IMG/VR virus record: IMGVR_UViG_3300037797_000117
Span: 64,001 to 128,000 of that record
Length of the DNA stretch: 64,000 bases
From: a virus
Direction: 5' to 3' (one strand)
Part shown: in pieces, positions 1-64,000 of the stretch
Layout of the letters: the number at the start of each line of letters is the position of its first letter
Numbering within the stretch: the stretch's first letter is position 1
Notes under the pieces: generated by a model
Told to the model about the DNA's origin: nothing
Database searches by the model: none
The model's input: only the letters and a program-made list of their open reading frames with translations
Translations under genes and position numbers: made by a program

Positions 1-1
1 G

Positions 2-352
2 GTGGTCTGCGACAACGCCGACACGGTGCCGTCGTGTGACGGAGGCTGGGACGACGGGCCGATCCACTTCCCCACCGAACAGGACGCCGTCGACTACGCC
101 CGCACGGCCGGGTTCGTCATCGTCGGAACTACGGTCCTGTGCGCCGAGTGTTCCGCCACCCGTGACTGCGAACGCCTCGGCCACCAGTGGGACACCTGGA
201 CCGACGGCGAGCACCTCGGTGTCACCTTCAAGAAGCGGCACTGTGACCACTGCGGGATCGGCGACTTCAGCGAAGAATTCCAGCAGGCGGTCCTGCTGGC
301 CGAGGTCCGGGACATCGTCAACAATGCCGACCAGGCCGGCCACGATGCCTAG
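2..352 (+). CDS. hypothetical Cys/His-rich protein (5' partial)
   Basis: Open frame from the window edge with CxxC motifs; its stop overlaps the next start. Confidence 0.6.
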   Translation: MVCDNADTVPSCDGGWDDGPIHFPTEQDAVDYARTAGFVIVGTTVLCAECSATRDCERLGHQWDTWTDGEHLGVTFKKRHCDHCGIGDFSEEFQQAVLLAEVRDIVNNADQAGHDA

Positions 353-731
353 CCGGGTCCGGGTCGACGGGGACCTGTTCCACGGCCGGGTCCCCGACGG
401 CGCGATCTACGTGGGGCGGGCCGCGCCCGGTTTGCGGACCTCGCCGTGGGCCAACCCGTTCAAGGTCGGCAGGCCGGTCGGGCCGACCGTACGGCTCGCC
501 GGCGGTGTCTGGACGGTGGCCCCCTCGATCGCGGGAAGTACCCCCGCCGGCACAGCCGAGGTGATCACCTGGTACTCGTGGGCCATCACCACGTTCGACC
601 TGACCGGGCGGGTGGCGTCCGAGCTCGCCGGCCGGGACCTGGCCTGCTGGTGCCGCGAAACGCAGCCCTGCCACGGCGACGTCCTGATGACATTCGCCAA
701 CCCGGGATGGGTGCCGCCGTGGATGCCCTGA
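345..731 (+). CDS. DUF4326 family protein
   Basis: IYVGR...SPWANPF...LAGRDLACWC...PCHGDVL signature; ATG at 345. Confidence 0.85.
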   Translation: MPSRVRVDGDLFHGRVPDGAIYVGRAAPGLRTSPWANPFKVGRPVGPTVRLAGGVWTVAPSIAGSTPAGTAEVITWYSWAITTFDLTGRVASELAGRDLACWCRETQPCHGDVLMTFANPGWVPPWMP

Positions 732-804
732 ACAACCTCAGGCTCCCGTACGACGACGAAGGCGCCGACCGCATGATGCGGTCGGCGCCTTCGTCTGTCT
801 GGAC

Positions 805-1185
805 CTACCGGTCGGCTTCCCGGGCCTTGCGGTCCTCCGCGATCGCCAACGCCTCCTCGGCCATGATCAGCGCCTCTTCGGGCGTTGCCATGACCCAGTC
901 GACGTTGGGGCAGGCCGCCTCCCAAGCGTTGACCCGGTCCAGGGCGGCGTCGCGGAACGTGTCGTAGTCGAAGACGCAGGCCGGCGGGCTGGACGTGTCC
1001 GCGTCGGCGCCTTCCCACACCACGATCCGCCAGTGGTGGTAGGCGACGTTCTGGTTGTTGGCGGCCCATTCGGCTACGTCCCGCGCGGTGCCCGGGTCGT
1101 CGACCGTTTCGGAGGGGCCGGCGGCCTGCCAGACGGTGGCGTTGTGGTCGCCAGACACTTCAAGCTGAACGGTGTAGGCCGTCAT
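805..1185 (-). CDS. hypothetical protein whose C-terminus is a copy of a traB segment
   Basis: MTAYTVQLE...; C-terminal 28 aa are 23/28 identical to TraB encoded at 16997-17081. Confidence 0.7.
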   Translation of the reverse strand: MTAYTVQLEVSGDHNATVWQAAGPSETVDDPGTARDVAEWAANNQNVAYHHWRIVVWEGADADTSSPPACVFDYDTFRDAALDRVNAWEAACPNVDWVMATPEEALIMAEEALAIAEDRKAREADR

Positions 1186-1424
1186 GAGGGGTTCCTCTCG
1201 GTGGAGGCCGGGCCGGCGGGCGGGAACAGCGGTGGGCGGGCGTCGTCGCACGCTACGTCGGCCGAGTGGTGGCCGCTGCACCAGTTGCGTGTGCCGGCCG
1301 GCAGGAAATCCGTCACCGGGGCGTACGGGCGACCTTCGCGGCCCTCGGTGTGTGCCTGCACCAGCAGGTCGTGTTGACGGGTGGCGGCATCCCACTGCCG
1401 GGCGGTGCGGGAACGCTTCGTCAC
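1182..1424 (-). CDS. hypothetical protein
   Basis: GTG start right after the upstream stop; stop overlaps the downstream start. Confidence 0.45.
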   Translation of the reverse strand: MTKRSRTARQWDAATRQHDLLVQAHTEGREGRPYAPVTDFLPAGTRNWCSGHHSADVACDDARPPLFPPAGPASTERNPS

Positions 1425-1425
1425 G

Positions 1426-2142
1426 TTAGGACTGCCTCTGCGCGGAGGCCCGGCCGGCGGCGTACGCCTGGCGGGCGATCTCGCGGTAGGTGTCGGTGCG
1501 GTGGTGACCTTCGCGGGCGTCGTCGAGGGAAACGTCCAGGCCGTCCTCGTCGATGGCGTGCTGGGTGTACGCGTCGAGCAGGGCGGCCGGGATTTCACTG
1601 GCGAGGTCGGGGGTGCTCGGCCTGTACACGTCGATGCGGGCCAGCATGTGGTACTTCAGGTGAAGCGCCGCCCCGGCGACGACACCGGGGGTGCAGCGGC
1701 AACCGCCGCCGTCGCCGCAGGCGTGGATGTTGTACGCGGCACCTTGGACGGCGCTGAAGAACTGTCCATCGACCAGCAGGCTGCCGTCGCGGGCACGGAC
1801 ATCAGCGATACAGAGAGTTTCGAGGACGTCGATCGCGATGCGTAGGTCGACTTCGGCGATCTTCGCGTTGAGCCGGTCGTACAGGTTGTCGATCTCCGAG
1901 ACAATGCCGCGCTCGATCCACCGGTCGTCGCCGAGGGCTGCCTCGTCGGCGACGAGCTTGGCCAGGACTGGGTCGGTGGCGTTGGCGAGGTCCCTGTCGA
2001 CGAAGAGGCGGGTGCGGCCGGGGAAGGACTGGTCGAAGCCTTCGTCGTAGTCAGGGAAGATCAGCATGGTGTACCGGTCGGTGTGGACCTTGTAGGTGCC
2101 GTTGAGGTCGGGGCCGGTCGTGGCGATGAGCGTGGCGGTCAT
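1426..2142 (-). CDS. hypothetical protein
   Basis: 238 aa, GC3-biased codons, GGGAGA RBS, downstream of an operator-promoter. Confidence 0.75.
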   Translation of the reverse strand: MTATLIATTGPDLNGTYKVHTDRYTMLIFPDYDEGFDQSFPGRTRLFVDRDLANATDPVLAKLVADEAALGDDRWIERGIVSEIDNLYDRLNAKIAEVDLRIAIDVLETLCIADVRARDGSLLVDGQFFSAVQGAAYNIHACGDGGGCRCTPGVVAGAALHLKYHMLARIDVYRPSTPDLASEIPAALLDAYTQHAIDEDGLDVSLDDAREGHHRTDTYREIARQAYAAGRASAQRQS

Positions 2143-2177
2143 CCGGGTCTCCCTGGGGCTGTCGAGTTCGTCACCTC

Positions 2178-2207
2178 ATGGTACGCCGTTCCCCGGGTAC
2201 GGAGCAA
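2178..2207 (-). promoter_or_regulatory. operator-promoter copy 1 (leftward)
   Basis: TTGCTC-N18-TACCAT; spacer palindrome CGTACCCGGGGAACG. Confidence 0.7.
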
Positions 2208-2240
2208 CACGACGGTTTGGCGCCATCTGAACATCTAGCG

Positions 2241-2269
2241 TTGTGCCGTACCCCGGAAAGGGGTACCGT
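2241..2269 (+). promoter_or_regulatory. operator-promoter copy 2
   Basis: TTGTGC-N17-TACCGT; spacer CGTACCCCGGAAAGG. Confidence 0.7.
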
Positions 2270-2499
2270 CGAGGGAACAGCCAGGATGGTCGGAACCCCC
2301 GAGATCCCGCAAGGCGGACAGGCCGACCCAACACCACCGGATCGGCCTGTCCTGGTCTCCAACAACCCCCCGCGGATCGTCTGCCGCCCGAGCCCGCTAC
2401 CGACAGGCTCGCGCGAAACGCGAAACGACGCGCTCAGGTGAGGAGACGTTTCGACCCCGTCCATCCTGGCCCGACCGCCACTAGACCTGAAGGGTTCCC

Positions 2500-2991
2500 A
2501 TGACTGATGACGTATCCACCCATTCCGGCACCCTCGACCGCGACCGCCTCGTCACCGCGTACCGGGAGCTGCGCCGCATCGTCGACGTAGACCCGCTTAT
2601 CCCGGCGTTCCCTTCCTCCGTCCAGGTGTTCCAGGTCCTCTGCGACACACCCGGCTGGGACGAGCAGACCGCCCGCATGTACAGCATTGCCGCCCGATGC
2701 TGTTACCAGGACGGGGTCGACCCGGTCACCGGCCGGCCGCTGGCCGGGGAGGCAGCTATCCACCCGGTCCGGGTTGCTGAGGCCCGCAACCTGGTGTACT
2801 CGGTGCTTGCCGGCCTGGACCCGGCGGCGGCGTCCGCCGCGGCGGCGCGGGTGGTGAGCCTGCTCGCCGACGCCGGGTGGCGTCCCAGCGAAGTGCCGAC
2901 CGACCCGGCTGCGCACGCGACCGCGGTGGCGCGCGTTGTGAGCATGCTCCGCGGCGAGCCTCCGATCGAGGGGAATCAGCCGGCCCGTTAG
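2500..2991 (+). CDS. hypothetical protein
   Basis: 163 aa ORF with GAAGG RBS. Confidence 0.6.
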   Translation: MTDDVSTHSGTLDRDRLVTAYRELRRIVDVDPLIPAFPSSVQVFQVLCDTPGWDEQTARMYSIAARCCYQDGVDPVTGRPLAGEAAIHPVRVAEARNLVYSVLAGLDPAAASAAAARVVSLLADAGWRPSEVPTDPAAHATAVARVVSMLRGEPPIEGNQPAR

Positions 2992-3061
2992 GAGATCCCC
3001 GTGCCGGCGGGGCCGGTGCCTAGCTGTTCTGCACGGACCACATCTACGAGGAGGAAACAGA

Positions 3062-3784
3062 ATGATCAACCGTGTCCGCGGCGCTGTCGCCGTGGCGAAA
3101 GGCCGATGGCAGTGGCGCAAGGCTCGCAGCCTCGCCGACCTGGCCAACCTGCGAGCCGACCAGATCGCCCGCAACCTGCCCGGCGTGGGACGCCGGCCAC
3201 GGACTGCCTACCTGAACGGGGACGGCACGGTGCGGCTCGGCCCACCGGCGACCGCTGTCGAGCAGTCCACGAAGACCATGTACTCGGCGCTGGTCGCGCT
3301 CGGCCGGACCGGTGTGGTCGTCCACGACTGGCACCCGGGAACGTTCACCGAGGCCACCGGCGAGCACCCGGCCATGGCGACCAGGGCCTGCGTGGCCGGG
3401 TTCGCCGACGACGAAACGAAGGACTGGCTCGACAGCCTGCTGTACTACGCCGGCAAGGAGCCGGGCGCCACCGGCTACGAACTCGGATCCGTCCTCGACC
3501 TGTGGGCCCCCGGTCAAGAAGATTACGAACGGTGGGACGGGGTCGACGCCCACCGCTCCCGCGGTCACTGGGTCGAGCGCATCGACGACACCCCGACGGT
3601 CCGCATCGGCGACCAGATGACCGCCCGCGAGGTGTACCGGGCGTTCCCCACCCGCGGGCGTGTGCAGCGGGAGTTGCGGAAGGCGTGGCTGATCACGATC
3701 GTCGCACCGACGTGGGGCGACAACACGATGTTCGCCGACCTGCTCCCGCTGTTGGCCGGGGCCCGGCGCCCGGCTGAGGTCTAG
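3062..3784 (+). CDS. DUF6919-like protein, paralogue of 7606-8283
   Basis: WRKARSLADL...RACVAGFAD...WLITIVAPTWGDN pattern; GAGGAGG RBS. Confidence 0.65.
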   Translation: MINRVRGAVAVAKGRWQWRKARSLADLANLRADQIARNLPGVGRRPRTAYLNGDGTVRLGPPATAVEQSTKTMYSALVALGRTGVVVHDWHPGTFTEATGEHPAMATRACVAGFADDETKDWLDSLLYYAGKEPGATGYELGSVLDLWAPGQEDYERWDGVDAHRSRGHWVERIDDTPTVRIGDQMTAREVYRAFPTRGRVQRELRKAWLITIVAPTWGDNTMFADLLPLLAGARRPAEV

Positions 3785-3803
3785 CGCCCGGTTTCGGTCC
3801 AGG

Positions 3804-3846
3804 AAGCGCCGGGCCCGACCCCCTGGGGACGTTGGGCCCGGCGCTT
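3804..3846 (+). terminator. intrinsic terminator-like hairpin
   Basis: AAGCGCCGGGCCC...GGGCCCGGCGCTT followed by TCTT, just after a stop. Confidence 0.6.
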
Positions 3847-3862
3847 TCTTATGGTCCACATG

Positions 3863-3892
3863 TTGCGCCGTTCCCGGGGTACGCGTTACGGT
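3863..3892 (+). promoter_or_regulatory. operator-promoter copy 3
   Basis: TTGCGC-N18-TACGGT; spacer CGTTCCCGGGGTACG. Confidence 0.7.
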
Positions 3893-3930
3893 TGCTGTAT
3901 TCCCCGAACGGCCAATGCCAGGAGTTCACC

Positions 3931-4338
3931 ATGACCTCCCAGACGAAGACCCCCCGACGGGTGGGGTTCCTCCACGACCCCACCGGCGAACACCACGACG
4001 GCATGCCCACCTACCCGTGGGGCCTTGAACCCGGCGAAGACGGAGCCCCACCGGCCAACCTCGCCACCCGCCGCCAACTCGCCAAGATGGGCCTACGCCC
4101 CAACGGCCAGGAACACGTCGCCGAAATCCGCAAACTCGCCTACGGCTGGCTCGTAGCCAAGCTCTACCCGATCGCCGGGGCCGCACCGAAACGGCCCATG
4201 ACCGACGCCATGTGGCGGGCCGTCAACACCGCCGCCCGCTCCCGGTACCGGTGCAACACCTGCCCCCGCACCGACCTGGACTACATCCCGAAGCAAACCT
4301 CCCCGGTCTGGGGACGCTGCCACCACTGCTACCCCTGA
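3931..4338 (+). CDS. RRQRL-motif zinc-binding protein
   Basis: PTYPWG...LATRRQL.KMGLRP.GQ...CNTC...CHHC; family common on actinomycete plasmids and integrative elements. Confidence 0.8.
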   Translation: MTSQTKTPRRVGFLHDPTGEHHDGMPTYPWGLEPGEDGAPPANLATRRQLAKMGLRPNGQEHVAEIRKLAYGWLVAKLYPIAGAAPKRPMTDAMWRAVNTAARSRYRCNTCPRTDLDYIPKQTSPVWGRCHHCYP

Positions 4339-4349
4339 GGAGACCCGCC

Positions 4350-4841
4350 GTGTCCGACGCCCACCAGTTCGCCACCGTCGCCACGATCATCGCCGCCCTG
4401 ACCCTGGGCGCCGCGGCCACCCTGATCGCCCTGTTGGCCAGCTACCGCAAGCTGCGCACGATGATGCTGCTGGCCAGCCTCGTCGACCGGTACGCCGTCA
4501 GCCTCGTCGACCGGGACGCCCCCGACCGGGCCAAGTCCACGATCTACGTCTATCGGCAGTACCTCCACGCCGCTGGCTTCGACCCGGAGCCGGACACCCG
4601 GTGGGTGGTCGTCGGCCCCGACGGCAAGGCCCTGTCCAAGCGCGACGGGTGGGTCGACTACGACCTGGCCGACCGGAAACGCCGCGACGACATTCAGCAC
4701 CCCGATCTGCACGCCGCACTCACGGTGGCCCGCGGCGCCGCCCTGGCCTTCGGCTACCACATGCCCAGCTACGACATGCTGCGCCGGCTGTCCCGCCTGG
4801 CGTCCGTCCAGTTCGGCCCCCGCCGTAGGGGTGATCTGTGA
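4350..4841 (+). CDS. hypothetical protein with N-terminal TM helix
   Basis: GGAG RBS, hydrophobic N-terminus. Confidence 0.6.
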   Translation: MSDAHQFATVATIIAALTLGAAATLIALLASYRKLRTMMLLASLVDRYAVSLVDRDAPDRAKSTIYVYRQYLHAAGFDPEPDTRWVVVGPDGKALSKRDGWVDYDLADRKRRDDIQHPDLHAALTVARGAALAFGYHMPSYDMLRRLSRLASVQFGPRRRGDL

Positions 4842-5239
4842 TGGACAACCCCGCAACCCGGTTCGGCCCGGTCGCGGAGCGCGAGTTCGACTCGGCGAAG
4901 GACTGCCACAAGCCGGCCCTCACAGCATGGCTGGAAGCCCTGCCCACCCTGTCCGACGACGACTTCTTCGCCGCCACCGCGTCCGCCATCCACGGCTCTG
5001 CCCTAGCCAACTCGTTCCGGGGCAACTGGAACCACGAATACTGCAAGGCGTCCGCCGCCCACGACGAGGCCGAACGCCGCCACCGCGCCGCCGGGCACAG
5101 CGACAACTGCAACGGCGACAGCATTTACTCGAAGGCGTTCGCGCAGGTGTGGCGGGCCCAGGGCCACAGCCGGTCTGCGTACCCGCATCGGCCGTGCAAC
5201 TGCGGCGCCAACGCCACGCCCGGGCGGGGGGCCACCTGA
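4838..5239 (+). CDS. hypothetical protein
   Basis: Translationally coupled ORF, GC3 bias. Confidence 0.65.
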   Translation: MMDNPATRFGPVAEREFDSAKDCHKPALTAWLEALPTLSDDDFFAATASAIHGSALANSFRGNWNHEYCKASAAHDEAERRHRAAGHSDNCNGDSIYSKAFAQVWRAQGHSRSAYPHRPCNCGANATPGRGAT

Positions 5240-5667
5240 TGGGCGCCATGTTCTGGATCATCCGCCGGGTGTGGCTCCCCCTGGTGGTGCAGGCCCTGTG
5301 GTGGGGCGGCCGACAGATCGACTGGCCGCGCCCGATGCAGCTCCTGTTCTGCGTCCTGGCCATGGTCGCCTTGGCCGTGGTCGGTCAGTTCATGGTCTAT
5401 TCGACCCGCAACCTGGGTGACGAGGCCCGCTGGATAGAGATCGTCCTGCTCGTCATCGGGTGGGTCAGTGTGCTGGCCATCGTCGTTCTGTTCGCGGTGC
5501 GGATCCCGCTGGTCGGCATCGTGGGGGGCGGGTTCCTCATTTACGCGGCGTTGGATGCGTTCCGGGAGTACCGGGACGCGTTTATCCGGAAGATCCGGGT
5601 CGAGCATGTGGCGCTGCGTCCGGGGGATCCGAACTACCGGCCGGCGGTGGTGCGCCGCCGAAAATAG
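5239..5667 (+). CDS. membrane protein (about 4 TM)
   Basis: TGATG overlap; several hydrophobic segments. Confidence 0.6.
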   Translation: MGAMFWIIRRVWLPLVVQALWWGGRQIDWPRPMQLLFCVLAMVALAVVGQFMVYSTRNLGDEARWIEIVLLVIGWVSVLAIVVLFAVRIPLVGIVGGGFLIYAALDAFREYRDAFIRKIRVEHVALRPGDPNYRPAVVRRRK

Positions 5668-5675
5668 CACACATA

Positions 5676-5704
5676 TTGTGTCGAACCCGGGGTACGGATA
5701 GGAT
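5676..5704 (+). promoter_or_regulatory. operator-promoter copy 4
   Basis: TTGTGT-N17-TAGGAT; spacer CGAACCCGGGGTACG. Confidence 0.7.
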
Positions 5705-5737
5705 GGGTGTGTTGACCCACGTCGAGGAGGCCGCCAT

Positions 5738-6220
5738 ATGCACAAGCCCCGCACCACGATGTTGAGCTGGGACTGGAAAGAACAGCCGGACCTGGACACG
5801 CTGGGCCGCGTTATAACCACCATGTCCAACGGAACGGTCCACCTGCACCAGGTCGACGACGGCACCGACAACATCACCATCCTCCTGTCCGACACCCCCC
5901 TCGACGCGCGGGCCGTCCTGGACGCCTACGACGCGGCCTGCGAACCGCAGGCCGGCACCGACCTTGTCGAGCTGTGGCTGATGCACGACACGATCACCCC
6001 GTACGAGGTTCGGGAGGTGTGGACCAACTGGGCGCGTGCCCTCATCCCCCCGGTCGGTCGGGTGCTGTACCTGAGCACCTTCGGTCCCGGCAACAGCTCC
6101 GGAACCTGGAAGATCAGGTCGGTTGAGCAGGTCCGGCCCGACGCCTACCAGGTCACCCTCACCGACGTCGACCCGTCCGACCCGGACCCGCTGGAACCGA
6201 TCCGGCGCCCGGAAGCCTGA
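5738..6220 (+). CDS. hypothetical protein
   Basis: GAGGAGG RBS; 160 aa. Confidence 0.7.
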   Translation: MHKPRTTMLSWDWKEQPDLDTLGRVITTMSNGTVHLHQVDDGTDNITILLSDTPLDARAVLDAYDAACEPQAGTDLVELWLMHDTITPYEVREVWTNWARALIPPVGRVLYLSTFGPGNSSGTWKIRSVEQVRPDAYQVTLTDVDPSDPDPLEPIRRPEA

Positions 6221-6245
6221 CTCCCCGGTCGTGCCGGCCAGACAC

Positions 6246-6278
6246 GAAACGGCCCCCGCACCGCGCGGGGGCCGTTTC
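6246..6278 (+). terminator. terminator hairpin
   Basis: GAAACGGCCCCCGC/GCGGGGGCCGTTTC inverted repeat. Confidence 0.65.
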
Positions 6279-6299
6279 GCCATCTGCACACTCGTCATG

Positions 6300-6328
6300 T
6301 TGTTCCGTAACGCGGGTACGAGTATGGT
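6300..6328 (+). promoter_or_regulatory. operator-promoter copy 5
   Basis: TTGTTC-N17-TATGGT; spacer CGTAACGCGGGTACG. Confidence 0.7.
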
Positions 6329-6379
6329 CGTTGACACGGGCGACCACGTCGCGGCCCCCCGAAACGCAGGAGGACCCCC

Positions 6380-6982
6380 ATGGGCGCAGACAAGATGACC
6401 CCGCAGGAAGCCTTGGAGATCATGGCATACGACATTGCCGACATGATCAGCCGCTGCGACGGCTACGACGGCCTGATCCCCGACGACAAAGCCACCCAGG
6501 ACGACCTGATCACAGCCCTGCCGGTCCTGTTCCGCGCCCTCGGCTTCGACCCGTTCCAGGAGGTTACGCCGGCCGACTGGATTCCCCAGCCCGGCAACCG
6601 GGTGGTCCACCTGCACTACCCGGAGCCCCGCCAGGTGTGGATCGTCGTCAAGGTGTTCTACCGGGCCGCCCCCGGCGCCGACACCTACCGCGTTGCGGAG
6701 GTCCACGCCGAGAAGACCCCGACCCGGCAGAACATCTTCCGCGCGGAGTTCCTGGCACCGGCCCCCGCCCGCGTTGAGCCGGTTCCGGCGAACAAGGGGG
6801 GCGGAAAGAACAACTCCGCTCCGTTCATCGCGCACTGCTGCAACCCCGAACGCCCCGGCAAGCCCCTCGGCTGGGGCCGGCTGGCCCCCCTCGGTGACTG
6901 CCCCCGCTGCGACGAGCTCCGCGCCGGAGCCGCCCCCCGCCCGGCCCCGGCGTGGACCCGCAAGTCCAACGGCACCTCGTGA
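6380..6982 (+). CDS. hypothetical protein with C-terminal Cys motif (CPRCDEL)
   Basis: AGGAGG RBS; 200 aa. Confidence 0.7.
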   Translation: MGADKMTPQEALEIMAYDIADMISRCDGYDGLIPDDKATQDDLITALPVLFRALGFDPFQEVTPADWIPQPGNRVVHLHYPEPRQVWIVVKVFYRAAPGADTYRVAEVHAEKTPTRQNIFRAEFLAPAPARVEPVPANKGGGKNNSAPFIAHCCNPERPGKPLGWGRLAPLGDCPRCDELRAGAAPRPAPAWTRKSNGTS

Positions 6983-6996
6983 AAGGCGAGCCCACC

Positions 6997-7284
6997 GTGA
7001 AAACCCTCCGCGACACCCTGACCGAGGCGTGGAATGCCCTGTTCGCCCTGCTCGCCGTCGTGCTTGCCTGCGCCATGCTGGTCGCCTTCGGCGCCGGCAT
7101 CGTCGCCTACGTCCGGGACGCCAACGTCGTTGTACCGGTCATGCTCGGCATCGGCCTGCTGGTGCTGGCCGTGGCCGCCCGGGTCCTGTCCCGTATCGAC
7201 GAATATGAGTACGTCCCTGTTACCACCACAACCCGCCGCGGCGGCACCCGTCGCCGCCCCACCAGGAAGGCAACGACGTCATGA
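6997..7284 (+). CDS. small membrane protein (2 TM)
   Basis: Two hydrophobic helices and a basic tail. Confidence 0.6.
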   Translation: MKTLRDTLTEAWNALFALLAVVLACAMLVAFGAGIVAYVRDANVVVPVMLGIGLLVLAVAARVLSRIDEYEYVPVTTTTRRGGTRRRPTRKATTS

Positions 7285-7547
7285 GCTACGTCTACAGGCA
7301 GATCCACAAGCAGCACGCACCCGATCTGTTCACCGTCGGCCACTACGACCCGGACGGCAAATTCGTTCCGCAGAGCGACTACCACACGGAGCAGTCCGCC
7401 GCCGACCGGGTTCACTACCTCAACGGCGGTGACGTGGTTCGGTCCCGGCAGGATCTTATCGACCTGGTCGAAAAGACCGTCAATGCCGCAATCACGCGGC
7501 ACCTGAACAAAGAGCCGCATCTGTACGCCGACGGATCCAACCGCTGA
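7281..7547 (+). CDS. hypothetical protein
   Basis: ATGA overlap; LFTVGHY.PDGKF...AADRVHYLNGG. Confidence 0.7.
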   Translation: MSYVYRQIHKQHAPDLFTVGHYDPDGKFVPQSDYHTEQSAADRVHYLNGGDVVRSRQDLIDLVEKTVNAAITRHLNKEPHLYADGSNR

Positions 7548-7605
7548 AGTTCCCAAACCAGCCTTCCCACACGTCCGACCGCCACAGACCCGAAAGGACA
7601 ATCCC

Positions 7606-8283
7606 GTGAACCGGACCGACCGCGAACGGTGGCGCACCGCCACCACCCTGCCCGCGCTCGGCGAGCTGTACGCCGAATTCCTCGAAGGCCACCTGCCCGA
7701 CGCCCCCGGCTGGTACGGCAGTGGGCCCGACCCGGAGACCGAGCCGCTGGTGCCGACCCTGGCCGCCCTGAACCGGGCCGGGTACGTCACCGTCGAGTCG
7801 CAACCCGGCGACTACGCCAGCTCCCCCCGCGGCGACCGGGTGTGGCGGCAACGCGCCGGCGTCGAGGGGTTCGCCGACTCCCTCACCTTGGAATGGCTGG
7901 CGGCGGCCCTGGCCGGCACCGACTACCTGATGATCGTGCAGACGACCCAGGCCCGCGGTGGCAGCGCCGACCCGCGCGAGATCAACCTCAACCAGGGCAT
8001 CGCCGTCACGACCCGCAACGGCCAGCCGGTCACCTGGTACGGCCGGCAGTTGACCCGCCGGTTCATGCGGGCCGAACTGTTCGGCCGGCACCTGTGCGGT
8101 GCCGCCCTGGATATTCTCGCCGCCGCGTGGCACGTCACCATCGTCGACCCGGTGTGGGACCGCAACACCCTGTGGCCGGTACTGGAACGCGCGACCAACC
8201 CGCAGCCGCTGACGGCGGCGGGCCGCGATTACCACCTGGCCCGGCTGGCCCCGCTCGACGCGGCAGCCTGCCCTGTTTCGTAG
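7606..8283 (+). CDS. DUF6919-like protein
   Basis: W..A.TL..LGEL.A.FLEG...LAALNRAGYVTVESQPG...QRAGVEGFAD...VTIVDPVWDRN. Confidence 0.75.
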   Translation: MNRTDRERWRTATTLPALGELYAEFLEGHLPDAPGWYGSGPDPETEPLVPTLAALNRAGYVTVESQPGDYASSPRGDRVWRQRAGVEGFADSLTLEWLAAALAGTDYLMIVQTTQARGGSADPREINLNQGIAVTTRNGQPVTWYGRQLTRRFMRAELFGRHLCGAALDILAAAWHVTIVDPVWDRNTLWPVLERATNPQPLTAAGRDYHLARLAPLDAAACPVS

Positions 8284-8328
8284 ACCTACCAAGTCCGACC
8301 GCCACCGTTTTGCAAGCGAGGTATCTCG

Positions 8329-8730
8329 ATGAGTACACGGACCGAGCCGGCGCCCGCCGTCGACGTTGACGCCGCCGCCCAGGCCGCCGATGACATCGCC
8401 GCGATGAACGCGGCGATCGACGCGGCGCAGCCGATGACCACAGCCAGGCAGGTCGCTGCCCGGTATGAGAAGACCATCGTGGGGAGACCGATTGCGTACT
8501 TCGCGGTATTCCAGGCCAACGGGCAGGCCTGGCCGCAGGTGCAGCAGGGTGAACGGAGCCTGCCCACCAACGTCGACCCGAGCGCGCTGGAGGATCTCAC
8601 CGCCCGGCTGATGGACGTGTTCGGCCGGGAGCGGCCGACCCGGATCGTGGTGACGGCGACGGCCGGCGGTCGCGGCCACGTCGCGGTGCGGGAGCGGTGG
8701 CCGGTCGGCGACGGCTACATTACGGTCTGA
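8329..8730 (+). CDS. hypothetical protein
   Basis: GAGGT RBS; followed by a terminator. Confidence 0.65.
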   Translation: MSTRTEPAPAVDVDAAAQAADDIAAMNAAIDAAQPMTTARQVAARYEKTIVGRPIAYFAVFQANGQAWPQVQQGERSLPTNVDPSALEDLTARLMDVFGRERPTRIVVTATAGGRGHVAVRERWPVGDGYITV

Positions 8731-8732
8731 TC

Positions 8733-8785
8733 CAGACGAAGGAGGTCCCTCCCGGGTCGCGACCGGGAGGGACCTCCTTCGTCTG
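8733..8785 (+). terminator. long terminator hairpin
   Basis: 21-bp perfect stem CAGACGAAGGAGGTCCCTCCC/GGGAGGGACCTCCTTCGTCTG. Confidence 0.7.
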
Positions 8786-8826
8786 TGTGTGGTTGTGCGG
8801 ATGGCGCCAACCTCCACATACCGGTG

Positions 8827-8856
8827 TTGCGTCGTACCCCCGAAAGCCCGTACGGT
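8827..8856 (+). promoter_or_regulatory. operator-promoter copy 6
   Basis: TTGCGT-N18-TACGGT; spacer CGTACCCCCGAAAGC. Confidence 0.65.
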
Positions 8857-8896
8857 GTGAGGGTAGGTCCACCCACACACCGTGCGGAGGCAGGAC

Positions 8897-9559
8897 ATGG
8901 TCACCACCCTCGATCGGACGTTCCACCACCCGATCAGCCTGACCTGCTCCGACCACCGCAGCATGTCTCGATGGCCTACCTACGCGGCGGGTCTCGGCGA
9001 GCTGCTCAGGAGCTGTTGGGCCTGCGACGCGACGTGGAGGAACCTCCAGGACCCGAACGGGGACTGCTGGGCCCGTTCCCACCTCGACTGGCCACTCGAC
9101 GAGGTCATCGCGGGCACTGCCCACCACGAGGCTGCACACACCGTTGCCGTGCTCCTCGCCGGGCAGCGGGTGGACGAGGTCGTCGTGCGCCGGGATCCGG
9201 ACGTAGACGTCTCGACCGACCCATCCGGGTGGGTCAGATGGAATTCGACGCGGACCAAGGTCGACGTGATGGACCACCTGGTCGTGTGCTGGGCCGGGCA
9301 GATGGCAGGCCTTCGGTACCTGGAGGAGATCGGCCGGGACACCCCAACCGACCGGTTCGACATCATCCACGGTTCGTCCGACGACGCGGGCCAGGCCTAC
9401 AAGCTGGCCGCCGACCATGGCCTGCCGGAAGACGCCGGGATGCGCGCGGCCCGGCTGATCGTGCGAAGCGAGTGGGCCACGATCGCCCGGCTGGCCCGGG
9501 AGCTGTGCACCCGCGGCCGGCTGGACGACACCGAGGTGCGGGCCATCGTCGGGCTCTGA
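8897..9559 (+). CDS. zincin metallopeptidase (M41/FtsH protease domain-like)
   Basis: HEAAH motif, WAG, GSSDD, and C-terminal IARLARELCTRGRLDDTEVRAI. Confidence 0.75.
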   Translation: MVTTLDRTFHHPISLTCSDHRSMSRWPTYAAGLGELLRSCWACDATWRNLQDPNGDCWARSHLDWPLDEVIAGTAHHEAAHTVAVLLAGQRVDEVVVRRDPDVDVSTDPSGWVRWNSTRTKVDVMDHLVVCWAGQMAGLRYLEEIGRDTPTDRFDIIHGSSDDAGQAYKLAADHGLPEDAGMRAARLIVRSEWATIARLARELCTRGRLDDTEVRAIVGL

Positions 9560-9607
9560 CCCGGCGGGTTCCGTTGTGCAGTTGGTGAACACCCCGACAT
9601 CACCATA

Positions 9608-9637
9608 TTGTGCCGTACCCCGGTTTCGATGTACTGT
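9608..9637 (+). promoter_or_regulatory. operator-promoter copy 7
   Basis: TTGTGC-N18-TACTGT; spacer CGTACCCCGGTTTCG. Confidence 0.7.
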
Positions 9638-9695
9638 CTGTCTATCGGCAGCGCGCCACACGGCAGCAGCGCCACAGACTTTCCGGGAGATCCCG

Positions 9696-10385
9696 ATGAC
9701 CACCAGCACCGCTACCCAGCAGGACAGCACCGCCGGAAACTTCACCTACTACATCGCCAGGACCATCGTTCTCGGCTTCGCCATCGGCTGTCTCTACTTC
9801 TCCTTCGACCACACCATCCACCTGGCCCACATGCTCGGCGCCACCGGCACCCAGGCCTACACCGCCCCCGCCTTCGTCGACGGCTTCATGTTGCTTGGCC
9901 GCCTCGGCATGAGCGCCAAGTTCGACGCCGCCACCAACAAGATCGGCCGCCGGATGATGGTCGTCGGCGCCCTGATCTCCCTCGCCGCGAACATCGCCGC
10001 CGGCCAGACCCTCGGCGGCCGCATTCTCGGCGCGGCCGTGGTGATCGGCTTCCTCGTGACCGAGTGGTACGCCGGCAAGCTCAAGCCCGCTCCCGCCCCG
10101 GCCCCGACCGTCACCCCCGACGAGCAGGCCGCGATCGACCTGGCCGCCAAGCGTTCCGCCGCCGCCCGCAAGGCCGCCGAAACCCGCAAGGCGAACCAGG
10201 CCGCCAAGCCCACCCGCAAGCCCCGCACCCGCAAGCCCGCCGCCGCCAAGACCCACCCGGTCGCCGCGATCCAGGCCCTGACCCCCCAGCAGATCAACGA
10301 CGCCCCGGTCTCCCCCGCCCCGTGGATGGGCCCGAGCCTGGTCATCGCGAAGACCACCGCTGACATCCGGAACCTGACCAACTAA
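9696..10385 (+). CDS. DUF2637/SpdA-like plasmid spread membrane protein
   Basis: SFDH..HLA...P.FVDG...ISLAANIA 4-TM pattern and a Lys/Ala-rich tail. Confidence 0.7.
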   Translation: MTTSTATQQDSTAGNFTYYIARTIVLGFAIGCLYFSFDHTIHLAHMLGATGTQAYTAPAFVDGFMLLGRLGMSAKFDAATNKIGRRMMVVGALISLAANIAAGQTLGGRILGAAVVIGFLVTEWYAGKLKPAPAPAPTVTPDEQAAIDLAAKRSAAARKAAETRKANQAAKPTRKPRTRKPAAAKTHPVAAIQALTPQQINDAPVSPAPWMGPSLVIAKTTADIRNLTN

Positions 10386-10456
10386 CCCAGCACCACCCCG
10401 GGGTCGGCACCCGCCGGCCCCGGGACTTCCCCCCGTTCCGAGAGGACACGCCCGAC

Positions 10457-10642
10457 ATGAACGAGGACAACGACCGCAGGCCGACCGCAGAGCAGACGAT
10501 CCGGATGGCAGCCCTTATCGCCGCCGCTGAGATTGCCCCCTCCGGCCTCGGGATCGCCCGCCTGACCGACACCGCGAGCATCCTGGCCGCGTGGATCACA
10601 ACCGGCCAACTTCCCCGGCCCGAGCCGGGCACCTACTACTAG
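10457..10642 (+). CDS. small hypothetical protein
   Basis: GAGGA RBS; 61 aa. Confidence 0.5.
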   Translation: MNEDNDRRPTAEQTIRMAALIAAAEIAPSGLGIARLTDTASILAAWITTGQLPRPEPGTYY

Positions 10643-10670
10643 ACCGGACCGCACCCCGAAGGAGCCCACG

Positions 10671-10994
10671 ATGACCACCACGACCGCCACGACCTACGGT
10701 GCCGAGTTCGGATTCACCGCCCAGACCGACGGGATCAGGGCGTTCGTGAACGACGCCGGCTACACCGCCGACGAGGCCGGCGCCGTGTTCGATGCCTTGC
10801 TGGCCGCGTTCCGTTCCGTGGTCGACGGACGGCTCCCGGACGGGGTGTTGTGGCAGCCGATCACGAGCGAGTTCATCCACCCGGTCGACGTCGACCTGCC
10901 CGACCGGGACGAGATGACCGAGCTGTTCCGGGAGGCGTGGGCCGCGACCGCAGATCGGATCGAGGCGATCGAGTCGGAGGTTCTTGGCGCCTGA
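10671..10994 (+). CDS. hypothetical acidic protein
   Basis: AAGGAG RBS; 107 aa. Confidence 0.7.
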   Translation: MTTTTATTYGAEFGFTAQTDGIRAFVNDAGYTADEAGAVFDALLAAFRSVVDGRLPDGVLWQPITSEFIHPVDVDLPDRDEMTELFREAWAATADRIEAIESEVLGA

Positions 10995-10996
10995 AC

Positions 10997-11040
10997 ACAC
11001 AGCGACGCCCCCCCGGGATCCCGGGGGGCCGTCGCTGTGT
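10997..11040. terminator. bidirectional terminator-like inverted repeat
   Basis: ACACAGCGACG CCCCCCGGGATCCCGGGGGG C CGTCGCTGTGT between convergent genes. Confidence 0.65.
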
Positions 11041-11051
11041 GTAACGAGGAT

Positions 11052-11180
11052 CGTCCGTACGTACGGACGGACGTACGGTTCCACCAAAAACAAGGGAGGG
11101 GGGTCTTACGCGAGCCCAGGGCCCCCTCTGAGGGGGGCGTACGTCCGTACGTACGTACGTCCGTACGGACAACCGTACGA
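11052..11180. repeat. two clusters of tetranucleotide CGTA/CGTC/CGGA repeats
   Basis: CGTCCGTACGTACGGACGGACGTACG and CGTACGTCCGTACGTACGTACGTCCGTACGGAC flanking a G/C-run hairpin. Confidence 0.8.
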
Positions 11181-11237
11181 TACTCACGGTGACATGTCGG
11201 TGGGCGGGGGCATGCCGTCCGACAACCGTGGGAAGCG

Positions 11238-11549
11238 CTATTCCTGAACTTCGTTGCCGCCGTCCGCATGCCCGTCGACCGGGTCTGTCTGGTCCGCGCG
11301 GCTGCGTTCCTGCCCGGCCAACTGGGCCTCCAGCTCGCGGCGTTTCGCCAGAGCAGCAGAGCGGGGGATCCGCGCCCACCGCTTGTCACCCAGCCGGACG
11401 TGCAGCAGTTCTGGCGGGTCGCTGCCGATCATCGCGATGACCTGCCGGCGGGTGGTGCCGTAGCCGATGACCGCCGCCGCCTCCCCTGTAGTCAGCATTT
11501 CGCCTTCCCACGCGGGATGGTCCTGGTCGGGTACCGGCGTATCCGTCAT
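11238..11549 (-). CDS. HTH_17/Xis-like (MerR-type) DNA-binding protein, candidate tra regulator
   Basis: MLTTGEAAAVIG...RRQVIAMI...WARIPRSAA; divergent from the spd-like gene. Confidence 0.7.
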   Translation of the reverse strand: MTDTPVPDQDHPAWEGEMLTTGEAAAVIGYGTTRRQVIAMIGSDPPELLHVRLGDKRWARIPRSAALAKRRELEAQLAGQERSRADQTDPVDGHADGGNEVQE

Positions 11550-11646
11550 AAGCACGTTTGCCCCCTTCGTTCCTGGTGTGGCCGGTCGCCGGTTCGCGTC
11601 CGGCCGACCGCACACACGTCCACGATCAACTGTCCCCCACCGGTAT

Positions 11647-11708
11647 GACAAAGGTACCGAAGTTACCCGACATACCGAGTGACCAAAGCTGCCAAAGTTT
11701 CCGACAGT
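11647..11708. promoter_or_regulatory. tandem imperfect 9-bp repeats, candidate operator
   Basis: GACAAAGGT ACCGAAGTT ACCCGACAT ACCGAGTG ACCAAAGCT GCCAAAGTT TCCGACAGT in a divergent intergenic region. Confidence 0.5.
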
Positions 11709-11724
11709 ATGTCATGATGAGCGC

Positions 11725-13368
11725 ATGGAGCGGAACACCGAACACGGAGCGCCGAAGAGTGCCGAATCGGCCCCCGGCGGTACCGCAGTACCCGCGGTAC
11801 CGGTGACCCCCGGTACCGCGGTACCGGTACCGCCCGCGGCCCGGCCGGTACCGGCACACCGCGCCCCGGTACCGACGACCGACACCGGCGGTACCAGTAC
11901 CGACAGCGGTACCGGTACCGCCGGCCGGTACCGCTGGTACCACCGGCTCGGCCGCCGGTACCGCCACACCGGTACCGGTACTGCCACCGCCGGTACCAGC
12001 CTCGCGGTACCGGCCGACGGGGCAGTACAGGTCTTCGGTACCGGTACCGGCGACCTGGTACCGGCCGCCGGGTACCGGTACAACCCGGTCGGTACCGAAG
12101 CAACGATCCGGGCCCACCTGCGCGACCTGCCGGTGCCGGCGGCCGGTACCGCCCGTCGGCACCGCAAGGCGGCGACCGGCACCACCACCGAGCCGGTGAC
12201 CTTCCTCGGCCGGATCTTCAAAGCGATCAGCACCATCTTCGAGATCGCCCCCCTGGCCGCGCCCCTGTTCGCCTCCGGCTGGTTCACCTACCTCGTCGTC
12301 ACCGACGAGTACGGCCTGAGCCAGCCGTGGCCGATCGCGGTGACCATGGTGCTCGGCCTCGAAGGTGTCGTCTGGACCCTCGCCAAGCTGTACGAGCAGC
12401 GGCTGGTCGCCGGCCACTCCACCATCGCCGACCGGCTCGGAATCCTGTTCGTCGTCAGCGCCATCGGCAGCCTCATCTACTGGCACTCCATGGTCGAGGC
12501 CAAGGCCCGCACCGCCGAGGCCAGGGCCGCCGCCGTGCTGGCCGGCATCGACCCGGACTTCGTCGTCGCCGCCAAGGCCGACTGGCGCGGTGCCGCCGTC
12601 GCCGCGTCCATGAGCGCGCTCGGCGTGTTCGTGTACGGGCGTAGGGCCAGGTGGAACCGCCGTGTCGAGCTGGAAGCCGAAGGCCGCGTCGACATGCAGG
12701 CCCTGCGGATCGGTCTCTGGCAGTGGATCGTCTCCCCCTGGGAGTCGACCTGGTCGTTCCGCCACGGCATGAAGTACCGGATCAAGCGCCCCACGGACGC
12801 GGTACGGGACTGGCGGCTGTGGAAGGAGATGGGCAAGCCCAAGCTGTGGCCGCCGGCCATGACCGCCGGTACCACCGGCACCAGCACCGACGAGACGGTA
12901 CCGGTACCGGCGTGGATGCTCGCCGAGCTACTCGGCAACGCCGCCGGTACCGGTACCGGCGGGGACCTGGTCGGTACCGGGTACCCGGTACCGACCTCGC
13001 CCGGCCCGGCCGGTACCGGTACCGGCGGTACGAGCTACGTACCGGTACCGCCGGCGAGCGTTGGCGGTACCGCGACCCGTACCGCCTCCGGCCCGGCCGG
13101 TACCGGAGCGCGCGGTCCCGGCGGTACCGGTACCGGTACCGCCGGGGACTCGGTGACGATCAGCCAGTACCGGCAGCGCAACGCCCACCGTCTCGACAAG
13201 ATCCGTAAGGTGCTCGACGGTACCGACGGCCGGCCGGATTGGCGGCTCGCCCCGGAAGCCGACCTGACCCTGTCCGTCATCACGGCCGCCGGCGGGTTCA
13301 GCAACCGCACCGACGCCGCCCAGTGCAAGTCGGTCCTCCTGGCCGACCGGCAGCGGGAAGGCGGATAA
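11725..13368 (+). CDS. SpdB2/DUF2637-like membrane protein with GGTACC-repeat-coded N- and C-terminal regions
   Basis: 4-TM core followed by RIGLWQWIVSPWESTWSFR; repeat-derived GT/VP/RY tracts. Confidence 0.7.
   Translation: MERNTEHGAPKSAESAPGGTAVPAVPVTPGTAVPVPPAARPVPAHRAPVPTTDTGGTSTDSGTGTAGRYRWYHRLGRRYRHTGTGTATAGTSLAVPADGAVQVFGTGTGDLVPAAGYRYNPVGTEATIRAHLRDLPVPAAGTARRHRKAATGTTTEPVTFLGRIFKAISTIFEIAPLAAPLFASGWFTYLVVTDEYGLSQPWPIAVTMVLGLEGVVWTLAKLYEQRLVAGHSTIADRLGILFVVSAIGSLIYWHSMVEAKARTAEARAAAVLAGIDPDFVVAAKADWRGAAVAASMSALGVFVYGRRARWNRRVELEAEGRVDMQALRIGLWQWIVSPWESTWSFRHGMKYRIKRPTDAVRDWRLWKEMGKPKLWPPAMTAGTTGTSTDETVPVPAWMLAELLGNAAGTGTGGDLVGTGYPVPTSPGPAGTGTGGTSYVPVPPASVGGTATRTASGPAGTGARGPGGTGTGTAGDSVTISQYRQRNAHRLDKIRKVLDGTDGRPDWRLAPEADLTLSVITAAGGFSNRTDAAQCKSVLLADRQREGG
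11779..12150. repeat. GGTACC cluster 1 (about 22 copies), candidate clt
   Basis: Counted by eye; copies fall in all three reading frames. Confidence 0.85.
12868..13224. repeat. GGTACC cluster 2 (about 17 copies), candidate clt
   Basis: Counted by eye; includes tandem GGTACCGGTACCGGTACC at 13123-13140. Confidence 0.85.
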
Positions 13369-13506
13369 AGATCGGCTAGCTGAACGGTTCCACGCCCATA
13401 GACGTGACCCTGAGCATGATCGATGCTTTACCTGGCACCACACGTACCAACTAGCACCAACCTCCCCAAACAGCCCAGATCCCGACAAGAGGAAGACGCG
13501 ACCCCC

Positions 13507-14094
13507 ATGAAAATGCTGACGGCGCAGACCCGGGCCGAATGGCACCGAGGCAACCCCCTCCCCGAACACCCGGTCCGGTCCAAGCCGGCGAGGCCGACGT
13601 TCAGGTTCCTCGACACCCGGGCGTGGCGGCTCCACACCCGCGGCGTGTGGCTCCTCGTCGCCGCGTGCCTGCCCGCCCTGTTCCTGGTGGCGTTCTGGGT
13701 GACCGCCGACGAACTCGGCATGATCGGCTGGGGCATGACCACCGCGGCGGTCCTGATGGTCGCCGTGGCCACCCTGTCCCTGTGGGCCGCCCGCGCCGTC
13801 GAGAACGCCACCCGCAACCGGGCCGACCTGAACGCCGCCGCCGAGGACGCGTTCCTGGCCTTCGACGGTGTCGGACCGGACCTTCCCCCGCCGGCCGCGG
13901 CGGCCGCCGCACCCGTCCCGACCGGTCCGCTGCCGACGCCCGCACCGTGGGTCGGCCCGAACATCGTCTGGCCGACCCGGCAGGAAGACATCCACGAGTC
14001 CGGCCGCGAATACGACGACTACGCGGAGCAGGTCACGGCGGAGGTCGCCGACCCGGCGCCCGCCGCCGGCCCGGCCCGACCCACCCGCCTGTAA
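13507..14094 (+). CDS. membrane protein (2 TM), transfer operon
   Basis: GAGGAAG RBS; two hydrophobic helices. Confidence 0.6.
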   Translation: MKMLTAQTRAEWHRGNPLPEHPVRSKPARPTFRFLDTRAWRLHTRGVWLLVAACLPALFLVAFWVTADELGMIGWGMTTAAVLMVAVATLSLWAARAVENATRNRADLNAAAEDAFLAFDGVGPDLPPPAAAAAAPVPTGPLPTPAPWVGPNIVWPTRQEDIHESGREYDDYAEQVTAEVADPAPAAGPARPTRL

Positions 14095-14106
14095 CCCGAC
14101 CAAGAG

Positions 14107-15597
14107 GTGAATATCGTGAGCACCCCTCAGAACGTTCCGACCCAGCCGGCCGGGCACGGGCCCTACCCGGTGTACCCGGTCGTTCCGGGTGCACCCGTGC
14201 CCGGCACCCCGGGCACGCCCGGAGCCCGGCCCCGCGGGGATGCGGCGTCCCGGATCCAGCGGATGCCGCTCGGGCCGCTGGTGGCCTCGGCTGGCCTGAT
14301 CAGCCTGATCGTCGTCCTGGTCCTGTTCGAGCTGTTCCCGCCGATGATCGCCCTGATGATTCTGTGTGTCCTGATCCTGCTGGCCATCGGGATCTGGTAC
14401 CTGCGTCAGCGCCGCGCCGCCCGCCGCCGCCCCGGCCCCGCCGGTGCGCGCGGCGGGGCTGCCGGGCCGGGTACCCGCCGCGGCGGGAACCCGATCAGCC
14501 GCATGCTCGGCGGCCGCGGTGCCCGCCCCGGTGGTGCCGGCGGCCGCCCGGGCGGTGGCGGGCTGCGCGGGATGTTGCCCCGCGCGCTCGGCGGAACCCG
14601 GGGACGCCCCGGCGGCGGCACCCCCGGCGGTGCGCGGGCTGCGGGTGGCCGCCCCGGCGGCAAACTCAACCCGCTCAACTGGGGTCGCAACCGGGCAGCC
14701 GGTCGCGGCCCTACCACCGGTCCGGGCGGCAGCAAGGCCCCCGGCCGGTTCAACCCGTTCAGCCGGAGCCGCGGCGCGGCCGGCCCGGGTGGTGGACGGC
14801 CCGGGGGCGGCGCTCCCGGCGGTGGGGGACTCGGCAGGTTCAACCCGTTGAACCGGTTCCGTAGCCGGGGAGCTGGCGGCCAGCCGGCGGGGGCCAAGCC
14901 CGGCGGTGGATCATCCAACTCGCCAGGAAGATCCCCCGGTGGTAGCGGCGGCGGCCTGTTCGGGGGCAAACTGAATCCATCCAACTGGAAACGGAACAAC
15001 ACGACCGGGCGCGGCCCGGCCGGCGGGGCCTCCCCCACCGGCGGAGGCCCGGCCGGCGGCGGCGGGGGGCCGGCTCGGGGGTCCGCTGGCGGGGGACCGC
15101 CACCAGGCCCCACCCTGCGCCGCGGTGGTGGCGGCCCCCCAACGCCGCCCCCCGCCCCCCGGCCGGGCGGTTGGTCCCGACCGGGGGGTGGCGCTACCCG
15201 GCGGGCACCGGATCCGCCCGCAAGCGGCGGCGGTGGTTCAGGAAGCGGAGATGGAGGCAGTTCGGACATGGGCATTGAACTTTCCGACGACAAGGTCAGC
15301 CTCATCAAGTGGGCACTCGGGTTGAAGGCCGCCGCCGCCGCGGGCGAGGCCGAGGCCAAAAAGTGGCGTGCTCTTGCCATGCAGGCGGAACAGGAGCAGC
15401 CGACCGAAACGGCGTTGATCGAGCGGCTCCGCGCGCAGGCCACCCGCTACACGGCGGCGTTCGAGCGGATGAGCAAGTGGTACGAAACCATCAAAAAGCA
15501 GAACGAGCCCGACTTCAGGGCCTACTTCACGCCGCGGCACGGGTCGCTGCATCGGGAGGCCCGGTCGGATACCCGGCGGGCGTTCGACGGCAACTAG
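14107..15597 (+). CDS. Gly/Pro-rich membrane protein with internal G(K/R)xNPxN repeats, transfer operon
   Basis: 2 TM, long Gly-rich region, helical C-terminal domain; upstream of traB. Confidence 0.65.
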   Translation: MNIVSTPQNVPTQPAGHGPYPVYPVVPGAPVPGTPGTPGARPRGDAASRIQRMPLGPLVASAGLISLIVVLVLFELFPPMIALMILCVLILLAIGIWYLRQRRAARRRPGPAGARGGAAGPGTRRGGNPISRMLGGRGARPGGAGGRPGGGGLRGMLPRALGGTRGRPGGGTPGGARAAGGRPGGKLNPLNWGRNRAAGRGPTTGPGGSKAPGRFNPFSRSRGAAGPGGGRPGGGAPGGGGLGRFNPLNRFRSRGAGGQPAGAKPGGGSSNSPGRSPGGSGGGLFGGKLNPSNWKRNNTTGRGPAGGASPTGGGPAGGGGGPARGSAGGGPPPGPTLRRGGGGPPTPPPAPRPGGWSRPGGGATRRAPDPPASGGGGSGSGDGGSSDMGIELSDDKVSLIKWALGLKAAAAAGEAEAKKWRALAMQAEQEQPTETALIERLRAQATRYTAAFERMSKWYETIKKQNEPDFRAYFTPRHGSLHREARSDTRRAFDGN

Positions 15598-15616
15598 AGC
15601 AGAAAGGTGGCCCACC

Positions 15617-15946
15617 GTGGGAACACACAGCTACGACGACCAGACCAGCACCTACAAGTGGATCAACGGCCTGAAGGGGCGGGCGGGTGGCGCTAACGTG
15701 CTCGCCCGGGGCGTCCAGATCCTCGCCCACCAGGCGCAGGACCGCCAGCCGGTAACGCCGGCGTTCGCCGCCGAAGTTGCTGCCGTATCGGCCCTCCTGG
15801 GCAAGGCATCACTCGAAGCGGGCGAACTTTTCAAGGCTGCCCGGGCAGCTCACCGCCGTGACGTTGAACGGGTGGAGAACTACCGCAAGAGCCCGGCGGT
15901 AGAGACCAACGCCGACGTCACCGCAGCCAGGCGCGACGGCATGTAG
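15617..15946 (+). CDS. hypothetical protein (TraA-like position)
   Basis: AAAGGTG RBS; immediately before traB. Confidence 0.65.
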   Translation: MGTHSYDDQTSTYKWINGLKGRAGGANVLARGVQILAHQAQDRQPVTPAFAAEVAAVSALLGKASLEAGELFKAARAAHRRDVERVENYRKSPAVETNADVTAARRDGM

Positions 15947-16016
15947 CTGTCGGTGGCCGGGCCCACCCCCGGCCACCGACCCCCGCACCACCGAGACGTT
16001 GAGGGAGGCGAGACGG

Positions 16017-18233
16017 ATGCCGATGCAGTACAACGCCACCATGTCCGGCGGCACGGCATGGGGGGCGGTCAACGGGTTCCTTACCGCCTTCGCCGTGGCC
16101 CTGCTCGGGTCCAACTGGAATCGCCTCGACCGCAACTGGGGGTGGTGGCACGACCGGTTCGGCCCGTTCCCGATCTGGTTCCCGATGGCTGTCGCCGCCG
16201 CCGCCGCGGTCGCGGCGGTCCTGGTCGGCAACCACCGCGGCACCACCGCTTCCAACATCCGCTTCCGCGCCGGGTGCTGGCTCGGCGCGGGCGTGTGGAC
16301 CACAGTCACCATCCACTACGGCTGGTCCGTGATCGGGTTCGTCATCCTTACCGTCGCCGCGGTTCTTGCGGGAACCCTCGCCCCCGCGTTCGGAACCTTC
16401 ACTCCGCCTCCGCAGCCGTCCATGGACAGCGGAAGCGAGATCACCAGACTCACCCGTTTGATCAACAAGTTTGCCAACATCAAGCCCGAAGACCAGCCGA
16501 CCTTGCAGAAGGTCCGCGACTGGGAACCGAAGGACGCCGGCGTCACCTACAAGGCAGTCGGCGCTCCCGGCACCGACTTCAGTTGGCGCACGCTGCGGGA
16601 GATCCAGATCAGGTTGGCGGCCGGGCTCGGCCTGCCGGAAGGGTGCCCGGTCCAGTCAGAGCCGGCCGGCACCACCCAGAACGAAGCCCTTGTGATGGTT
16701 TCCACCCGGAACTACCTGGCCGAAGACGTCTGGTACCCGATGGACATGACGCCGCTAACCGTCACGGAAGACTTCCCCGTCGGCCGGTTCCTTGACTCGG
16801 CACCGACCGACGTCGAGTTGCGCCAGGCCGCCGGTGTCGTGGTAGGCCAGCGCGGCGGCGGTAAGACCATGCTGCTTCACAACATCACCGCCAGCTTGAT
16901 TCGCATGCCGGACGTCGTGGTGTGGCACATCGACCTCAACGGTGGTGGCCTGTCCGCGCCGTGGACCATGCCGGTAGCGATGGGCGAGGTGCAGTACCCC
17001 GGCGTCGACTGGGTCGCGTCAACGCCCGAAGAGGCGCTGATCATGGCTGAGGTGGCGCTGGCGATCGCGAAGGACCGCAAGCGACGCTACGCCGGCGAGC
17101 TGGTACGCAGCGACGACGACGTGCTCCCCGTCCGACCCGGCCTACCGAAGATCCTCATCATTGTCGACGAGAGTGCCGAGGTCACCGGCGAAGACGCCAA
17201 GAAGAAGGCCCAGGCGGTGTCGGCGGCGTTGCAGGAGGTGCAGCGGATCGGCCGCGCCATGTGCGTCGACGTCTTCTTCTCCGTCCTGCGTGGCACCGGC
17301 GATCTGCTGCCGGCCGGAATCAAGAAGCAGGCCGTCCTGTCGTTCTGCACCCGGGTGCGCGACGAGTCGGAACTGGCGTTCGTGTTCGACTGGAAGTCGG
17401 GCCTGGACCACGAGGCGCTCAAGGAGCCCGGCCAGATGTACATGCAGCGCGGCTCCGGCGCGGTCAAGATGTTCAAGGGGTTCCGATTGAAGCCCAGCAT
17501 GATGATCGCCATCGTGCATGCCATGCAGCATGTCCGGGCCCAGGCCCAACTCGACGGCCCCGCGTTGCGGGTCGCCGGTGACGCCTACCTCCAGCGGTGG
17601 CAGCGACCCGACGCAGTTGCCTACCTGGCGGGGCTCCGCGGCGAAGACGGCCCCGACCCCGGCGACGGTGGGGGCGGCGGCTACGGCGGCCCACCCGACC
17701 CGGACCCGGACCCGTATTCGTCCGGTGGCGACCCCGGGGACGACGCGCTCGCCGAGTTCGACGCCGCCATCCGCGAGATCGAGGCGGGGGAGAAGCCGGA
17801 ATCGACCCGGCCGGCGGCACCGGTGCGGGAGGCAGCACCGGCAGCACCGGCCGGGTCGATTCCCGACGACGTGGTCCAGCGGATGCTGAACCAGATCGAG
17901 GCGCTCCCCACGACGGAGGCGCCGCTGGTAGACCCGGCCCCGGCGGCGACGACGCTGGCCGGCCCGGGCCTGCCGGGCGGCCCGGATCAGGCGTCGACCC
18001 GTGGCCCCGTCCCCCGGCGGGCGTTCATCGAGCAGCTACTCGAGCGGGCCGGTCGGGACGGGATGCGGACGGGGGACATTGTGCGGCTTGTGATGGCGTC
18101 GGGGCTGAAGGTTCGGCGCGAGGCCACGATCAAGGAGGACCTACAGGCTCTCCTTGACGCGGGGGTCATCACGCGGAACAACCCGGACGGCGGCGAGACG
18201 CACGGCATGTACTGGCTGAGCCGGCTGGTCTGA
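16017..18233 (+). CDS. traB: TraB/FtsK-SpoIIIE-like conjugative DNA translocase
   Basis: N-terminal TMs, Walker A GQRGGGKT, Walker B ILIIVDESAE, C-terminal wHTH. Confidence 0.85.
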   Translation: MPMQYNATMSGGTAWGAVNGFLTAFAVALLGSNWNRLDRNWGWWHDRFGPFPIWFPMAVAAAAAVAAVLVGNHRGTTASNIRFRAGCWLGAGVWTTVTIHYGWSVIGFVILTVAAVLAGTLAPAFGTFTPPPQPSMDSGSEITRLTRLINKFANIKPEDQPTLQKVRDWEPKDAGVTYKAVGAPGTDFSWRTLREIQIRLAAGLGLPEGCPVQSEPAGTTQNEALVMVSTRNYLAEDVWYPMDMTPLTVTEDFPVGRFLDSAPTDVELRQAAGVVVGQRGGGKTMLLHNITASLIRMPDVVVWHIDLNGGGLSAPWTMPVAMGEVQYPGVDWVASTPEEALIMAEVALAIAKDRKRRYAGELVRSDDDVLPVRPGLPKILIIVDESAEVTGEDAKKKAQAVSAALQEVQRIGRAMCVDVFFSVLRGTGDLLPAGIKKQAVLSFCTRVRDESELAFVFDWKSGLDHEALKEPGQMYMQRGSGAVKMFKGFRLKPSMMIAIVHAMQHVRAQAQLDGPALRVAGDAYLQRWQRPDAVAYLAGLRGEDGPDPGDGGGGGYGGPPDPDPDPYSSGGDPGDDALAEFDAAIREIEAGEKPESTRPAAPVREAAPAAPAGSIPDDVVQRMLNQIEALPTTEAPLVDPAPAATTLAGPGLPGGPDQASTRGPVPRRAFIEQLLERAGRDGMRTGDIVRLVMASGLKVRREATIKEDLQALLDAGVITRNNPDGGETHGMYWLSRLV

Positions 18234-18235
18234 CA

Positions 18236-18283
18236 ACCGACGAGGCACCTGCCCCAGGGTTCGGGGGCAGGTGCCTCGTCGGT
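18236..18283. terminator. bidirectional terminator hairpin
   Basis: 20-bp perfect stem ACCGACGAGGCACCTGCCCC/GGGGCAGGTGCCTCGTCGGT. Confidence 0.7.
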
Positions 18284-18294
18284 GTTTCGGTGGG

Positions 18295-18591
18295 TCAGGC
18301 GGCGTAACGCGACGGGTAGACGTCGACGTCGTCGTCGTAGTCGTGGTAGTCCGTCGGGGGTGTGTCTTCGCCGTCGGGCCGGTACCAGCCGTTGGCGGCG
18401 TTACGGGCCTGTGCACCGGTGGTGGTCGGCCAGTCGCGGGCGTCGTTGACGCCGTCTTCGACGAGGGCGAAGACCTGGTCTTCGTCGATGCCGACGGACA
18501 GAGCGGTCGCGGCAGCGGCACGGAGCATGCGCGCCGCGCGGTCCATGTCTGTCTGCCAGGCGTCCTTCATGTTCTCCACGATCCCATACAC
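18295..18591 (-). CDS. hypothetical acidic protein
   Basis: 98 aa, GGAGG near the start. Confidence 0.6.
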   Translation of the reverse strand: MYGIVENMKDAWQTDMDRAARMLRAAAATALSVGIDEDQVFALVEDGVNDARDWPTTTGAQARNAANGWYRPDGEDTPPTDYHDYDDDVDVYPSRYAA

Positions 18592-18672
18592 CTCCGCGTA
18601 AATACAGGCAAGTGCTCGCTGCCGGCGTGTCGCCAGCCACGTTCAGAACATCCGTGCTAACACCCTCCCTAG

Positions 18673-18701
18673 TTGTGTCGTACCCCGGCTTCGGGTAACA
18701 T
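18673..18701 (+). promoter_or_regulatory. operator-promoter copy 8 (dnaB)
   Basis: TTGTGT-N17-TAACAT; spacer CGTACCCCGGCTTCG. Confidence 0.7.
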
Positions 18702-18796
18702 CAACTTCTCCGAGTGGCGAGAACTGGACTCCCACCCCGGACCGAGATGGAGCACCACATGCTCACCGCCCCTACCCCCTCCTGCCCGGAGTGGCG

Positions 18797-20161
18797 ATGA
18801 CCACCACCGTCACCCGCCCCGTCGACGCCGACCGCTCGCCGCCCAACGACCTCAACGCCGAAATGGCCGTCCTCGGCGCCATGCTGATCTCCAAAGACGC
18901 CATCGCGGACATCGTCGAGATCCTTCAGGGCAGCGACTTCTACCGCCCCCACCACACCGCGATCTTCGACGCCGCCATCGGCCTCTACAACGACGGCGAC
19001 CCGGTCGACGCCATCTCCGTCACCGACGCCCTCACCACCTCCAACCCCGCCGCGTTCACCCGCATGGGCGGTGCCAGCTACCTCCACGACTGCATGCACG
19101 CCGCCCCCACCGCCGCCAACGGCGGCTACTACGCCGGCATCGTCAAAGAGCACTCCATCGAACGGCGCCTCATCGAAGCCGGCACCAAGGTCGTCCAGTA
19201 CGGCTACGGCACCGCCGGCACCGGCCTCGACGTCACCGAACGCCTCGACATGGCCCAACGAGCCGTGTACGACGTCGCCAACACCGACGCCACTGACGGG
19301 TTTACCGCCCTCGACGACCTCCTCCAACCAACCCTCGACGAAATTGAGGAATGCGGTGCCCAGGGCGACGGCATGCGCGGCGTCCCCACCGGGTTCACCG
19401 ACCTTGACCGGCTCCTCAACGGGCTCGCCCCCGGCCAACTCATCGTCGTCGCCGGCCGGCCCGGTCTCGGAAAGTCGACAGCAGGGCTGGACTTCTGCCG
19501 CTCGGCGTCGATCCGGCACGGCCAGGCCAGCGCCATCTTCTCCTTGGAGATGAGCAAGGTCGAGGTGGTGACACGGCTCCTGTCCGCTGAGGCCCGGGTT
19601 CCGCTGCAAGTGCTCCGGTCGGGGCGGCTGAACGACGACGACTGGACGAAGCTGGCCCGCCGCATGGGCGAGATCAGCGGGGCGCCACTGTTCGTCGACG
19701 ACACGCCGAACATGTCCCTCATGGAGATCCGGGCCAAGGCCCGCCGGCTCAGGCAGCGTCACGACCTGAAACTCATCGTGGTCGACTACCTGCAACTCAT
19801 GACCGTGCCGAGGCGGGGAGATTTCAACCGCCAGAACGAGGTGGCCGAACTGTCGCGGGGGCTGAAGCTACTCGCGAAGGAGGTCGAGTGCCCGGTGGTC
19901 GCGGTCAGCCAGTTGAACCGCGGCCCGGAACAGCGTACCGACAAACGCCCCCTCCTGTCCGATTTGAGAGATTCGGGCGCAATCGAGCAAGATGCGGATG
20001 TTGTCATACTTTTGCACCGCGACGACTACCACGACAAGGAATCCGTCCGGGCAGGCGAGGCCGACTTCATCGTGGCCAAGCACCGAAACGGACCGACCGA
20101 CACCATCACCGTCGCGGCGCAGCTTCACCTGTCCCGGTTCGTTGACATGGCCATCGTCTAG
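18797..20161 (+). CDS. dnaB: replicative DNA helicase
   Basis: AGRPGLGKST, FSLEM, VVDYLQLM, SQLNRGPEQR, SDLRDSGAIEQDAD, KHRNGP. Confidence 0.97.
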   Translation: MTTTVTRPVDADRSPPNDLNAEMAVLGAMLISKDAIADIVEILQGSDFYRPHHTAIFDAAIGLYNDGDPVDAISVTDALTTSNPAAFTRMGGASYLHDCMHAAPTAANGGYYAGIVKEHSIERRLIEAGTKVVQYGYGTAGTGLDVTERLDMAQRAVYDVANTDATDGFTALDDLLQPTLDEIEECGAQGDGMRGVPTGFTDLDRLLNGLAPGQLIVVAGRPGLGKSTAGLDFCRSASIRHGQASAIFSLEMSKVEVVTRLLSAEARVPLQVLRSGRLNDDDWTKLARRMGEISGAPLFVDDTPNMSLMEIRAKARRLRQRHDLKLIVVDYLQLMTVPRRGDFNRQNEVAELSRGLKLLAKEVECPVVAVSQLNRGPEQRTDKRPLLSDLRDSGAIEQDADVVILLHRDDYHDKESVRAGEADFIVAKHRNGPTDTITVAAQLHLSRFVDMAIV

Positions 20162-20179
20162 TTGCGGAAAGGGCCACCC

Positions 20180-20533
20180 ATGACCGACACCGACGTGCGT
20201 TCCTCACCCCGTGCGGCCGCAGGTGAAGCCATGCGAACCATCACGATCAACGGGCACGACGTGCTGCCCTGGGACCAGCTCGCTGCGGACCGGCGCGAGC
20301 TGTGGGGCGACCGGGCCGCCCCGGCGGTGACCGCCGCACTCGACGCGGTCACCGTCCACCACCTCGATCAGCTCGCCCTCGTCCTGTACATCCAGCACCA
20401 CCGGTGGGCCGGCACGTACACCGACGAGACCGTACGCGGCTGGGAGGCCGGTGAGCAGCACGTGGACCGGTGGCCGTGGCGCCACCAAGCACAGACGGTG
20501 ATGGCCGCGGTTGCCCTGCTCGTCAGCCGCTGA
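20180..20533 (+). CDS. hypothetical protein
   Basis: GGAAAGG RBS. Confidence 0.55.
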   Translation: MTDTDVRSSPRAAAGEAMRTITINGHDVLPWDQLAADRRELWGDRAAPAVTAALDAVTVHHLDQLALVLYIQHHRWAGTYTDETVRGWEAGEQHVDRWPWRHQAQTVMAAVALLVSR

Positions 20534-20562
20534 TTGTGCCGTACCCCCGAATCGGCTAACGT
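20534..20562 (+). promoter_or_regulatory. operator-promoter copy 9
   Basis: TTGTGC-N17-TAACGT; spacer CGTACCCCCGAATCG. Confidence 0.7.
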
Positions 20563-20600
20563 AGGTGGTGTTCCCCGAACCCCGCCCGGCAGGAGACGCC

Positions 20601-21023
20601 ATGCCCACCAGCCGCACCATCCGAGCCGACGCCCCCGGACCCGTCCTCGTCGACGCCCACACCCGCAGCCTCACCGTCCACGTCTCCACCGTCCCGAACC
20701 TCGCAGTGGCCGAGCTGACCATCTCCACCGACGACGACAGCGGCCCCTCCGCCGACCTGGTCAACAACGCCCACCTCGACGTGCTGCCACCGGCCGCCGA
20801 CGAGAAAGGAATCGGTGGTGTCCGCGGCGGATACCAGCCGGTGGTGTCCCGGCCGCAGACCTCGACGCGGTGGTCCGAACACATCCCGCCGAACCCGGGG
20901 CAGACCCGCCCGCGGCCGGCACCGCCCGCGAGCTACCACCGACCCGCCAGCCCGCGCTCCAGCCGGTCCAGCGGCGGCTGGCTGGACAGCGTCCTCGACG
21001 GAATCGGCGACGTCTTCGACTAG
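20601..21023 (+). CDS. hypothetical protein; N-terminus resembles DUF4097-type proteins
   Basis: AGGAG RBS; beta-rich start, then a low-complexity tail. Confidence 0.55.
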   Translation: MPTSRTIRADAPGPVLVDAHTRSLTVHVSTVPNLAVAELTISTDDDSGPSADLVNNAHLDVLPPAADEKGIGGVRGGYQPVVSRPQTSTRWSEHIPPNPGQTRPRPAPPASYHRPASPRSSRSSGGWLDSVLDGIGDVFD

Positions 21024-21079
21024 CCGCAGCCCGTCCCTGCTGTTCAACGGCCCCGCCCACCATCGAAGGGATTCGTGTC

Positions 21080-21403
21080 GTGCCCGACGCATACCTGACC
21101 CCAGACCAGGCTGACATCTACCTGGGTGCCAAACGTGACCAGCTCACCCGCGCGGTCGCGGACGGCGACCACGCGGCCGCACTCGACGTCGTCCGCGGCG
21201 TCCGTGACGACGGATTCCCCACCGTCGCCGACGAAATCCACGACGGCGTGGTCCGCATGCTCCCCGCCGACACCGCCGGTCTGGGCTCCACTTCCCCGGA
21301 GCCCAGACCGGCAGCGGTTCACCGCTGGACAACCGCGTGTGACGTAGCCGCGTGCGCAGCGTGCGCCGAGGGCAGTCGTCCCACCACAGAGGACGGTGAG
21401 TGA
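21080..21403 (+). CDS. hypothetical protein
   Basis: GAAGGG RBS; coupled to the next gene. Confidence 0.5.
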   Translation: MPDAYLTPDQADIYLGAKRDQLTRAVADGDHAAALDVVRGVRDDGFPTVADEIHDGVVRMLPADTAGLGSTSPEPRPAAVHRWTTACDVAACAACAEGSRPTTEDGE

Positions 21404-21777
21404 TGGCTGAGGACCTGATCGGCCCGTTGACCGCCGCCGAGTGGTGCGAGTTCCGCCTACGCCCGGGCGACGACCTGCTGACATGCTGCTCGGTCACCTC
21501 CGAGTTCCGGGACGAGATTTTCTACCTGCTCCGCATGGGTGGCGACGACCGGTTGCTACGGGACGGGTTCCGCGCCGCGTACTACCGGATGGTCGACCAC
21601 GGTCTACCCGACGGCCGTAGTGGGGAGCTGGTCGGCCGGCTGGCGACCTACTTCCTCGGCGACCCGCCGGAGCCGAAACAGGACATGGACGATATGACTG
21701 TCGAAGAGATGCTTGCCGAGTTGAAGCGCCGCCAGGACGCCGACGCCGGTGACGTGCCCGGCCAGACAGCCGAGTGA
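21400..21777 (+). CDS. hypothetical protein
   Basis: GTGA overlap; 125 aa. Confidence 0.6.
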
Positions 21778-21826
21778 AAAACAGCAAGTTGCAGAGAGTG
21801 ACCACCACAAAGGGGACTACCAAATC

Positions 21827-22366
21827 ATGGCCGGAGATACCACGATCACGATCATCGGCAACCTGACCGACGATCCGGAGCTGCGGTTCACGCCGTCCGG
21901 TGCGGCCGTGGCCAAGTTCCGCGTCGCCTCGACGCCGCGGTTCATGGACCGGCAGACCAACGAGTGGAAAGACGGCGAACCGCTTTTCCTGGCCTGCACC
22001 GTGTGGCGGCAGGCGGCCGAGAACGTCGCCGAGTCGCTGCAACGCGGCGCCCGGGTGATCGTCTCCGGCCGGCTCAAGCAGCGCAGCTACGAAACCCGCG
22101 AGGGCGAGAAGCGCACCGTCATGGAGTTGGAGGTCGACGAGGTCGGCCCCTCGCTCCGCTACGCCACCGCCAAGGTGCAGAAGATGCAGCGCACCAACGG
22201 GGGGACCGGTGGCGGGTTCGGCGCGTCGGGTTCCACACCGGCAGGCAACGGCGGGGGAGCGGCCGCCGGCGGCGGCGGCTACGCCGACGATCCGTGGGCC
22301 AGCGGATCCCCCGCCACAGCGGGCGGGGCAAAGGCGGGCGACTTCAACGACGAGCCGCCCTTCTAA
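21827..22366 (+). CDS. ssb: single-stranded DNA-binding protein
   Basis: [23 protein letters not shown]...acidic tail DEPPF. Confidence 0.97.
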
Positions 22367-22390
22367 CCGACGAAGGAAAGGGCAACGCTG

Positions 22391-22654
22391 GTGCAGGTCT
22401 CTGGCGGGGACGTTCTGTTCATCACCGACCGGGCAAGTGTTCAGTTTCGCCGTCCCATCCTTTTCCGGGTGATCCGGGAAGAGCCGTGGTCCACCCCGCA
22501 GGGGTGGGTGTGGCTCGACGGATACGAGTTGAACAAGACCTGCGACGCCGTGTCCCGGCGTTCCATCTTCGTACAGCGGGCAGGGCTGATCCGGCCCCGC
22601 CAGAACAGTGCGCCGGCCCGTCTGCTGAACAGCTACAAACCGCCGCGGCTGTAG
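22391..22654 (+). CDS. small hypothetical protein of a family I associate with Micromonosporaceae
   Basis: ASVQFRRPILFRVIR...GWVWLDGYEL...RRSIFVQRAGL. Confidence 0.7.
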   Translation: MQVSGGDVLFITDRASVQFRRPILFRVIREEPWSTPQGWVWLDGYELNKTCDAVSRRSIFVQRAGLIRPRQNSAPARLLNSYKPPRL

Positions 22655-22739
22655 CGCACGATCCGAGAAGGCGTCGGCCGGTGGTGAAGTTTCACCGGCC
22701 GACGCCCGTATCCAAGACCAGAAACAGGGAGGCGCAGAG

Positions 22740-23300
22740 GTGGCGTTTACGTGGACGACGGTGGCCGGCACCGGCCCCCGCGACATGACCGGCCCGTCCG
22801 GCTGGACCCGCACCAACCTGGACCAATGTGCCGTGTGGCTGCGGGAAAAGGCAGGCACCGTCACCGCCGTGTCCGGCCTGGCCCGCGGCTTCGACCTGTG
22901 GTGGGGCGCCGCCGCGGTCCGGGCCGGCCTCGACCTGTGGGCAATGATCCCGTTCGAGGAGCAACCCGACGGGTGGAAGGACGTCGACCAGGCCGAGTGG
23001 CGACGCCTCCGAGCGGCCGCCGCGCGGGAAACGGTCGTCGGCGCCCTCGCTGGCGCCGCCGACCGGCGGCGCCGCGCGATCGATCTGTACCACGCCCGCA
23101 ACGACGCCATGCTCGAGGTTGCCGACGCTGTCGTCACCGGGTGGGAACCCCACCGGCGCAGCGGGGGAACACACTCCGCCCTGCTCAAGGCTGCCCGGCG
23201 GGGCATGCCCGGTATCCACCTTGACCCGGCCCGGCCCGGTGTCCGGTTCCAGCTCCCCACCCTCGCCGAGCTCCAGCCCCGTCGGCGGGCCCCCCGGTGA
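22740..23300 (+). CDS. SLOG (YspA/DUF1273-like) nucleotide-binding protein
   Basis: TGPR, SGLARGFD, IPFEEQ, RNDAML..AD, SGGT motifs. Confidence 0.8.
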   Translation: MAFTWTTVAGTGPRDMTGPSGWTRTNLDQCAVWLREKAGTVTAVSGLARGFDLWWGAAAVRAGLDLWAMIPFEEQPDGWKDVDQAEWRRLRAAAARETVVGALAGAADRRRRAIDLYHARNDAMLEVADAVVTGWEPHRRSGGTHSALLKAARRGMPGIHLDPARPGVRFQLPTLAELQPRRRAPR

Positions 23301-23896
23301 CCGCCGTCCCGGCCGAGCTACGCCCGTACCGTGTCGTCGACCGGTACCAGCGTGGGTGGCTGACTGCGGTGGATCCGTGCACGACCTACCCGCCGATCGG
23401 TGGTAGCCGGGTGTGGACGTTGGCCGCGTTGGAGGAATGCCGGGCGCCGCTACGCCCGGTCGTGGCCGCGCCCACTACCGACCGGGACGCCCTGGTGGCC
23501 ATCCTGGCCGAGGCGGGCCGCGACGCGGTGTCCACGGTGGCGGCGGCCCTGTACCGGGTGGCCCGCGCTTGTTACACCGCGGACGGGCACGACGCGCGGA
23601 TGGTGGCCGGGCGGCCCGGGTCGTGGGAAAGCATGCTGCTGCCCCGGGTGGCGTGGGAGATCGGTATCGACATTGCCGGGCGCCGGGTTCACCCGCGGGC
23701 GTTGGCGGTGTGTGAGCGGACCATCCATTCGTGGGTGTTCACCGCAGAGTGGTATGTCGAGGTTGCCGAGAACCTGGCGTCGGTGCTGGGGGAGGTGGTC
23801 ACGGTGCGGGGTGGCTATCCGAAGGTGTGTGATCAGTGGATTCGTCAGCATGCCCTGGCTGACCGGGTGGAGGCGTGGGTGACGTCGACGGTGTGA
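23297..23896 (+). CDS. hypothetical protein
   Basis: GTGA overlap; 199 aa. Confidence 0.6.
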   Translation: MTAVPAELRPYRVVDRYQRGWLTAVDPCTTYPPIGGSRVWTLAALEECRAPLRPVVAAPTTDRDALVAILAEAGRDAVSTVAAALYRVARACYTADGHDARMVAGRPGSWESMLLPRVAWEIGIDIAGRRVHPRALAVCERTIHSWVFTAEWYVEVAENLASVLGEVVTVRGGYPKVCDQWIRQHALADRVEAWVTSTV

Positions 23897-23927
23897 CACC
23901 TGGCATGCCACACCGCACCGGCCGGTC

Positions 23928-23956
23928 TTGCCCCGTACCCAGGGTACGGATACTCT
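23928..23956 (+). promoter_or_regulatory. operator-promoter copy 10 (perfect palindrome)
   Basis: TTGCCC-N17-TACTCT; spacer CGTACCCAGGGTACG. Confidence 0.75.
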
Positions 23957-24021
23957 GGGTGTTTGTAGTTGCCGAACCCGTTTCCCCACGGACCCATTCC
24001 ATACCCATCGAAGGACCGCCC

Positions 24022-26043
24022 ATGGCCAGCAAAACCGGCTACGTCAACTCCGGACAGTTCTGCACCATCGGAGATGTCGGCGTCACCCGCGCCGGTACCC
24101 GCCTGGAATGTATCGCCGTCGACGGTAAACGTGCCCGCATGCGTATGCCCGCCGGCGAAACCGCCAAGTCGAAAATCCGCAAGCGGGAACGCCGCACCCC
24201 TGCCGACCGGGCCGCCGACGCCCTACGCCCCTCCGAGGTCGGCCACCTGCGCCGCCTCGCCGGCCTGCCCTCCGACCAGGCGAAGATGCGCCGCAAATCC
24301 CAACTCGACAAGCTCCGCACCGCCGGGTTCGTCGACGACCAGGGCGACCTGACCGACGCCGGCCGCGACGCGTTGCGCCGCTGCGGCCAACTCGACGACA
24401 CAACCCCGAAGATCGACCGCTCCGACAACGCCGTCACCGACTGGTCGACCTTCAGCGTGTGCCCGACCTGCGGTGCCGACCTGACCGAGCCGTGCCACGA
24501 CCTGCGCGACCGGGGCAGCCTCAACGCCACCCCGCACGCCGGACGGCCCCACCAGGCCAGCGACACGCTAGCCGAGATCGACCAGCGGGTGGCGGGCAAG
24601 AAGGCCGCGGAAGAGTACCGGCTGGAAAATCACCCGGCCGCGTACGACCTGCGCAACCACCCGGACCGGTTCGTCGGCAAGACCGTTACCGTTACCTCCC
24701 CCAGCTACGGCGGGACGCCGGGAACGACCTACACCGGGGAGCTGGAGTCGGCGCCGTACACCCCGGGAATGTCGCACGTCGTGGTCCGGATCAAAGGCGT
24801 CGACGGCACGGTCCGGTTGGACCCCTCGGCCCCCGTCACCGTCCACGACCGGTCCGCCCAGGCCGGTACCGACTGGTCCCGGTTCGGTATCTGCCCGGCC
24901 TGCACCGCCGCCACCGGCCAGCCGTGCCACGACCTGGGTTCCCCCGGCTCGCTGAACGCGACACCGCACGACGGCCGACCCGCCATCCTGAACCGCGACA
25001 ACGAAGCCGCGGCCGATGTCCGTGCCCGGGACATCGCGGCCGACAAGAAGCTGTCCGACGTCCTGACCCAGGCCGACGAGGACGGCGACCTGACCAACCA
25101 CGACCTGGACAACGCATGCTCGCTGGGCCTGTGGCACACCGGCCCGTGCGTACCGAAGGACGGGCCGGCCCCGCCCGCCGACGACGAGGCCAAGTTCCAG
25201 GCAACCCGCAGCCGGCAGGCCGATATCGACGCCGGCCGGGCCGCGGCCAAGACCGCGGCCGAGGTCGACGAGCTCCGCGCCGAAGGCCACGACGACGTCG
25301 CCCGGCAGCGGCTCACCGACCGGATCGGCCACGACCACCCCAACTGGACTCCTGACCAGGTGAAGAACGAAACCGACCGGATCATGAACGACCCGTGGGC
25401 CGACGCCGCCCAGCACCACACCACCCCGATCGGCGCGGCCGGCGGCACCGAACCCTACGACCCGGCCCGGCACACCGCCATCGGTGACGCCCCCACCGCC
25501 GGCACGCCGGTCACCGTCGTGCGGCCGGGTGCCCAGTGGGGGAGCGGCGACGACACCACCCCGATCGAGAAGGCCCACGTCGCCGACACCGGCCGGCCGG
25601 TACCGGCCCGGCTCGACCCGTCGCTGCCGGTCGAGGACCGTATCCGCGCTGCCTACGACGATCTGAAGAACCGCAAGGACAGCTACGTTCCCGTCGCGGA
25701 CCTGCGGGCGGCCCTGCCCGATGTGCCGAATGACCAGTTCGACGCCACGCTGCGCCGGATGAGTCGCGCCGACGGGGACGCCTACACCGTGCCGGAGTCC
25801 AACCAGAAGGCACTCACCGAGCACCGGCGGGCTGGGGCGCTGTGGATGGGGAATCAGGACAGGCACATCGTTTCCTTCCCGGGTCGTGACTCCGAACCGA
25901 CCGGGGCGTTGGTACAGAGCCCGGGCCAGTGGGATGTCCTGCCTGCCGATGTGGCCGAGCGGGTCCGTGAGTTGTACGGCGATCAGGCGATGCCCAGCCG
26001 TGCGGCGGATACCGGCTCAGCGATGCCGCAGGCCGGTCTGTAA
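24022..26043 (+). CDS. multidomain protein: duplicated CxxC...C...H zinc finger, GrpE-like beta segment, C-terminal wHTH-like domain
   Basis: TDWS.F..CP.C...PCHDL...GSLNATPH.GR twice; EPYDPARH...VTVVRPG; V.VADLRAAL...FDA.L. Confidence 0.7.
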   Translation: MASKTGYVNSGQFCTIGDVGVTRAGTRLECIAVDGKRARMRMPAGETAKSKIRKRERRTPADRAADALRPSEVGHLRRLAGLPSDQAKMRRKSQLDKLRTAGFVDDQGDLTDAGRDALRRCGQLDDTTPKIDRSDNAVTDWSTFSVCPTCGADLTEPCHDLRDRGSLNATPHAGRPHQASDTLAEIDQRVAGKKAAEEYRLENHPAAYDLRNHPDRFVGKTVTVTSPSYGGTPGTTYTGELESAPYTPGMSHVVVRIKGVDGTVRLDPSAPVTVHDRSAQAGTDWSRFGICPACTAATGQPCHDLGSPGSLNATPHDGRPAILNRDNEAAADVRARDIAADKKLSDVLTQADEDGDLTNHDLDNACSLGLWHTGPCVPKDGPAPPADDEAKFQATRSRQADIDAGRAAAKTAAEVDELRAEGHDDVARQRLTDRIGHDHPNWTPDQVKNETDRIMNDPWADAAQHHTTPIGAAGGTEPYDPARHTAIGDAPTAGTPVTVVRPGAQWGSGDDTTPIEKAHVADTGRPVPARLDPSLPVEDRIRAAYDDLKNRKDSYVPVADLRAALPDVPNDQFDATLRRMSRADGDAYTVPESNQKALTEHRRAGALWMGNQDRHIVSFPGRDSEPTGALVQSPGQWDVLPADVAERVRELYGDQAMPSRAADTGSAMPQAGL

Positions 26044-26147
26044 CCCCCTTCGGTAGACGAACCGATCCCTGACCCGGGCCGCCCCCAGACAGATTGGAGG
26101 TGGCCGGGCCGGGGCCAGCCCCGAACTTCCCAAGGAAAGGATCACCC

Positions 26148-26660
26148 GTGACCGACGTCGAGGCGGCAGTGGCCACGTTCCACCGGTTTCTGGGGCAGCC
26201 CGGACCTGACCGGCCCAGCCTGGAGCAGCACGCGGCCCGCCGCGACCTACGGATCGCCCTCCTCGAAGGGGAGACGGCCGAACTGGTGGCCGCGATCCGG
26301 GCGGGTGACCTGACAGCGATCGCGCACGAGCTCGCCGACCTGGCCATCGCCGTCTACGGAACGGCCCACACGTACGGGCTGCCCCTGAACGAGGTGGTGG
26401 CCGTGGTCCACAGGTCGAACATGACCCGGACCCCGACCGCTTCCGGCAAGGCCGTGAAAGGTGTCGGATACGTGTACCCGGACGTAGGGAAGGTTCTCGA
26501 CGCGGCGGCCGCGCGTCCGGATCAGCGGCCGGCGTTCCGGTTCCCGACCGGCCGGCCCGAGTGGCTGGGGACGTTCCAGGAGTGGCCGTGTGGGAGCTGC
26601 GGGAAGGAGGCGGATGACTCGACGAAGCATTTCTGCCGGCCGACCACCACCCGCCTCTAA
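26148..26660 (+). CDS. MazG-like/PRA-PH NTP pyrophosphohydrolase
   Basis: LLEGETAEL...AHELADL...VHRSNM. Confidence 0.8.
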   Translation: MTDVEAAVATFHRFLGQPGPDRPSLEQHAARRDLRIALLEGETAELVAAIRAGDLTAIAHELADLAIAVYGTAHTYGLPLNEVVAVVHRSNMTRTPTASGKAVKGVGYVYPDVGKVLDAAAARPDQRPAFRFPTGRPEWLGTFQEWPCGSCGKEADDSTKHFCRPTTTRL

Positions 26661-26662
26661 CA

Positions 26663-26691
26663 TTGTGCCGTACCCCTGAATCGGGTACCGT
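26663..26691 (+). promoter_or_regulatory. operator-promoter copy 11
   Basis: TTGTGC-N17-TACCGT; spacer CGTACCCCTGAATCG. Confidence 0.7.
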
Positions 26692-26733
26692 AGTGGTCGA
26701 ATCTGACCGCCACAACCAAAGGATCTCGCCCTC

Positions 26734-27059
26734 ATGGACACTCTTGACCCCGACATGCGACAGTTCCTGGGCAGGTACCTGGACCAGCGTGCCGACGAAC
26801 GCCGGCAGAACGCCGACCACGCACTGATGGCCATGACCGAACGGGAGCGGGCAATCTTCCGCGAGGCAGCCGTCATGGGCTACGTCCTCGGCGTCCGTTC
26901 CGTCCCGGGCAGCCACAACCAGGAGATGCCGACCGACGGCCGCATCGCCTACTCGACGCCATCATCGGCTCCGGCGTCGCCGACCTGTACCCGGTCATCA
27001 ACCGCATCGCCCGCAAAGCCGCACGCCGGCGTGCCCGCAAGGCCGCCACCAACCCCTGA
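26734..27059 (+). pseudogene. hypothetical gene with an apparent frameshift near 26950
   Basis: GC3-biased coding continues in another frame (DAIIGSGVADLYPVINRIARK...TNP stop at 27059). Confidence 0.5.
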
Positions 27060-27070
27060 GAGGACCTGTT

Positions 27071-27247
27071 ATGCCCAGATGGCTGAAGTGGGGCCTGATC
27101 ATCGGCGGGGTGGTGTGGCTGGCAAGCAACCCCGACACCGCCGTCGATACCGCGGTGTCGATCGCTGAGGGCCTCGGAACCCTGTTCGGCAAGCTCATCG
27201 ACTTCGCCGTCAAGCTGTTCGACGGCGTCGGAGACGCCGCATCGTGA
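27071..27247 (+). CDS. small membrane protein (58 aa)
   Basis: GAGGA RBS; MPRWLKWGLIIGGVVWL... Confidence 0.55.
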   Translation: MPRWLKWGLIIGGVVWLASNPDTAVDTAVSIAEGLGTLFGKLIDFAVKLFDGVGDAAS

Positions 27248-27290
27248 ACTGGGAAGACTGCGCCGCCAATACCGAAGGGAACGGATCACG

Positions 27291-27857
27291 ATGCACTCCG
27301 AACAGCTGAGCCGATGGCTGGACCGGGAGGTGGAGCAGGAACGCAACGCCGACCTGGACCGGCTCCTGGTTGACACGGCCGCCATCCCTGGCGAGGTCCG
27401 CCGGCTGGTGGAAGCCGCCATCCGGTTTGGCCAAAGCAAGATGGCCGGCGACGGCTACCGCCAGGTCTACGACCGGGAAGAAGCCATCGCGAAGCGGCTG
27501 GCCCGCGTCGAAGCGTTCATCCGCTCCCACCGGCCGCCGCAGACCACCACGGCCGGTGTCCCCGACGACCTGGTCGACGCCATCCGCGCCGTCCTCGCCG
27601 ACAATCCCGACTACCGGGGGCGACCCGGCCTGGGCACCAACGCGTTGCGGAGACGGATCAAGCGCCACCACCCCGCCGTGTACGAGTGGCACATCGCTAC
27701 CGAATCGTGGAGCCACTTCAACGACCACGTGCTCAAGTCGCTGGCCGACGCCGGGATCCTGCGGGCCGACCCGGACGTGCGGTCCACCGCCGGGCCGCGC
27801 TGGCTGCTCGGCGGGGACGCTGCGCCGCGAACTGGGACGAAGGGACTTACTCCATGA
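27291..27857 (+). CDS. hypothetical protein, possible C-terminal wHTH
   Basis: 188 aa; VLKSLADAGIL. Confidence 0.6.
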   Translation: MHSEQLSRWLDREVEQERNADLDRLLVDTAAIPGEVRRLVEAAIRFGQSKMAGDGYRQVYDREEAIAKRLARVEAFIRSHRPPQTTTAGVPDDLVDAIRAVLADNPDYRGRPGLGTNALRRRIKRHHPAVYEWHIATESWSHFNDHVLKSLADAGILRADPDVRSTAGPRWLLGGDAAPRTGTKGLTP

Positions 27858-28036
27858 CCGTTATGACGGAAGACCAGATCAGAGAGTTCGTCGACGACGC
27901 CACGAGTACCCCCGGCGACAGGGCAACCGCGACAGAGATGATCACCGCCCGGTGGCTGAGGGACCAGGCGGCGGCGGCCGAGGAAGCCCGCGACGCGATC
28001 TACGAGGAAGCCCGCGACAGTTGGGACGGAACCTGA
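27854..28036 (+). CDS. small hypothetical protein
   Basis: ATGA overlap. Confidence 0.5.
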   Translation: MTVMTEDQIREFVDDATSTPGDRATATEMITARWLRDQAAAAEEARDAIYEEARDSWDGT

Positions 28037-28075
28037 CGTACCGGACGCCTTCAACAAACGAGAAAGGCAGACAGA

Positions 28076-28348
28076 ATGACGACCGGCCCGATGCTGTGGA
28101 TCGCCTACGACCCGAGCGTTTTCGACCACGACAAGAACCGCGAGCAGTTCAACGGCAAGGAACCCGCCTGGGGTGAGCCGATGGACGACCACCTCGCCAA
28201 GCAGGGCATCGACGTGCCGCAGGTCGGTGATGAGTTGAACCTGCGGATGGGTGCGCGGACCGTCGTCCAGCGGCGGTTGGAGGCGCCCGAGCGCGACGAC
28301 GACGGGAACAGGGCTACCGACTGGTACTGGACAGTCCTCGTCAGGTAA
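28076..28348 (+). CDS. hypothetical protein
   Basis: GAAAGG RBS. Confidence 0.6.
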   Translation: MTTGPMLWIAYDPSVFDHDKNREQFNGKEPAWGEPMDDHLAKQGIDVPQVGDELNLRMGARTVVQRRLEAPERDDDGNRATDWYWTVLVR

Positions 28349-28393
28349 TAAGCCCCCCAAAGGGGCGCAACTTTACATAACGGGCATTATCGA

Positions 28394-28428
28394 ACTGTGC
28401 TTGACTGTCCAGGACTGTCCTGTACAGT
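28394..28428 (+). promoter_or_regulatory. promoter with 10-bp-phased ACTGT repeats
   Basis: TTGACT...TACAGT; ACTGT at 28394, 28404, 28414 and inverted ACAGT at 28424; ATG 8 nt after the -10 suggests a leaderless mRNA. Confidence 0.6.
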
Positions 28429-28435
28429 ATGGGTT

Positions 28436-28840
28436 ATGGCGAAGTACCAGAAGGACAACCGGGTTCGGGTCATCGACCCGGCCGACAGGCGTAAGCGGGT
28501 CAACGGAACGGTGGTCAGCGTGAACGAAGGTCGCGGGCCGCTGGAGTACGTGGTTCTACTGGATGACGAAACGGTGCCGATGGCCTTCGGGCCGTCAGAG
28601 ATCGTTGGGTCAGCCCGGGTAAGTCAGATGACGAAGGCGGAGACGGAGGCGCTGGCCGCGATCAAGGCGGCGGGCACCCTCTACCCGCACAACGGCGTCA
28701 GCATCACGACCGTGGAGGCGTTGGAGCGCAAGGGCCTTGTGGCCGTCACGCGTCGCCCCCCGACTCGGCAGTACGGCACGCTGGGCACTCAGGGTGGCCA
28801 CGGTCGCATGGTCGCTAACTGGTCGGTCACGGCAGCATGA
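28436..28840 (+). CDS. hypothetical protein (SH3-like N-terminus, wHTH-like C-terminus)
   Basis: MAKYQKDNRVRV...TVEALERKGLV. Confidence 0.6.
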   Translation: MAKYQKDNRVRVIDPADRRKRVNGTVVSVNEGRGPLEYVVLLDDETVPMAFGPSEIVGSARVSQMTKAETEALAAIKAAGTLYPHNGVSITTVEALERKGLVAVTRRPPTRQYGTLGTQGGHGRMVANWSVTAA

Positions 28841-29061
28841 GCCAGCGGCGCAAGACCCCGTACACCAGCATCAGCGTCACGCCCGAGGCAGCCGAAGCTA
28901 TGCGCCGGCTGGCCGTCAGCCTCTCGTCTGCCGTCGGTTTCCGGATCAGCATCTCGGGCGCAGCGCTGGCCGCCGAGAGGCTGACGGCCGGTGTCGACCT
29001 GGCAGCCCAACACGAAGTAATCAAGGACGCCATCGCCCAACCCACCATCAACTTGACATAA
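28837..29061 (+). CDS. ribbon-helix-helix-like protein
   Basis: YTSISVTPEAAEAMRRLA. Confidence 0.55.
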   Translation: MSQRRKTPYTSISVTPEAAEAMRRLAVSLSSAVGFRISISGAALAAERLTAGVDLAAQHEVIKDAIAQPTINLT

Positions 29062-29223
29062 GAGACATTACCGAACAGGAGGCAGGATCATGGAGAAGTT
29101 TTCAGTCAGGCTGCTACGCGCGCTGGCCGGGCCACCGGACCCGCCGAATCCGTACCCCGGTGACGACGCGCCGTTCTGGCGTCGGCTGCTGTGGGCGTTG
29201 GCCGGAGGCTACCGGTGACCGAC

Positions 29224-29532
29224 ATGAGTACCGACTTCTGGCTTGGACTCGCCACCATCCCCACCATCGCCGCCGCCGTGCTGCTGGTGGTGAAGGTGCG
29301 CCGGTTCGTCCGGGACCGCATCCAGAACCTTCGCGGCTTCAACCCACGAAGGACCATCCCGCTGGCCGCCCGGCTGGCGGTGGCCCGACGGGCGATCGTC
29401 TGGTCGACACCTCGGGTGGCGGTCGCTGTCGTCGTCGGCACCGACTACGACGCCCACCGGCGGGCCGAAGCGGCGCTACTCGACGTATTCGTGCCGCTGA
29501 CCGATGACGACATTCGTCAAGGGCGGGGCTGA
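29224..29532 (+). CDS. hypothetical membrane-anchored protein
   Basis: N-terminal TM. Confidence 0.55.
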   Translation: MSTDFWLGLATIPTIAAAVLLVVKVRRFVRDRIQNLRGFNPRRTIPLAARLAVARRAIVWSTPRVAVAVVVGTDYDAHRRAEAALLDVFVPLTDDDIRQGRG

Positions 29533-29831
29533 TGGGCGCCGTACCTGCCGAGATCGCCAACGCAGTTCAGCAGCTCGATGACGTAGGCATGCCGGGAATC
29601 GACGGCCGCATCGTCGCCGCGGTCCTCGCGGCTCATCCACACCTGGTGCACGAGGCCCAGGAATGGGGATGGGGTGACACCGAGGTCCGCGACGGTCTGT
29701 TCGTCAGCCTGTGGGCATACCTGACCGGCGGCGACCCTCACGCGCGAGTCGACGAGTCCGAACGAACCGAGCAGATTTACGCGTCCCAGCGTGCCTGGCT
29801 CTCGGCCCGATCGAACGCGGAATCGCCGTGA
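29532..29831 (+). CDS. hypothetical protein
   Basis: TGATG overlap. Confidence 0.6.
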   Translation: MGAVPAEIANAVQQLDDVGMPGIDGRIVAAVLAAHPHLVHEAQEWGWGDTEVRDGLFVSLWAYLTGGDPHARVDESERTEQIYASQRAWLSARSNAESP

Positions 29832-30232
29832 CGACCGAGCCTGCCACGGTAGTTGTCGAGGACCGGGCCGCCGACGCCCGGCAACTCGTCAAGCACCTGA
29901 TGGTCATACGGATGGGACACGGCGTGAGCCAGGAAAAGCTCGCGAAACGGGTGGGTGTTTCGCAGCAGGTCCTCAGCTCCTGGGAGCGTGGGGTTTGCCG
30001 ACCTACACGGCGGTCGCTGCGCCGGTGGGCGTTGGCGCTGGGGCAGGAACCGCTACCTGAGCGGCTCCCGGTCCGGGACAAGTGCGGTACCACACCCGGC
30101 TACCAGGTCCACCAGCGGCGCGGCGAGCCCCCGTGTGACCCGTGCACCGATGCGAACACCGAGTTCATGCGGGCGTACCGCGCGGCCCGACGCGGCCTGT
30201 CGACGCGCCCAACCGAGAAAGGCAGATCATGA
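29828..30232 (+). CDS. XRE-family HTH regulator with C-terminal zinc motif
   Basis: VSQEKLAKRVGVSQQVLSSWERG; CGTTPGYQVH...CDPC. Confidence 0.85.
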   Translation: MTTEPATVVVEDRAADARQLVKHLMVIRMGHGVSQEKLAKRVGVSQQVLSSWERGVCRPTRRSLRRWALALGQEPLPERLPVRDKCGTTPGYQVHQRRGEPPCDPCTDANTEFMRAYRAARRGLSTRPTEKGRS

Positions 30233-30891
30233 CAAGCCAGTTTCCACCGACGGACGTGGCGAACTACGGACTGCTGAACCCGGACCAGATCCGGTCTGTG
30301 TTCCGACGCGGCCGCGTCGGGCCACTCTCGCCGGGCGAGCAGATGATCCCCAAGGACGACCAGGGTGCGGTCGTGGTCTACGGCCACCCCGGCGCGAAGA
30401 TCGCCATACATGGCGCGCGCTTCTTCGGCGGCGGTACCGGCGAGGTTTCCGAGGTTCGCAGGGTTTTCCTGCTGTTCACCGAACGGCCGTTCGACGGGCG
30501 CGAAGCACCACCCGGATCCACGGTGTGCTGGACGGTGGTCCCGGCGGGCACATCCGACGCTGTCCCCGCCACGGTGGTCATCTTCGCCGCGGACCGGCCT
30601 GCGGCCGCCGCTGTCAAGCCGGCCGGCCGGGTACCCGACCGGAACGAGGTGAAGGACATCCTCGGCGAAGGGGTCCACACCGGGCTCCGCAAGGCCGTCG
30701 ACAGCTCCGCCGCGTGGCAGACACACCAATGCATCACCAACCTGTCACCGGCCGAATGGGACCGGGTGCTGAACTTCGCCCTCGACGGCCTGGCCGCTGC
30801 GGGCTACCACATCACCAGCGACCCCACCCAGTGCGGAGACTGGCCGGCCCCCTGCAACTGCGACGACCCGCTGCTGCACAACGGGCACTGA
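30229..30891 (+). CDS. hypothetical protein
   Basis: ATGA overlap; 220 aa. Confidence 0.6.
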   Translation: MTSQFPPTDVANYGLLNPDQIRSVFRRGRVGPLSPGEQMIPKDDQGAVVVYGHPGAKIAIHGARFFGGGTGEVSEVRRVFLLFTERPFDGREAPPGSTVCWTVVPAGTSDAVPATVVIFAADRPAAAAVKPAGRVPDRNEVKDILGEGVHTGLRKAVDSSAAWQTHQCITNLSPAEWDRVLNFALDGLAAAGYHITSDPTQCGDWPAPCNCDDPLLHNGH

Positions 30892-30907
30892 TCGAGAGAC
30901 GTGAACC

Positions 30908-31147
30908 ATGACGTTAACAATCGTTGTCGACGGAGGCGACTGGGTCATCGCCGAAGAGGACTACGACACCAACTACGCGGACGCAGACCCCGACGGTGAC
31001 GGCCCGTTCGAGGCAGACCCCGGCCACTGGTGGGACTTCCACGACGGCTGCGAAGAGGGCGAAGGCTACTTCGACAGCGGCACCGAAACCGGCCGAACCT
31101 ACTGCGGCTGCGGCTTCTGGTACGACCGCTACTACTGGGGGCTGTAA
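30908..31147 (+). CDS. small highly acidic protein
   Basis: 79 aa, D/E-rich, with Cys residues. Confidence 0.6.
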   Translation: MTLTIVVDGGDWVIAEEDYDTNYADADPDGDGPFEADPGHWWDFHDGCEEGEGYFDSGTETGRTYCGCGFWYDRYYWGL

Positions 31148-31210
31148 CCCGAGCGTTACCGGCTCCCCGACCTGACCGTTTCCCCAAGCGTTGACAGGAG
31201 AACACCCGAC

Positions 31211-31819
31211 GTGAACATCAACAGTCCGACCGCCTACATGACTGACGACCCGGCCGCGGTGGCTGCGTTCCTCGCCGCCTGCGCCGCCCAGGCCGAGTTC
31301 GCCCGGAACGTCCACGCGGCCGCTGCTGCGGTCGGGAAGAACATCGGCGCGATGCGTGCCAAGAGTGTGTTCGGCAACGACGAAACCGTCGGGCTCGGCA
31401 CCGACACCCCCGACGACCGGCCGGCCGGCTGGGTGTACTCCAAGTCGAAGGGGTACCTGGTGCCCGGACGCGGCAAGGCCGGCGATGCTGCGCGTGCCTG
31501 GTTGAAGGCGCACCAGCCGCCGGAGGACATCTACACCTGGACGGTCCTGGCCGGGTTCGGGCTGCCCGCGAACGACATGCTCGGCACGACCTCGGCCGGG
31601 TTCCGGATGGGCCGCCCCTCCGTCGCCTACCACGACGACAAGCTGTGGGCCCTGTACCTGGGCACCCCCGGCCTGTGGTGCGAGTCCAACCCGAAGCCGG
31701 TCACGTGGACGCCGTGCAAGGTGAGCGAGTTCTACATCGCGTTGGAAGCGTCCAAGGAGGCCGCCGCGACCGCGCGGGCCGCCGACACATCTGCCGGCCA
31801 GGAGGTTCCTAGTGCCTGA
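31211..31819 (+). CDS. hypothetical protein
   Basis: AGGAG RBS. Confidence 0.7.
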   Translation: MNINSPTAYMTDDPAAVAAFLAACAAQAEFARNVHAAAAAVGKNIGAMRAKSVFGNDETVGLGTDTPDDRPAGWVYSKSKGYLVPGRGKAGDAARAWLKAHQPPEDIYTWTVLAGFGLPANDMLGTTSAGFRMGRPSVAYHDDKLWALYLGTPGLWCESNPKPVTWTPCKVSEFYIALEASKEAAATARAADTSAGQEVPSA

Positions 31820-32576
31820 ACAGCCCGCCATCACCGACCAGGCCATCCAGGCGTACATCGCGGCCGTCATCCGTGAAGCGCCCGCTATGGTCGGCTACCT
31901 CAGCGACCGCGACGTCCGCGCCGGCCTGGCCGACGCCGCACCCCACATCGCCGCCCAAGCCCTCCGCGACGCCGCCGAGGAGGTACTCAAGCCGATGCGC
32001 GAGCGCTCGAAGGCGTACCACTACCGAGCAGCCCTGAGCCGTGCGATCGAGAGGCTCACAGAGCGAGCCGACGAGCTGGGCGCGCGCGGCTGTAACGCCC
32101 CGCCGCGGACGCTTCGGGAGCGGTTCATCGCCGCAGGCATCCCCGTTCCACCGCCGTTGACCGACGAGCAGCGGGCCGACCTGGATCGGCGCCTGCGCGA
32201 AGCCGACGAAGCCGCGGAACGGCATTATGCCCAGCGCCGCGCCACCGGCGACCTCGGCAGCCACGGGCTGGTGCTGCGGACCCGACCGGACAGCGACCTG
32301 TACCTGATCTGGTCGACGATGTGCGACGCCCCGATGTGGATCGGCACCGGCGACCAGCTCGCCGAGGTCCTCGGCACCGAGCACCACGACCGGATGGTCC
32401 GCGCCGCCGAACACGGCACCTCGTCGCATGACGGAGACGGCGGCTGGAACGACACCGGGTTCGTTGCCGAACAGGTCGGCTGGCTCCCCCGGGGCCGGAT
32501 GCATGAGTACACCCTGGCCTACCAGGCGGGCGGCATCGACGCCGCCAAGGAGTTCCTGGACCCGTTCGACGACTGA
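31812..32576 (+). CDS. hypothetical protein
   Basis: GGAGG RBS; 254 aa. Confidence 0.65.
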   Translation: MPEQPAITDQAIQAYIAAVIREAPAMVGYLSDRDVRAGLADAAPHIAAQALRDAAEEVLKPMRERSKAYHYRAALSRAIERLTERADELGARGCNAPPRTLRERFIAAGIPVPPPLTDEQRADLDRRLREADEAAERHYAQRRATGDLGSHGLVLRTRPDSDLYLIWSTMCDAPMWIGTGDQLAEVLGTEHHDRMVRAAEHGTSSHDGDGGWNDTGFVAEQVGWLPRGRMHEYTLAYQAGGIDAAKEFLDPFDD

Positions 32577-32618
32577 CGTCCAGACCCCACCGTTTCCCCA
32601 AACGAAGGAGAAAGTCCC

Positions 32619-33176
32619 ATGTCCGAGCAGGACACCACCGCCGTCGTCATCGAGTTGGAAGACGGCGTCACCCACCCGATGACCCCACCCGCCGAGCTGG
32701 GCGAGGCGTTCGCCGCGGTCATCGCCACCGCCCTGTCGTTGTCGCCCGCCGACCGGGTCGAAATCGAGCAGAAGCAGATCGACTCGATCCCGGACGGCGA
32801 AGACGCCTACTGGCGCCTCACCGACGAGATCCACGAGACGTTGGAGGATGCCGGCCTGGCGTGGTCCTGCCAGTTCGGCGAGCCGGACCACCCGGCCGAG
32901 GCCGGCCCGTACATCGACACCCTCCGCGACCACGACATGACGGGCGCCTCGTACGTAGCCGCCGCCGTCCTGGCCCGCGACCTGGGCCTGATCGTCGAGG
33001 CCGACTTCGCCGCCGTCACCGCGTGGTGGGTGGCGGCCGGGCTGCCCCTGCCGCCGCCGTCCACCGTCACCGGGGCCGGGTTCGCCGCCGACGCGGCTCA
33101 GGTCAAGCAGAACGCCGCCGACCTGAGCAGCAACCGGTACCGCATGGCGGGCTGGCCGAAGTCGGCGGTGCGTTGA
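32619..33176 (+). CDS. hypothetical acidic protein
   Basis: AAGGAG RBS. Confidence 0.7.
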   Translation: MSEQDTTAVVIELEDGVTHPMTPPAELGEAFAAVIATALSLSPADRVEIEQKQIDSIPDGEDAYWRLTDEIHETLEDAGLAWSCQFGEPDHPAEAGPYIDTLRDHDMTGASYVAAAVLARDLGLIVEADFAAVTAWWVAAGLPLPPPSTVTGAGFAADAAQVKQNAADLSSNRYRMAGWPKSAVR

Positions 33177-33619
33177 TGCTGGACGCCAAGACACGTCCCG
33201 GGACCGTCTACATGAAGGTCACCGTCGGCGGTACCGACCGTGTCTTCACTGCGAAGGCCTCCACCACCGGGGACGTCTACGACCTGACCCGCAGGCTCCT
33301 GGCGGCCGCCCAGTTCGACGCCCAGCAGTGGGCGGCCGAACACCGCAACGTGTTCACCCCGCGGTGGGTACTCCACCCCCGGTCGTGGCTTCGGGCTGCT
33401 GCCCGTGCCGCGGCCGACGACACGGCGGGCTCGTCCTACGCGGTGGTCTACGCCTACGCCCTGGCCGAGGGTGAGACGTTCGAGGTTCGCGTCTCCGCCC
33501 GTGGCGACAACGTGTCGGGCGGGAGTATCGCGATTTCCCTGGTCGGGGCGGCGCAGAAGGCACTGTGGGACAAGCTGTGGAATGCCGGCACGGCAGCGTC
33601 GCGGCGCGTCCCGGCGTAG
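33176..33619 (+). CDS. hypothetical protein
   Basis: TGATG overlap. Confidence 0.6.
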   Translation: MLDAKTRPGTVYMKVTVGGTDRVFTAKASTTGDVYDLTRRLLAAAQFDAQQWAAEHRNVFTPRWVLHPRSWLRAAARAAADDTAGSSYAVVYAYALAEGETFEVRVSARGDNVSGGSIAISLVGAAQKALWDKLWNAGTAASRRVPA

Positions 33620-33640
33620 CAAGTTCCCGGCTGGCTGTCT

Positions 33641-33691
33641 GGCACAACACGCGCCCTGCAACTACGGAAGGTGCAGGGCGCGTGTTGTGCC
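33641..33691. repeat. 20-bp perfect inverted repeat overlapping a -35 box
   Basis: GGCACAACACGCGCCCTGCA-N11-TGCAGGGCGCGTGTTGTGCC. Confidence 0.8.
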
Positions 33692-33713
33692 GAAACGGGG
33701 GTACGGGTACAGT
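33685..33713 (+). promoter_or_regulatory. operator-promoter copy 12
   Basis: TTGTGC-N17-TACAGT; spacer CGAAACGGGGGTACG. Confidence 0.7.
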
Positions 33714-33918
33714 CAGGTAGCGCCATAGCCACGTGGGAGGAATCCACAGTGATCTACCACTACTTCGTCAGTTTCCGCGTAACCGGAGCCGTCCATACGG
33801 GGACGCCTGGCCGGATCGTGATGCAGGTCGACAAGCCGCTGAACGGCTCCGGCCCCCACGCGCCGCGCGATCTGGACCCCGCCGACGTTGCACTGATGCC
33901 GACCAAGGAAAGGTGACC

Positions 33919-34566
33919 ATGACATTCACGACGGAGGACCTGGCCCGGATGACGGCCGAGGTCCGCGAAGTCAACACCGCGCTCGGCTGGCGGGCCGAGG
34001 ACAAGACCTTCGGCGACTTCACCGCGCTGCTGCACAGCGAGGTGTCCGAGATGCTGAAGGACTACCGCGTCCACCGGCTGGCCGACGCCACCAAGCCGGC
34101 CGAGCCGATCTACCGGGACGAGGAAGTGCCGAAGATCCGCACGAGCGACGTTTACACCACCGGACGTGTCCTGGTCGGCCACCGCCCGGCCAAGCCCGAG
34201 GGTGTGGGCAGCGAAGCGGCCGACGTCCTGATCCGGCTCCTCGACCAGGCCGACGTGTCCGGCCACGTACTCGACCCGTCGTGCCCCCGCTTCGACGTGC
34301 TCTCGCCGATTTGGCGCGCGGCACGTACGTTCGGCGACTACTGCGCCTTCCTGCACCACTGCATCGACGACGCGAACGTGCAGTATTACGCGATCGAGTC
34401 GGCGCGAGGTACGGCGCGAGGCCTGGAGATCGTGCTGGAGGCGTTGACGGCCGTGTGTGAGAAGTACGGCATCGACCTGGCCGCCGAGTACACCCGGAAG
34501 ATCGCCTACAACAGGACCCGGCCCTTCCAGCACGGCGGCACGGTCACCGACGCGGTGACGGCATGA
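33919..34566 (+). CDS. MazG-like NTP pyrophosphohydrolase
   Basis: ALLHSEVSEML...KPEGVGSEAADVLIRLLD...KIAYNRTRPFQHG. Confidence 0.8.
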   Translation: MTFTTEDLARMTAEVREVNTALGWRAEDKTFGDFTALLHSEVSEMLKDYRVHRLADATKPAEPIYRDEEVPKIRTSDVYTTGRVLVGHRPAKPEGVGSEAADVLIRLLDQADVSGHVLDPSCPRFDVLSPIWRAARTFGDYCAFLHHCIDDANVQYYAIESARGTARGLEIVLEALTAVCEKYGIDLAAEYTRKIAYNRTRPFQHGGTVTDAVTA

Positions 34567-35183
34567 CCAGCGGCTACTACCTGGCGGCCACGTTCGAGCG
34601 GCACGCCGAGATGCGCCGGTACCGCGACCAGTTGGAATCCACCTGGCCCGGCCAGGTCAAGGTGACCAGCCGGTGGATCGACCTGCACGGCGGCGACGAA
34701 CTGGAGGCGTCTACCGCCGCGCAACTGAACGAAGATCCGACGCGGTGTTGGAAGTTTGGCCAGGCCGACGTGGCGGACGTCAACGGCGCCCACGTGTTCG
34801 TCCTGTTCACCGGGGACGGGCCTTCCGCCCGCGGTGGCCGGCACACCGAGTTCGGGCGGGCGCAGGAGCAACACGACCAGTACAACGTGCCGCGGCTGGT
34901 GATCGTCGGGCCGCGCGAGAACGTCTTCCACTGCCACCCCGACGTCGAGGTGTACCCGGACTGGGCGGCGTTCCTCGCCGCCGAGAAGGAGCGGTACCTG
35001 CTGCCCGGCCAGACCAGGCCGCCGGCCGGCGCGGCGACGTGTTCGATGCCGACGATGCGGGGCACACCCTGTGTCCTGCCCCCCGGGCATTCCGCCCCCA
35101 ACATCCACGACGACGGCAGCACCGCCGGCCCCGGCAGCCTGGGTCGCCACCCGGGTGGGGCCTACGTCCTGGACGTGGACTGA
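34563..35183 (+). CDS. nucleoside 2-deoxyribosyltransferase-like protein
   Basis: YYLAA...VTSRWI...DVADV..AHVFVLF...GGRHTEFG. Confidence 0.75.
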   Translation: MTSGYYLAATFERHAEMRRYRDQLESTWPGQVKVTSRWIDLHGGDELEASTAAQLNEDPTRCWKFGQADVADVNGAHVFVLFTGDGPSARGGRHTEFGRAQEQHDQYNVPRLVIVGPRENVFHCHPDVEVYPDWAAFLAAEKERYLLPGQTRPPAGAATCSMPTMRGTPCVLPPGHSAPNIHDDGSTAGPGSLGRHPGGAYVLDVD

Positions 35184-35521
35184 TGCCCGAGCAGTGGCTT
35201 CACGACGTGGCCGCCATGGACCCGGCGGGGCTGCGCCAGCTCCGCCGCCGGCAGGCCGGGACGGTGACCGCCACGGCCGCCGCCGCGGTACTCGCCGCCG
35301 GCGCCGGTGGCTGGTCCGGGGAGCCGATGTGGTGGCTACTGTCGGCCATCCTCACCGGCACGACGGCGGTGCTGCTGTCCATCATGGCCAGGGCCGCCGT
35401 GTGGCGGTCCGGGTACCACACGGCCCTCGCCGACCCGTACGACGTCGACGCCGGCCTGGCCCGCCTGCATACCTGGGTCCGCCAGCAGGACCCGCCAACC
35501 AGACCCGGACAGAGCTCGTAA
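35183..35521 (+). CDS. membrane protein
   Basis: TGATG overlap; 2 TM. Confidence 0.5.
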   Translation: MPEQWLHDVAAMDPAGLRQLRRRQAGTVTATAAAAVLAAGAGGWSGEPMWWLLSAILTGTTAVLLSIMARAAVWRSGYHTALADPYDVDAGLARLHTWVRQQDPPTRPGQSS

Positions 35522-35544
35522 CCCAACCGTCGAAGGAGCCGACC

Positions 35545-35874
35545 ATGGCCACCTACACCCAGATCCTGCCCGCCGTATTTCCCTACGCGATCACGTTCGA
35601 CACCGCCGCCGAGGCCCGCGCCCTGATCGCGAGGCTGATCGAGCCGACCCCGGACAACCCGAGCGGCGACCGGGGTAGCAGCTTCGCCTACACCGCCCGC
35701 CAGCCGGAGTTCACCGTCTGGATCTCGTCGGCCAGCCGCGACCGGATCCGTGACGAGATGGGCGACTACGACCTGTGGGCCCGGACCGAGTCGCCCCTCC
35801 CGTCGCGGCGACCCGGTTCGACCAACCGCGACCCGGGCTCGACCGTCGTCGGCTACCACGCGGGGGACCTGTGA
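35545..35874 (+). CDS. hypothetical protein
   Basis: AAGGAG RBS. Confidence 0.6.
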   Translation: MATYTQILPAVFPYAITFDTAAEARALIARLIEPTPDNPSGDRGSSFAYTARQPEFTVWISSASRDRIRDEMGDYDLWARTESPLPSRRPGSTNRDPGSTVVGYHAGDL

Positions 35875-36122
35875 GCGCGACCCGGTACACCGCGTTCAGC
35901 TACACCGGGGGTGGCGGCAACTTCGACACGGGCCAGAAGACCGTGGGCCGGTTCAACAACCGGGCCGAAGCCGACCGGGCCGCCTACCTGGCCGTCACGT
36001 CCGATCCCGGCCTGCAATCGGCGAGCGTCGTCGGTGACCGCGGTGTCGTGTACTACATCGACCGGGCCGAAATCGCCAACGGGGCCTGCCGGCCCCGCCT
36101 GACCGGCGACCCGTCGCGGTGA
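35871..36122 (+). CDS. hypothetical protein
   Basis: GTGA overlap. Confidence 0.55.
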   Translation: MSATRYTAFSYTGGGGNFDTGQKTVGRFNNRAEADRAAYLAVTSDPGLQSASVVGDRGVVYYIDRAEIANGACRPRLTGDPSR

Positions 36123-36598
36123 CCGCGGCGTGGGGGCAGATCACCCCGGTCGACCTGTCACTTCTGATCAGCACACATCTGCCCCGGGAACCGGCCGCGT
36201 GCGTCGTGTGTGGCTCCACCATGACGGTCGCCTCCTGCGGCGGTAGCCGGGCCACCAAGTACGTGTGCGGGATGGCCGCGACCCACCTGACCCGGCTCGC
36301 CACCGCCGCCCCAGCAGTACAGGCCGAGGTGTCCGACCACTATGCCCGGTCCGCGCAGTACATCACCTACCACGGCGACCACACCGTGGTCGACGTGGCC
36401 CGGGAGCTGCGGGCACTGCGAACCGCGCTGGGTGACGACATGACCGTCCCCGACGGGGCCGTCCACTACCCCCACGGCCACGGCCGCAGCCGGTGCGACA
36501 TGTACCTACGCCACCTCGGCCACGACCGGTGGACCACCGAATCCGACACCACCTACACGCACAACCCGGCCCACGCCGACCTGGACGGCGCGGCCTGA
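36119..36598 (+). CDS. hypothetical zinc-ribbon protein
   Basis: CVVCG...C...C. Confidence 0.55.
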   Translation: MTAAWGQITPVDLSLLISTHLPREPAACVVCGSTMTVASCGGSRATKYVCGMAATHLTRLATAAPAVQAEVSDHYARSAQYITYHGDHTVVDVARELRALRTALGDDMTVPDGAVHYPHGHGRSRCDMYLRHLGHDRWTTESDTTYTHNPAHADLDGAA

Positions 36599-36616
36599 CA
36601 GCCCCCGTACGGGTGT

Positions 36617-36645
36617 CTATGCCGTACCCGCGAAACCAGTACCGT
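36617..36645 (+). promoter_or_regulatory. operator-promoter copy 13 (weak -35)
   Basis: CTATGC-N17-TACCGT; spacer CGTACCCGCGAAACC. Confidence 0.5.
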
Positions 36646-36695
36646 GGTCCGGCAACACCGACCGCCATTTTCCCCGAACGAAGGTAAGGACACCC

Positions 36696-37058
36696 ATGGC
36701 AGACAACACCGCCGACCTGGACAAGTTGTCCCTCGACGACAAGGACCCCACCGCCCGGGACATCGACGAACGGATCAGCGAACTCGACGACGAGGTGGAC
36801 TCGCTGAGCGTGCGCCTGGATGCACACCAGCAGTCTATCCAGGCGTTGGAGGCAGACCCAGGCGGGCCGGAGGTCGGGCTGTGGCTGGCGGTAATCGCGG
36901 TATGGGCGTCGGCCGCCGCTGTCCTCATCACCGCCATCGTCAACCTCGGTACCCTCCCCGCCGAGGACCGGGCCGCGTTCGTCCTGTTCATGACCGCGGG
37001 CCTCAGCGTCGCTGCCGTGATCACCACTGTCAAGCTCGCCAAGCTCGGCAACTGGTAG
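36696..37058 (+). CDS. coiled-coil plus 2-TM protein
   Basis: AAGGA RBS. Confidence 0.65.
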   Translation: MADNTADLDKLSLDDKDPTARDIDERISELDDEVDSLSVRLDAHQQSIQALEADPGGPEVGLWLAVIAVWASAAAVLITAIVNLGTLPAEDRAAFVLFMTAGLSVAAVITTVKLAKLGNW

Positions 37059-37067
37059 GCGGCCAGC

Positions 37068-37757
37068 ATGCCTGTATCGCCCGTACCCCGCCATGTGCAG
37101 AGAGACTTCGACTACATCGAACGCCACACCGACCACATCCCGGACCTGACCCAGATTTCCGGGGACCGGTGGCGGCTGGTCATGGACTCCGGCGACGGCC
37201 GGGTCGTCATGACCCTCGACTACGTCGTTGAGCCCGGCTACCGGCCGAGGTGGCGCCGGGGACCGTCCACTCTGTACGTCAACGGCGAGCGCCGGCCTGT
37301 CCTCCGCGACAGGGGCTTCTTCGACCTGTGGAACGGGGTCGACCCGGAAGCGCCCCTGCCGGCCCGCCGGGAGCCGTCGCCGCTGCCACCGGCCGCCGAC
37401 GTGCGACAAGCCCCGGCCCTGGTGAAGACCACGTACCGGATGTGGCAGGACAAGATCGGTGACCGGGGCGAGTTGTTCCTCGGACGCGACGGCCGGAGGT
37501 GGGTCCTCGCGTTCACCACCGACCGGATCTCGATGCAGTTCACGTTCCTCGCGGAACGTCGCGGGCGGTGCGCGCCGAGCCTGGTCCGGCCGTTGGAGCT
37601 GTTCGTCGACGGGGTCGACAAGACCGCCGAAGCCGAAGGGGAGCTGGCGAAGGCGTTGGAGTTGGCGTTCCCGCCGCCGCCGCCGACCAGCCCGGCCCCG
37701 GCCGCGGTGACAGCCACCTCGGTGAAGGTCCGCAACCAGGCCGTCATCAGGACCTGA
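37068..37757 (+). CDS. hypothetical protein
   Basis: 229 aa. Confidence 0.6.
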   Translation: MPVSPVPRHVQRDFDYIERHTDHIPDLTQISGDRWRLVMDSGDGRVVMTLDYVVEPGYRPRWRRGPSTLYVNGERRPVLRDRGFFDLWNGVDPEAPLPARREPSPLPPAADVRQAPALVKTTYRMWQDKIGDRGELFLGRDGRRWVLAFTTDRISMQFTFLAERRGRCAPSLVRPLELFVDGVDKTAEAEGELAKALELAFPPPPPTSPAPAAVTATSVKVRNQAVIRT

Positions 37758-37759
37758 CC

Positions 37760-38035
37760 GTGCCACGCCGAAACCGTCACCATTCGAGCCCGGCCCGGCC
37801 GGTCAGCCTGCACGGCGCGGAAACGGTCCGGGACTGCACCGACGGTGTGTGGATGTTCCGGGCCGTGTCGGCGTCGGCTGCGGCCAAGCCGTACCGGTGT
37901 CCCGGCTGTAACCAGACCGTCCCGGTGGGGGTGGCGCACATCGTGGCGTGGCCCTGTGACGACCGGGGCGGAACCGCCGACCGCCGCCACTGGCACAGCG
38001 GCTGCTGGCGCCGCGGAAAACGGGACTCGTTTTAA
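37760..38035 (+). CDS. conserved actinobacterial small Zn-binding protein
   Basis: KPYRCPGCNQ...AHIVAWP...RRHWHSGCW. Confidence 0.75.
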   Translation: MPRRNRHHSSPARPVSLHGAETVRDCTDGVWMFRAVSASAAAKPYRCPGCNQTVPVGVAHIVAWPCDDRGGTADRRHWHSGCWRRGKRDSF

Positions 38036-38237
38036 CCTGAACCACATGAACCTGGCCCTGATCGTGGCCGCTGTCGCGGTCGGTGTGTTCACCCGCCGCT
38101 GCCTTGCACAGTGGCTGGATATCGCTCTCGACGAGCAGTAGCACCGCGCAGGCCGGACTCGCGTGCCTGGCCTGCGCTGCCCTACCCTTGGCGACCAAAT
38201 GTTCGTTTCTTCCTGGACGTGTCTGGAGCCGACCGCC

Positions 38238-38693
38238 ATGGCCGACCACCCTCCTGCCCTGTCCGACCGGGACAGGCTTGTCCTGCACGAGCTGCTCAAC
38301 AACTGGAACCGGGCTCGTACCGCCGCCGACCTCGGCCGCGCCATCCGGCTGCCGGCCGGGGCGGTCGCCGACGTTCTGCGTGGCCTGGCCGACGGTGCGT
38401 GGGTGGACGTCACCACCATGGGCCGGACCCGGTTCTACCAACTGGTTGAGGCGCACCTGCCAGCCGCAGCGGCCGCCGTCGGGCGGACCACGCCGCAGAT
38501 CCCCGCATCTGCCCCGCTGCCGGTGGTCGACCGCCCGGCCAAGCCGCCAGCGGCGGCCGCCGCTGGCGAGGATCGGGTGTGGACGGTTCCGCAGTTGCGG
38601 GCTGCGGTCGCGCGCGGTGAGGAGAAGCCGGCGACGCTGGCGTACGTGGAGAAGACGATCGCTGCGCTGCGGGAGAGAGCCCGCGGGGAGTAG
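38238..38693 (+). CDS. winged-helix DNA-binding protein
   Basis: LSDRDRLVL...TAADLGRAIRLPAGAVADVLRGLADGAWV. Confidence 0.65.
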   Translation: MADHPPALSDRDRLVLHELLNNWNRARTAADLGRAIRLPAGAVADVLRGLADGAWVDVTTMGRTRFYQLVEAHLPAAAAAVGRTTPQIPASAPLPVVDRPAKPPAAAAAGEDRVWTVPQLRAAVARGEEKPATLAYVEKTIAALRERARGE

Positions 38694-38912
38694 CCCGGGT
38701 CGGGCCGGGGTTCAAGGTCGTTTCACCTGTAAGCGCCCATGCCTGACCGCACCACACGATCACCACCTGACATGAGAGGGCACAAGCCGGTGTTTCGCCG
38801 TCTCCGCACCCTGTTCCTGGCCGCCGCCGCCCTGCTGCCCCGAGCCCGGCCCCGCCACGCCGGCCGTCACCGTGTCCGCCCGTAATTCCCCACAACGCAT
38901 AGACTCGCGTAC

Positions 38913-38968
38913 CTGCATGTGGGCCGCCCCAGCTTCCCCGGCCGAAAGTCGGGGCGGCCCACATGCAG
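38913..38968. terminator. terminator-like inverted repeat
   Basis: CTGCATGTGGGCCGCCCC/GGGGCGGCCCACATGCAG between convergent genes. Confidence 0.55.
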
Positions 38969-38999
38969 CCGCGGCGGCGAAAGGGGGCCTCCGACGTGG

Positions 39000-39455
39000 T
39001 CAGGCAAACGTGTACCCCTGCGACCGGTACCGGCGAAGCCATCCGTTCACCGTGTGCGTCGGAACCCCCAACTCGTGGGCAACCTTGGCCGGCCCTCCCA
39101 GCCGCTCGTGCATCTGCTGCAACTGGCCGGCCTCCGGAGCTTTCCGATATGGCCGGGCCGCCGCCGGGCCCCGGCGACGCTGCCGCGGTACCCGGACCGC
39201 CGCCGCCGTGGCCGCAACCGGCCCGCCGCCGCCGTCTGGTGCTGCCGCCGCTGCGGGAGCTCCGTTGTCGGGGGCGGGCCGGGCCAGTCCCAGGTCCCGC
39301 AACACCGTCAGGTCCAAATTTTCCAAACCCAGGTCTCCCCCGTCGGCCGCGCGGAGCGTCAACTCCACAACCCGCTGCCCACGGCTGTCCTGATCGACCT
39401 TGATGACGGCTGAAAAGCCGCTGTCCTCGTCGTTCACGGTGATGGTGCGCAACAC
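39000..39455 (-). CDS. HTH protein
   Basis: RPYRKAP...GGPAKVAHELGVPTHTVNGWLRRYR; AAGGAG RBS. Confidence 0.75.
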   Translation of the reverse strand: MLRTITVNDEDSGFSAVIKVDQDSRGQRVVELTLRAADGGDLGLENLDLTVLRDLGLARPAPDNGAPAAAAAPDGGGGPVAATAAAVRVPRQRRRGPAAARPYRKAPEAGQLQQMHERLGGPAKVAHELGVPTHTVNGWLRRYRSQGYTFA

Positions 39456-39620
39456 AGCTCCTTTGCACGTGCGCCGTGCGGCACTGACGGCCCTGTATGC
39501 GTGCCGCGATTTACGCCACAGAACCACAAAATCTCCGGAATTGCCAAACTGCCCGAACAGCCACGCCCGCGTCGTAAACTGTCCTTCCACTGCACGGGCG
39601 CCACACAGAGGAGATCATGC

Positions 39621-41027
39621 ATGTCAGCAGCACCGAAGTCCGCCGCAGGTACACAGCGGACACTGCCGAACGACCCGGATGAGCTAATCAGAATGTGTGA
39701 CAAGGTCGGCTGGACCTCTCGAACCAGCCAGCGGGGAATCATGGTTTCCCTGCCCGACGGATCCGACGCGACTCTCATCCCGGCCCGGATGAAGGCCGGC
39801 CCGACCGCCCGCAACGTGCACTCCAACCTCCGCAAGATGGGCATCGACCGGGCCTTGGACGAGTGGGAAGCCAAGGAGAAGCGGGACCGCGGCGCCAAGT
39901 TGGACAAGGACCGCCGCAAAGCTGAAGAGGCCACCCGCAGGGCCGAAGAGGCCGCCCGCAATGTCATTCCCCACATCGTGAAGTTCGAGGCCCCCGCCGC
40001 CAGCCCGGCCACCAACGGCGCCAACAAGCCCATCCCGACGCCGGCCCCGTCCGACCCGGTCGACCCCGACAACTGGCCGAAGCCCGGCGGGCCGATGGAA
40101 ACCATCGACGTCCTCGTCACCCCCGAGATCGCGCTCGACTGGCTGACCCGCCCACTGGCCCGCCTCGAAGACGGATCAACCATCGAACAGCGGCCCCGCC
40201 GCGAAACCTGGGTCAGGCAACTCACCGGCGAAATGCGGGACGGAACATTCCTGAAGACCCCGCAAGGGATTTCCCTGGCCGCCGCCGAGCCGGTCAACAC
40301 CGGCGCCCCCGTCGACGGGCAGCACCGGCTACAGGCCATCGTCGAATCCGAAATCCCGCAGGACATGCGGGTCACGTTCAACGTGCCCCCGGAGTTGTTC
40401 CCCCTGTTCGACATCGGCAAGCCCCGCACCGGTGGCGACATGCTCGCCATGCGCGGCGAAAAGCAGGTCCACCACCTGGCGTCGGTGTTGAAACTCATCG
40501 CCGTGTGGGAACTGTGGCGGCTCAACCCGCAGAAGTTCCCGTCCTGGAGAAACTGGTCCCGTGTCAACGTCACCAACGCCGAAATGGTGGCGGTCCACAA
40601 GCGGTGGCCGAACGTCGGTAACGAGATGCGGATCACGAAGGCGCTGATCGGCAGCCCCCTCAAGTACGGCAACCAGCCCGCCTTCACGCTGTTCCGGCTG
40701 TGGCTGCGTGAGGTATGGCCGGAAGGCTGCCAGCCGACTTCCGATGGTGGCCTGTCCTACGTCGACACGTGGATCAACGACCAGGTACGGCTGGGTCTGG
40801 GAATCATGGAGCAGGACGACCCGGTCGGGGTGCTCCGCAACTGGATCAACGGCGGGAACGCCAGCAAGATTCCCGGCGCTGTCCGGGAGCTGTCTCTGCT
40901 GGCCCTGCTCCGCTCCTGGAACGCCCACGTCAAGAAGAGGAAGTTCGCGTTCATCCGCGTCGGCAAGGACGACATAATGCCGGTGCCGGTCCCCGGTACC
41001 CAGGAAATGATCGACAGCATGCGCTGA
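39621..41027 (+). CDS. ParB-like/DGQHR-domain protein with a HicA-like N-terminus
   Basis: QGISL...VDGQHRLQAI...FDIGKPRT; N-terminus ELIRMCDKVGW...NLRKMGI. Confidence 0.7.
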   Translation: MSAAPKSAAGTQRTLPNDPDELIRMCDKVGWTSRTSQRGIMVSLPDGSDATLIPARMKAGPTARNVHSNLRKMGIDRALDEWEAKEKRDRGAKLDKDRRKAEEATRRAEEAARNVIPHIVKFEAPAASPATNGANKPIPTPAPSDPVDPDNWPKPGGPMETIDVLVTPEIALDWLTRPLARLEDGSTIEQRPRRETWVRQLTGEMRDGTFLKTPQGISLAAAEPVNTGAPVDGQHRLQAIVESEIPQDMRVTFNVPPELFPLFDIGKPRTGGDMLAMRGEKQVHHLASVLKLIAVWELWRLNPQKFPSWRNWSRVNVTNAEMVAVHKRWPNVGNEMRITKALIGSPLKYGNQPAFTLFRLWLREVWPEGCQPTSDGGLSYVDTWINDQVRLGLGIMEQDDPVGVLRNWINGGNASKIPGAVRELSLLALLRSWNAHVKKRKFAFIRVGKDDIMPVPVPGTQEMIDSMR

Positions 41028-41040
41028 CCCCCAGCACACC

Positions 41041-41076
41041 GCGGCCCGCCACCCCTGACCAGGGGTGGCGGGCCGC
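41041..41076. terminator. bidirectional terminator
   Basis: GCGGCCCGCCACCCCTG/CAGGGGTGGCGGGCCGC between convergent genes. Confidence 0.65.
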
Positions 41077-41090
41077 GCACGTATCTGATC

Positions 41091-41285
41091 TTAGCCGGCG
41101 GGCTTGTCCCGGTCCCGCAGCGCGATCACATCATCCGCCCGGAACCGGCGGTGGCCACCCAACGTGCGGATCGACGCCAACTGGCCCGAGGCAGCCCACC
41201 GGGTGACCGTTTTCGGATCAACCCCGAACATGTCGGCAACCTCCGACGGCGTCATCAGGTCCTCTGTCTCACGTTTCTTCCTCAC
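41091..41285 (-). CDS. bldC: BldC-family MerR-like transcriptional regulator
   Basis: LMTPSEVADMFGVDPKTVTRWAASGQLASIRTLGGHRRF closely matches the BldC signature. Confidence 0.9.
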   Translation of the reverse strand: MRKKRETEDLMTPSEVADMFGVDPKTVTRWAASGQLASIRTLGGHRRFRADDVIALRDRDKPAG

Positions 41286-41424
41286 CGCCGCCCCTCCCGC
41301 CGCACGATCCACGACACCACCTCGCCGGGGCGGTGCGCCCCAGCCAGGTGCCGCATGATCGGGGCCATCCGCCGGGCCAGAATCCCACCGCACATCGGGC
41401 AACACACCAGCCCCGTACGCCCAG

Positions 41425-41673
41425 TCACAGGGCACCACCCGGGTTGGTGTCGACGACCTTCGAGTTGGCGTGCAGTACCAGGAACCCGCACCGTTCCAGC
41501 CGACGCGCCGACCGGACCACCCGCTCCTCCGACACCCCCAACACGGCCGCCAACCCGCCGGTGCCGGCACCCTCACGGCCCTGGTCGGCGGCCAGACGCA
41601 GCACCCGCCAGTCGAACGGGGTCAACGCCACCCGTACCGCGACCCGCGCCTCCACCGACCCGGCCGCAGTCAC
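41425..41673 (-). CDS. winged-helix protein
   Basis: LTPFDWRVL...LAAVLGVSEERVVRSARRLERCGFL. Confidence 0.6.
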   Translation of the reverse strand: MTAAGSVEARVAVRVALTPFDWRVLRLAADQGREGAGTGGLAAVLGVSEERVVRSARRLERCGFLVLHANSKVVDTNPGGAL

Positions 41674-41782
41674 GACGGGATCCCGATCCACGCCAGCATC
41701 CCAGCCAGGACCAACCCGCCGGCGAGCCACGTCAAAGCCATGTGGAACATCAGGTCCGCCACTTCCCGCAACGTCAACGGCT

Positions 41783-41998
41783 TCACCCTGAACCCCCGTT
41801 GTTGTCCAGCCACACCCGCGCGTCACGCAGGGCGGCATCCAACATTTCCCGACCAGACCGGCGGGCACCACGCCCCGCCCGGGTGGCAAGCTCGACCACC
41901 TGAGTCTGTTCGATCACCACCGAACCACGACGGCCGTCGATGGTCACGGTGATGCGGTCAATCTCGGCTTCCACGACACCCCTTCCCGGTGCGTCCAC
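41783..41998 (-). CDS. small hypothetical protein
   Basis: 71 aa ORF in the - strand cascade. Confidence 0.45.
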   Translation of the reverse strand: MDAPGRGVVEAEIDRITVTIDGRRGSVVIEQTQVVELATRAGRGARRSGREMLDAALRDARVWLDNNGGSG

Positions 41999-42097
41999 GC
42001 CGTGAGGGGCGGCGGTCCCGTGATCAACGGGTCACCAACCGGTCAGGTCACGACCCGACGGGGAGAAAGGGACGAACAGCCCGCTACGCTCACCCCC

Positions 42098-42523
42098 ATG
42101 GCAGGGGATTTCGACCACTTCCGGACCCGGCTGACGATCGAACGGCAGCTCCGCGGATGGTCCCAAGCCCACCTCGCTACCCAACTCGGCGTCAACCCGT
42201 CCGCGGTGTCCCAATGGGAACTCGGCCACCGCCGCCCCACCGCCGCCAACGCCCACCGCTGGGCCGCCACCCTCAATGTCCCCTTGCCGGACGCCACCGA
42301 CGGCTGGTTCAGCCGCCTGGACCGGATGAAACAGCCCGTCCACGGCACCCGCAACGGCTACCAGTGGCACCAACGCAACAACGACCTCCCGGCGTGCGGG
42401 CCGTGCCGGGACGCCGGCGCCCGCTACACCGCCGGCCGTAAAGCGGCCCGCCTCCAACGCGAAGCGGCCGAACCCCCTCAGATACAGGGCTCGGCCGCTT
42501 CACACCGGGGTGGGGCCAGCTAG
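42098..42523 (+). CDS. XRE-family HTH regulator with C-terminal zinc motif
   Basis: WSQAHLATQLGVNPSAVSQWELG; HGTRNGYQWH...CGPC. Confidence 0.85.
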   Translation: MAGDFDHFRTRLTIERQLRGWSQAHLATQLGVNPSAVSQWELGHRRPTAANAHRWAATLNVPLPDATDGWFSRLDRMKQPVHGTRNGYQWHQRNNDLPACGPCRDAGARYTAGRKAARLQREAAEPPQIQGSAASHRGGAS

Positions 42524-42702
42524 TCGGGCTTCCCGGCGAGCCCGACCAGCAGATCCCGCAACTCCGGGTTCATCTGTTCCAACACCTCCGGCGGCACCGG
42601 CAGCCACCCGTGCCGCCGTAGCCGCGCCGCCGCAGTCTCATCCCCCCGCCGCCGGTTCTTCGCCGACGCGTTGACCGTGTTCGGGTTCTTCGGCCGCGCC
42701 AT
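42520..42702 (-). CDS. small hypothetical protein
   Basis: MARPKNP...; coupled ORF. Confidence 0.5.
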   Translation of the reverse strand: MARPKNPNTVNASAKNRRRGDETAAARLRRHGWLPVPPEVLEQMNPELRDLLVGLAGKPD

Positions 42703-43064
42703 CAGCCTGCCCCCAACGCGGCCAGCACCTGCGACGGCAGCAGCATCGTCCCGGCCCCGTCGGCGGCCTCGGCCAACGCCCGCACCCGCGCCGCCGGCTT
42801 GTCCACCGGCGACACGTACGGCCGGTGCAGCAGCATTGCTTTCACACCGGCGTCGGTTAGGCCCGCCCGCACCCTGTACGGCACAACCCCCGACGCCTGC
42901 CACACCAGCCCCAACCGGTCCAACACCCCGATCTGCCGCTGCACCCGCGACGGGAACGTCCACAACCTTTCACCGAGCCGATACCGGGCCGCCAACACCT
43001 CCAAAATCAGGTACTGCGTCGGTGGCAGACCACCCACACCGACGTCGGCTACTGCCTCACCCAT
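42702..43064 (-). CDS. hypothetical (wHTH-like) protein
   Basis: LPPTQYLILEVLAAR...LDRLGLV. Confidence 0.55.
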   Translation of the reverse strand: MGEAVADVGVGGLPPTQYLILEVLAARYRLGERLWTFPSRVQRQIGVLDRLGLVWQASGVVPYRVRAGLTDAGVKAMLLHRPYVSPVDKPAARVRALAEAADGAGTMLLPSQVLAALGAG

Positions 43065-43154
43065 CGACGTCCTCACCTTCCACCGGCACCAACGTCCAGT
43101 CCTCAACCACGATCACCGTGCGCCGGTACACCTTCCCCCCGAACCGCTGGTAGC

Positions 43155-43847
43155 TCACGGCGTCTCACCGCCCTCGGTCATGGCCCGCGACAACACATCC
43201 GCCGTATACGCACCAGCGCACCGCCGACCCGTTTCCGGATCGTTGTGGCCGGCGAGCTTGCCGTGCCGGTCGCGACCTATCCGACGCCGGCAGCTCCAGC
43301 AGGTGGACGCCTCGCCGGAACCGAGGTCGCTGCCCTCGGGCTCGACCGGGCACCGGTGATCGTTCGGCAGGCACGCCGGCACGCAGCGCGGGGTGTACTC
43401 GCCCTCACGGCACGACGTCCCGGTTCCGCGGTAGTGCTCGCAATCAGCGTGCGGATGCGGCCGATCACCGCCCTCGACCTCCCGAAGTACCTCCCGGGCC
43501 ACCGCGATCGGCTTGTCATACACCCGCGCGATGTGCGCGTCGTACGCCTCCGGCGTGTACTCCGGAGGCCTGGTCAGCACGGGCCGCATCCGGTCGATCC
43601 GATCGGCGGTCGTGTCCAGCCACTCGGCGACGGCCACCGCGACGGCAGGGTGCATCATCTCGATGTACGCGGCGTTGGCGGCGTTGCTCATCGGCTCGTC
43701 GACGACGTAGCCGAACTCCTGGCCGGCAAGGTTGAACGCGACCAGCCGGTCACCGCCGTCCAGGGAACACCACGTTCCCCCGGTCGCGGCGGTCGCCTTC
43801 GCGCGCAGGCTGGTCGCCGCACGCCTCAACAGGTCAGCAAACATCAA
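43155..43847 (-). CDS. Ead/Ea22-like hypothetical protein
   Basis: ATAATGGTW...ANAAYIEMMHPAVAVAVAEWL. Confidence 0.6.
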   Translation of the reverse strand: MMFADLLRRAATSLRAKATAATGGTWCSLDGGDRLVAFNLAGQEFGYVVDEPMSNAANAAYIEMMHPAVAVAVAEWLDTTADRIDRMRPVLTRPPEYTPEAYDAHIARVYDKPIAVAREVLREVEGGDRPHPHADCEHYRGTGTSCREGEYTPRCVPACLPNDHRCPVEPEGSDLGSGEASTCWSCRRRIGRDRHGKLAGHNDPETGRRCAGAYTADVLSRAMTEGGETP

Positions 43848-43902
43848 CGATCACCCTTCGGTTTGGCAGCTCTTCGCAGAACACGGACAGGCAGATCGGC
43901 CG

Positions 43903-44739
43903 TCATCCGGTCGCCTCCGGGCGGGCCAGCACCGTTCCCGGCGCGTGCTCGGCGTGTGCCTCGGCCGGGATGGCCAGGCAGTGGTGCGGCAGGTACACGG
44001 TGGCCCCGGTCAGCGACGTCGCCTCAGCGAGTACGACCAGCGTGTTGGTCTCCCGGAACACCCCGAGCAGGTGGAACCCGGTCAGCCGGGCGTAGCCCAG
44101 CACCGCATGCGGCCACGTCGCCACCTCATTGCAGTAGCCACACGTCATCGTGCCCATGCCGGCGTCGATCTCGAACTCGCCGTCCTGCCGCGGCGGCACC
44201 GCAGCCGCCTCCTGCTTCCGTAGCCGCTCGGCGGGCCGCGGGCACTCGGCCGGATACCTGCCGATGTGGTGTGCCCAATGTCCGTCGGCGAACACCGTCG
44301 GCGTCGCGCACTCCGGGTCCGGACACGCCGACCACGTCTCGATCGGCACCATCTCGTATCGCACCCCCGGATTCGGGTGGGCCCGACGCAGCCCCGCCAC
44401 CGTCGCGGCAGCCTGGGTTTCGGACCCGACCGTGTCCCAGTCCCGGCGGGCACCCTTAGCCCGGATCTGTGCCGCGTCCTCGTACCGCTGAAGCCGGCGG
44501 GCCTCCCCGATGTGCCGCCTCTTCTTCGGCCACAACGCCGGCTCGGCATCACCCTCAGCCTCAACCGCGGCCGCCCACGCCTCCGGGTCCTCGACGATCC
44601 ACAACACGACGTGCGTACCGAGCCACTCATCAACCGGGCGGCCGGTGTCGGAGTACACCTCCTCCCCGCGGTGGGTGCTCAGGTAGGTGCGGGTATCCCG
44701 CCGCGGCGCCCGCCCAACCACGACGTCCTGGCCGGTCAT
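43903..44739 (-). CDS. hypothetical Cys/His-rich protein
   Basis: Coupled ORF, 278 aa. Confidence 0.55.
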   Translation of the reverse strand: MTGQDVVVGRAPRRDTRTYLSTHRGEEVYSDTGRPVDEWLGTHVVLWIVEDPEAWAAAVEAEGDAEPALWPKKRRHIGEARRLQRYEDAAQIRAKGARRDWDTVGSETQAAATVAGLRRAHPNPGVRYEMVPIETWSACPDPECATPTVFADGHWAHHIGRYPAECPRPAERLRKQEAAAVPPRQDGEFEIDAGMGTMTCGYCNEVATWPHAVLGYARLTGFHLLGVFRETNTLVVLAEATSLTGATVYLPHHCLAIPAEAHAEHAPGTVLARPEATG

Positions 44740-45275
44740 GCCGGCACCGCCGCCGCCAGCTCGCGCCGGATCGTGGGAAGGTCCGTCGCCAGCTCGGCTA
44801 CGACCAGGTCGGCGTGGTCGCCGCAGCGGATTGCCAACGTCTCGTCCGGGGTTCCCCACACCAGGTCGACACCGTACAGGCGGACACATCCACAGCTCAG
44901 GTGGTACACGGTCCCGCCCAGGCCGTGCGACTCGCGCCGCACCACCACATGGCCGGCCTCTTTCAGGTGACGCAGGTACCGGGTCGAGTTGACCCCGATC
45001 CGCCGACGCTGTTCCCGAACCTCCGGCGGCGTCAACAACCCCAACACCTGGGCGCGGCCATCGGGGAGCCCGTCGATCGCAGCCCGCACCTGGTCGGCCG
45101 GCAACGTCCAGTCGACACCGAGCGGCCCCAACCCGACGGCGGCAGCCTTCGCAGCGGCCCGGGTGTGGAACTCCCCCGGGTGGGCGGCCAACCGCGACGC
45201 CTCGTGAAAGACGCGCCACCCGTCGAACCACTTGGCGACGGACAACCCGACCGGAATGCTCGCCCGCGTCTTCAC
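44736..45275 (-). CDS. hypothetical protein
   Basis: Overlapping start and stop codons. Confidence 0.55.
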   Translation of the reverse strand: MKTRASIPVGLSVAKWFDGWRVFHEASRLAAHPGEFHTRAAAKAAAVGLGPLGVDWTLPADQVRAAIDGLPDGRAQVLGLLTPPEVREQRRRIGVNSTRYLRHLKEAGHVVVRRESHGLGGTVYHLSCGCVRLYGVDLVWGTPDETLAIRCGDHADLVVAELATDLPTIRRELAAAVPA

Positions 45276-45850
45276 AACACACCACCCGCAGCGTCGGTCT
45301 CGCCGGTGTCGTTGCCGCCCACCCGGTTCCGGGCGGCAGTCAGCCGCGGGCTGTCGCACCGGGCCGGCTCGTTGATCGGCAGGTCGGCGAAGTCGGCGGC
45401 GGTCAACGGACGGCCGAGACGTCGCTCCAGACAGCCGATACACAACGTGGGCGGCCCGCCGACCTCGGCCCAGATCACGTCGAGAACCGCATACCATTCC
45501 CAGGTGCCGGTGTGATCGCAGCCCTCAGGACACGGATCCCACGCCGCCGCCGCCTTGCACGGCGCGGTGTCGGCGCCGCAGTCGACGCAAATCTTCGGCT
45601 CTTCCTCTTCCTCTTCGTCATCGTCGAACTCGACCGGCTGCCGCGACTGCTGCTGGGTTACTTCGACGAGCTCGGCGCCGAGACCCTCGGCTACCTTCAT
45701 AACGGCGTCGATCAGGTAGTCGGAGTACTCCAGGTCGATGTGGGTAGCGGCCCCGTCGACCGTTTCCACCGTGGCGGAAACGCCAGCGGGCCCAGTTTCG
45801 TCCCGGGTCCAGGTGATGGTCAGCTTCGGCTTTCCCACCGTGGCGGTCAT
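45272..45850 (-). CDS. hypothetical protein with zinc motif (CVDC...LCIGCLERRLGRPL)
   Basis: Phage/plasmid-type Cys motif. Confidence 0.7.
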   Translation of the reverse strand: MTATVGKPKLTITWTRDETGPAGVSATVETVDGAATHIDLEYSDYLIDAVMKVAEGLGAELVEVTQQQSRQPVEFDDDEEEEEEPKICVDCGADTAPCKAAAAWDPCPEGCDHTGTWEWYAVLDVIWAEVGGPPTLCIGCLERRLGRPLTAADFADLPINEPARCDSPRLTAARNRVGGNDTGETDAAGGVL

Positions 45851-46185
45851 GACGGACCGCCCTCAACGCCAGGTTGCGGCCTGTCGATCGGCTCGACAGC
45901 GGCGGCGAACAGGTCGCGAAGCCAGGGGGGATTGTCGGGGTCGGTCTGCGACGCGTAGGCCGTGGCTACAGCGTTGCCGGGCGTGCCGTCCTTCTTCAGC
46001 TTCCACCCGGAGATGGTGGATGGCATGAACGCCAACTCCCCGTTGTGCCAAACCAGCTTTACCTGGAAGGGGGCGGCGGGCCGGCCGGCGAGGTCCATGG
46101 GGTCGGCACCGGTGACGGTGTAGGTGGCTTCGGTCCGGCGCGAGAACGCTTTGAGAGTGGTGACGGGGTTCGATGTGGCGGTCAT
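45847..46185 (-). CDS. hypothetical protein
   Basis: Apparently leaderless, after TCGACA-N17-TAGCGT. Confidence 0.65.
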   Translation of the reverse strand: MTATSNPVTTLKAFSRRTEATYTVTGADPMDLAGRPAAPFQVKLVWHNGELAFMPSTISGWKLKKDGTPGNAVATAYASQTDPDNPPWLRDLFAAAVEPIDRPQPGVEGGPS

Positions 46186-46192
46186 ACCAAAC

Positions 46193-46221
46193 ACGCTACA
46201 CGTTAACGTCTAACGTGTCGA
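46193..46221 (-). promoter_or_regulatory. promoter with palindromic operator ACACGTTA-N5-TAACGTGT
   Basis: TCGACA-N17-TAGCGT on the - strand heading the leftward operon. Confidence 0.55.
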
Positions 46222-46316
46222 GCGGCCGATCTGCTATCGAAGCAACAGGGCATTAACTGCGTCTGACCAGCACAAACACGATCGGCCCAACCATTGACGC
46301 TTGCCTAAACGATCAC

Positions 46317-46344
46317 GTCATTAATAAGATGCCTTATGCCAACG
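46317..46344. other. dif/Xer-like recombination core
   Basis: GTCATTAATAA-GATGCC-TTATGCCAACG (11-6-11), overlapping the recombinase start. Confidence 0.6.
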
Positions 46345-47721
46345 GGTGAAATCGGGCAATCCGTCGAGCCAGTGCAGTGCCGTACGCCTCCCGCTCACCC
46401 TCCGACCGACACCCCGGACCCCGTCGTGATCGAGGCCGAAGTTGTCGCCGACACCGGGGCCGCGCCGGGCCGCAGAGAGTTGATCGTGCGCGGGCGGGCA
46501 GCCCTCGCCGATCTCGACCGCAACCCTGACGACTGGGTCGACGCCGACGTCGACGCCGAGCTGCGTGACGCCATGCCGCGTAACACCCGGCTGGCCTACG
46601 AGTACCAGTGGGGTCGCTGGATCTGGTGGTGCGGCACGAAGGGCCGCGAGCACTGCCCCGCCAGGCCGGGCAGTGTGCGGCAGTACATCAAGGAACACTG
46701 GGACATGACCGACGCGCAGGGCCGTAAGCGTGGCTGGCGGGGCCGGCCGTACGCGCCGGCCAGCGTCGAGCAGGCCGTGTACGTGGTGTCCGCGGTGCAC
46801 CAGTGGTTCGGGTACGCGTCGCCGACGAAACACCCGTCGGTGAAGTTGCAGCTCAAGGCGTACGACAAGCGGTGGAAGGCTGCCGGGTACCGGCAGCGGA
46901 AGGCGTACGCGCTGACGTTGGAGGAGAACGTCGCGGTCGCCCGCACGTGTAGCCGGGCCACGGTGGGAGGGGTGCGTAACGCGTGCGCGTTCCGGCTCCA
47001 GTGGGACATGGGCGCGCGGGTGTCCGAGCTGCTCGGGGAATCCAACGAGGCCGGGGTCTGGCGTGGGCTGCGGATCGGTGACCTGCGGTGGGAGTCCGAC
47101 GACCGGGCGGTCATCCACATTGCCCAGACGAAGACGCACGAGTCGCGTGACGTCGCCGTCGAGGCGACCCGGTGGCTGGTCGACGACAACGACCAGTTCA
47201 TCGACGAGGCCGGCCGGCTGATCCCGCTCGACAATGCCGGCGAGCCGACCCGGCCGCCGGTCCCCCACCCGTACGTCGACGTCGACCCGCTGATCCTGCT
47301 GCGCAGCTGGTACGACCTGCTGGTCACCCGTGGCCAGGCCCACCCGGACGCGCCGCTGTTCCGCGAGGTCGCCTCGACGGGTCGGATGCGGAAGGACGGC
47401 ACCCCCGCTGGTGGCATCCTGCCGGGGCCGTGGGGGTACGAGGCGTTCTCGATCGAGTTCGACCGGTGCGTACGCCGGGCCAGGGTCCACGTCGACCCGG
47501 TCACCGGTGAGGAGCGGCACATCACGTCGCACTCGAACCGGTCGGGGCTGATCACCGAAGCGGTCGACGCGGGGGTGCCGGCGGAGATTCTGCGGCTGCG
47601 AACCGGGCATGCGGCCGGGTCGCGGGTGCTCCAGGGCTACTACCGGTCGGGTCGCAAGTGGGGGCGGCACAACCCGGGGACGGTCATCCGTAGGACCCGG
47701 CGCCGGGCGGTTCCTGCCTGA
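46336..47721 (+). CDS. tyrosine recombinase (Cre/XerD-like resolvase or integrase)
   Basis: GARVSELL (R), ITSHSNRSG (HxxR), TGH...QGYYR (H, Y). Confidence 0.9.
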   Translation: MPTGEIGQSVEPVQCRTPPAHPPTDTPDPVVIEAEVVADTGAAPGRRELIVRGRAALADLDRNPDDWVDADVDAELRDAMPRNTRLAYEYQWGRWIWWCGTKGREHCPARPGSVRQYIKEHWDMTDAQGRKRGWRGRPYAPASVEQAVYVVSAVHQWFGYASPTKHPSVKLQLKAYDKRWKAAGYRQRKAYALTLEENVAVARTCSRATVGGVRNACAFRLQWDMGARVSELLGESNEAGVWRGLRIGDLRWESDDRAVIHIAQTKTHESRDVAVEATRWLVDDNDQFIDEAGRLIPLDNAGEPTRPPVPHPYVDVDPLILLRSWYDLLVTRGQAHPDAPLFREVASTGRMRKDGTPAGGILPGPWGYEAFSIEFDRCVRRARVHVDPVTGEERHITSHSNRSGLITEAVDAGVPAEILRLRTGHAAGSRVLQGYYRSGRKWGRHNPGTVIRRTRRRAVPA

Positions 47722-47782
47722 GGCGGTGGGGCGGCGCGGCGTGTCGGTCCCCCAGAACGTAAACGATCGGTACGATGTAAAC

Positions 47783-47980
47783 GTGCCGAAGAGTGAATCG
47801 TCCCAGGTCAGCAAGCCTCCCGCCGACGTCCGGGTGCCCGTCGCTACCCGGATCCGTATTTCCGCCGTCAAGCAGATCGACGACTTCGCCGCAGAGGAGA
47901 ACCGCCCCCGGTCGGCGATGCTGCGAATCCTCCTGGCCGAGGCGGTCACAGAGCGCCTCCGCAAGCGGGGCCGCCGGTGA
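47783..47980 (+). CDS. ribbon-helix-helix (CopG-like) protein
   Basis: VATRI...IDDFAAEENRPRSAMLRILLAEAV; upstream TACGAT and GTAAACG twice. Confidence 0.75.
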   Translation: MPKSESSQVSKPPADVRVPVATRIRISAVKQIDDFAAEENRPRSAMLRILLAEAVTERLRKRGRR

Positions 47981-48519
47981 GCGCACCTGTCGACGAAGTC
48001 CGGATGGTGATGGTGGCCGGGTGGTGTGCCCGCCACGACTGCCGGCGGCCGTTCGTCGTGGCGCACCCGGTCCGTAACGTCGACGGCTGGCCGACCACAT
48101 GCTCGAGCACCTGCGCCCGCAGGTGCGCCAAGCGGCGCCGCGGTTCGCTCCTGGCAGCGAACCGCCACGCTGTCGCCGCGGCGGGGCGGCGGTGCCGGAT
48201 GTGTTGGAACCGGCCCCGGGTCGGGCCGAGCCCGGTGTGCACGCCGTGCTGGGTGAGCGGGCGCGAATCGGCGACCCGCATGTGCAGTGGCAAGCGGCGA
48301 CTCGGGATGGATGCGGCCTTGGACCGGGCCGGTGCGGCGGGTGTCTTCGAGGGCCGGGACATGGAGGCGTACTGGTGTCCGGTCTGCGGGTGGTGGCACA
48401 TCGGCAACGCCGGGCCCCGGGAGGACCGCAAGCGGCGGGTGTTGGCGGCGGCGATGTACGTCGACACGCTCGACCCGGGCCGGCTGGAACAGTTGCGGTC
48501 CGCCTGGGAGCCGCAGTAG
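47977..48519 (+). CDS. Cys-rich hypothetical protein
   Basis: CSGKRR...AYWCPVCGWWHIG. Confidence 0.65.
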   Translation: MSAPVDEVRMVMVAGWCARHDCRRPFVVAHPVRNVDGWPTTCSSTCARRCAKRRRGSLLAANRHAVAAAGRRCRMCWNRPRVGPSPVCTPCWVSGRESATRMCSGKRRLGMDAALDRAGAAGVFEGRDMEAYWCPVCGWWHIGNAGPREDRKRRVLAAAMYVDTLDPGRLEQLRSAWEPQ

Positions 48520-49123
48520 CCGGTCACGCCGGGGTGGGTTCTGGGTTGGTGCGTAGGTACAACACCCGTGTCGGGTGTTCACCCATCGCGGCGGGGCACC
48601 AGAACACGGTCGGGAATTCGGCCAGGACCACGTCGGCGATCTGCGGGGCGTAGTCGGCGACCCCGACCAGCCGGAACGAGGGGTGGGTCAGGGCGTCGAT
48701 GATGCGGGCGCGTGCTTCGGCCTGTGCTTCGTCGACCGCTACCGGCACCCCGTGCCCCCTTGCCCCGTCTCTGGTGGTTCGCGACGCAGCACACCCGCGG
48801 GTCGCGCCAGCTGGCGCACGACGCAAGACGGTCCTTTGAGCTCGGCTCACGGCGGCCCTTGCCCGAGGGCGCAACCGTGGGTGTGCTGCGTACCGGCCAC
48901 CCTAGCCGCGGTGGTGGGGTGTAACGGGCGAAACGCCGAACCACCTGCCGCATTTCCGCGAACACCGATGTGGGCGAGTTACGCGAGTGACTTCGAAGAT
49001 CACGCTAGGGTGGCCGGTGAGGTTGTGGCGCGCGGGCAAACACACCACACACACGGCAACCCCCTGGCGGGGTGGGCCGCTGCCGTCGCGCACCATAGCT
49101 GTGGCCGAGTGCGGGGGGCAGCG

Positions 49124-49405
49124 ATGTGGAAAACGGTGTGGCGGGTGGTCAGTCGTGGCCTGTCCGAGCCGGTCATGTGCGAAGGCCACCACTGGCATGT
49201 GACCGGGCGGGGCTGGGCGTGTTGTGCGTGTCCGGGCCGGGCGTCGGGCCGGCGGGGCCGCCCGGCCGGCCCGGTGGGCCAGGCGGTGCGGTGCAAGTCG
49301 CCGGTGGAGGCGACGGCCGGGTTGGAGAAGTGGCTGACGCAGATCGCGCCGCCGCGGGTACGGTTCGTGACCCGGCGGAACAGCCGGGACCGGGAACTGG
49401 TGTAG
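49124..49405 (+). CDS. small Cys-rich hypothetical protein
   Basis: ORF in operon context. Confidence 0.4.
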   Translation: MWKTVWRVVSRGLSEPVMCEGHHWHVTGRGWACCACPGRASGRRGRPAGPVGQAVRCKSPVEATAGLEKWLTQIAPPRVRFVTRRNSRDRELV

Positions 49406-49419
49406 ACCCGCCACCGGCG

Positions 49420-49644
49420 GTGCCGCAGGTGCGGGTCGAGATTTGCGCCGGTGGACATCAGGTGATCGTTGAGGCGCCCGAGTCGTTGGAACAGGTGGAA
49501 GCGGCCGCGATGCGGCTGTGGACGGCCACCGACGACCCGCGTCTGCTGCGAGGGTTCGGCCCGGTCGGGTTCGTCACGGAACAGGTCGGGGCTCCGATGC
49601 CGCCGGATCTGACGTTGCCGGGCCGCCTCACCGAATGGGAGTGA
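49420..49644 (+). CDS. small hypothetical protein
   Basis: ORF in operon context. Confidence 0.45.
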   Translation: MPQVRVEICAGGHQVIVEAPESLEQVEAAAMRLWTATDDPRLLRGFGPVGFVTEQVGAPMPPDLTLPGRLTEWE

Positions 49645-49650
49645 CCTGTT

Positions 49651-50061
49651 ATGCCGATGCACGTTGCTGAACCTGTCAGTACCGACGACCTGGTTAAGCT
49701 GTTGGCCACGTTGGTGGGGCCGGTCGAGGTGATGTTGTCCGCCGTCGCGGACGGCGCGGTCGGGGTGATGCGGACGCTGCTCGACCAGGCGTTCGAGCAT
49801 GGCCGGGCGGCGGGGCTGGCCGACGCCGAACATCGGGTGTCGAAGGTTGTCGGGACCCGGGCGGTGGACACCAACGGCATCGACGGGGTGCTGGTGCGGT
49901 GCGGCACGTGCGGCGGTGACGGGCTCCTGGTGCAGGCCGACCAGGGGTTGGACCCGGGCGCCGGGGTGTACGACCCGGCCGCCACCGCGATCATCCCGAA
50001 GATCGGCAACGATCCGACGGCGACGACGAAGTTCTACATGGACCCGCGGCGGCGGGACTAG
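49651..50061 (+). CDS. hypothetical protein
   Basis: GGGAG RBS. Confidence 0.55.
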   Translation: MPMHVAEPVSTDDLVKLLATLVGPVEVMLSAVADGAVGVMRTLLDQAFEHGRAAGLADAEHRVSKVVGTRAVDTNGIDGVLVRCGTCGGDGLLVQADQGLDPGAGVYDPAATAIIPKIGNDPTATTKFYMDPRRRD

Positions 50062-50102
50062 CCGGCCGGCAGGCCGGGGCACAGCTCGACGGGGGAACCA
50101 GC

Positions 50103-51215
50103 ATGCGCAGCCAGATCGTCAACTACAAGAACCGCAGCCCCGGACACCGGCGGGGGCGGCTGGTCAACGTCGGGTTCTTCCTGCACCAGGTGCCGCGGCC
50201 GTTGCTGGCGTGTGCCCTGCTCGGGCACCGCTGCGTCGTCGACGGCTACGACTCCCGTGCCGCCATGGCCGCGCCACCCGCCGACTTCGAGGGCAGGCGG
50301 CTGCGGTGGGTGGTGTGTTCCCGCTGCGGGGACCGGCCCACCCCGCAGGGGGCGTTGGACCCGGACCGGTGGAACCTGGGTGAGAAGTACACCGGCTGCC
50401 ACGGCGACTACGTCGACCCGGCCCGGTACGGCCCGTTGAAGGACCTCAAGTTTTATCCGCCCGGCCCGTACCGGTGGAACGACGCCCGCGGCGAGCTCGG
50501 CGGGCAGGTCATCGTCGGCCGGCAGGAGATGGGGATCGGGTTCGGGTTCAAAATCGGCAACGGCGGCTCCGAGCAGCCCCTCGCCGCGCACCTGCATCTG
50601 GGGTTGTTGGGTGCCCTGTACCTGCACACCGGCGGCGGCATCGGCCGCGGGGTGCAGCGGCGGCTGAACCCGGACCGGCCCGGGGTGTGGAACTCCCGCG
50701 TCGTCGAAGTCGCGCTGCGCCGCGGCACCCTGTCGTGGAAGGTGTGGGCCAAACGCGACGAATACAGCCGCACCGACCCGTGGTGGCAGCAGGGCCGGGT
50801 CAACCTGCGGCCCTTGGACGTGCTGCTCGGCCCGAAACGGGTCGACCACCGTGACGTGCCCGGCGGGGTCGCCACCCGCATCGTGCGGATGCCCGAAGGG
50901 GACTACCTGGTCGGGTTGAAACTGCAACAGGTCACCGTGGGGCGTCGGCGGGGCCGGCGCCGGCGGCTGCCGTACGAGGTGGACTGGTCAGCCCTCGGCA
51001 AAGGGATCCCCACCGAAGGGCCACTGCGGGGGCGGACGTTCGGGGCGTCGGTGGCAGTGTCCGACCCGTCCGTCGACGCCGGTACCTGGGCGGCGGAGGC
51101 CGCCGCGAAGGTGGCGGCGCAGGTCGCGATGTGGCGGACCCGGGAAGGGTGGGAACCCACCGGCCTGGTCCAGGTCGACACGGTCCCGGCCGACACGGTG
51201 CAGGTGACGCCGTGA
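50103..51215 (+). CDS. hypothetical protein (370 aa)
   Basis: Long GC3-biased ORF; CALLGH...VVCSRCG. Confidence 0.7.
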   Translation: MRSQIVNYKNRSPGHRRGRLVNVGFFLHQVPRPLLACALLGHRCVVDGYDSRAAMAAPPADFEGRRLRWVVCSRCGDRPTPQGALDPDRWNLGEKYTGCHGDYVDPARYGPLKDLKFYPPGPYRWNDARGELGGQVIVGRQEMGIGFGFKIGNGGSEQPLAAHLHLGLLGALYLHTGGGIGRGVQRRLNPDRPGVWNSRVVEVALRRGTLSWKVWAKRDEYSRTDPWWQQGRVNLRPLDVLLGPKRVDHRDVPGGVATRIVRMPEGDYLVGLKLQQVTVGRRRGRRRRLPYEVDWSALGKGIPTEGPLRGRTFGASVAVSDPSVDAGTWAAEAAAKVAAQVAMWRTREGWEPTGLVQVDTVPADTVQVTP

Positions 51216-51433
51216 CCGTGGAACGGCACCTGCTGGTGACCAACACCGACGTTGCTGATTTGACCGCCGCCCTGTCCTGGGCGGTCCGGGCCGTCGACAC
51301 CGAGTTTTCCACCGCCACCATGGTGAAGATCGTGGTGGAGCAGACCATGCAGTGTGACACCGACGAGGTGGACTGGCGGTACGTGTGGTCCGCGGCGGTC
51401 AGCGGCTCTCTCGACGAAGAGGCTGAGTCGTGA
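51212..51433 (+). CDS. small hypothetical protein
   Basis: GTGA overlaps. Confidence 0.5.
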   Translation: MTVERHLLVTNTDVADLTAALSWAVRAVDTEFSTATMVKIVVEQTMQCDTDEVDWRYVWSAAVSGSLDEEAES

Positions 51434-51678
51434 ATGCCGACCGGCCCGAACGGATCCCGTACGAAGACATCGCGGACATTGTGCGGGAATGGCCGACCCC
51501 ACGCGGCTATGGCCCGTTCATCGCCGGGAAGTACCAGGTGCCGTTGGCGACCGCGCGGCGGTGGGTGTACCAGACCCGGCTGCGTGGGCTGTTGCCGGCC
51601 GGCACCGGGGACCGGCCGTGCCCGTCGTGTGCCGGCAGCGGCGTCGCCCATTGGGGTTCGAGGCGGCGGACCGCATGA
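51430..51678 (+). CDS. HTH protein
   Basis: IAGKYQVPLATARRWVYQTRLRGLLP. Confidence 0.65.
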   Translation: MNADRPERIPYEDIADIVREWPTPRGYGPFIAGKYQVPLATARRWVYQTRLRGLLPAGTGDRPCPSCAGSGVAHWGSRRRTA

Positions 51679-51896
51679 CCGACACCAACCCGGACCCCGA
51701 CGACACCGCCGTCGACAACGACCCCGACCACGACGACGGGGTGGATGAGGGGCGGTACACGCCGCGGCGGCTGTGGCAGGCATTCAACACCTGGATCGAC
51801 ACGTACGCCTGGACCATCATCACCCTCGGCGTCGCCCTGATCCTGCTCGACGTCCTCATCGTGTTGACGTTCGTCCTGTTCCAGGTATTCCGATAG
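51675..51896 (+). CDS. small membrane protein
   Basis: Acidic N-terminus and C-terminal TM. Confidence 0.55.
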   Translation: MTDTNPDPDDTAVDNDPDHDDGVDEGRYTPRRLWQAFNTWIDTYAWTIITLGVALILLDVLIVLTFVLFQVFR

Positions 51897-52003
51897 GGCC
51901 CCGGACAAAGTGAAGCGGCAGCTTGCCCCCGCCAGCTGCCGCCCCGAACAGACCCCCACTCCCGAGGTGTCCGACCGCACACGATAGCGGACGGAGACCT
52001 GCC

Positions 52004-53131
52004 ATGCCCGAATCCCACACCGTAGCGGCGTGTGTGGTGTGCCGCCGCCGCGAGCCCCAGTCCGGGCAGGTATGCGACCCGTGCCAGGCCCGGATCGTGG
52101 CCGGCCTCGCCGACCTGGTCGACAAGTTGGGCCGGCTCCACCTCGCCGTCGTCCCATCACCGGCCGCCGCCGCCGACCGGGTATCAACCTCACGCACCGG
52201 TGCACCTGTCCCGGCCCGGATGGACGCCCTGTCCCTGGTCGGCCCCGGCAACGAATCGGTCACCGCGATCCTGCACCCGCTGGTGCGGCGCTGGTCCACG
52301 TCGCGGATCGTCACCGTCACCACGGTGCGCGCCAACCGGTTCCACATCGACGAGCGGGTCATCACCGACTGGTTCCAGGAGGTGGCCCGCGACGACGCCG
52401 GCGCCCCGCTCCTGGTCGCCGACGACGACCAGGTCGGTGTCCTCCCGCCGCGGGAATGGCTCGACTCGTGGGTGCGGGCGTGGCGGGCCCATTTCCGGCA
52501 CCACCCGCCCCGCCGCCGGACGCGGCCCGCCGCCCCGGCCGCTGCCGTACCCGTGCGTGGCTACGTCGACCCGCTGCGCCGCGAATGGGAAACCCGGTTC
52601 GGGGAGCCGGCCCGCGACGTCGCTGTCCACACCAACGTCAACTATTTGGCGACGTGGCTCGGGCAGGCCTGCGAAGACGACGTCGGGATCGCCGCGTTCT
52701 CCCACGAACTACGCCACCTCCTGGCCGAACTGACCCGGGTGCTGGGGGAAACCCCCGACCAGCAGTGGCTGGGACGCTGCCCGGCCATCATCTCCGACCC
52801 GGACGGCGGCTCGGCGGCGTGCGCGGCCGGGCTGTGGCAGGACCCCCACGCCTCCCAGGTCATCTGCCCCCGCTGCCACTCGACGTGGGGGCCCCGGCCG
52901 GTGGAGCTCCTCCACTTGGCCGCCGAGATCCGGCGGGTGTGGCCCGTCGACCGCAGGCGCCGCTACACCCGCACCGACATTGGGCAGCTTCGCACCTTGT
53001 CGTGCCCGGGGTGTGCCGGCCCGGTCAACATCCGGTGGCGTGACGTCACCGCCACCGTCGACACCGAACCGTGGTGGCGGCCGGAACGGGCGGTATGCCC
53101 GGCCGGGTGCGACACAGAAAGGCTGATCTGA
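52004..53131 (+). CDS. multi-Cys zinc-binding protein, possible phage-type transcriptional activator
   Basis: CVVC...CDPC; LGRCP...C...VICPRC; GGAG RBS. Confidence 0.65.
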   Translation: MPESHTVAACVVCRRREPQSGQVCDPCQARIVAGLADLVDKLGRLHLAVVPSPAAAADRVSTSRTGAPVPARMDALSLVGPGNESVTAILHPLVRRWSTSRIVTVTTVRANRFHIDERVITDWFQEVARDDAGAPLLVADDDQVGVLPPREWLDSWVRAWRAHFRHHPPRRRTRPAAPAAAVPVRGYVDPLRREWETRFGEPARDVAVHTNVNYLATWLGQACEDDVGIAAFSHELRHLLAELTRVLGETPDQQWLGRCPAIISDPDGGSAACAAGLWQDPHASQVICPRCHSTWGPRPVELLHLAAEIRRVWPVDRRRRYTRTDIGQLRTLSCPGCAGPVNIRWRDVTATVDTEPWWRPERAVCPAGCDTERLI

Positions 53132-53132
53132 C

Positions 53133-54035
53133 ATGACAACAGCGTCGCCAGACCCGGACCGGGGCAGCGTGTGGGTAGCTGCGGTCGGGACGCACTACCT
53201 CGGCGAGGGATGGACCGACCTCGGCTACATCGACGAAACCGGCCTCGTGCCCGATCCGGACCCGCCACCCGCCCGGGCACCGGGCGGCACCGCCGACTTC
53301 GTCGACCGGCTCGACGCCGCCGTCGACGGGCGCTGCGGCTGCGGCTGCGGCACCCCCATCACCGACAGCTCCCCGTCGGCGTACTACGCCACCGCCCACT
53401 GCCAGTCGGCGTGGATGAACCAGCACGCCACCAACCCGGGCGAGGTGTACTCCCGCCCCGACGCCGCGTCGGTCCTCGTCGGCTCCGACGACACCCCGAT
53501 CCCGCTGCGCGAGCCGGCCCGGTCCCCCACCGGCGGCGGGTCGGGTGGCGCCAGCGGCGGGTGGGCGCCGCCGGGCGACCGGTTACAGGTGTACGGGCCG
53601 GGCACGCTTCCCGACTTTCTGTCCTACCACCGGTGGTGCGACGGTTGCCGCACCGCGACCGTGCCGGTCATCGTCGAAGACGACACCCACGACATCACGG
53701 TCGTCGGCGTGTGGGAACCGGTCCGGTCCTACCCGACGGGCCACCGCCAGTGGTGCTCGGCATGCGAAGCCACCTCGGCCGGGCCGGTGTACCTCCCGAC
53801 CGTGGAAACCGACCGGGGCCCGGTCCCCGGCTGGCTGTTCACCCTGTCCGGAAGTTACGGCCGGGTGTCATCGGCCCTGTCCCGGCTCGCGCTGGACCGG
53901 GCCGCCAACCGGCGGCTCCTCGTCGACTCGACGTGGCGCAGCATGGAACGCGACCTGGGCCGCTTCGAGCGGGAATGGTCCGGTCGGGCCGGGCGCCGGG
54001 CCGCCGCCGACCGGTGCACCGACCCACGCCTGTGA
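53133..54035 (+). CDS. hypothetical Cys-rich protein
   Basis: GWTDLGYIDE; CGCGCG; 300 aa. Confidence 0.6.
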   Translation: MTTASPDPDRGSVWVAAVGTHYLGEGWTDLGYIDETGLVPDPDPPPARAPGGTADFVDRLDAAVDGRCGCGCGTPITDSSPSAYYATAHCQSAWMNQHATNPGEVYSRPDAASVLVGSDDTPIPLREPARSPTGGGSGGASGGWAPPGDRLQVYGPGTLPDFLSYHRWCDGCRTATVPVIVEDDTHDITVVGVWEPVRSYPTGHRQWCSACEATSAGPVYLPTVETDRGPVPGWLFTLSGSYGRVSSALSRLALDRAANRRLLVDSTWRSMERDLGRFEREWSGRAGRRAAADRCTDPRL

Positions 54036-54304
54036 TTCTCACCTGGGACGGGGAACGTCCCCTCGCCGACGCCGACATGTTGGCCTCCCTGTATGAGGTG
54101 TCACCCCGCACGGTGCGGCGGCACTGCACCCCGGCCCGGTACCTGCCAAGGGTGGGGCTGCCCCGCGGTGTCGGCGGCACCGCCCTGTATGACGCCATCG
54201 CCGCCGGGGACGCCCTGGCCGGGATCGCCCCCCGCCCCGAGCGGACGCTGGCGGCGTTGCGGTACCGCGCTGAGCAGGAACGCAAGGGTCAGCGGGGACG
54301 CTGA
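54032..54304 (+). CDS. small HTH-like protein
   Basis: MLASLYEVSPRTVRRHC. Confidence 0.5.
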   Translation: MILTWDGERPLADADMLASLYEVSPRTVRRHCTPARYLPRVGLPRGVGGTALYDAIAAGDALAGIAPRPERTLAALRYRAEQERKGQRGR

Positions 54305-54328
54305 CACAGATCCACAGACAACAGGGGG

Positions 54329-54358
54329 TTGCGTCGTTCCCGGGGTACGGGGTACGGT
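54329..54358 (+). promoter_or_regulatory. operator-promoter copy 14 (heads the tRNA/ncRNA array)
   Basis: TTGCGT-N18-TACGGT; spacer CGTTCCCGGGGTACG. Confidence 0.7.
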
Positions 54359-54404
54359 AGTGGAGCAAGTACGGCGGAGGGGTTGCAACCCGAGCCGGGC
54401 GAGC

Positions 54405-54501
54405 AAAGCGATGGTGTAGCGGTAGCACCCCGCCCCGAGTACCCCCGCTGGCAGGTGGGGGGAAACGGGCGGCGGGCCAGGTTCGAATCCTGGGCGCTTG
54501 C
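54405..54501 (+). ncRNA. tRNA-like RNA with a 33-nt hairpin replacing the anticodon loop
   Basis: D arm TGGTGTAGCGGTAGCAC, stem CCGCC/GGCGG, T arm CCAGGTTCGAATCCTGG, acceptor AAGCG/CGCTT. Confidence 0.7.
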
Positions 54502-54734
54502 GGAAGACACGGCGGGGCACCGGCCGTGTCACCCCTGAAGGACACCTCTACTGCCAGGTAGGCGGTGTTCAACCCACAGGTGCAAGGACCCGGAAGCTAG
54601 CGCCGGGAACGAACTCCGGTACCGGGGTACCGGTGCGAGGACGGGGGGAACAATTTCCCCTTAATCCGCCCAGGAAGGGCTCCCGTCAGGGAAGCACCTG
54701 GGACCGGCCTCGCACCGGGCGCCGGAACCACACT

Positions 54735-54814
54735 GGGGATGCATGGGCAAGCCCAACCGGGCCGGCGGCAAGCCGGCAACCGAGGGAACGTCGGTTCGAC
54801 TCCGACCATCTCCA
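54735..54814 (+). ncRNA. tRNA-like RNA with Ala/tmRNA-type acceptor (G3-U70, A73) and atypical D and anticodon arms
   Basis: GGGGATG...GTCGGTTCGACTCCGAC CATCTCC A. Confidence 0.65.
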
Positions 54815-54995
54815 CAGGGCAATGCTGCTGAGCACGCTCCCCGACCCCCACACCAGGGGCACGTCGGGCCTAGGGCAAAAGGCAGCCGGCGGCGACCGTA
54901 ACCGGCACGAAGGACGCAAGGCTCAGGAGGGCGTCCCACGAACGGCTAGGGATGAGGCCGTTCACCCCGTTCCCCCGACGGAAGGGCACCCGACG

Positions 54996-55223
54996 ATGGC
55001 CGACAGGACGCTCACGATCACCCACCACGGTCAGACCTTCGACGTGGTCCGGCACAAGCCGAAGTACACCCACCTACGCGTCCCGTCCAGCGACCCCGAC
55101 CGCGACCCCTACGACGTGGTCGTGGACAAGGACGGCGCCCGCTGCACCTGCAAGGGCCACCTCTTCGGCAAGATGTGCCGGCACAAGAAGCTGGCGCAGA
55201 GCCTGGCCGGTCAGACCAGCTAG
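54996..55223 (+). CDS. SWIM zinc-finger protein
   Basis: YDV...RCTCKG...MCRH. Confidence 0.8.
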   Translation: MADRTLTITHHGQTFDVVRHKPKYTHLRVPSSDPDRDPYDVVVDKDGARCTCKGHLFGKMCRHKKLAQSLAGQTS

Positions 55224-55266
55224 AACAACCCGCACACCCGTTTCCCCAACGGAAAGGATCCCCACC

Positions 55267-55395
55267 ATGTGGTTGCTGGACATGCTGTTCGGCAGCTCCG
55301 ACGACTCGACCGACGAGGTTTACGGCGGCGACGACGGCTACGACGGCGCCGACTGGGAAGACGACTTCGACGGCTACGACGAAGACGAGTTCTGA
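55267..55395 (+). CDS. tiny very acidic peptide
   Basis: GAAAGGA RBS; MWLLDMLFGSSDDSTDE... Confidence 0.55.
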   Translation: MWLLDMLFGSSDDSTDEVYGGDDGYDGADWEDDFDGYDEDEF

Positions 55396-55405
55396 GGCGA
55401 TCGCC

Positions 55406-55588
55406 GTGGCCTACCTGGTGTACGACGCCATCAACGCGGTCTTCGAGGTGTGCTGCGCCGACGACGGCTGCAACGGAGGAGTGGTCGGCACGTTCGACTA
55501 CGAGGACGACGCCGACGAGTACGCCGAAGACCACGAATACGAGCACGACGTCGCCGCGTACGCCGACTACAACGGGGAGGTGTTCTGA
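55406..55588 (+). CDS. small acidic protein, paralogue A
   Basis: YDAINAVFEVCCADDGCNGGVVGTFDYEDDA. Confidence 0.6.
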   Translation: MAYLVYDAINAVFEVCCADDGCNGGVVGTFDYEDDADEYAEDHEYEHDVAAYADYNGEVF

Positions 55589-55592
55589 CCGG

Positions 55593-55748
55593 GTGGCCGA
55601 CTACCACTACGACGAGCTGTCCGACGCCTACGACGTCTACTGCGAAGACGGCTGCAACCCGAACAACGACGGCTACCTCGGCAGCTTCGACGACGAACGC
55701 GACGCCATCCTCACCGCCGACAACGACGAGACGTACCACTACGGCTAG
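55593..55748 (+). CDS. small acidic protein, paralogue B
   Basis: YDELSDAYDVYCEDGCNPNNDGYLGSFDDERDA. Confidence 0.6.
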   Translation: MADYHYDELSDAYDVYCEDGCNPNNDGYLGSFDDERDAILTADNDETYHYG

Positions 55749-56073
55749 CGAGGTGCCAGCCGGGCACCGGTTCAGCCAAAAAGCTAGACGGCCACCGGCC
55801 GAGCACCTACCGTGACACCCAAGCATCACCGACCAGCAGGGAGCCCCACCGTGACATTCGGACAGGCCAACGCCCACCGGCAGCCATTGCTGCCCGGCTG
55901 GCAGGCCATGGCCGAATGCCCGTCGCGATCCACGACCGGCGAGTACGCGAAGCAGGCCAACCTGGGGATCAGGTGGCGGATGTAGGCGCAGCACATCGAG
56001 CGCCGAGAGCCGCCCTCCCCCCACCGGGACAGGGCGGCTCTCCCGTTTGACCGGACAACTCCACAGCACCCTT

Positions 56074-56146
56074 TCGGGCGTAGCTCAACTGGAAGAGCAG
56101 CGGTCTCCAAAGCCGCAAGTTGCAGGTTCGAGTCCTGTCGCCCGGG
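56074..56146 (+). tRNA. tRNA-Trp(CCA)
   Basis: Cloverleaf; loop CTCCAAA; G73. Confidence 0.9.
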
Positions 56147-56536
56147 CGTAACACGAACGGTGCCCTTGATGTCGGGCGCGCACGGCACCATTTGAAAAGT
56201 CCATAGTGGATGGCAAAGAAAATGTTGCCGCTCACCCGGGCAGGCCCCAGGGGCTGCCGAGGTGAGCGAGGACGCCAACCCGGAACCCGCACCAGCCACC
56301 GGCACAGGTCCCCAGCATCATCGGGGCAGCACCAACGGCGGTGAACCGGTCGGGATTCGGCGGGGCGTCTACATACAGCAGCAAGCTGCCCCCGTCACGA
56401 ACGGTAGGGGTAGTTGCCAGGCGGCCCGTGATTCAGCGAGCGGGACGCGGCCGGCAGCAGACGTCGCCGGGCCCCGAGCCGACCCCGCAAGAGGGGCCGG
56501 AAGCCGGACATAGGGCCGGCGCCCGGCGGCGTCAAC

Positions 56537-56609
56537 GGGCCTGTAGCGCAACTGGTAGAGCACCACGCTGGCAGCGTGAAGGTTGGCGGTTCAAGTCCGC
56601 CCAGGTCCA
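56537..56609 (+). tRNA. tRNA-Ala(GGC)
   Basis: Loop CTGGCAG; G3-U70; A73. Confidence 0.9.
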
Positions 56610-56839
56610 CAGGGAGCGTCCAACAACGGTCTCCCATCAATCTGGTACCGCCGGGATAAGAGCCCCCGGGGGGAGCTGGCGACCGGCCCTGCACCGCGGC
56701 GGGATGCACACCTGCCCCGGAGGCCGTCTGGTCGCCTCGCCGGTCTGGCATGACCGGCGGGAACGGCGGTACCTGACAACTTCAACCGGCCTGGTCGCCG
56801 GCAACCTCCCGAGTCCTCGTGTCGACACGAGGAGGAGCC

Positions 56840-57148
56840 ATGACCGCGTTGGATGAAGCGATCGAGCAGTTGCAGCTCACGGAAGTGTTCGCCGCCGGCG
56901 AATACGACTACGAGTGGTGCGAGTTCAAGGCCTGGGTAGCCCCTTCGGGACGCTACTTCTGGTTTGCCGACTCGGGTTGCTCGTGCCGCGGGTACGGCGA
57001 GGACTCGTTCTACTCGGTGTCGGACTTCAGCGATGGAGCCCGCTCGACGTTGGAGCGCGCCTTCCGGGCCTGGCGGCAGAGCAGCGGCAACGGCCCGCTC
57101 GAAGGTGTCGACGAGGCCATGGAGAAGCTCCGGCAGCTCCGGCCCTGA
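56840..57148 (+). CDS. hypothetical phage-type protein
   Basis: GGAGGAG RBS; YDYEW...DSGCSC. Confidence 0.75.
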   Translation: MTALDEAIEQLQLTEVFAAGEYDYEWCEFKAWVAPSGRYFWFADSGCSCRGYGEDSFYSVSDFSDGARSTLERAFRAWRQSSGNGPLEGVDEAMEKLRQLRP

Positions 57149-57173
57149 CGACACCGCCCCTTCGGGGGCACCC

Positions 57174-57248
57174 GGTCCGCTAGCTCAATGGAAGAGCATC
57201 TGACTCTTAATCAGCCGGTTCCCGGTTCGAGCCCGGGGCGGACTACCA
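57174..57248 (+). tRNA. tRNA-Lys(CTT)
   Basis: Loop CTCTTAA; encoded CCA. Confidence 0.92.
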
Positions 57249-57402
57249 GGTACAGCAGTGCGTAACGCACCCCACCGGGGTGTGGCGTGGCGAGCACCGC
57301 CGACCGTGGGAGCGGTACGTGGTGTGGCGCCGGGCAGGGCTCTCCGTGCTCCCACACGCGATCCCGCGGGCCGGTTCCCGCAGCCGAACGTGAGTCTGTG
57401 CC

Positions 57403-57474
57403 GCGTCTGTACCTCAGTGGTCAGAGGACCGTCTGCTAAGGCGGAAGTCGCGGGTTCGAATCCCGCCGGGCGCA
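57403..57474 (+). tRNA. atypical tRNA: CTGCTAA (Ser GCT) on a short-variable-arm body with an irregular anticodon loop
   Basis: Acceptor GCGTCTG/CGGGCGC A; stem CCGTC/GGCGG encloses only 6 nt. Confidence 0.55.
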
Positions 57475-57480
57475 CGTCGT

Positions 57481-57608
57481 GCCTAGGAAGCTCAATCGGT
57501 GGAGCATCCACGTTCCCGAGCCGCAGACCGTGTCGACGCGGTCACGGCGGCCAGCGCGTACGAGCTGGGGAAGGTGGAAGGTTGCGGGTTCGAGTCCCGC
57601 CCTGGGCC
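57481..57608 (+). ncRNA. tRNA-like RNA with a 62-nt insert in the anticodon loop
   Basis: GCCTAGG/CCTGGGC acceptor, GCTC/GAGC D stem, TCCAC/GTGGA stem, GCGGGTTCGAGTCCCGC T arm. Confidence 0.75.
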
Positions 57609-57615
57609 AGCACGT

Positions 57616-57706
57616 GGTTCGCAATGCCCGGCTTGCCTCCGGGTATGTCGCCGCCTCAACGGGCGGCGGTGGGTGTTGCCGGGGTTCGACTCCCCGGACG
57701 CGGATC
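57616..57706 (+). ncRNA. four-way-junction RNA with a T arm
   Basis: GGTTCGC/GCGGATC closing stem, two long hairpins, CCGGGGTTCGACTCCCCGG. Confidence 0.5.
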
Positions 57707-57748
57707 TAGGCTCCCGCGTGGCCGGATGCCAGCCGACGAACCACCCTT

Positions 57749-57820
57749 GCCCTCCTGGCGTAACCGGAAGCGCACGCGGTTGAAGCCCGCGAGGTTCCCG
57801 TTCGATTCGGGAGGAGGGTA
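57749..57820 (+). tRNA. tRNA-Phe(GAA)
   Basis: Loop TTGAAGC; full cloverleaf. Confidence 0.8.
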
Positions 57821-57940
57821 CTTGCGGAGAGAAGGGGAGCGCGGGTAGTCCGCGCGGAGATAGGCATCGTCTTCGGGCTGGCCTCCCGGGACCACCGAGC
57901 CCGGCCACGTACACCCGTCCCCCTCTCCGCATTCAACCCT

Positions 57941-58013
57941 GCGGACCTGGTGAGGCTGGTGCTCACGTCGGTCTTCCAAACCGAAGACGCGGGTTCGATC
58001 CCCGCGGTCCGCT
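57941..58013 (+). tRNA. tRNA-Gly(TCC)
   Basis: Loop CTTCCAA; GCGG acceptor; U73. Confidence 0.9.
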
Positions 58014-58300
58014 CAACCCTCACCCATCGCCTGCACGTACAGGGCGCGGAAGTTGGGGCAGTCGTGCAGGACCGCCACCCGCCGGGCGGCTTCGGCCTTG
58101 CCGGAGCTGACCTGGGTGATGGGGGCCATGACGACCTGCTGCCGGCCGCGGACCGCAGACCGGCCCGGTACCCATCCCGCTTGGCCGGCCGGGAGATGGT
58201 CGGTGTCGACCGGGTCGGCGTCGAACAGGCGCCGCCGCCCGTCGCGGCAGCGAAGCCACTGCACGTACACGGGGCAGTATTCGCATCGGCGGATGGCCAC
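58013..58300 (-). CDS. small Zn-binding hypothetical protein
   Basis: CEYC...FDADP...LHDCP. Confidence 0.6.
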   Translation of the reverse strand: MAIRRCEYCPVYVQWLRCRDGRRRLFDADPVDTDHLPAGQAGWVPGRSAVRGRQQVVMAPITQVSSGKAEAARRVAVLHDCPNFRALYVQAMGEG

Positions 58301-58466
58301 GTCGAACGCAACGACCAGGTGCCGGCGGCGGTTACCACCCGATCGGCGTCGCCCGCCAGGCCAGCAAAGGTGGACATGTCCCCTCCGGTGGGGACAACGA
58401 CTTGGTTATCGGTCAGGACCCGGTTAGCCGGTTAGGTTCCACACCACCACCCGGCATGATCAGCAC

Positions 58467-58709
58467 GTGGAATTAGCGATCATCGCAGCAGCCCTCATCG
58501 TGGCCGTGGCCATCATGTTCGTCGGCACCCGCCGCAACTACCAGCCCCGCCGCTACCGCCCCGCCGGGCAGCCGGCCCGCCCACCAGCACCGGCCGCGTC
58601 CGCACCGCTGAAGCTCCCCGACGCCGGTCCCGACGTCATCACCTACCGGCTGCCACGCGCGCTGCCCACCCCGAACCGGGCATGGCGCACCACCGGCAGC
58701 CGCCGATAG
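58467..58709 (+). CDS. small membrane protein
   Basis: N-terminal TM. Confidence 0.5.
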   Translation: MELAIIAAALIVAVAIMFVGTRRNYQPRRYRPAGQPARPPAPAASAPLKLPDAGPDVITYRLPRALPTPNRAWRTTGSRR

Positions 58710-58720
58710 CGTGCCCGGGG

Positions 58721-59122
58721 TCAGTCGCAGGCGGTGCCGTCCTTGTCACGGTCCAACGCAGGCCGGTACCCGTCGTCGCGGCCGCGACGTAGAGGTGCCG
58801 CACCCGCCTCGCGGGCGGCCGTGCAGTTGGCGTAGTACCGGTCCCGGATATCGGCCGGTTCCACCGGTTCCGGAACAGACGTAGCCGGCGGCGGGGCGGC
58901 GGTCGTGGGCGATGCCGACGGGGCAGGGGAGCTGACCACCGCGGTGAACGTCGGTGTCGGTGAGGTGAACGTCGGCGACGGCCGCGGCGAGTTCACCACC
59001 CGGATCGGGTTCGGGTCCGGCTCCACGTCGGTTCCGACACACGACCCGATCCCGGCCAGGCACGCCAACACGGCGAGGATGCCACCGGAGATGAGAAGCC
59101 CGTTACGGGTGGTCGGATGCAC
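58721..59122 (-). CDS. Excalibur calcium-binding domain surface protein
   Basis: YYANCTAAREAGAAPL...GYRPALDRDKDGTACD; N-terminal TM. Confidence 0.85.
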   Translation of the reverse strand: MHPTTRNGLLISGGILAVLACLAGIGSCVGTDVEPDPNPIRVVNSPRPSPTFTSPTPTFTAVVSSPAPSASPTTAAPPPATSVPEPVEPADIRDRYYANCTAAREAGAAPLRRGRDDGYRPALDRDKDGTACD

Positions 59123-59135
59123 GAAGGTCTCCCTT

Positions 59136-59209
59136 GCCCTGGTGGCCCAACTGGCAGAGGCGCCGCTTTCAAAAGGCGGAGGTTGCGGGTTCGACTCCCG
59201 CCCGGGGCA
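59136..59209 (+). tRNA. tRNA-Leu(CAA), short variable arm
   Basis: Loop TTCAAAA; Leu-type D arm GGCAGAGGCG; A73. Confidence 0.8.
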
Positions 59210-59469
59210 CGTAAGCGTGACGCGGCCCGGCCGGTGAACGGTACCGGCCGGGCCGCGCAAGACAGCATAGTTCCCCGCACTGTCCGTCAGGTAGACGGCA
59301 TGACACCAACTCAGCGGGAACTCGTCACCGAACTCATCGTCGCCGAACTGGCCGGTATTACGGCCGCCTCCCTCGCAGCTGGCGCCGACCCGGCCGAAGT
59401 CGTCGCCGAGCTGGACCGCCGGATCCGGTCGATCAGGGAAAAAGGCGCCCGGTAGCTCCGGGCGTCAAC

Positions 59470-59544
59470 GCCGCCGTAGCTCAGCCAGGTCGGAGCGCTT
59501 CCTTGGTATGGAAGAGGCCGGGAGTTCGAGTCTCCCCGGCGGCT
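59470..59544 (+). tRNA. tRNA-Thr(GGT)
   Basis: Loop TTGGTAT. Confidence 0.9.
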
Positions 59545-59632
59545 CGTCACGTGGGTAGCAGCGGGAGGAACACCCGCTGAGGTCGATCGCCGGGCCGGTG
59601 GAAGCAAGCTGCCGACACTGCCCACGTACAAC

Positions 59633-59705
59633 GCGGACGTAGCTCAGTTGGAAGAGCCCGGCGTTGCCGACGCCGAGGTGGCCGGTTCGAGCCCGGTCGT
59701 CCGCT
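59633..59705 (+). tRNA. tRNA-Gly(GCC)
   Basis: Loop TTGCCGA; U73. Confidence 0.9.
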
Positions 59706-59744
59706 CACGACTTGATCCACCCCACGTGAAGGAGGTGATCCGGG

Positions 59745-60188
59745 GTGAGCCAGGTACTCGTGCTCAACGCCGACTGGGGCCCGCTCCACTGGGTCACCAT
59801 CCGGCACGCCGTCAGGATGCTCGTACGGCAGGTCGCCGAGGTCCACGAGGCCGAACCCGATCGGCTCATCGGCATCTTCCCGCTGCCGCGCGTCGTGCGG
59901 CTCGTGGCGTACGTGAAGACGAAGTGGCGACACACCCGCGGCCCGGCCTGGTCGAGGCCCGGTGTCCTCGCCCGAGACGGATATACCTGCGTCTACTGCG
60001 GTGGATGCGCGTCGACCGTCGACCATGTCCTTCCCCGTTCCCGTAACGGCGGGAACACCTGGTCCAACACCGTCGCCGCTTGCGGCGGCTGCAACCAGCG
60101 CAAGGGTGACCGCACCCCGGCCGAGGCCGGCATGAAGCTGCGGATCGTCCCGGCCACGCCCACCTGGGCGTCGCTGCTGCGTTGGTAG
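59745..60188 (+). CDS. HNH endonuclease
   Basis: VLVLNA...VLARDGYTCVYCG...TVDHVLPRSRNG.NTW.N.VAAC..CN.RKG. Confidence 0.92.
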   Translation: MSQVLVLNADWGPLHWVTIRHAVRMLVRQVAEVHEAEPDRLIGIFPLPRVVRLVAYVKTKWRHTRGPAWSRPGVLARDGYTCVYCGGCASTVDHVLPRSRNGGNTWSNTVAACGGCNQRKGDRTPAEAGMKLRIVPATPTWASLLRW

Positions 60189-60231
60189 CCCGGTGGGGCG
60201 CCGCTCTGTGGCGGTGCGGCGCTCCACCCAT

Positions 60232-60304
60232 TCCGCGCTGGTGCAACTGGCAGCACGCTCGGCTCTGACCCGAGAGATTGGACGTTCAAATCGTCCGCGC
60301 GGAG
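60232..60304 (+). tRNA. tRNA-Gln(CTG)
   Basis: Loop CTCTGAC; U1-A72; G73. Confidence 0.88.
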
Positions 60305-61010
60305 CGGGATGAAGTCACACCGTGAGTCAGCGAGCCGGGGCGCCGGGGCGCTGCCAATACTCGGTCCCTGAACGGATCCCGGGTGACGGAAGCCTGGCCC
60401 AAACCCGTGACAGTCGGAGAGACGACGACACCCCGGAGCGACGGGGGGCAACGAGGTGCGGGGCCTTGCCCGTGACCGCCCTCGGCCACCGGTGGAAGCC
60501 CGGTCGCGACGCGGACCGGGCCAAGCAGGGACCACGGTGCACGGTGGGAGCCCGTAAAGCGACTTGGTCGGCTGTGGTCCACGGACGCGTGGCCTGCTCG
60601 CAAGCCTGGAAGTGCTCTACCCGCGTGAAGAGGTACAGGGTCCGGCACCTGCCCCGCCGGAGGTCACCGGTAGGACTGGCGTCCGGCGGAGCTTAATCCG
60701 AGGTGGCGGGTTCAATTCCCGTTCGGTGCACGTAGGGAAGCTGGGCAACAGCCGTGAGGAACCGCAGGATCTTGTGAGGGCAACCCTCGACACTCCCGCA
60801 GGCCGACACCGGCGCGTCATTCGTTGCAGGGCCCAGCACGTCGCCGTGGGTGGCTTGGTTCCCCGGTGGCACAAGGTCATCCGAAAAGGGCGAAGCCCCA
60901 CGGGGAGCGTCCCCACCAGTAGAACGCAGGCCGGCAGCACCGGCACCGCGGGGTTTATCCGGCGATCGCGACCGGAGAGTGCGAACCCGCCACGCTGGGA
61001 GGAGACCACC
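60305..61010 (+). ncRNA. candidate large structured ncRNA
   Basis: 700 nt with no convincing ORF, many hairpins, internal T arm GCGGGTTCAATTCCCGT. Confidence 0.4.
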
Positions 61011-61011
61011 T

Positions 61012-61182
61012 GGTCGCTGTAGCTCAACAGGTAGAGCAGCGGACCACCGGACGATAGGTACGCGCTGAACAACGACGCCGTGCCTGGCCGCCTCTGTTGG
61101 ACTCTGCGCCGCATGCGGGACGTACGCCTCGGCTCCAGTCCGGTGCCTCCGTGGGTTGCGGGTTCGAGCCCCGCCGGCGGCC
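61012..61182 (+). ncRNA. His-type tRNA-like RNA (G-1:C73) with a 104-nt insert in the anticodon loop
   Basis: GGTCGCTG/CGGCGGCC, canonical D and T arms, GCGGA/TCCGT stem extended by CACCGGAC/GTCCGGTG. Confidence 0.75.
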
Positions 61183-61188
61183 CTCAAT

Positions 61189-61278
61189 TGTCGTGTAGCT
61201 CAATTGGTGAGAGCACCCGCACCGAGCGGGGCCGGGCGACGGCCCGGACGGATGCCGGTTCGACTCCGGCTGCGACAG
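61189..61278 (+). ncRNA. tRNA-like RNA with a 5-nt anticodon loop and long variable arm (G73)
   Basis: TGTCGTG/TGCGACA; CCCGC-ACCGA-GCGGG; CCGGGC-GACG-GCCCGG. Confidence 0.65.
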
Positions 61279-61284
61279 CTCGTG

Positions 61285-61403
61285 GAATCGTGTAGCTCAA
61301 CTGGCAGAGCACCGTCGTGTGGACGTAGCCGGCCCCTCAGGAGGAGACGGCCTAAGCGCGATACCCGGGCGATGCGGAGTTCGATCCTCCGCCACGATCC
61401 CCA
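61285..61403 (+). ncRNA. His-like tRNA-like RNA with expanded anticodon and variable region
   Basis: ATCGTG/CACGAT acceptor, C73 plus CCA; CCGTC-GTGTGGA...-GACGG with a 29-nt loop. Confidence 0.65.
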
Positions 61404-61515
61404 CCAACCGGCGCCCATCGTGGACGGTCGGGTGATCCGGAGGTGTCGGCGTATCTGCCAGGGCGATCTGTCGTTGGCTAGAGGCCCACCGTGTCCACGC
61501 CGAAAGGATCACCCT

Positions 61516-62025
61516 GTGCGTCGGTTCCGTTATCTGGCCCTGTCCGTTCTGGCGATCGGGCTGGCTACCCTGTTCGCGCCTACCGCTGCGCACGCCGCGG
61601 TGACTCCGGGGGCGTGGTGTAAGAAGGCAGAGACCGGCGCATACGGCCAGTCAACCGACGGCGACTGGTACCGGTGCACCCTGAACGCCGGGGCCACGCT
61701 TCCCAAATGGATGCCGTCGTCCCCGCCGCCGCCCGGGCAGAACCCCAGCGCTCCGGCCCCGTCGAAGCGGACCCCGGACGGGCCGTGCCTGGACAGCGAA
61801 GCCGGGCAGGAGTTCAGCACCTCCGCGGGCAAGCTGTACGTGTGCCAGAAGAAGGGCACCAGCTACGCGTGGACCCTCGTCACCGGCGGCGACGACCAGC
61901 CGGGAACGCTACCAAAGACCGGCGTCGACGGGCGGGTCGCGGCCGCAGCCGGCACAGCGCTTGTCGCCGCCGGCGGTGGCCTGTTCTGGGCGATGCGCCG
62001 CCGCCGTGTGAGTTTCCAAGCCTGA
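61516..62025 (+). CDS. sortase-anchored (LPXTG) surface protein
   Basis: Signal peptide ending AHA, LPKTG, TM, RRRR tail. Confidence 0.85.
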   Translation: MRRFRYLALSVLAIGLATLFAPTAAHAAVTPGAWCKKAETGAYGQSTDGDWYRCTLNAGATLPKWMPSSPPPPGQNPSAPAPSKRTPDGPCLDSEAGQEFSTSAGKLYVCQKKGTSYAWTLVTGGDDQPGTLPKTGVDGRVAAAAGTALVAAGGGLFWAMRRRRVSFQA

Positions 62026-62043
62026 CCCGACCCTGAGCAAGCA

Positions 62044-62080
62044 AGCGAGCCCGGCCCCCCATCACAGGGCCGGGCTCGCT
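62044..62080 (+). terminator. hairpin
   Basis: AGCGAGCCCGGCCC/GGGCCGGGCTCGCT. Confidence 0.5.
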
Positions 62081-62091
62081 CTGGTCGGAAC

Positions 62092-62165
62092 GCCGGCGTA
62101 GCTCAGGTTGGTTGAGCAGCGCACTTGTAATGCGAAGGTCGCCGGTTCAAATCCGGCCGCCGGCT
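62092..62165 (+). tRNA. tRNA-Thr(TGT)
   Basis: Loop CTTGTAA. Confidence 0.9.
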
Positions 62166-62188
62166 CGTTCGTCTGGGTAAGGAGGAAT

Positions 62189-62503
62189 GTGGAGCTGGAC
62201 TTCTCCGAGTTTCACCCGACCGGGGACCACTGGCCCGGCACCGCGCGCTGCCAGGCCCTCTACGGGGGGTGGCGCCGACACCTGTACCTGGCATGGGTGT
62301 TTCACCGCCGTGACCAGGTGCTCGGCCCGTTCCGGAAGGTGTTGTGCTGCCCGTTCGGCCGGCACCGGTGGCAGGTCTGGTACAGCCAGGAGGAGCACGG
62401 CGGCCCGGCGCAGGTTCACCCGCTGTGCCCGGACTGCGAAACCACCCGGCTCCCGTCCGAACACGACGTCGACAACAAGCCGGACCTGCCATGGCTGGAG
62501 TAG
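62189..62503 (+). CDS. hypothetical protein
   Basis: AAGGAGG RBS; CPFGRH...CPDC. Confidence 0.65.
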   Translation: MELDFSEFHPTGDHWPGTARCQALYGGWRRHLYLAWVFHRRDQVLGPFRKVLCCPFGRHRWQVWYSQEEHGGPAQVHPLCPDCETTRLPSEHDVDNKPDLPWLE

Positions 62504-62612
62504 CCGGACTCATCTTGGCTTCCCGACGAGAGGAAGAACAGCGTGGAAGGTGCACCAGCTCCCGAGACGTAGAGAGCCCGAAACGCGGGCTCCCTACGCG
62601 AGGGAGCAGACG

Positions 62613-63020
62613 ATGTCCGACACGGACAAGGACCAGCCCTGGTGGGTGACCGCCGAATGGTGGGAGCCCAGCCACACCTACTGTGACGTGTCCGCCTCGC
62701 GCCCGTTCGGCGCGCGTGGACCCCGCCGCCCGTGTAACCTGCCCGCCCGGCCGGTCGTCGCCCGTGACCGGCCCGGGTTCTCCGGGTGGCGCCGCGAACC
62801 CCGCTGCCGCTGGTGGCCTGTCTGGGACCGGCCGGGCCGCCGGTACGCGCTCGGCGGCGTGCCCCGCTGGTTCGTCCACCACGTGTGGACCGGCGCCGAA
62901 CGGGCCGCGGTGCGAGACGACTGCCGCCGCGCGGCCGCCGAGTACCACGCCACCCGCGAAGTCGACACCATGCCCAGCGTCAGGCAGCATCGGCACAACG
63001 CGATGTGGCTCTGGGACTGA
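62613..63020 (+). CDS. hypothetical Trp/Arg-rich protein
   Basis: MSDTDKDQPWWV...HRHNAMWLWD; GGGAG RBS. Confidence 0.65.
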   Translation: MSDTDKDQPWWVTAEWWEPSHTYCDVSASRPFGARGPRRPCNLPARPVVARDRPGFSGWRREPRCRWWPVWDRPGRRYALGGVPRWFVHHVWTGAERAAVRDDCRRAAAEYHATREVDTMPSVRQHRHNAMWLWD

Positions 63021-63231
63021 ACCGAAGGGAGAGCCGACGTGGTCTACCCCCGACGCTGCCCGGTCTGTTCCGCCCCGGGTGGCTTCCACGACTACGGCGT
63101 CCACGCCGATGTGCGGCGCCAGATCGCCGAGGCCGCACCCGTCACCCCGGACGAGCCCGGCGAGGACGGCGGGGTGGTGACGATCCGGACGGACGACAGG
63201 CTCTAGCCTCGCGTCCGGGATGTGGGGAATT

Positions 63232-63304
63232 GCCGGGGATGCATTACGGGTGGTGCGTCCGTTTCGTACGCGGAAGGAGCCGGTTCGAGCCCGGCCCCCC
63301 GGCT
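63232..63304 (+). tRNA. tRNA-Thr(CGT)
   Basis: Loop TTCGTAC; GCCGGGG/CCCCGGC; slightly irregular D arm. Confidence 0.75.
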
Positions 63305-63312
63305 CCCCCACA

Positions 63313-63342
63313 TTGTGTCGCTCTGGGGGTACGGGGTACGCT
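63313..63342 (+). promoter_or_regulatory. operator-promoter copy 15
   Basis: TTGTGT-N18-TACGCT; spacer CGCTCTGGGGGTACG; ATG 7 nt later suggests a leaderless mRNA. Confidence 0.65.
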
Positions 63343-63348
63343 GAGCCA

Positions 63349-64000
63349 ATGCCTATCGACCTGAGTAAAACCCCACTGGCCGACAAGTACGCGGCCGCCG
63401 GCGTCAGCCTTCAGAAGAAACGCCTCGACGGTGTCCGCGCCGCCGTCTACCTGGTCCTCGACTTCTCCCGCTCCATGCGCGGCTTCTACCGCGACGGCTC
63501 GGTCCAACACCTCACCGAGCAGATCCTCGCCCTCGCCGCCCACTTCGACGACGACGGCAGCGTCCCGGTCATCCTGTTCGACAGCTACGCCCGGGAACCG
63601 GTGAACGTGTCGGTCGACGATTTCGCCGGCTCCATCGGCCGGATCGTCGCCCAGGCCGGAACCATGGGCTCGACCAACTACGCCTCCGCCATGCACATGG
63701 TCATCGGCCACCACCGGGTCCACGGGGGCGGCCAGCCCGCCTTCGTCATCTTCCAGACCGACGGATCCCCCGACTCCAAGTCCGCCGCCGAACAGACCCT
63801 GTGCGCCGCCGCGACGATGCCGATCTTCTGGCAGTTCATCGGGTTCGGCGACGACGAGTTCAAGTTCCTCCGCAAGCTCGACGACTTGAAGGTCCCGAGA
63901 AAGCGCGTCGTCGACAACGCCGGCTTCTTCCCCGCCGGCTTCAACCCGAAGGGCATTCCGGACGGCGTGCTGTACGACAACCTGATGTCCGAGTTCCCGC
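63349..64000 (+). CDS. vWA domain TerF-like protein (3' partial)
   Basis: VYLVLDFSRSM (MIDAS), GSTNY, FQTDG, PIFWQFIGFG, VVDNAGFF. Confidence 0.9.
   Translation, partial: MPIDLSKTPLADKYAAAGVSLQKKRLDGVRAAVYLVLDFSRSMRGFYRDGSVQHLTEQILALAAHFDDDGSVPVILFDSYAREPVNVSVDDFAGSIGRIVAQAGTMGSTNYASAMHMVIGHHRVHGGGQPAFVIFQTDGSPDSKSAAEQTLCAAATMPIFWQFIGFGDDEFKFLRKLDDLKVPRKRVVDNAGFFPAGFNPKGIPDGVLYDNLMSEFP

Follow-up and report, generated by a model that had tools for sequence, protein, structure and literature searches.

A shared palindrome in promoter spacers

What reads a palindrome that recurs between the -35 and -10 boxes of promoters scattered through a large phage genome? We addressed this question in a 64,000-nucleotide stretch of DNA (the window), bases 64001-128000 of a 166,387-bp virus record from a phage of high-GC actinobacteria, and in the full 166-kb genome that contains it. 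A two-block position-weight scan identifies 24 look-alike host-type promoters, 15 inside the window and 9 outside, compared with 0-1 hits in reversed sequence at the same threshold. Their motif is TTGYGY, followed by the 15-bp dyad CGTACCC-N-GGGTACG and then TAnnnT, and it is almost absent elsewhere. An earlier reading of the window from its letters alone (the sequence-only reading) had listed 15 such promoters; all are present at the coordinates below, including the minus-strand site, which runs from a -35 box at 2207 down to a -10 box at 2178, and our scan of the window added none. The window promoters, with the genes that they are predicted to drive, are as follows.

2178-2207, minus strand: operator CGTACCCGGGGAACG, both halves; divergent partner of 2241; target, a 238-aa gene (1426-2142, minus strand)
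2241-2269, plus strand: operator CGTACCCCGGAAAGG, left half perfect
3863-3892, plus strand: operator CGTTCCCGGGGTACG, both halves; 3' of a terminator-like hairpin (3830-3843); target, the RRQRL zinc-binding gene 3931-4338
5676-5704, plus strand: operator CGAACCCGGGGTACG, both halves
6300-6328, plus strand: operator CGTAACGCGGGTACG, right half perfect; directly 3' of a terminator-like hairpin
8827-8856, plus strand: operator CGTACCCCCGAAAGC, left half only
9608-9637, plus strand: operator CGTACCCCGGTTTCG, left half perfect; target, a DUF2637/Spd-like gene (weak match)
18673-18701, plus strand: operator CGTACCCCGGCTTCG, left half perfect; target, dnaB (18797-20161)
20534-20562, plus strand: operator CGTACCCCCGAATCG, left half only; target, an operon including SSB (21827-22366)
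23928-23956, plus strand: perfect operator CGTACCCAGGGTACG; targets, a 673-aa zinc-finger protein and a MazG-like gene
26663-26691, plus strand: operator CGTACCCCTGAATCG, left half only
33685-33713, plus strand: operator CGAAACGGGGGTACG, right half perfect; -35 box directly adjoins a hairpin
36617-36645, plus strand: weak -35 box CTATGC; operator CGTACCCGCGAAACC, left half only
54329-54358, plus strand: operator CGTTCCCGGGGTACG, both halves; heads the tRNA array; a second GGGTACG follows the operator and overlaps the -10 box
63313-63342, plus strand: operator CGCTCTGGGGGTACG, right half perfect; target, a vWA-TerF-like gene

The placement of these sites is that of promoters. As the sequence-only reading held, they are intergenic: 23 of the 24, including all 15 in the window, lie fully between our own gene calls, the sole exception being a site outside the window (genome position 50305), where the 3' end of a called gene extends into the -35 end. 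Every site is co-oriented with the next gene, mostly 60-125 bp from its start (range 36-667 bp), and several stand directly 3' of a terminator-like hairpin, again in line with the earlier description. Across the whole genome, 22 of 25 intergenic TTGNNN-N17/18-TANNNT matches belong to the family. Family members fall within genome 49-138 kb, with one more at 12.6 kb, and take in the early, replication, accessory, and tRNA blocks. The element-wide scope that had been suggested does not hold: the whole-genome scan places none of them in the lysogeny module (window 37-54 kb), the structural arm, or the minus-strand cassette of the right arm. The genes previously said to be headed by the family include dnaB, the Spd-like gene, the tRNA array, and the vWA-TerF-like gene, all of which stand; an NDT domain was not found in the genes tested, and the MazG-like gene (26148-26660) belongs to the regulon through the promoter at 23928, lying upstream of that at 26663.

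Promoter anatomy

The -10 hexamer retains its T, A, and final T in 24 of 24 sites, TTG is present in the -35 box of 23, and spacers are 17 bp long in 14 sites and 18 bp in 10. These features suggest recognition by host RNA polymerase carrying its primary sigma factor; no phage-encoded sigma factor region 2 domain was found. TTG-N17/18-TAnnnT is adequate for actinobacterial primary sigma factors, and 17-18 bp spacers combined with the conserved TTG, TA, and T should make these good actinobacterial promoters already, with no need of an activator. The operator occupies spacer positions 1-15 in all 24 sites and overlaps the promoter core; judged from the positions of the boxes, it would reach from about -29 to -15. 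Beyond the core, conservation in the flanks nearly vanishes (mostly 0.02-0.3 bit), and the central base of the operator and the nnn positions of the -10 box vary among sites. A further GGGTAC frequently overlaps the -10 box, a feature unfavourable to a simple operator model.

The dyad is symmetric and confined to promoters

Copies of the dyad with at most one mismatch to CGTACCCNGGGTACG number 9, compared with 0.13 expected from 30 Markov shuffles, and all 9 lie in promoter spacers; with at most two mismatches there are 14 (1.7 expected), 12 of them within the promoter set. The copy at 23934-23948 is perfect, as had been noted, and the genome holds another perfect one at position 50311, outside the window. 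Each promoter has one operator, with no copies elsewhere at one mismatch or fewer and no tandem arrays of the OR1-3 style. The comparison with host chromosomes proposed by the sequence-only reading also places the motif with the phage: in 401 sampled Actinomycetes genomes, a sample that may omit the host, the 14-nt core occurs at chance level (26 matches versus about 25 in the reversed control, never more than 2 per genome).

Conservation of the dyad is itself symmetric, so that, for example, a G in 24 of 24 sites pairs with a C in 22, and a C in 23 with a G in 24. The half-sites mirror each other about a fixed axis at the eighth spacer base, index 13 when counted from the initial T of the -35 box; this axis scores 0.59, and the median over all others is 0.25. 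A perfect (7/7) half-site is found in 23 of 24 sites; by class, 9 sites carry both halves, 9 the left only, and 6 the right only. An asymmetric polymerase contact would not tolerate a perfect half on either side of one axis, and the mirrored halves fit a symmetric DNA-binding dimer better than contact by RNA polymerase. Weak half-sites are consistently A/T-rich (GAAWC), not randomly degenerate, which hints at a second constraint outside the simple operator model.

Related phages replace the dyad about the same axis

Related phages retain both promoter boxes and the axis, and carry lineage-specific replacements of the dyad. The best axis falls at index 13 in this phage (G000) and in L058, L060, and G001 despite their differing spacer sequences. 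In L058, three of four sites read CGTACCG-N-CGGTACG, with both halves changed relative to this phage; L060 has CTCAGTC-G-GACTGAG-like dyads at its promoters, and G001 has CCCGC-N9-GCGGG at about 15. In G001, the conserved bases cluster against the two promoter boxes. For L056, the closest relative, of which 21 kb was covered, an additional axis at index 16.5 scores slightly above index 13 (0.51 vs 0.48). Where promoters are orthologous between this phage and L056, the weak half turns over and one perfect half is always kept, and the two operators at the 9608-9637 promoter differ in the weak half only. No HTH_3 protein was found in G001, so that different lineages may use regulators from different families.

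Candidate regulators and a repressor model

Two paralogous genes in the window, each combining an HTH_3 domain with a putative zinc ribbon, are the best candidates for operator binding.

29828-30232, plus strand: HTHa, candidate regulator, 134 aa; HTH_3 domain and a C-terminal Cys motif read as a zinc ribbon
42098-42523, plus strand: HTHb, candidate regulator, 141 aa; paralogue of HTHa, 36% identical and built alike

Both match PHROG 'transcriptional repressor' families. HTHa is located inside the regulon and is probably also served by the promoter at 26663, because the next family promoter comes only at 33685; HTHb is located in the lysogeny module, which is without family promoters. We detected no homologue of HTHb in a collection of 5.8 billion proteins and none of HTHa in IMG/VR. 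The phage also carries an Xis-like gene and, by a weak match under the Pfam cut-off, a tyrosine-integrase-like gene, which together point to a temperate lifestyle that would need a global repressor.

We propose that the 24 sites are probably operators of a phage-encoded repressor acting on predicted host-sigma promoters. A symmetric dimer would occupy the spacer operator and block polymerase, so that early, replication, accessory, and tRNA units would be shut or opened together, either in the prophage state or during early shut-off in lytic growth. One perfect half-site would be obligatory, and the varying quality of the second probably grades affinity among promoters. The sequence-only reading had likewise proposed one dimeric regulator acting through a spacer operator at many promoters. 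This core is supported by the symmetric information content, the fixed axis with perfect halves on either side, and the lineage-specific dyads at that axis, among them the two-sided change in L058. The element-wide scope does not hold, a MerR mechanism is unlikely, and the LexA likeness is superficial.

A more elaborate version of the repressor model, which we regard as speculative and rather unlikely, treats the both-, left-, and right-half classes, with an A/T-rich GAAWC partner in every one-sided case, as a code and not as decay, read by homo- and heterodimers of HTHa and HTHb or by a CI-like and Cro-like pair. HTHb, the paralogue in the lysogeny module, would keep all 24 promoters off in the prophage, and HTHa, encoded within the regulon, would turn off subsets of them one after another in the lytic cycle. 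If this were true, a regulon of 15-24 sites would be rewritten throughout the phage group in step with its regulators, amounting to immunity switching at regulon scale.

Alternative explanations

The dyad could instead be the site of a phage activator or sigma-appropriation factor, similar to T4 MotA or to MerR, without which these promoters would not fire and by which a middle-gene regulon would be switched on together. In support of this idea, TTGYGY matches TTGACA at only 3 of 6 positions, and a scan of window positions 1500-10000 for the E. coli-type consensus (at least 9 of 12 matches) finds no family site, a result that also counts against the predicted activity of the sites as promoters. 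The predominance of the dyad among canonical-looking intergenic promoters is also what a requirement for activity would produce, and one family promoter lies a short way upstream of a gene for a WhiB-like sigma-binding protein. However, G001 has this WhiB-like gene at 53% identity alongside an entirely different dyad, and the promoters already appear adequate for the primary sigma factor. A dimer centred at about -22 would sit between the two boxes, where polymerase binds. The MerR-type, spacer-twisting activator offered by the sequence-only reading is unlikely in particular, as such activation corrects spacers of 19-20 bp and those here are 17-18 bp; the single MerR-superfamily hit is a 64-aa Xis-like protein. 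On balance, we consider activation improbable.

A second alternative dispenses with any trans-acting factor and holds that a 35-bp promoter cassette spread by duplication, or that the dyad is an intrinsic polymerase element, with incidental symmetry. This would explain why the dyad (one mismatch or fewer) never occurs away from promoters, why GGGTAC recurs beside or within the -10 box, and why the conserved bases of G001 lie against both boxes. Recent duplication is nevertheless countered by the near-unconserved flanks, the variable operator centre, and the variable -10 nnn positions, and incidental symmetry by the perfect half-site on either side of a fixed axis. Relatives swap both halves together and keep the axis, and the orthologous promoters of this phage and L056 always retain one perfect half as the weak half turns over. 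We therefore doubt that the motif does without a binding factor.

It is very improbable that a host regulator (LexA-like, CsoR-like, or another global repressor) reads the dyad and lets the phage sense host state through its early promoters: the dyad is tied to no phage protein so far, and xTACCC-N-GGGTAx recalls CsoR-type operators, but no CsoR gene (PF02583) was found in the phage at E up to 1, a search to which control genomes respond, the core stands at chance level in the sampled genomes, and unrelated dyads at the same place in related phages fit private phage regulators better. The actinobacterial LexA SOS box is TCGAAC-N4-GTTCGA, and the likeness to it noted by the sequence-only reading extends to a palindrome with a CGnAC-type half-site, often within promoters. 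The resemblance is superficial, since CGTAC-N5-GTACG differs from CGAAC-N4-GTTCG in the central base of the half-site (GTAC for GAAC/GTTC) and in spacing, and a conserved host LexA site should not vary between related phages as this one does. Genome matches to the LexA core (one mismatch or fewer) lie mostly in coding sequence, and none falls in a family promoter.

Comparison with known systems

These results provide a clean, testable map of transcription organisation in a very large temperate actinophage, in which one protein could keep about 80 kb of early, replication, accessory, and tRNA genes silent or release them. The swapped dyads of its relatives on one scaffold offer a natural series in which a regulator and two dozen operators would change specificity together. 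Once the regulators are known, the 29-30 bp promoter-operator units could serve as orthogonal control parts in high-GC actinobacteria.

The OR and OL operators of the lambdoid phages lambda, 434, and P22 are dyads read by the dimeric HTH proteins CI and Cro. The present system resembles them in its dyad operators overlapping the promoter core (14-17 bp in the lambdoid phages), in the prospect of dimeric HTH readers, which here are only candidates, in an outer half-site separation of about 10 bp, as in 434, and in operator sequences that are lineage-specific (heteroimmune) although the promoter scaffold around them is conserved. Lambda, however, has six operators in two cooperative triplets, whereas here at least 24 are dispersed, one per promoter; tandem arrays are absent, and many of the sites lack a second good half. 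In the Streptomyces phage phiC31, the repressor has conserved inverted repeats close to early promoters, and these promoters are not known to be of the primary-sigma type. Like the phage studied here, phiC31 is a temperate actinophage in which one inverted repeat recurs many times at early units; the phiC31 repeats stand beside promoters, and the dyad described here lies inside a canonical -35/-10 spacer.

Closest in the number of sites is the immunity repressor of mycobacteriophage L5 and its Cluster A relatives, with more than 20 13-mer sites acting as operators and stoperators and with repressor and sites evolving into new immune specificities (PMC9283540, PMC6550527). Our phage would similarly have more than 20 genome-wide sites for one proposed actinophage repressor. 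L5-type sites are asymmetric, bound by a monomer through two domains, active in one orientation relative to transcription, and found both in short gaps between genes and in promoter regions, with a proposed role in halting elongation (PMC9283540). We rejected an operator/stoperator system of this type, as the sites here are dyads whose strong half may lie to either side (left in 9, right in 6), and likewise an intergenic stoperator placement, as all copies with one mismatch or fewer lie within promoter spacers. In kind the system is not new, with the same logic operating in lambdoid phages and Cluster A mycobacteriophages, and what sets it apart would be its unusually large scale.

A promoter family with a 15-bp dyad in the spacer

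Phage G000 carries 24 predicted promoters built to one plan: a -35 box TTGYGY, a spacer of 17–18 bp opened by the 15-bp dyad CGTACCC-N-GGGTACG (the putative operator), and a -10 box TAnnnT. A sequence-only reading had listed 15 such promoters in the window, and all are present where it placed them. A weight matrix of two blocks (-35 box with 8 nt; 3 nt with -10 box; spacer 16–19 bp) was derived from these 15 and run on both strands of the entire genome at a score threshold of at least 16. This returned 24 matches (20 on the plus strand, 4 on the minus), versus 1 and 0 in reversed sequences. Removal of one poor match and addition of one right-half-only site gave the final family of 24, whose members inside the window are the same 15; the earlier list was thus complete. 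The remaining nine sites lie outside the window.

Family promoters beyond the window
Genome 12574, minus strand
Genome 49299
Genome 50305
Genome 52088
Genome 53470
Genome 53829
Genome 59047
Genome 137172, minus strand
Genome 137870

All sites but one lie wholly between gene calls, including the 15 window sites, as the description of these as intergenic had held; the exception, at genome 50305, runs into the 3' end of a gene call. The next gene is co-oriented at 24/24 sites, with distances to its start mostly of 60–125 bp (range 36–667 bp), and several sites lie directly 3' of a terminator-like, GC-rich hairpin with a T-run.

The dyad is confined to the spacers of these promoters. Thirty Markov shuffles predict 0.13 copies with at most one mismatch to CGTACCCNGGGTACG; the genome has 9, every one of them in a family promoter. 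At up to two mismatches there are 14 copies where 1.7 are expected, and 12 of the 14 belong to the family. Across the whole genome, 22 of 25 intergenic matches to TTGNNN-N17/18-TANNNT are family members, and the only plausible promoter outside the family is upstream of the integrase-like gene. A dyad-like sequence at window 29151–29165 (two mismatches) was rejected as an operator and read as chance, as it falls inside a small open reading frame (window 29091–29219, 42 codons, strong ribosome-binding site) that the gene caller skipped. We also rejected the dyad as a terminator: an RNA hairpin cannot form from a stem of 7 bp closed by a loop of 1 nt, and the sites lie 5' of the inferred start.

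The 14-nt core TTGYGYCGTACCCC occurs 11 times in the 166-kb G000 genome and 26 times in 401 sampled Actinomycetes genomes, versus ~25 for the reversed control and with a maximum of 2 per genome (the tally takes in one unpublished genome, G016, with a single match, on which nothing rests). Equal frequency of the motif in coding sequence or on the chromosome had been named as evidence against a regulon; because the dyad is spacer-confined and the core stands at control level in the 401 genomes, the motif is frequent neither in coding sequence nor in the sampled chromosomes, and this objection does not hold. Exact scans of IMG/VR with TTGTGCCGTACCCCGG and CGTACCCNGGGTACG gave only single matches lacking promoter context, which we read as chance, and the exact site is therefore used by no other IMG/VR viral contig.

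One perfect half-site in 23 of 24 dyads

The promoter boxes are near-invariant, with TTG kept at 23–24 of 24 sites and the T, A and final T of TAnnnT at 24/24. Spacers are 17 bp long at 14 sites and 18 bp at 10, and the operator fills spacer positions 1–15 with symmetric conservation around a centre base that is free to vary.

Conservation of paired operator positions across the family
C1 21/24, paired G15 20/24
G2 24/24, paired C14 22/24
T3 19/24, paired A13 16/24
A4 19/24, paired T12 16/24
C5 19/24, paired G11 15/24
C6 23/24, paired G10 24/24
C7 20/24, paired G9 19/24

Flanking sequences more than 3 nt before the -35 box or past the -10 box mostly hold 0.02–0.3 bit; being almost without information, they indicate that the family is not a recently copied block. 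A perfect 7/7 half-site (CGTACCC on the left or GGGTACG on the right) is present in 23/24 sites. Both halves are 6/7 or better at nine sites, the left only at nine and the right only at six. The dyad at window 23934–23948 is perfect, promoter 26663 is of the left-only type and promoter 33685 of the right-only type. The earlier description of each site as a variant of the palindrome conceals this one-perfect-half rule. Right-only sites (e.g. CGATTCCGGGGTACG) are the reverse complement of left-only sites (e.g. CGTACCCCGGAATCG) on the same 15 positions. The weak partner half differs from random GC-rich DNA: its inner GG is retained, its outer CG often is too, and an A/T-rich triplet separates them (GAAWC).

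Relatives carry different dyads on the same scaffold

Single-protein queries for relatives with dnaB and the portal protein gave no matches. The DUF932 (PF06067) gene at genome 50.4 kb, within a promoter-dense block, has many homologues on long environmental contigs, and relatives were found only through an alignment of these (A1), which led to loci in IMG/VR, in metagenomes and in a single Pseudonocardiaceae MAG.

Promoters at loci related by DUF932 (identity to G000)
L055, 71%: 1 promoter, G000-type dyad
L056, 70%: 10 promoters in 21 kb, motif and one-perfect-half rule as in G000
L057, 63%: 2 promoters, G000-type dyad
L058, 59%: 4 promoters, CGTACCG-N-CGGTACG in 3/4
G001, an 81-kb provirus, 58%: ~15 promoters, CCCGC-N9-GCGGG on a TTGCCC...TAnnnTAG scaffold
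L060, 50%: 4 promoters, CTCAGTC-G-GACTGAG-like 15-mers on the same 15 positions
L084, MAG contig, 45%: 2 promoters, GTAGCTAC palindromes at the -35 edge and just after the -10 box

Between orthologous promoters of G000 and L056 the weak half has been swapped and, once, the side of the strong half; one perfect half is always kept. In L058, positions 7 (C to G) and 9 (G to C) have changed together. Among the contigs of relatives, WUUC01011548.1 (94 kb) shares the G000 dyad and JACCDR010906962.1 belongs to the L058 type. When self-complementarity was scored for every possible axis, the best was index 13 from the first T of the -35 box, the 8th spacer base, at 0.59 in G000 (median 0.25), 0.78 in L058, 0.64 in L060 and 0.62 in G001. 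Across lineages, both promoter boxes and the position of the dyad axis are kept, and the dyad sequence is lineage-specific, altered on both sides. Such a pattern is what one would expect of an operator that evolves together with a DNA-binding protein private to each lineage.

L084 is a distant relative with a differently arranged operator set, and this Pseudonocardiaceae contig (DASWTI010000245.1) is the only hint of host taxonomy. It carries GTAGCTACACGG four times around its DUF932 gene (L084:7950–9225): two promoters have it at the -35 edge and directly behind the -10 box, and it occurs once inverted.

The phage and the reach of the proposed regulon

The 166,387-bp record is classed by IMG/VR as having direct terminal repeats. 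The window, positions 64001–128000 of this record, has a G+C content of ~69% and 15 ARAGORN tRNA calls, of which 14 form a single array. Genes for terminase, portal and major head proteins are located in the left arm. HTH_3 regulators are encoded within the window, together with two further lysogeny-type genes.

Window 46426–47721, tyrosine-integrase-like gene (weak match, below Pfam's cut-off)
Window 41091–41285, minus strand, Xis-like HTH_17 protein

On the basis of its G+C content, structural genes and integrase-like, Xis-like and HTH_3 genes, G000 is a siphovirus-like phage, large and temperate, that infects a high-GC actinobacterium. No near relative was found among 50,697 phage records by megablast and tblastn, the best portal protein identity is at most ~38%, to Gordonia and Rhodococcus phages, and no cultured phage is close to G000.

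Family promoters cover the early block (49–59 kb), the replication and accessory block (66–101 kb, with dnaB, SSB, a MazG-like gene and a DUF2637 gene), the tRNA array, the vWA-TerF gene and a divergent pair at 137 kb; in the structural arm they serve one isolated FtsK-like gene. They are absent from the structural genes, the lysogeny module (window 37–54 kb) and the right-arm minus-strand cassette, so that "element-wide" overstated the regulon.

The lysogeny module has features of its own. The only dyad-free promoter of canonical appearance, at window 46301 (genome 110301; TTGCCT, A/T-rich 18-bp spacer, TAAGAT), sits ~125 bp upstream of the integrase-like gene. The intergenic sequence CGACCAAATGTTCG at window 38192–38205, one mismatch from the actinobacterial LexA core, lies just upstream of a weakly MarR-like gene (window 38238–38693), which may be an SOS-controlled gene of this region.

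Four family leaders (window 18724, the dnaB leader; genome 49361, 52137 and 53516) share the 5' motif CTGGAC(C/T)CC, followed by 8–16 nt, GAGATGAGG or GAGATGGAG(C/A)AC, 2–6 nt and ATG. Its purine-rich part probably serves as ribosome-binding site, and the motif may be a shared translational control element. The leaders at window 3900, 20571 and 36670 carry the decamer TTCCCCGAAC between -10 box and ribosome-binding site, and a similar sequence, GTTCCCCAAG, lies 3' of the minus-strand promoter at genome 12574. In window 11725–13368, a 547-aa gene adjoining a TraB-like gene contains two clusters with 39 copies of GGTACC in total, most of them within CCGGTACCGG. We rejected these as an operator array because the CCGGTACCGG flanks differ from the half-site CGTACCC; they look like a separate feature, such as a clt-like array or coding repeats. 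Their core resembles the L058-type half-site CGGTACG.

Candidate binding proteins and other genes examined

Window 29828–30232, HTHa, 134 aa
Window 42098–42523, HTHb, 141 aa
Window 3931–4338, RRQRL-like protein, 135 aa
Genome 53546–53806, WhiB-like gene

HTHa and HTHb are paralogues, 36% identical, with an HTH_3 domain at the N terminus and, at the C terminus, a Cys motif, GYxxHxR...C..C, taken here for a zinc ribbon; the two have matches in PHROG families annotated as transcriptional repressor. The HTHa gene is inside the regulon, downstream of promoter 26663, and the HTHb gene is in the operator-free lysogeny module, where it adjoins the Xis-like gene and has the integrase-like gene downstream. 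This placement would suit a candidate pair of lytic regulator and prophage regulator. HTHb found no homologue but itself in a 5.8-billion-protein collection, HTHa found none in IMG/VR, and G001 has no HTH_3 protein. The same type of Cys motif (Pfam Phage_zn_bind_8) occurs twice in a 673-aa protein at window 24022–26043.

Pfam or PHROG scans of ~88 proteins left most without assignment. No clear DNA-binding protein is among those shared between the G000, L056 (21 kb), L058 and G001 loci, namely DUF932, a 238-aa acidic protein, a 113-aa protein, membrane proteins and the RRQRL zinc-binding protein. The RRQRL protein is limited to lineages with a CGTACC-type dyad, a distribution that may merely reflect kinship. 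It resembles "RRQRL motif-containing zinc-binding protein" clusters of Actinomycetota with a feature score of 0.94, at a query recognition value below the tool's reliability line. Its gene is directly behind a family promoter in G000 and L058, and ~430 bp behind one in L056. The WhiB-like gene is directly 3' of the family promoter at genome 53470; its product is unlikely to set dyad specificity because it is conserved (53% identical) in G001 despite the different dyad there.

Proposed repression and its alternatives

We propose that a symmetric protein, most simply a dimer, would bind the operator at about -29 to -15 and cover the side of the DNA on which polymerase depends between the -35 and -10 boxes. 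Actinobacterial primary sigma factors use the invariant letters of these promoters, and the spacing is already optimal. The phage has no detectable sigma region 2 domain, and only two weak matches to sigma region 4_2, below cut-off. Given the optimal spacing, the invariant letters and the lack of a detectable region 2, repression of otherwise constitutive host-type promoters is the most economical reading.

An activator or sigma-appropriation factor acting at the dyad keeps some weight, since the -35 box is only TTGYGY and the site is present in every canonical promoter. Activation of the MerR type, one of two modes first suggested, is disfavoured by the 17–18 bp spacers. That a host regulator reads the dyad is contradicted by the lineage-specific dyads and by the lack of chromosomal enrichment in the genomes sampled, a sample that may lack G000's true host; a CsoR-like repressor is likewise absent from the phage. 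The resemblance to a LexA box fails on spacing and sequence, and LexA boxes are not in family promoters. The two-sided half-site rule and the co-variation of the halves contradict an intrinsic element or duplicated cassette.

As a set of repressor sites, the G000 system would work in the manner of lambdoid operators. On the scale of the genome its counterpart would be the Cluster A mycobacteriophage repressor, which has more than twenty sites (PMC9283540; PMC6550527). Unlike those of Cluster A, the G000 sites are dyads, orientation-independent and confined to promoters (PMC9283540; PMC6550527). Notable in G000 are the copy number, the explicit one-perfect-half rule and a series of relatives in which a shared scaffold carries exchanged dyads.

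What the first reader, a model, noticed from the sequence alone, without database searches (positions are those of the whole stretch)
11779..13224. About 39 GGTACC palindromes overprinted on a membrane-protein gene near traB: candidate palindromic clt
Seen: about 22 copies in 11779-12150 and about 17 in 12868-13224, with none in the TM-coding core between. They are read as GT, VP and xYx in different frames, which points to selection on DNA rather than protein. Established: Streptomyces TraB binds clustered 8-bp direct repeats (clt) through its C-terminal wHTH. Inference: (C)GGTACC(G) is this TraB's recognition sequence. It would be unusual because it is palindromic, so it gives no directionality, and it lies inside a coding region.
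Basis: partly seen in the sequence, partly recalled or inferred. Interest (0 to 1): 0.7.

Follow-up and report, generated by a model that had tools for sequence, protein, structure and literature searches.

The report
DNA word array inside phage membrane gene
A gene for a membrane protein in the DNA-transfer module of a 166-kb actinomycete phage carries 39 copies of the 8-base word CGGTACCG written through its codons; this is probably a protein docking array, and related elements have the same layout with different words.

Summary
There are 39 GGTACC sites, mostly the 8-mer CGGTACCG. Twenty-two lie in 11779-12150 and 17 in 12868-13224, in all three frames of ORF 11725-13368, with none in the membrane core. 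Recoding the same protein with the phage's codon usage gives 5.1 +/- 1.8 sites. Elsewhere in the 166-kb genome the word occurs at chance level.

The replicon is a complete phage. The gene encodes a SpdB-like membrane protein, and the arrays cover its two disordered segments. It lies upstream of a TraB/FtsK-type translocase.

In 13 related loci the homologous gene has the same two arrays of 19-56 copies, with lineage-specific words such as CGGAACCG, CGGAAC, CGGGACG, GGGACCG, GAGACG and CCGACC. These occur in all frames and, where not palindromic, in both orientations.

The word follows the protein's own C-terminal helical, HTH-like domain. It does not follow TraB: two loci share the word but have unlike TraB recognition helices. 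It does not follow the neighbouring regulator either.

My best reading (0.45) is a self-encoded, membrane-anchored reader docking the phage DNA at the transfer machinery. TraB-read clt remains possible (0.25). A separate non-coding repeat cluster at 11046-11185 looks more like a classical clt.

This scan has noted similar arrays before on other genomes. I found no published description in the paper library I searched.

The parts
11725..13368 (+). Gene for a 547-aa SpdB-like membrane protein (P0001). Layout: disordered N tail, helical membrane core, disordered linker, small C-terminal helical domain.
   Evidence: ORF and translation. GC3 is 0.86. AF2 model: residues 1-114 and 428-473 have pLDDT below 50; helices span 160-368; the C-domain 477-546 has pLDDT about 95. 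The family profile matches Streptomyces phage Hiyaa gp98 (hhalign 97.7%) and pIJ101 SpdB (76.7%, E 2e-5). Four of 55 members give weak DUF2637 hits.
11779..12150 (.). Array 1: 22 GGTACC (mostly CGGTACCG) over the N-terminal disordered tail (aa 19-141).
   Evidence: Spacing is irregular, median 17 bp.
12202..12858 (+). Membrane core and conserved cytoplasmic segment (aa 160-378), free of the word.
12868..13224 (.). Array 2: 17 GGTACC, mostly over the linker before the C-terminal domain (sites at aa 382-471), with a last outlying site at 13219 (aa 499) inside that domain.
13153..13365 (+). C-terminal helical domain of about 70 aa with an HTH-like last two helices; the candidate reader of the word.
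   Evidence: AF2: (4 helices, pLDDT 82-95). Its subtype tracks the word. Fold searches were inconclusive.
11238..11549 (-). Divergently transcribed small regulator, homologous to the HTH_17 genes at the same place in relatives.
   Evidence: Alignment A2. Pfam HTH_17 is on record for the L002, L010 and L020 neighbours. The window copy itself has no Pfam hit.
11046..11185 (.). Second, non-coding repeat element: two inverted patches of GTCCGTACG/CGTACG words (9 CGTACG) around a G/C-rich spacer. It is the better candidate for a classical clt or for the regulator's operator.
   Evidence: the only such cluster in the genome. The same position and architecture occur in relatives with different words.
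13423..15946 (+). Three further genes of the module: 223-aa and 496-aa membrane or low-complexity proteins and a 109-aa helical protein.
   Evidence: GC3 0.80-0.88. No family hits.
15999..18233 (+). TraB/FtsK-SpoIIIE-type translocase (744 aa) with N-terminal membrane segments, Walker A GQRGGGKT and a C-terminal wHTH-like domain.
   Evidence: phrog_31069 at 2.9e-72. About 30% identity to actinomycete plasmid and phage FtsK-like proteins. Sequence.

Best explanation
The two GGTACC clusters are arrays of protein recognition sites (word CGGTACCG). They are overprinted on the parts of a SpdB-like membrane protein gene that encode disordered linkers, where the protein tolerates almost any sequence.

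The most likely reader is the small helical, HTH-like domain at the C-terminus of the same protein, which hangs on a flexible tether about 100 residues long. If the membrane protein is oligomeric, it would present several such domains and capture the phage DNA at its own gene with high avidity. That would hold the genome at the membrane next to the TraB translocase and the other module proteins.

Functionally this would be a membrane-docking or centromere-like site, possibly serving TraB-driven movement of phage DNA between hyphal compartments or cells.

Shown here: selection on the DNA, family-wide conservation of the layout with changing words, and association of the word with the C-domain. 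Inferred: binding itself, oligomeric avidity, and the role in DNA transfer or spread.
For: (1) Selection acts on the DNA. There are 39 sites against 5.1 +/- 1.8 after synonymous recoding, in three frames, and the word is at chance level elsewhere in the genome.

(2) Site number is maintained despite turnover. The window and L001 have 39 and 40 sites, of which only 24 lie in shared alignment columns. The N tail outside the sites is 52% identical, against 79% for the core.

(3) The layout is a family property. Thirteen loci have two arrays each, of 19-56 copies and eight word variants, nearly absent from most flanks (in L008 and L009 the bare hexamer is also common outside the gene). They occur in all frames, and in both orientations where not palindromic, which argues for double-stranded DNA rather than RNA.

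(4) Nearly every member ends in a small helical domain. Some give sub-threshold HTH hits (HTH_24/IclR/MarR E 0.005-0.02; HTH_28 and Sigma70_r4_2).

(5) The word tracks this domain.
- Five CGGTACCG loci share F-x-N-[KR]-[TA] with 47-80% identity in the HTH part.
- The CGGAACCG locus has normal core identity (57-65%) but only 28-41% in the HTH part.
- P0015 and P0056 share the subtype F-x-K-Q...C and the word GGGACC(G).
- P0056 shares only this domain with the family (hhalign 94.4%, no match in the core).

(6) The other candidate readers do not track the word.
- TraB of the window and of L002 are 31% identical with unlike recognition helices, although the word is the same.
- The upstream regulators are 17-46% identical, or belong to other families (GntR, XRE), at loci with the same or related words.

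(7) Published precedents. SpdA2 binds palindromes inside its own gene (PMC4170104). SpdB2 binds double-stranded DNA, oligomerises, interacts with TraB and has homologues on actinophages (PMC4447253).
Against: - No binding was measured or modelled.
- The C-domain has no significant match to a solved DNA-binding fold (Foldseek E above 3; VIA Z at most 5.2, with winged-helix and HTH chains only among noise-level rows).
The covariation rests on about two independent contrasts.
- L013 carries a GGGAC-core word with a different C-domain subtype.
- TraB is the only experimentally established sequence-specific reader in such modules, and it is present wherever the contigs reach far enough.
- Published SpdB2 DNA binding is non-specific.
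Confidence: 0.45

Rival explanations
1. The arrays are the element's clt. The C-terminal wHTH of TraB recognises CGGTACCG, many TraB hexamers load there, and the phage DNA is pumped across the membrane.
For: TraB proteins of Streptomyces plasmids bind clustered short repeats through helix 3 of their wHTH (as described in PMC4447253 and PMC3583192). The word is 8 bp long, like the published repeats. A TraB homologue lies downstream in the window, L002 and L013, and more weakly in L009. In several relatives the word is strongly oriented (30:1 in L009, 44:12 in L010), as expected for a directional loader.
Against: The window and L002 have the same word but unlike recognition helices, and their TraB proteins are only 31% identical. 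L002 and L013 have alike wHTH domains but different words. Other relatives mix both orientations almost equally (14:17, 22:21, 27:14). Known clt loci are 54-175 bp, non-coding and hold 3-9 repeats (PMC3583192). A non-coding repeat element of that kind exists separately at 11046-11185.
Confidence: 0.25
2. The arrays are bound by another trans-acting factor, such as the divergent small regulator or a host nucleoid or developmental protein. They would then act as a silencer, roadblock or sink controlling expression of a potentially toxic membrane protein operon.
For: A small regulator gene is always next to the gene. tra/spd operons of Streptomyces plasmids are kil-kor systems under tight repression (PMC4447253). 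HTH_17-type proteins such as Xis and BldC can bind repeats cooperatively (my own knowledge). In L008 the same word also forms palindromes immediately upstream of the gene's start codon, where its promoter would be expected.
Against: The regulator's family differs between loci (HTH_17, GntR, XRE). Within the five CGGTACCG loci it is only 17-46% identical, while the non-coding patches next to it change word from locus to locus. A host factor would not explain eight lineage-specific words.
Confidence: 0.13
3. The word is not a protein site. It would instead be a by-product of repeat slippage in a low-complexity coding region, or act through DNA or RNA structure formed by many self-complementary hexamers.
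For: Eight adjacent pairs are 6 bp apart, that is in tandem. The word is self-complementary in this clade. The regions encode disordered low-complexity peptide.
Against: Most copies are dispersed at irregular spacing. They sit in three frames and are conserved as islands in otherwise fast-diverging sequence. Relatives use non-palindromic words in both orientations, which fits neither slippage nor an mRNA element.
Confidence: 0.07

Closest known systems
[quoted passage not shown]
   Same: A cluster of short, element-specific DNA words in a TraB/FtsK-type transfer module. The word differs between related elements. It is presumably a docking site that brings the element's double-stranded DNA to a membrane machine.
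   Different: Published clt loci are 54-175 bp, essentially non-coding, and hold 3-9 mostly direct repeats (PMC3583192). Here there are 19-56 copies in two arrays of about 350 bp, written through all three frames of a gene. They are palindromic or in mixed orientation, and the word does not follow the TraB wHTH.
sps palindromes inside spdA2 of pIJ101, bound by SpdA2
   Same: Recognition sites of a spread-module protein lie inside the coding region of the gene that encodes the binder and leave a repeated peptide footprint (SRDD/E there; GT, VP and Y-containing here) (PMC4170104).
   Different: sps is a 12-bp palindrome present 2-3 times and highly conserved between plasmids, and SpdA2 is a small soluble protein. 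Here an 8-bp word occurs 39 times, varies between lineages and lies in a membrane protein gene. Self-binding is inferred, not shown.
SpdB2 (pSVH1) / SpdB (pIJ101) spread proteins, weakly DUF2637-like
   Same: Multi-helix integral membrane protein encoded with TraB. SpdB2 oligomerises, binds double-stranded DNA, interacts with TraB and has homologues on actinophages (PMC4447253). Profile similarity to pIJ101 SpdB and to phage Hiyaa gp98.
   Different: Homology to SpdB is marginal (hhalign 76.7%). Published SpdB2 DNA binding is non-specific, and no word arrays have been described in spdB2 genes.
Binder-in-own-gene sites elsewhere: parS inside spo0J/parB, lambda ori iterons in the linker-coding part of gene O, P1 pac hexamers in pacA (my own knowledge, not checked here)
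   Same: Arrays or single sites for a DNA-binding protein placed inside that protein's own gene, in lambda precisely in the linker-coding part. P1 pac has two clusters of a palindromic hexamer.
   Different: Different protein families and functions (partition, replication, packaging). None of them involves a membrane protein or dozens of copies in three frames.
KOPS / SRS words read by the gamma domain of FtsK / SpoIIIE
   Same: 8-bp words read by a winged-helix domain attached to a membrane-anchored DNA machine.
   Different: KOPS and SRS are dispersed genome-wide and strictly polar. Here the word is confined to one gene and is not polar.

Membership tests
clt / TraB recognition sequence array | Cluster of a short element-specific repeat within or beside the tra module | tested here: met
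   39 copies, 2.6 kb upstream of traB in the same operon-like module.
clt / TraB recognition sequence array | Repeats mostly direct (same orientation), small non-coding locus of about 50-200 bp | tested here: not met
   The word is palindromic here and of mixed orientation in relatives. There are two arrays of about 350 bp, entirely coding. Compare PMC3583192.
clt / TraB recognition sequence array | Word specificity follows the recognition helix of the cognate TraB wHTH | tested here: inconclusive
   The only informative pairs argue against it (window vs L002, L002 vs L013). Only three to four loci include TraB, and no binding data exist.
clt / TraB recognition sequence array | Required in cis for TraB-dependent transfer | not testable with these tools
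   Needs a mobilisation assay.
SpdB/SpdB2-like spread membrane proteins | Integral membrane protein with several transmembrane helices, encoded with TraB | tested here: met
   AF2 gives long hydrophobic helices at 160-311. TraB is downstream in the window, L002 and L013.
SpdB/SpdB2-like spread membrane proteins | Sequence homology to characterised SpdB proteins | tested here: inconclusive
   hhalign to pIJ101 SpdB gives 76.7%, E 2e-5 over 110 columns. To Hiyaa gp98 it gives 97.7%. DUF2637 hits are below cut-off in 4 of 55 members. tblastn against the plasmid and phage collections finds nothing.
TraB / FtsK-SpoIIIE conjugative translocase (window 15999-18233) | FtsK-type ATPase with Walker A, N-terminal membrane anchor and C-terminal wHTH | tested here: met
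   phrog_31069 at 2.9e-72. Walker A GQRGGGKT and a helix-turn-helix-wing pattern at the C-terminus. Pfam gives only a weak AAA_22 hit.
sps/SpdA2-type self-gene sites | Sites bound by the product of the gene that contains them | not testable with these tools
   Only covariation of word and C-domain is available.
HTH / winged-helix DNA-binding domain (C-terminal domain of P0001) | Recognisable HTH fold or family match | tested here: inconclusive
   Four-helix model with pLDDT 82-95. No significant Foldseek match, and VIA Z at most 5.2. Sub-threshold HTH Pfam hits occur in other members.

The most novel reading that the evidence does not exclude
A family of membrane proteins in phage-borne and related TraB modules carries, inside each gene, a lineage-specific array of dozens of docking sites for its own tethered C-terminal domain. 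It would let large actinomycete phages move their genomes between hyphal compartments or cells without virions, and word divergence would insulate co-resident elements from each other.
Probability: 0.35. Interest if true: 0.85.

Novelty: new variant of a known kind. Interest (0 to 1): 0.74.

Why it matters
How double-stranded DNA is recognised and handed to the TraB pore, and what Spd proteins do, is still poorly understood in Streptomyces conjugation. For the archetypal integrating element pSAM2 no clt motif has been described (PMC9513070).

A conserved cassette of membrane protein plus in-gene word array, with words that switch between lineages, offers three things:
- a directly testable recognition code;
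- a candidate role for SpdB-like proteins as sequence-specific DNA anchors;
- evidence that complete phages carry and maintain such machinery, which bears on phage-plasmid hybrids and on virion-independent spread of phage DNA in mycelia.

It is also an extreme example of regulatory or structural DNA information overprinted on coding sequence by using disordered-linker codons.

Tried and rejected
- More relatives in annotated or large collections: none found in PLSDB plasmids or INPHARED phages (tblastn), IMG/VR or GTDB genomes. The metagenome scan returned only the L001 contig. The broad alignments were too divergent for the pattern scan. Relatives cannot be drawn for a virus record.
- Fold of the whole protein and of the C-domain: no significant Foldseek match. 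The VIA wide search gave only noise-level rows.
- Helical phasing: spacing is irregular.
- KpnI-type restriction logic or genome-wide enrichment: outside the gene the word is at its Markov expectation.
- Classical TRS word GACCCGGA as this element's clt: it is dispersed, not clustered. No repeat cluster lies at the 3' end of traB.
- Link to the promoter palindrome CGTWCCC-N-GGGTACG noted by other readers: the sites exist and share only the GTAC core. I found no evidence that they are read by the same protein.
- The neighbouring DUF2637-like ORF 9576-10385 is not alignable to the family and has no array.
- The simple promoter and terminator scan of 10900-13500 found nothing.
- The Vogelmann 2011 paper could not be read. 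Statements about helix 3 and 8-bp TRS therefore rest on how PMC4447253 and PMC3583192 describe it.

Full report
**Observation.**
- GGTACC occurs 80 times in the window, against 19.0 +/- 4.0 in shuffles.
- Thirty-nine copies lie in ORF 11725-13368 (+, 547 aa, P0001): 22 in 11779-12150 and 17 in 12868-13224. None lies in the 717 bp between them.
- Twenty-three copies are read as Gly-Thr, 11 as Val-Pro and 5 through a Tyr codon.
- The flanks extend the word to CGGTACCG, with 32 exact copies in the gene.
- The window is part of a single 166,387-bp contig. This is its only GGTACC cluster. Outside the gene, CGGTACCG occurs 21 times against a Markov expectation of 21.8.

**Selection acts on the DNA.**
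- Encoding the same protein with the phage's codon usage gives 5.1 +/- 1.8 GGTACC (maximum 11 of 2000).
- Shuffling the gene's own synonymous codons gives 14.4 +/- 2.5.
- Gly is the rare GGT codon in 25 of 27 Gly-Thr pairs but in 4 of 41 other Gly codons.
- Against the 78%-identical relative L001, 24 sites lie in shared alignment columns and 15-16 are private to each gene, yet the totals are 39 and 40.
- The N tail outside the sites is only 52% identical, against 79% for the core.
- So sites turn over while their number is kept.

**Context.**
- The replicon is an IMG/VR virus record with direct terminal repeats and a CheckV completeness of 100%.
- It encodes a head maturation protease, minor tail proteins and a tail spike. 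It is therefore a large actinomycete phage (69% G+C), not a plasmid.
- The gene lies in a transfer-like module:
  - a divergent small regulator (11238-11549, minus strand);
  - the membrane protein gene;
  - three further genes for membrane or low-complexity proteins;
  - a 744-aa TraB/FtsK-SpoIIIE translocase (15999-18233), with phrog_31069 at 2.9e-72, Walker A GQRGGGKT and a C-terminal wHTH-like domain.
- AlphaFold2 predicts that residues 1-114 and 428-473 are disordered, which is where most array sites lie. It predicts a helical membrane core at 160-368 and a confident four-helix C-terminal domain at 477-546.
- The family profile matches the membrane protein gp98 that precedes the FtsK-like gene of Streptomyces phage Hiyaa (hhalign 97.7%).
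- It matches SpdB of pIJ101 marginally (76.7%, E 2e-5). Four of 55 members touch DUF2637 below cut-off.

**Comparative result.**
- A word-index search and a full profile search found 5 close and about 50 distant family members, all from metagenomes or SRA assemblies.
- I fetched DNA for 13 loci. Every one has the same anatomy: two arrays, one over the N tail and one over the linker before the C-terminal domain. The copies are in all three frames and nearly absent from most flanking DNA (in L008 and L009 the bare hexamer is also frequent outside the gene).
- The word differs by lineage:

| Locus | Word | Copies |
|---|---|---|
| window, L001-L004 | CGGTACCG | 21-40 |
| L005 | CGGAACCG | 15 forward, 4 reverse |
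| L010 | CGGAAC(G) | 44/12 |
| L012 | CG[G/A]GAACG | 27/14 |
| L013 | CGGGACG | 33/19 |
| L011 | GGGACCG(G) | 14/17 |
| L020 | GGGAC(C) | 22/21 |
| L008 | GGAGACG | 29/18 |
| L009 | (CGA)CCGACC | 30/1 |

- Mixed orientation within single arrays argues for recognition of double-stranded DNA. It argues against an mRNA element and against a strictly polar, KOPS-like signal.
- Spacing is irregular, with medians of 12-27 bp.

**Who reads the word? There are three candidates.**

(a) TraB.
- TraB is present downstream in the window, L002 and L013, and more weakly in L009.
- The window and L002 share the word. Their TraB proteins are 31% identical, and the C-terminal recognition helices are unlike.
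- L002 and L013 have clearly homologous wHTH domains but different words.

(b) The upstream regulator.
- It is HTH_17-like in some loci, GntR in others and XRE in one.
- Among the five CGGTACCG loci it is only 17-46% identical.

(c) The membrane protein's own C-terminal domain.
- Almost every family member ends in a small helical domain with an HTH-like last helix pair. Some give sub-threshold HTH hits.
- The five CGGTACCG proteins share F-x-N-[KR]-[TA] at the turn and are 47-80% identical in this part.
- The CGGAACCG protein has ordinary core identity to them (57-65%) but only 28-41% here.
- From its repeated dipeptides I guessed a GGGAC-type word for P0015, the same core as in P0056, whose C-domain subtype (F-x-K-Q...C) it shares. 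Its DNA then showed GGGAC(C) 43 times.
- P0056 shares only this domain with the family (hhalign 94.4%), and its membrane part is not alignable. So arrays travel with the C-domain.

Caveats.
- The independent contrasts are few.
- Fold searches did not place the domain in a DNA-binding fold.

**A second cis element.**
- A non-coding stretch at 11046-11185 lies between the upstream gene's terminator hairpin and the 3' end of the regulator gene.
- It holds two inverted patches of GTCCGTACG/CGTACG words. It is the only CGTACG cluster in the genome.
- The same position and architecture recur in relatives with other words: TGTCCGAC in L001, GTGTCCG in L010, TTGATCAACC in L013, GTTGTCG in L003 and GTTATAAC in L004.
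- In L008 and L009 the upstream patch uses the same word as the in-gene arrays.
- Among loci that share CGGTACCG arrays the patch word differs. The patch therefore follows a fast-evolving reader, either the regulator or TraB.
- Its form (non-coding, about 130 bp, 8-9-bp repeats) resembles published clt loci more than the in-gene arrays do. Its place, next to a small regulator gene, recalls the pIJ101 clt, which lies close to korB. Published clt loci are 54-175 bp with 3-9 repeats (PMC3583192).

**Interpretation.**
- That the arrays are selected protein-docking sites on DNA is, in my judgement, very likely (about 0.85).
In that model the cassette is a membrane anchor for the phage DNA next to TraB.
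- TraB-read clt remains a real alternative (0.25).
- Another trans factor (0.13) and non-binding explanations (0.07) are less likely.
- Published precedents are the sps sites inside spdA2, bound by SpdA2 (PMC4170104). SpdB2 itself binds double-stranded DNA, oligomerises, interacts with TraB and has homologues on actinophages, where it was proposed to assist spreading of phage DNA (PMC4447253).
- In the searched paper library I found no description of large in-gene word arrays in SpdB-like genes.

**Relation to earlier scan notes.**
- After my reading was formed, a word search of the scan's notes showed that follow-up agents had reported the same kind of array on other genomes:
  - an 8-base word SCGAACAG in a phage transfer-module membrane gene;
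  - GGTCCGG in a Thermobifida phage;
  - a 9-mer in a membrane-anchored DNA-binding protein gene next to an FtsK-type motor.
- Two of those reports concluded that the word follows the gene rather than the pump, or is that protein's own docking site.
- These are unchecked AI notes, not independent evidence. They do indicate that the phenomenon is recurrent in this scan.

**Limits.**
- All relatives are metagenomic fragments, and only three to four include TraB.
- The host is unknown.
- No binding, localisation or transfer data exist.
- The TraB literature on helix 3 was read only through citing papers.

Noticed in passing
window 11046-11185: Non-coding element with two inverted patches of GTCCGTACG/CGTACG words (9 CGTACG, the only such cluster in the 166-kb genome) around a G/C-rich spacer, at the 3' end of the small regulator gene. 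The same place and architecture occur in relatives with different words (L001 TGTCCGAC, L010 GTGTCCG, L013 TTGATCAACC, L003 GTTGTCG, L004 GTTATAAC). It is the better candidate for a classical clt or for an operator array.
   Followed up: partly
L008:9843-10000 and L009:9140-9210: In two distant relatives the patch upstream of the membrane gene uses the same word as the in-gene arrays. In L008 this is GAGACG arranged as CGTCTCATGAGACG palindromes; in L009 it is CCGACCGACC. This suggests one reader for both elements there, possibly autoregulation.
   Followed up: no
window 2187-56996 (e.g. 23934-23948): About a dozen copies of the palindrome CGTWCCC-N-GGGTACG with two or fewer mismatches, as other readers noted for promoters. 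It shares the GTAC core with the array word and with the CGTACG cluster.
   Followed up: partly
window, 22 sites (e.g. 17697-17710): GACCCGGA, the pSVH1 TraB recognition word as I recall it, occurs 22 times against 8.5 expected. Seventeen copies are on the + strand. They are dispersed rather than clustered, and two overlapping copies lie in the PDPDPD-coding linker of traB.
   Followed up: no
genome 11349-12512 (-), outside the window: Second, shorter FtsK/SpoIIIE-like ORF (387 aa, phrog_31069 at 8e-24) in the structural arm of the phage.
   Followed up: no
whole genome (G000): Strong avoidance of some 6-bp palindromes (CTGCAG 3, CTCGAG 7, GCTAGC 7, CAGCTG 11 in 166 kb at 69% G+C), which suggests restriction-site avoidance. 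The contig ends share a 28-bp direct overlap.
   Followed up: no
L006:4372-5643 (Streptomyces phage Hiyaa gp98): The distant homologue in a cultured phage has no large array. It does carry 4-5 copies of GACCCCGG(A) in its C-terminal linker-coding part (DPG codons), against 2-8 in 16 kb of flanks. This may be a small-scale version of the same arrangement.
   Followed up: no
window 46336-47721: A 461-aa ORF with a weak integrase-family hit (phrog_1, 4e-8), which hints that the phage may be temperate.
   Followed up: no

Follow-up and report, generated by a model that had tools for sequence, protein, structure and literature searches.

A tRNA array with expanded tRNA-like genes

The window analyzed here is a stretch of 64,000 nucleotides that corresponds to positions 64,001-128,000 of a 166,387-bp virus record bearing direct terminal repeats. 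The source is a large actinobacterial phage of 166 kb with approximately 38 normal tRNA genes, and a PF09414 RNA ligase is encoded inside its tRNA array. A preliminary description, made from the letters of the sequence, counted 11 normal tRNAs between positions 54405 and 61403; we find nine canonical tRNAs in this span, plus one cloverleaf with a 6-nt loop (element C). The same span contains the other tRNA-like elements described below (Table 1).

Table 1. tRNA-like elements and associated RNAs in the window, with the features or methods by which they were recognized
Element	Coordinates	Strand	Description
A	54405..54501	+	First tRNA-like gene past the array promoter; ARAGORN with introns allowed, and cloverleaf parser
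B	54735..54814	+	80-nt alanine-type tRNA-like RNA; homologues and fold
C	57403..57475	+	Cloverleaf, 6-nt anticodon loop; Rfam tRNA 58.3 bits
D	57481..57608	+	128-nt cloverleaf, 62-nt Y-shaped insert; Rfam tRNA 44.7 bits
E	57616..57742	+	127-nt five-helix RNA, not a cloverleaf; closed by GGUUCG/CGAACC
X	60350..60730	+	~380-nt conserved non-coding RNA; Ala-type acceptor stem and T arm
F	61012..61182	+	tRNA-His-like cloverleaf, G-1:C73; Rfam tRNA 37.7 bits and strict scan
G	61189..61279	+	Cloverleaf; ARAGORN and Rfam tRNA 42.9 bits (61189-61278)
H	61285..61403	+	tRNA-His-like; ARAGORN with introns allowed, and comparison with canonical tRNA-His

ARAGORN with introns allowed, a check proposed in the preliminary description, made calls at 54405-54501, 57602-57704, 61013-61183 and 61287-61401, among them A, F and H. 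Elements C, D, G and F pass the gathering threshold of the Rfam tRNA model RF00005 (29 bits), and no match to this model at E up to 1 was found for A, B, E or H. A cloverleaf parser finds anticodon stems that enclose 33 nt in A, 62 nt in D and 104 nt in F; between them, the parser, ARAGORN and a strict scan agree with the lengths first reported for these elements and for H (29 nt), and the pairings quoted at that time, CACCGGAC/GTCCGGTG and TTCCC/GGGAA, are present in the sequence. The strict scan, which covered the whole genome on both strands and accepted only all-paired cloverleafs, returned 20 hits on the + strand, all within the tRNA array. Of these, 17 have a 7-nt loop, and the remaining three are C (6 nt), D (62 nt) and F (104 nt). 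As a control for chance, the scan gave a single stray hit on the - strand.

A, C, D, F and H lack the normal anticodon loop of 7 nt that contains U33 and can be read as an anticodon. Position 33 is C at the insert edges of D, F and A, as well as in the D-family members of two related phages (L022 and L047). The D/T elbow motifs are preserved in all of the tRNA-like genes. The initial claim of intact arms needs correction for A, whose acceptor stem is weak (5 of 7 pairs). Compared to shuffled sequence, D alone folds clearly better (z -3.8 for D, -2.6 for G, -2.1 for B, -1.1 for A, -0.5 for H and +1.2 for F), and no gain over shuffling is seen in F, H and A. Blastn searches with every insert against the genome returned only chance matches of 15-19 nt. 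Each insert is thus single-copy and not a mobile (MITE-like) repeat.

Conserved elements and their relatives in other phages

In D, the anticodon stem continues into an insert built of a stem (P1), a hairpin in two tiers with G-UCGA-C at its end, and another hairpin whose loop contains CGUACG; the cloverleaf with this Y-shaped insert is the minimum-energy fold. Homologues in three related metagenomic phages (L027:1258-1388, L022:13639-13765 and L047:5879-6005) share a Y-shaped insert of 60-65 nt; in two others, L023 and L025, D is missing between C and E. Across the four phages that have the gene, pairing holds in 95.2% of cells, and both partners have changed in 9 of 26 pairs, compared to 0-2 pairs in slid controls. 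Within the clade of the window, the covariation in this family and in those below is drawn from 4-5 sequences each. The edges of the insert vary among the homologues, for example GUUCCCG in D versus UCCCCUU in L027. A covariance model built for the family (R1) gives its four members 117-129 bits, and no other tRNA exceeds 57 bits; F, G, H and A reach 33-41 bits or less and fall outside this type. Because the homologues keep the insert, and its pairing persists through changes on both sides of pairs, D is, by this comparison, not a decaying gene but one whose fold is kept by selection. We define the D type as a full cloverleaf with a 60-75-nt insert of two hairpins that have self-complementary apical loops and compensatory changes, a description that fits D and its three homologues.

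The design is shared by Streptomyces phages of cluster BE. An unannotated 133-nt cloverleaf in 47 cultured phages of this cluster carries a Y-shaped insert that matches that of D structurally and has self-complementary apices (UGCA and GCGC). The insert loops are invariant across the 47 phages, and the consensus from these genomes contains 43 pairs, 17 of them compensatory. A model built from the Streptomyces sequences ranks D at 55 bits versus at most 43.4 bits for canonical tRNAs, and this 12-bit margin gives modest support for homology between the two RNAs.

Element C, labeled "tRNA-???" by ARAGORN, belongs to a family present in five phages, in which the loop is never 7 nt; its length falls between approximately 6 and approximately 3 nt, according to where the stem is taken to end. 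Its acceptor and T stems are 100% paired in the five phages, with 7 pairs changed on both sides; in the acceptor stem, 4 of 7 pairs are so changed. Element B has homologues in L022, L023 and L047. Besides its acceptor stem (GGGGAUG/CAUCUCC) and T arm, it has a mini hairpin where the D arm would be and a middle hairpin that is variable, without an anticodon loop. The G3:U70/A73 acceptor stem is invariant in all four phages, and 3 of the 5 T-stem pairs are changed on both sides.

Two further elements are conserved. E, listed as an aberrant form in the preliminary description, is not a cloverleaf but contains an internal hairpin that resembles a T arm; it is conserved in L023, L025 and L047, with 40 pairs predicted by RNAalifold, 4 of them compensatory. 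In X, which is 77-84% identical in L022 and L047, the ends form an acceptor stem (G1-C72, C2-G71, G3:U70, A73) that adjoins a T arm, the layout of tmRNA. RNAalifold pairs the 5' and 3' ends of X unprompted, and the third-position G:U pair is kept in all three phages. As a tmRNA, X has no Rfam tmRNA match and no ARAGORN call at the default threshold, and the tmRNA calls that ARAGORN makes at lowered thresholds are inconsistent. A possible frame of 10-12 codons ending in ALPA-stop occurs at an atypical position in all three phages; its identity as a tmRNA tag is doubtful and should be treated only as a lead.

Element A and the tandem elements F, G and H

Element A consists of a T arm, a D-like arm, the weak acceptor stem and an anticodon stem (CCGCC/GGCGG) that encloses a hairpin. 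In L022, L047 and L023, tRNA-like genes occupy the same position with different expanded arms. A stretch of the A insert, GGGGAAACGGG, is perfectly complementary to a 5'UTR motif, CCCGTTTCCCC, of which there are five copies, each just upstream of a start codon.

Elements F, G and H are tandem, tRNA-His-like paralogues without homologues in any of the relatives, found only in this genome. In F, the Rfam tRNA alignment (61013-61182) skips 103 nt in the anticodon arm, and the anticodon stem, GCGGA/UCCGU, is extended by CACCGGAC/GUCCGGUG; the insert itself gives no folding signal (the z of +1.2 above). Of the 26 nt at the 5' end of F, 21 match the phage's own tRNA-His, and 4 of the 7 acceptor pairs are changed relative to that tRNA and still pair. 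Element G has a 5-7-nt loop (CACCGAG), and its G73 and 6-bp long variable arm make it serine-like. The loop of H, GUGUGGA, is identical to that of the canonical tRNA-His at 6 of 7 positions. According to ARAGORN it is followed by a 22-nt insert, which together with the loop makes up the enclosed length; GGA repeats flank this insert. The variable region of H is 23 nt, its discriminator is C73 and its acceptor stem is imperfect. In both F and H, most stem positions differ from the phage tRNA-His, and the stems are nevertheless paired.

The preliminary description spoke of a family of RNAs, but the inserts do not form a single family: among the expanded tRNA-like genes, insert homologues were found for D only. 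The identity features that it pointed out are real, namely G3:U70 with A73 in B (four phages), G-1:C73 in F, and G73 with the long variable arm in G.

Non-decoding tRNA mimics and alternative readings

We assign a probability of about 0.55 to the reading that these genes encode non-decoding tRNA-derived RNAs that act as tRNA mimics and are processed with the array. The elements look like a real, undescribed class of such mimics, because one type or more shows conservation and compensatory mutations in related phages and has a counterpart in 47 Streptomyces phages. The comparative data establish the anatomy of the genes and, as judged from substitution patterns, selection on the fold of D, C and B; processing, aminoacylation and a cargo or decoy role are inferred. 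The parts that are kept (acceptor stem, D/T elbow and T arm) would be those read by processing or charging enzymes, with the anticodon loop lost or replaced by extra structure. Most likely, the elements are transcribed with the tRNA array from promoters at approximately 54330 and 54590, after which host RNase P and RNase Z would cut the RNAs out, leaving stable L-shaped molecules. Factors that recognize tRNA without its anticodon could bind such mimics or charge them, the candidate identities being alanine for B and X, histidine-like for F and H, and serine-like for G. The two hairpins of D, with their self-complementary apical loops, may serve to contact a partner or to join two copies of the RNA by pairing. 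Our best guess at their use is interference with host factors directed at tRNA, such as defense nucleases, transferases or the trans-translation machinery. Among the elements, F, G and H could be copies of tRNA-His that are younger than the others or have partly decayed.

Decay is the alternative that survives best. The elements could be tRNA pseudogenes, that is, array duplicates with insertions that are degenerating without function. We consider this unlikely for the set as a whole: the arms remain paired despite numerous substitutions, both within the families of D, C and B and when F and H are set against tRNA-His. The elbow motifs, intact in all elements and already cited against decay in the preliminary description, and the invariant insert loops of the Streptomyces counterpart also count against it. 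For F, G, H and A alone it is a weightier, if still tentative, proposition. With F, G and H confined to this genome and F, H and A without a folding signal, part of the set may be junk; H in particular has two separate insertions besides its imperfect acceptor stem. Close relatives also differ in which of the tRNA-like elements they carry, a pattern that dispensable genes would show.

Another interpretation is that these are ordinary tRNA genes with a new type of short intron, which an endonuclease cuts and the phage RNA ligase rejoins to give working tRNAs. Element H fits this best: it reads CCGUC-GUGUGGA-[22 nt]-GACGG, so that removal of the insert, with GGA repeats at its ends, would restore a near-perfect tRNA-His anticodon arm, and a ligase gene lies in the array. 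Protein-spliced introns, which the preliminary description had also offered, are nonetheless improbable for the set. In D, its three homologues, F and A, the insert edges retain neither U33 nor a conserved anticodon, and removal of the insert restores no normal loop. The edges also differ between the homologues of D, the loops of C are too short rather than too long, and the inserts of D and the Streptomyces RNA are conserved and covary, which is unusual for discarded spacers. Canonical tRNAs for the implied amino acids are already encoded by the phage, RtcB (PF01139) is absent from its genome, and Rfam finds no intron or ribozyme family in the inserts. RNA ligases of the PF09414 sort repair tRNAs cut by host nucleases in phage T4, and the ligase in the array was also counted in favor of tRNA mimics. 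Group I introns are approximately 200 nt or longer and have a conserved catalytic core, and once such an intron is removed a normal loop is left. They resemble the set in being anticodon-region insertions in otherwise intact tRNA genes of bacteria and phages, but the inserts here are 22-104 nt, too short for such introns as first noted, and mostly without loop remnants. No match to Rfam Intron_gpI was found at E up to 1 (54000-64000) or up to 10 (60290-61420).

A purely structural role, in which the elements serve as sites where RNase P and RNase Z cleave the array transcript and thereby free small mRNAs between tRNAs, also seems to us a long shot. The kept acceptor stem, T arm and elbow are what RNase P requires, and A and B lie directly behind promoters and ahead of small ORFs; however, D, F, G and H adjoin tRNAs that already supply cutting sites, and neither the invariant insert loops in the 47 Streptomyces phages nor the exact alanine identity set of B is explained. 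Very improbable is a Y-RNA-like partner of Ro60 (Rsr) formed from the 3' half of F and the 5' half of G, to which the YrlA model of Rfam can be aligned over its full length (61129-61238, with two outer stems beyond the tRNA-like part) and for which a Ro-like protein beside the tRNA array of Streptomyces phage Yaboi offers a parallel, since the 33.7 bits are half of the gathering threshold of 69, neighboring tRNAs mimic the permuted layout (the C-D junction also matches weakly at 57443-57508, 22.3 bits), a separate 7-bp acceptor stem is formed within F and within G, and the 166-kb phage has no Ro60/TROVE (PF05731) gene, although control genomes did match. The partner genes sought after the preliminary description, Ro60 and RtcB, are thus both absent.

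Non-decoding tRNA mimics have partial precedents. A match to an already described Rfam family, which the preliminary description said would refute it, was seen above threshold for tRNA itself and for no other family. YrlA (RF02553), found in bacteria and phages, is likewise a non-decoding tRNA mimic with a long protein-binding stem as the equivalent of the anticodon arm. It differs in being circularly permuted, with its ends in the long stem and its acceptor closed by a loop, whereas the ends of the set are at the acceptor stem, and in traveling with Ro60. tmRNA (SsrA), which large actinophages such as Yaboi carry within their tRNA arrays, has a tRNA-Ala-like acceptor and T arm closed by the RNA ends, with a large structured domain in place of the anticodon arm. 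It shares the G3:U70/A73 acceptor stem and T arm with X and B, although the Rfam tmRNA model and ARAGORN recognize neither, and B is too small for a reading frame; D, F, G and H, in contrast, have an ordinary D arm and no alanine identity. Since nature already uses a tRNA scaffold for a large insert in tmRNA, the idea of an undescribed natural scaffold would be a new variation and is not wholly unprecedented. An engineered tRNA scaffold for recombinant RNA, reportedly by Ponchon and Dardel, has an identical architecture, with the anticodon stem extended into cargo RNA and the acceptor, D and T arms kept, which lets the cell process and protect the RNA; that scaffold is a laboratory design, whereas the set would consist of natural genes under selection. 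Species 1 and 2 of phage T4 (rnaC and rnaD) are small stable RNAs that lie in its tRNA cluster and are processed with it, and in this they would resemble the set.

The tRNA array and its odd elements

The virus record is 166,387 bp long with a GC content of 69%, carries direct terminal repeats and is rated complete, and it encodes siphovirus-type terminase, portal and capsid genes. Of the 39 tRNA genes that ARAGORN predicts in this genome, 38 lie on the + strand from 118.4 to 139.7 kb, and the odd elements A-H and X fall in the first 7 kb of this array (see table). The preliminary description had counted 11 normal tRNAs in the span occupied by these elements, where we count nine canonical ones. 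Small ORFs within the array encode an HNH endonuclease, a vWA-TerF-like protein and a DUF7574 protein, and an RNA ligase (PF09414) and an inositol-monophosphatase-family protein are encoded directly beyond the window end. The HNH endonuclease (window 59745-60188) shares 73-79% identity with chromosomal proteins of Phytohabitans, Actinoplanes and Asanoa, which hints at a host among the Micromonosporaceae; its likeness to many proteins of this family may also be a clue to gene exchange with the host.

The cloverleaves with enlarged anticodon loops reported in the preliminary description are real, and their enclosed sizes of 33, 62, 104 and 29 nt are correct. With introns allowed, ARAGORN predicts genes at 54405-54501, 57602-57704, 61013-61183 and 61287-61401, and the Rfam tRNA model scores above threshold at 57481-57608, 61013-61182 and 61189-61278, skipping the inserts. 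A strict scanner, which demanded a 5-bp T stem around TTCRANN, a 7/7 acceptor stem, a 4-bp D stem and a 5-bp anticodon stem at canonical spacing with any loop size, was run over both strands of the whole genome. All 20 of its + strand matches lie inside the array; 17 have 7-nt loops, and the others are C (6 nt), D (62 nt) and F (104 nt). Its single stray match, on the - strand beyond the window (genome 136282-136440), is cloverleaf-like and encloses 96 nt, and it overlaps a + strand ORF on the strand opposite to the array. Run on the 49 kb of tRNA array in Streptomyces phage Yaboi (NC_048730.1), the same scanner found no loop of another size than 7 nt. Element E is not a cloverleaf, and the acceptor stem of A is weak.

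Relatives, namely metagenomic contigs of related phages, were reached via the DUF7574 and HNH proteins. They have in common the canonical tRNA order Trp, Ala, Lys, Phe, Gly, then Leu, Thr, Gly, Gln, among which the odd elements are variably present. Other routes to relatives yielded less: the whole 7.2-kb region matched only canonical tRNAs and the HNH gene in the phage collection, and in IMG/VR the upstream protein led to no relatives, the terminase only to short fragments in which the array is absent, and exact patterns from X and E to no matches. A metagenome scan with a motif taken from the D insert gave 17 matches, all by chance inside coding sequence, and a genome scan with the 3' end of B recovered only host tRNAs from many phyla.

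Odd tRNA-like elements of the window, of related phage contigs (L022, L024, L025) and of Streptomyces phage Yaboi (L048); window coordinates for A-H and X
Element	Coordinates	Strand	Occurrence or form
A	54405-54501	+	
B	54735-54814	+	present in L022, L023, L047
C	57403-57475	+	present in five phages
D	57481-57608	+	absent between C and E in L023, L025; homologue 5' of tRNA-Phe in L027; further homologues 3' of tRNA-Gln in L022, L047
E	57616-57742	+	present in four phages
X	60350-60730		~380-nt RNA; conserved in L022, L047
F	61012-61182	+	found in none of the relatives
G	61189-61279	+	found in none of the relatives
H	61285-61403	+	found in none of the relatives
L022 element	12664-12784		relative's own odd element
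L025 element	2870-3022		relative's own odd element
L024 element	10522-10587		66-nt form with mini anticodon hairpin
L048 element	17515-17647		unannotated 133-nt stretch, matched by the D-family model
L048 element	3822-3902		unannotated 81-nt stretch, analogue of B
L048 element	4143-4257		unannotated 115-nt tRNA match with insert

Selection on the fold and a counterpart in Streptomyces phages

The four members of the D family carry inserts of 60-65 nt with one shape: a stem prolonging the anticodon stem, a two-tier hairpin with a G-UCGA-C end, and a second hairpin whose loop contains CGUACG or UCGCGA. In their alignment 95.2% of cells are paired, and both sides have changed in 9 of 26 pairs, drawn from the acceptor, D, anticodon and T helices as well as those of the insert, compared to 0-2 such pairs when the partners were slid by 1-3 columns as a control. 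The covariance model of this family (R1) gives its members 117-129 bits, versus at most 57 bits for every canonical tRNA, and the predicted folds of D and its L022 copy are exactly the family structure (z-scores -3.8 and -5.5). The hairpin sequence GTCGAC was considered as a genome-wide repeated site and rejected, its 259 occurrences in the genome matching expectation at 69% GC.

Members of the C family are paired throughout their acceptor and T stems, with seven pairs changed on both sides, and the loop is at most 6 nt in all of them. The B family, known from four phages, has an invariant acceptor GGGGAUG/CAUCUCC with G3:U70 and A73, a T stem that covaries in three of five pairs, and a middle of 30-55 nt. 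The first four acceptor pairs of B, together with A73, are the identity set of alanyl-tRNA synthetase (AlaRS).

For F and H the comparison is with the phage's own tRNA-His. The 5' 26 nt of F match this tRNA at 21 positions, and G-1:C73 is common to both; four of seven acceptor pairs and five of five anticodon-stem pairs differ, all of them still paired. H shows the same pattern. Because the stem pairs differ from those of tRNA-His yet still pair, this comparison argues for maintenance of both folds, although it is a weaker argument than the cross-genome comparisons. The proposal of a natural tRNA scaffold is partly supported: strongly for D, B and C, and weakly for F, G, H and A.

By blastn, 47 Streptomyces phages of cluster BE carry the 133-nt RNA that R1 matched in Yaboi (NC_048730.1 99514-99646), with identities of 74-100%. 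No annotated feature lies under the match in 45 of the 47; in two Evy records, a partial match lies under the CDS of a HIT protein. RNAalifold, applied to ten sequences, returned a full cloverleaf with a 7-bp anticodon stem branching to two hairpins, the design also found in D. The stems of these hairpins covary, whereas no sequence change affects their apices, G-UGCA-C and A-GCGC-U, in which UGCA and GCGC are self-complementary, as are UCGA and CGUACG of D; 17 of the 43 consensus pairs are compensatory. In the reverse direction, a model built from the BE phages has D of the window as its top match among all non-self ones, at 55 bits compared to at most 43.4 for canonical tRNAs. Position 8, a near-universal U in tRNA, is A in nine of the ten Streptomyces sequences and in three of the four from the D family. 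We regard the Streptomyces RNA and the D family as the same kind of RNA, possibly homologous. Of the tmRNA model, the 81-nt analogue of B in Yaboi matches just the tRNA-like ends. Genome announcements of BE phages name only tRNAs and one tmRNA, and our literature search found no description of such non-decoding tRNA-like RNAs.

Nature and possible roles of the odd RNAs

Element X is a conserved non-coding RNA with tmRNA-like ends. The 5' GCGCCG of X was paired with its 3' CGGUGC beside the T arm by RNAalifold, unprompted; all three phages keep the G:U pair at the third position, and the stem is followed by A. The layout is that of tmRNA, yet no tmRNA model recognises X. A short frame ending Ala-Leu-Pro-Ala-stop is present in all three phages; between two of these it shows a synonymous CUA/UUG change and an indel of 3 nt. 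Because its position is atypical, the frame is no more than a lead. One possibility is that X is a phage tmRNA that has diverged very far, another that it is an extreme tRNA scaffold. In L022 the tRNA-like 3' end of X is directly followed downstream by a tyrosine integrase gene (14403-15407); an integrase at such an end is the usual signature of an element integrated at a tRNA-like site, or of an attachment site.

The YrlA model aligned over the 3' half of F and the 5' half of G at 33.7 bits, half of the threshold; the permuted YrlA layout is imitated by adjacent tRNAs, and F and G each close their own acceptor stem. The Ro60 and RtcB genes that the preliminary description had proposed to look for are both absent from the phage genome. 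No intron, ribozyme, GOLLD/ROOL or tmRNA family of Rfam matched, and the insert edges lack U33 or an anticodon, except in H, and vary among homologues. Repeats or MITEs are ruled out, the inserts being single-copy in the genome.

Codon usage and escape from host tRNA nucleases are the usual explanations for phage tRNA arrays, in which only canonical tRNAs and tmRNA are annotated. In at least two lineages of actinophages, the arrays also include conserved RNAs of tRNA shape that are unable to decode. Their anatomy, conservation and compensatory change are direct observations. Given the known properties of RNase P, RNase Z and the CCA-adding enzyme, and the way the Ala, His and Ser synthetases (AlaRS, HisRS and SerRS) recognise tRNA, we infer that the odd RNAs would be cut out along with the tRNAs and that some could be charged without decoding. 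A role as mimics or decoys for tRNA-reading host factors is a guess, and the RNA ligase in the array fits a phage attacked by tRNA nucleases. We give a chance of roughly one in five to the full reading: an undescribed class of tRNA-scaffolded RNAs of large actinophages, some charged with Ala, His or Ser yet unable to decode, in which D copies can pair via their two self-complementary hairpin loops and which the phage uses as sponges or decoys for host factors attacking or sensing tRNAs through the acceptor end or elbow, such as defence nucleases, nucleotidyltransferase toxins or trans-translation. Should the odd RNAs turn out to be mimics or decoys, phage counter-defence would gain an RNA-based layer, and the tRNA scaffold of RNA engineering a natural precedent. 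Should they be junk, they would still show where automatic annotation of tRNAs goes astray. The 47 cultured Streptomyces phages, which have laboratory hosts, make one such RNA directly testable.

The A insert and neighboring sequences

Part of the A insert (window 54459-54469) is the exact complement of a 5'UTR motif, CCCGTTTCCCC(A)ACGG, found 20-30 nt upstream of start codons at genome 62348, 87977, 119237, 141051 and 141692. Among the antisense targets of the inserts, only those of A form a non-random pattern, the others matching random coding sequence. The complementary stretch is mostly paired in the predicted fold, and the motif is not present in the relatives' stretches examined. From sequence complementarity, the A insert as cargo is a lead.

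Several neighboring features were observed in passing. A scan for promoters and terminators was uninformative. An LPXTG-anchor protein gene (window 61516-62025) lies inside the array beside H, and because its homologue occupies a different part of the relatives' genomes, the array acts as a landing site for moved genes; the relatives' gene, through which homologues of F, G and H were sought, is outside the array with no tRNA-like genes near it. Far from the array, ARAGORN predicts a 93-nt tRNA-Ala(GGC) on the - strand (window 6182-6274), without Rfam support. A 39-40-nt block with GGTACC-type repeats (54575-54614) is 100% identical in L022 and L047, compared to ~80% around it. The spacer between tRNA-Lys and C (57250-57400) holds several hairpins and shares ~95% identity with L023 and L025, above that of the flanking tRNAs; it is a candidate for a small RNA or a regulatory element.
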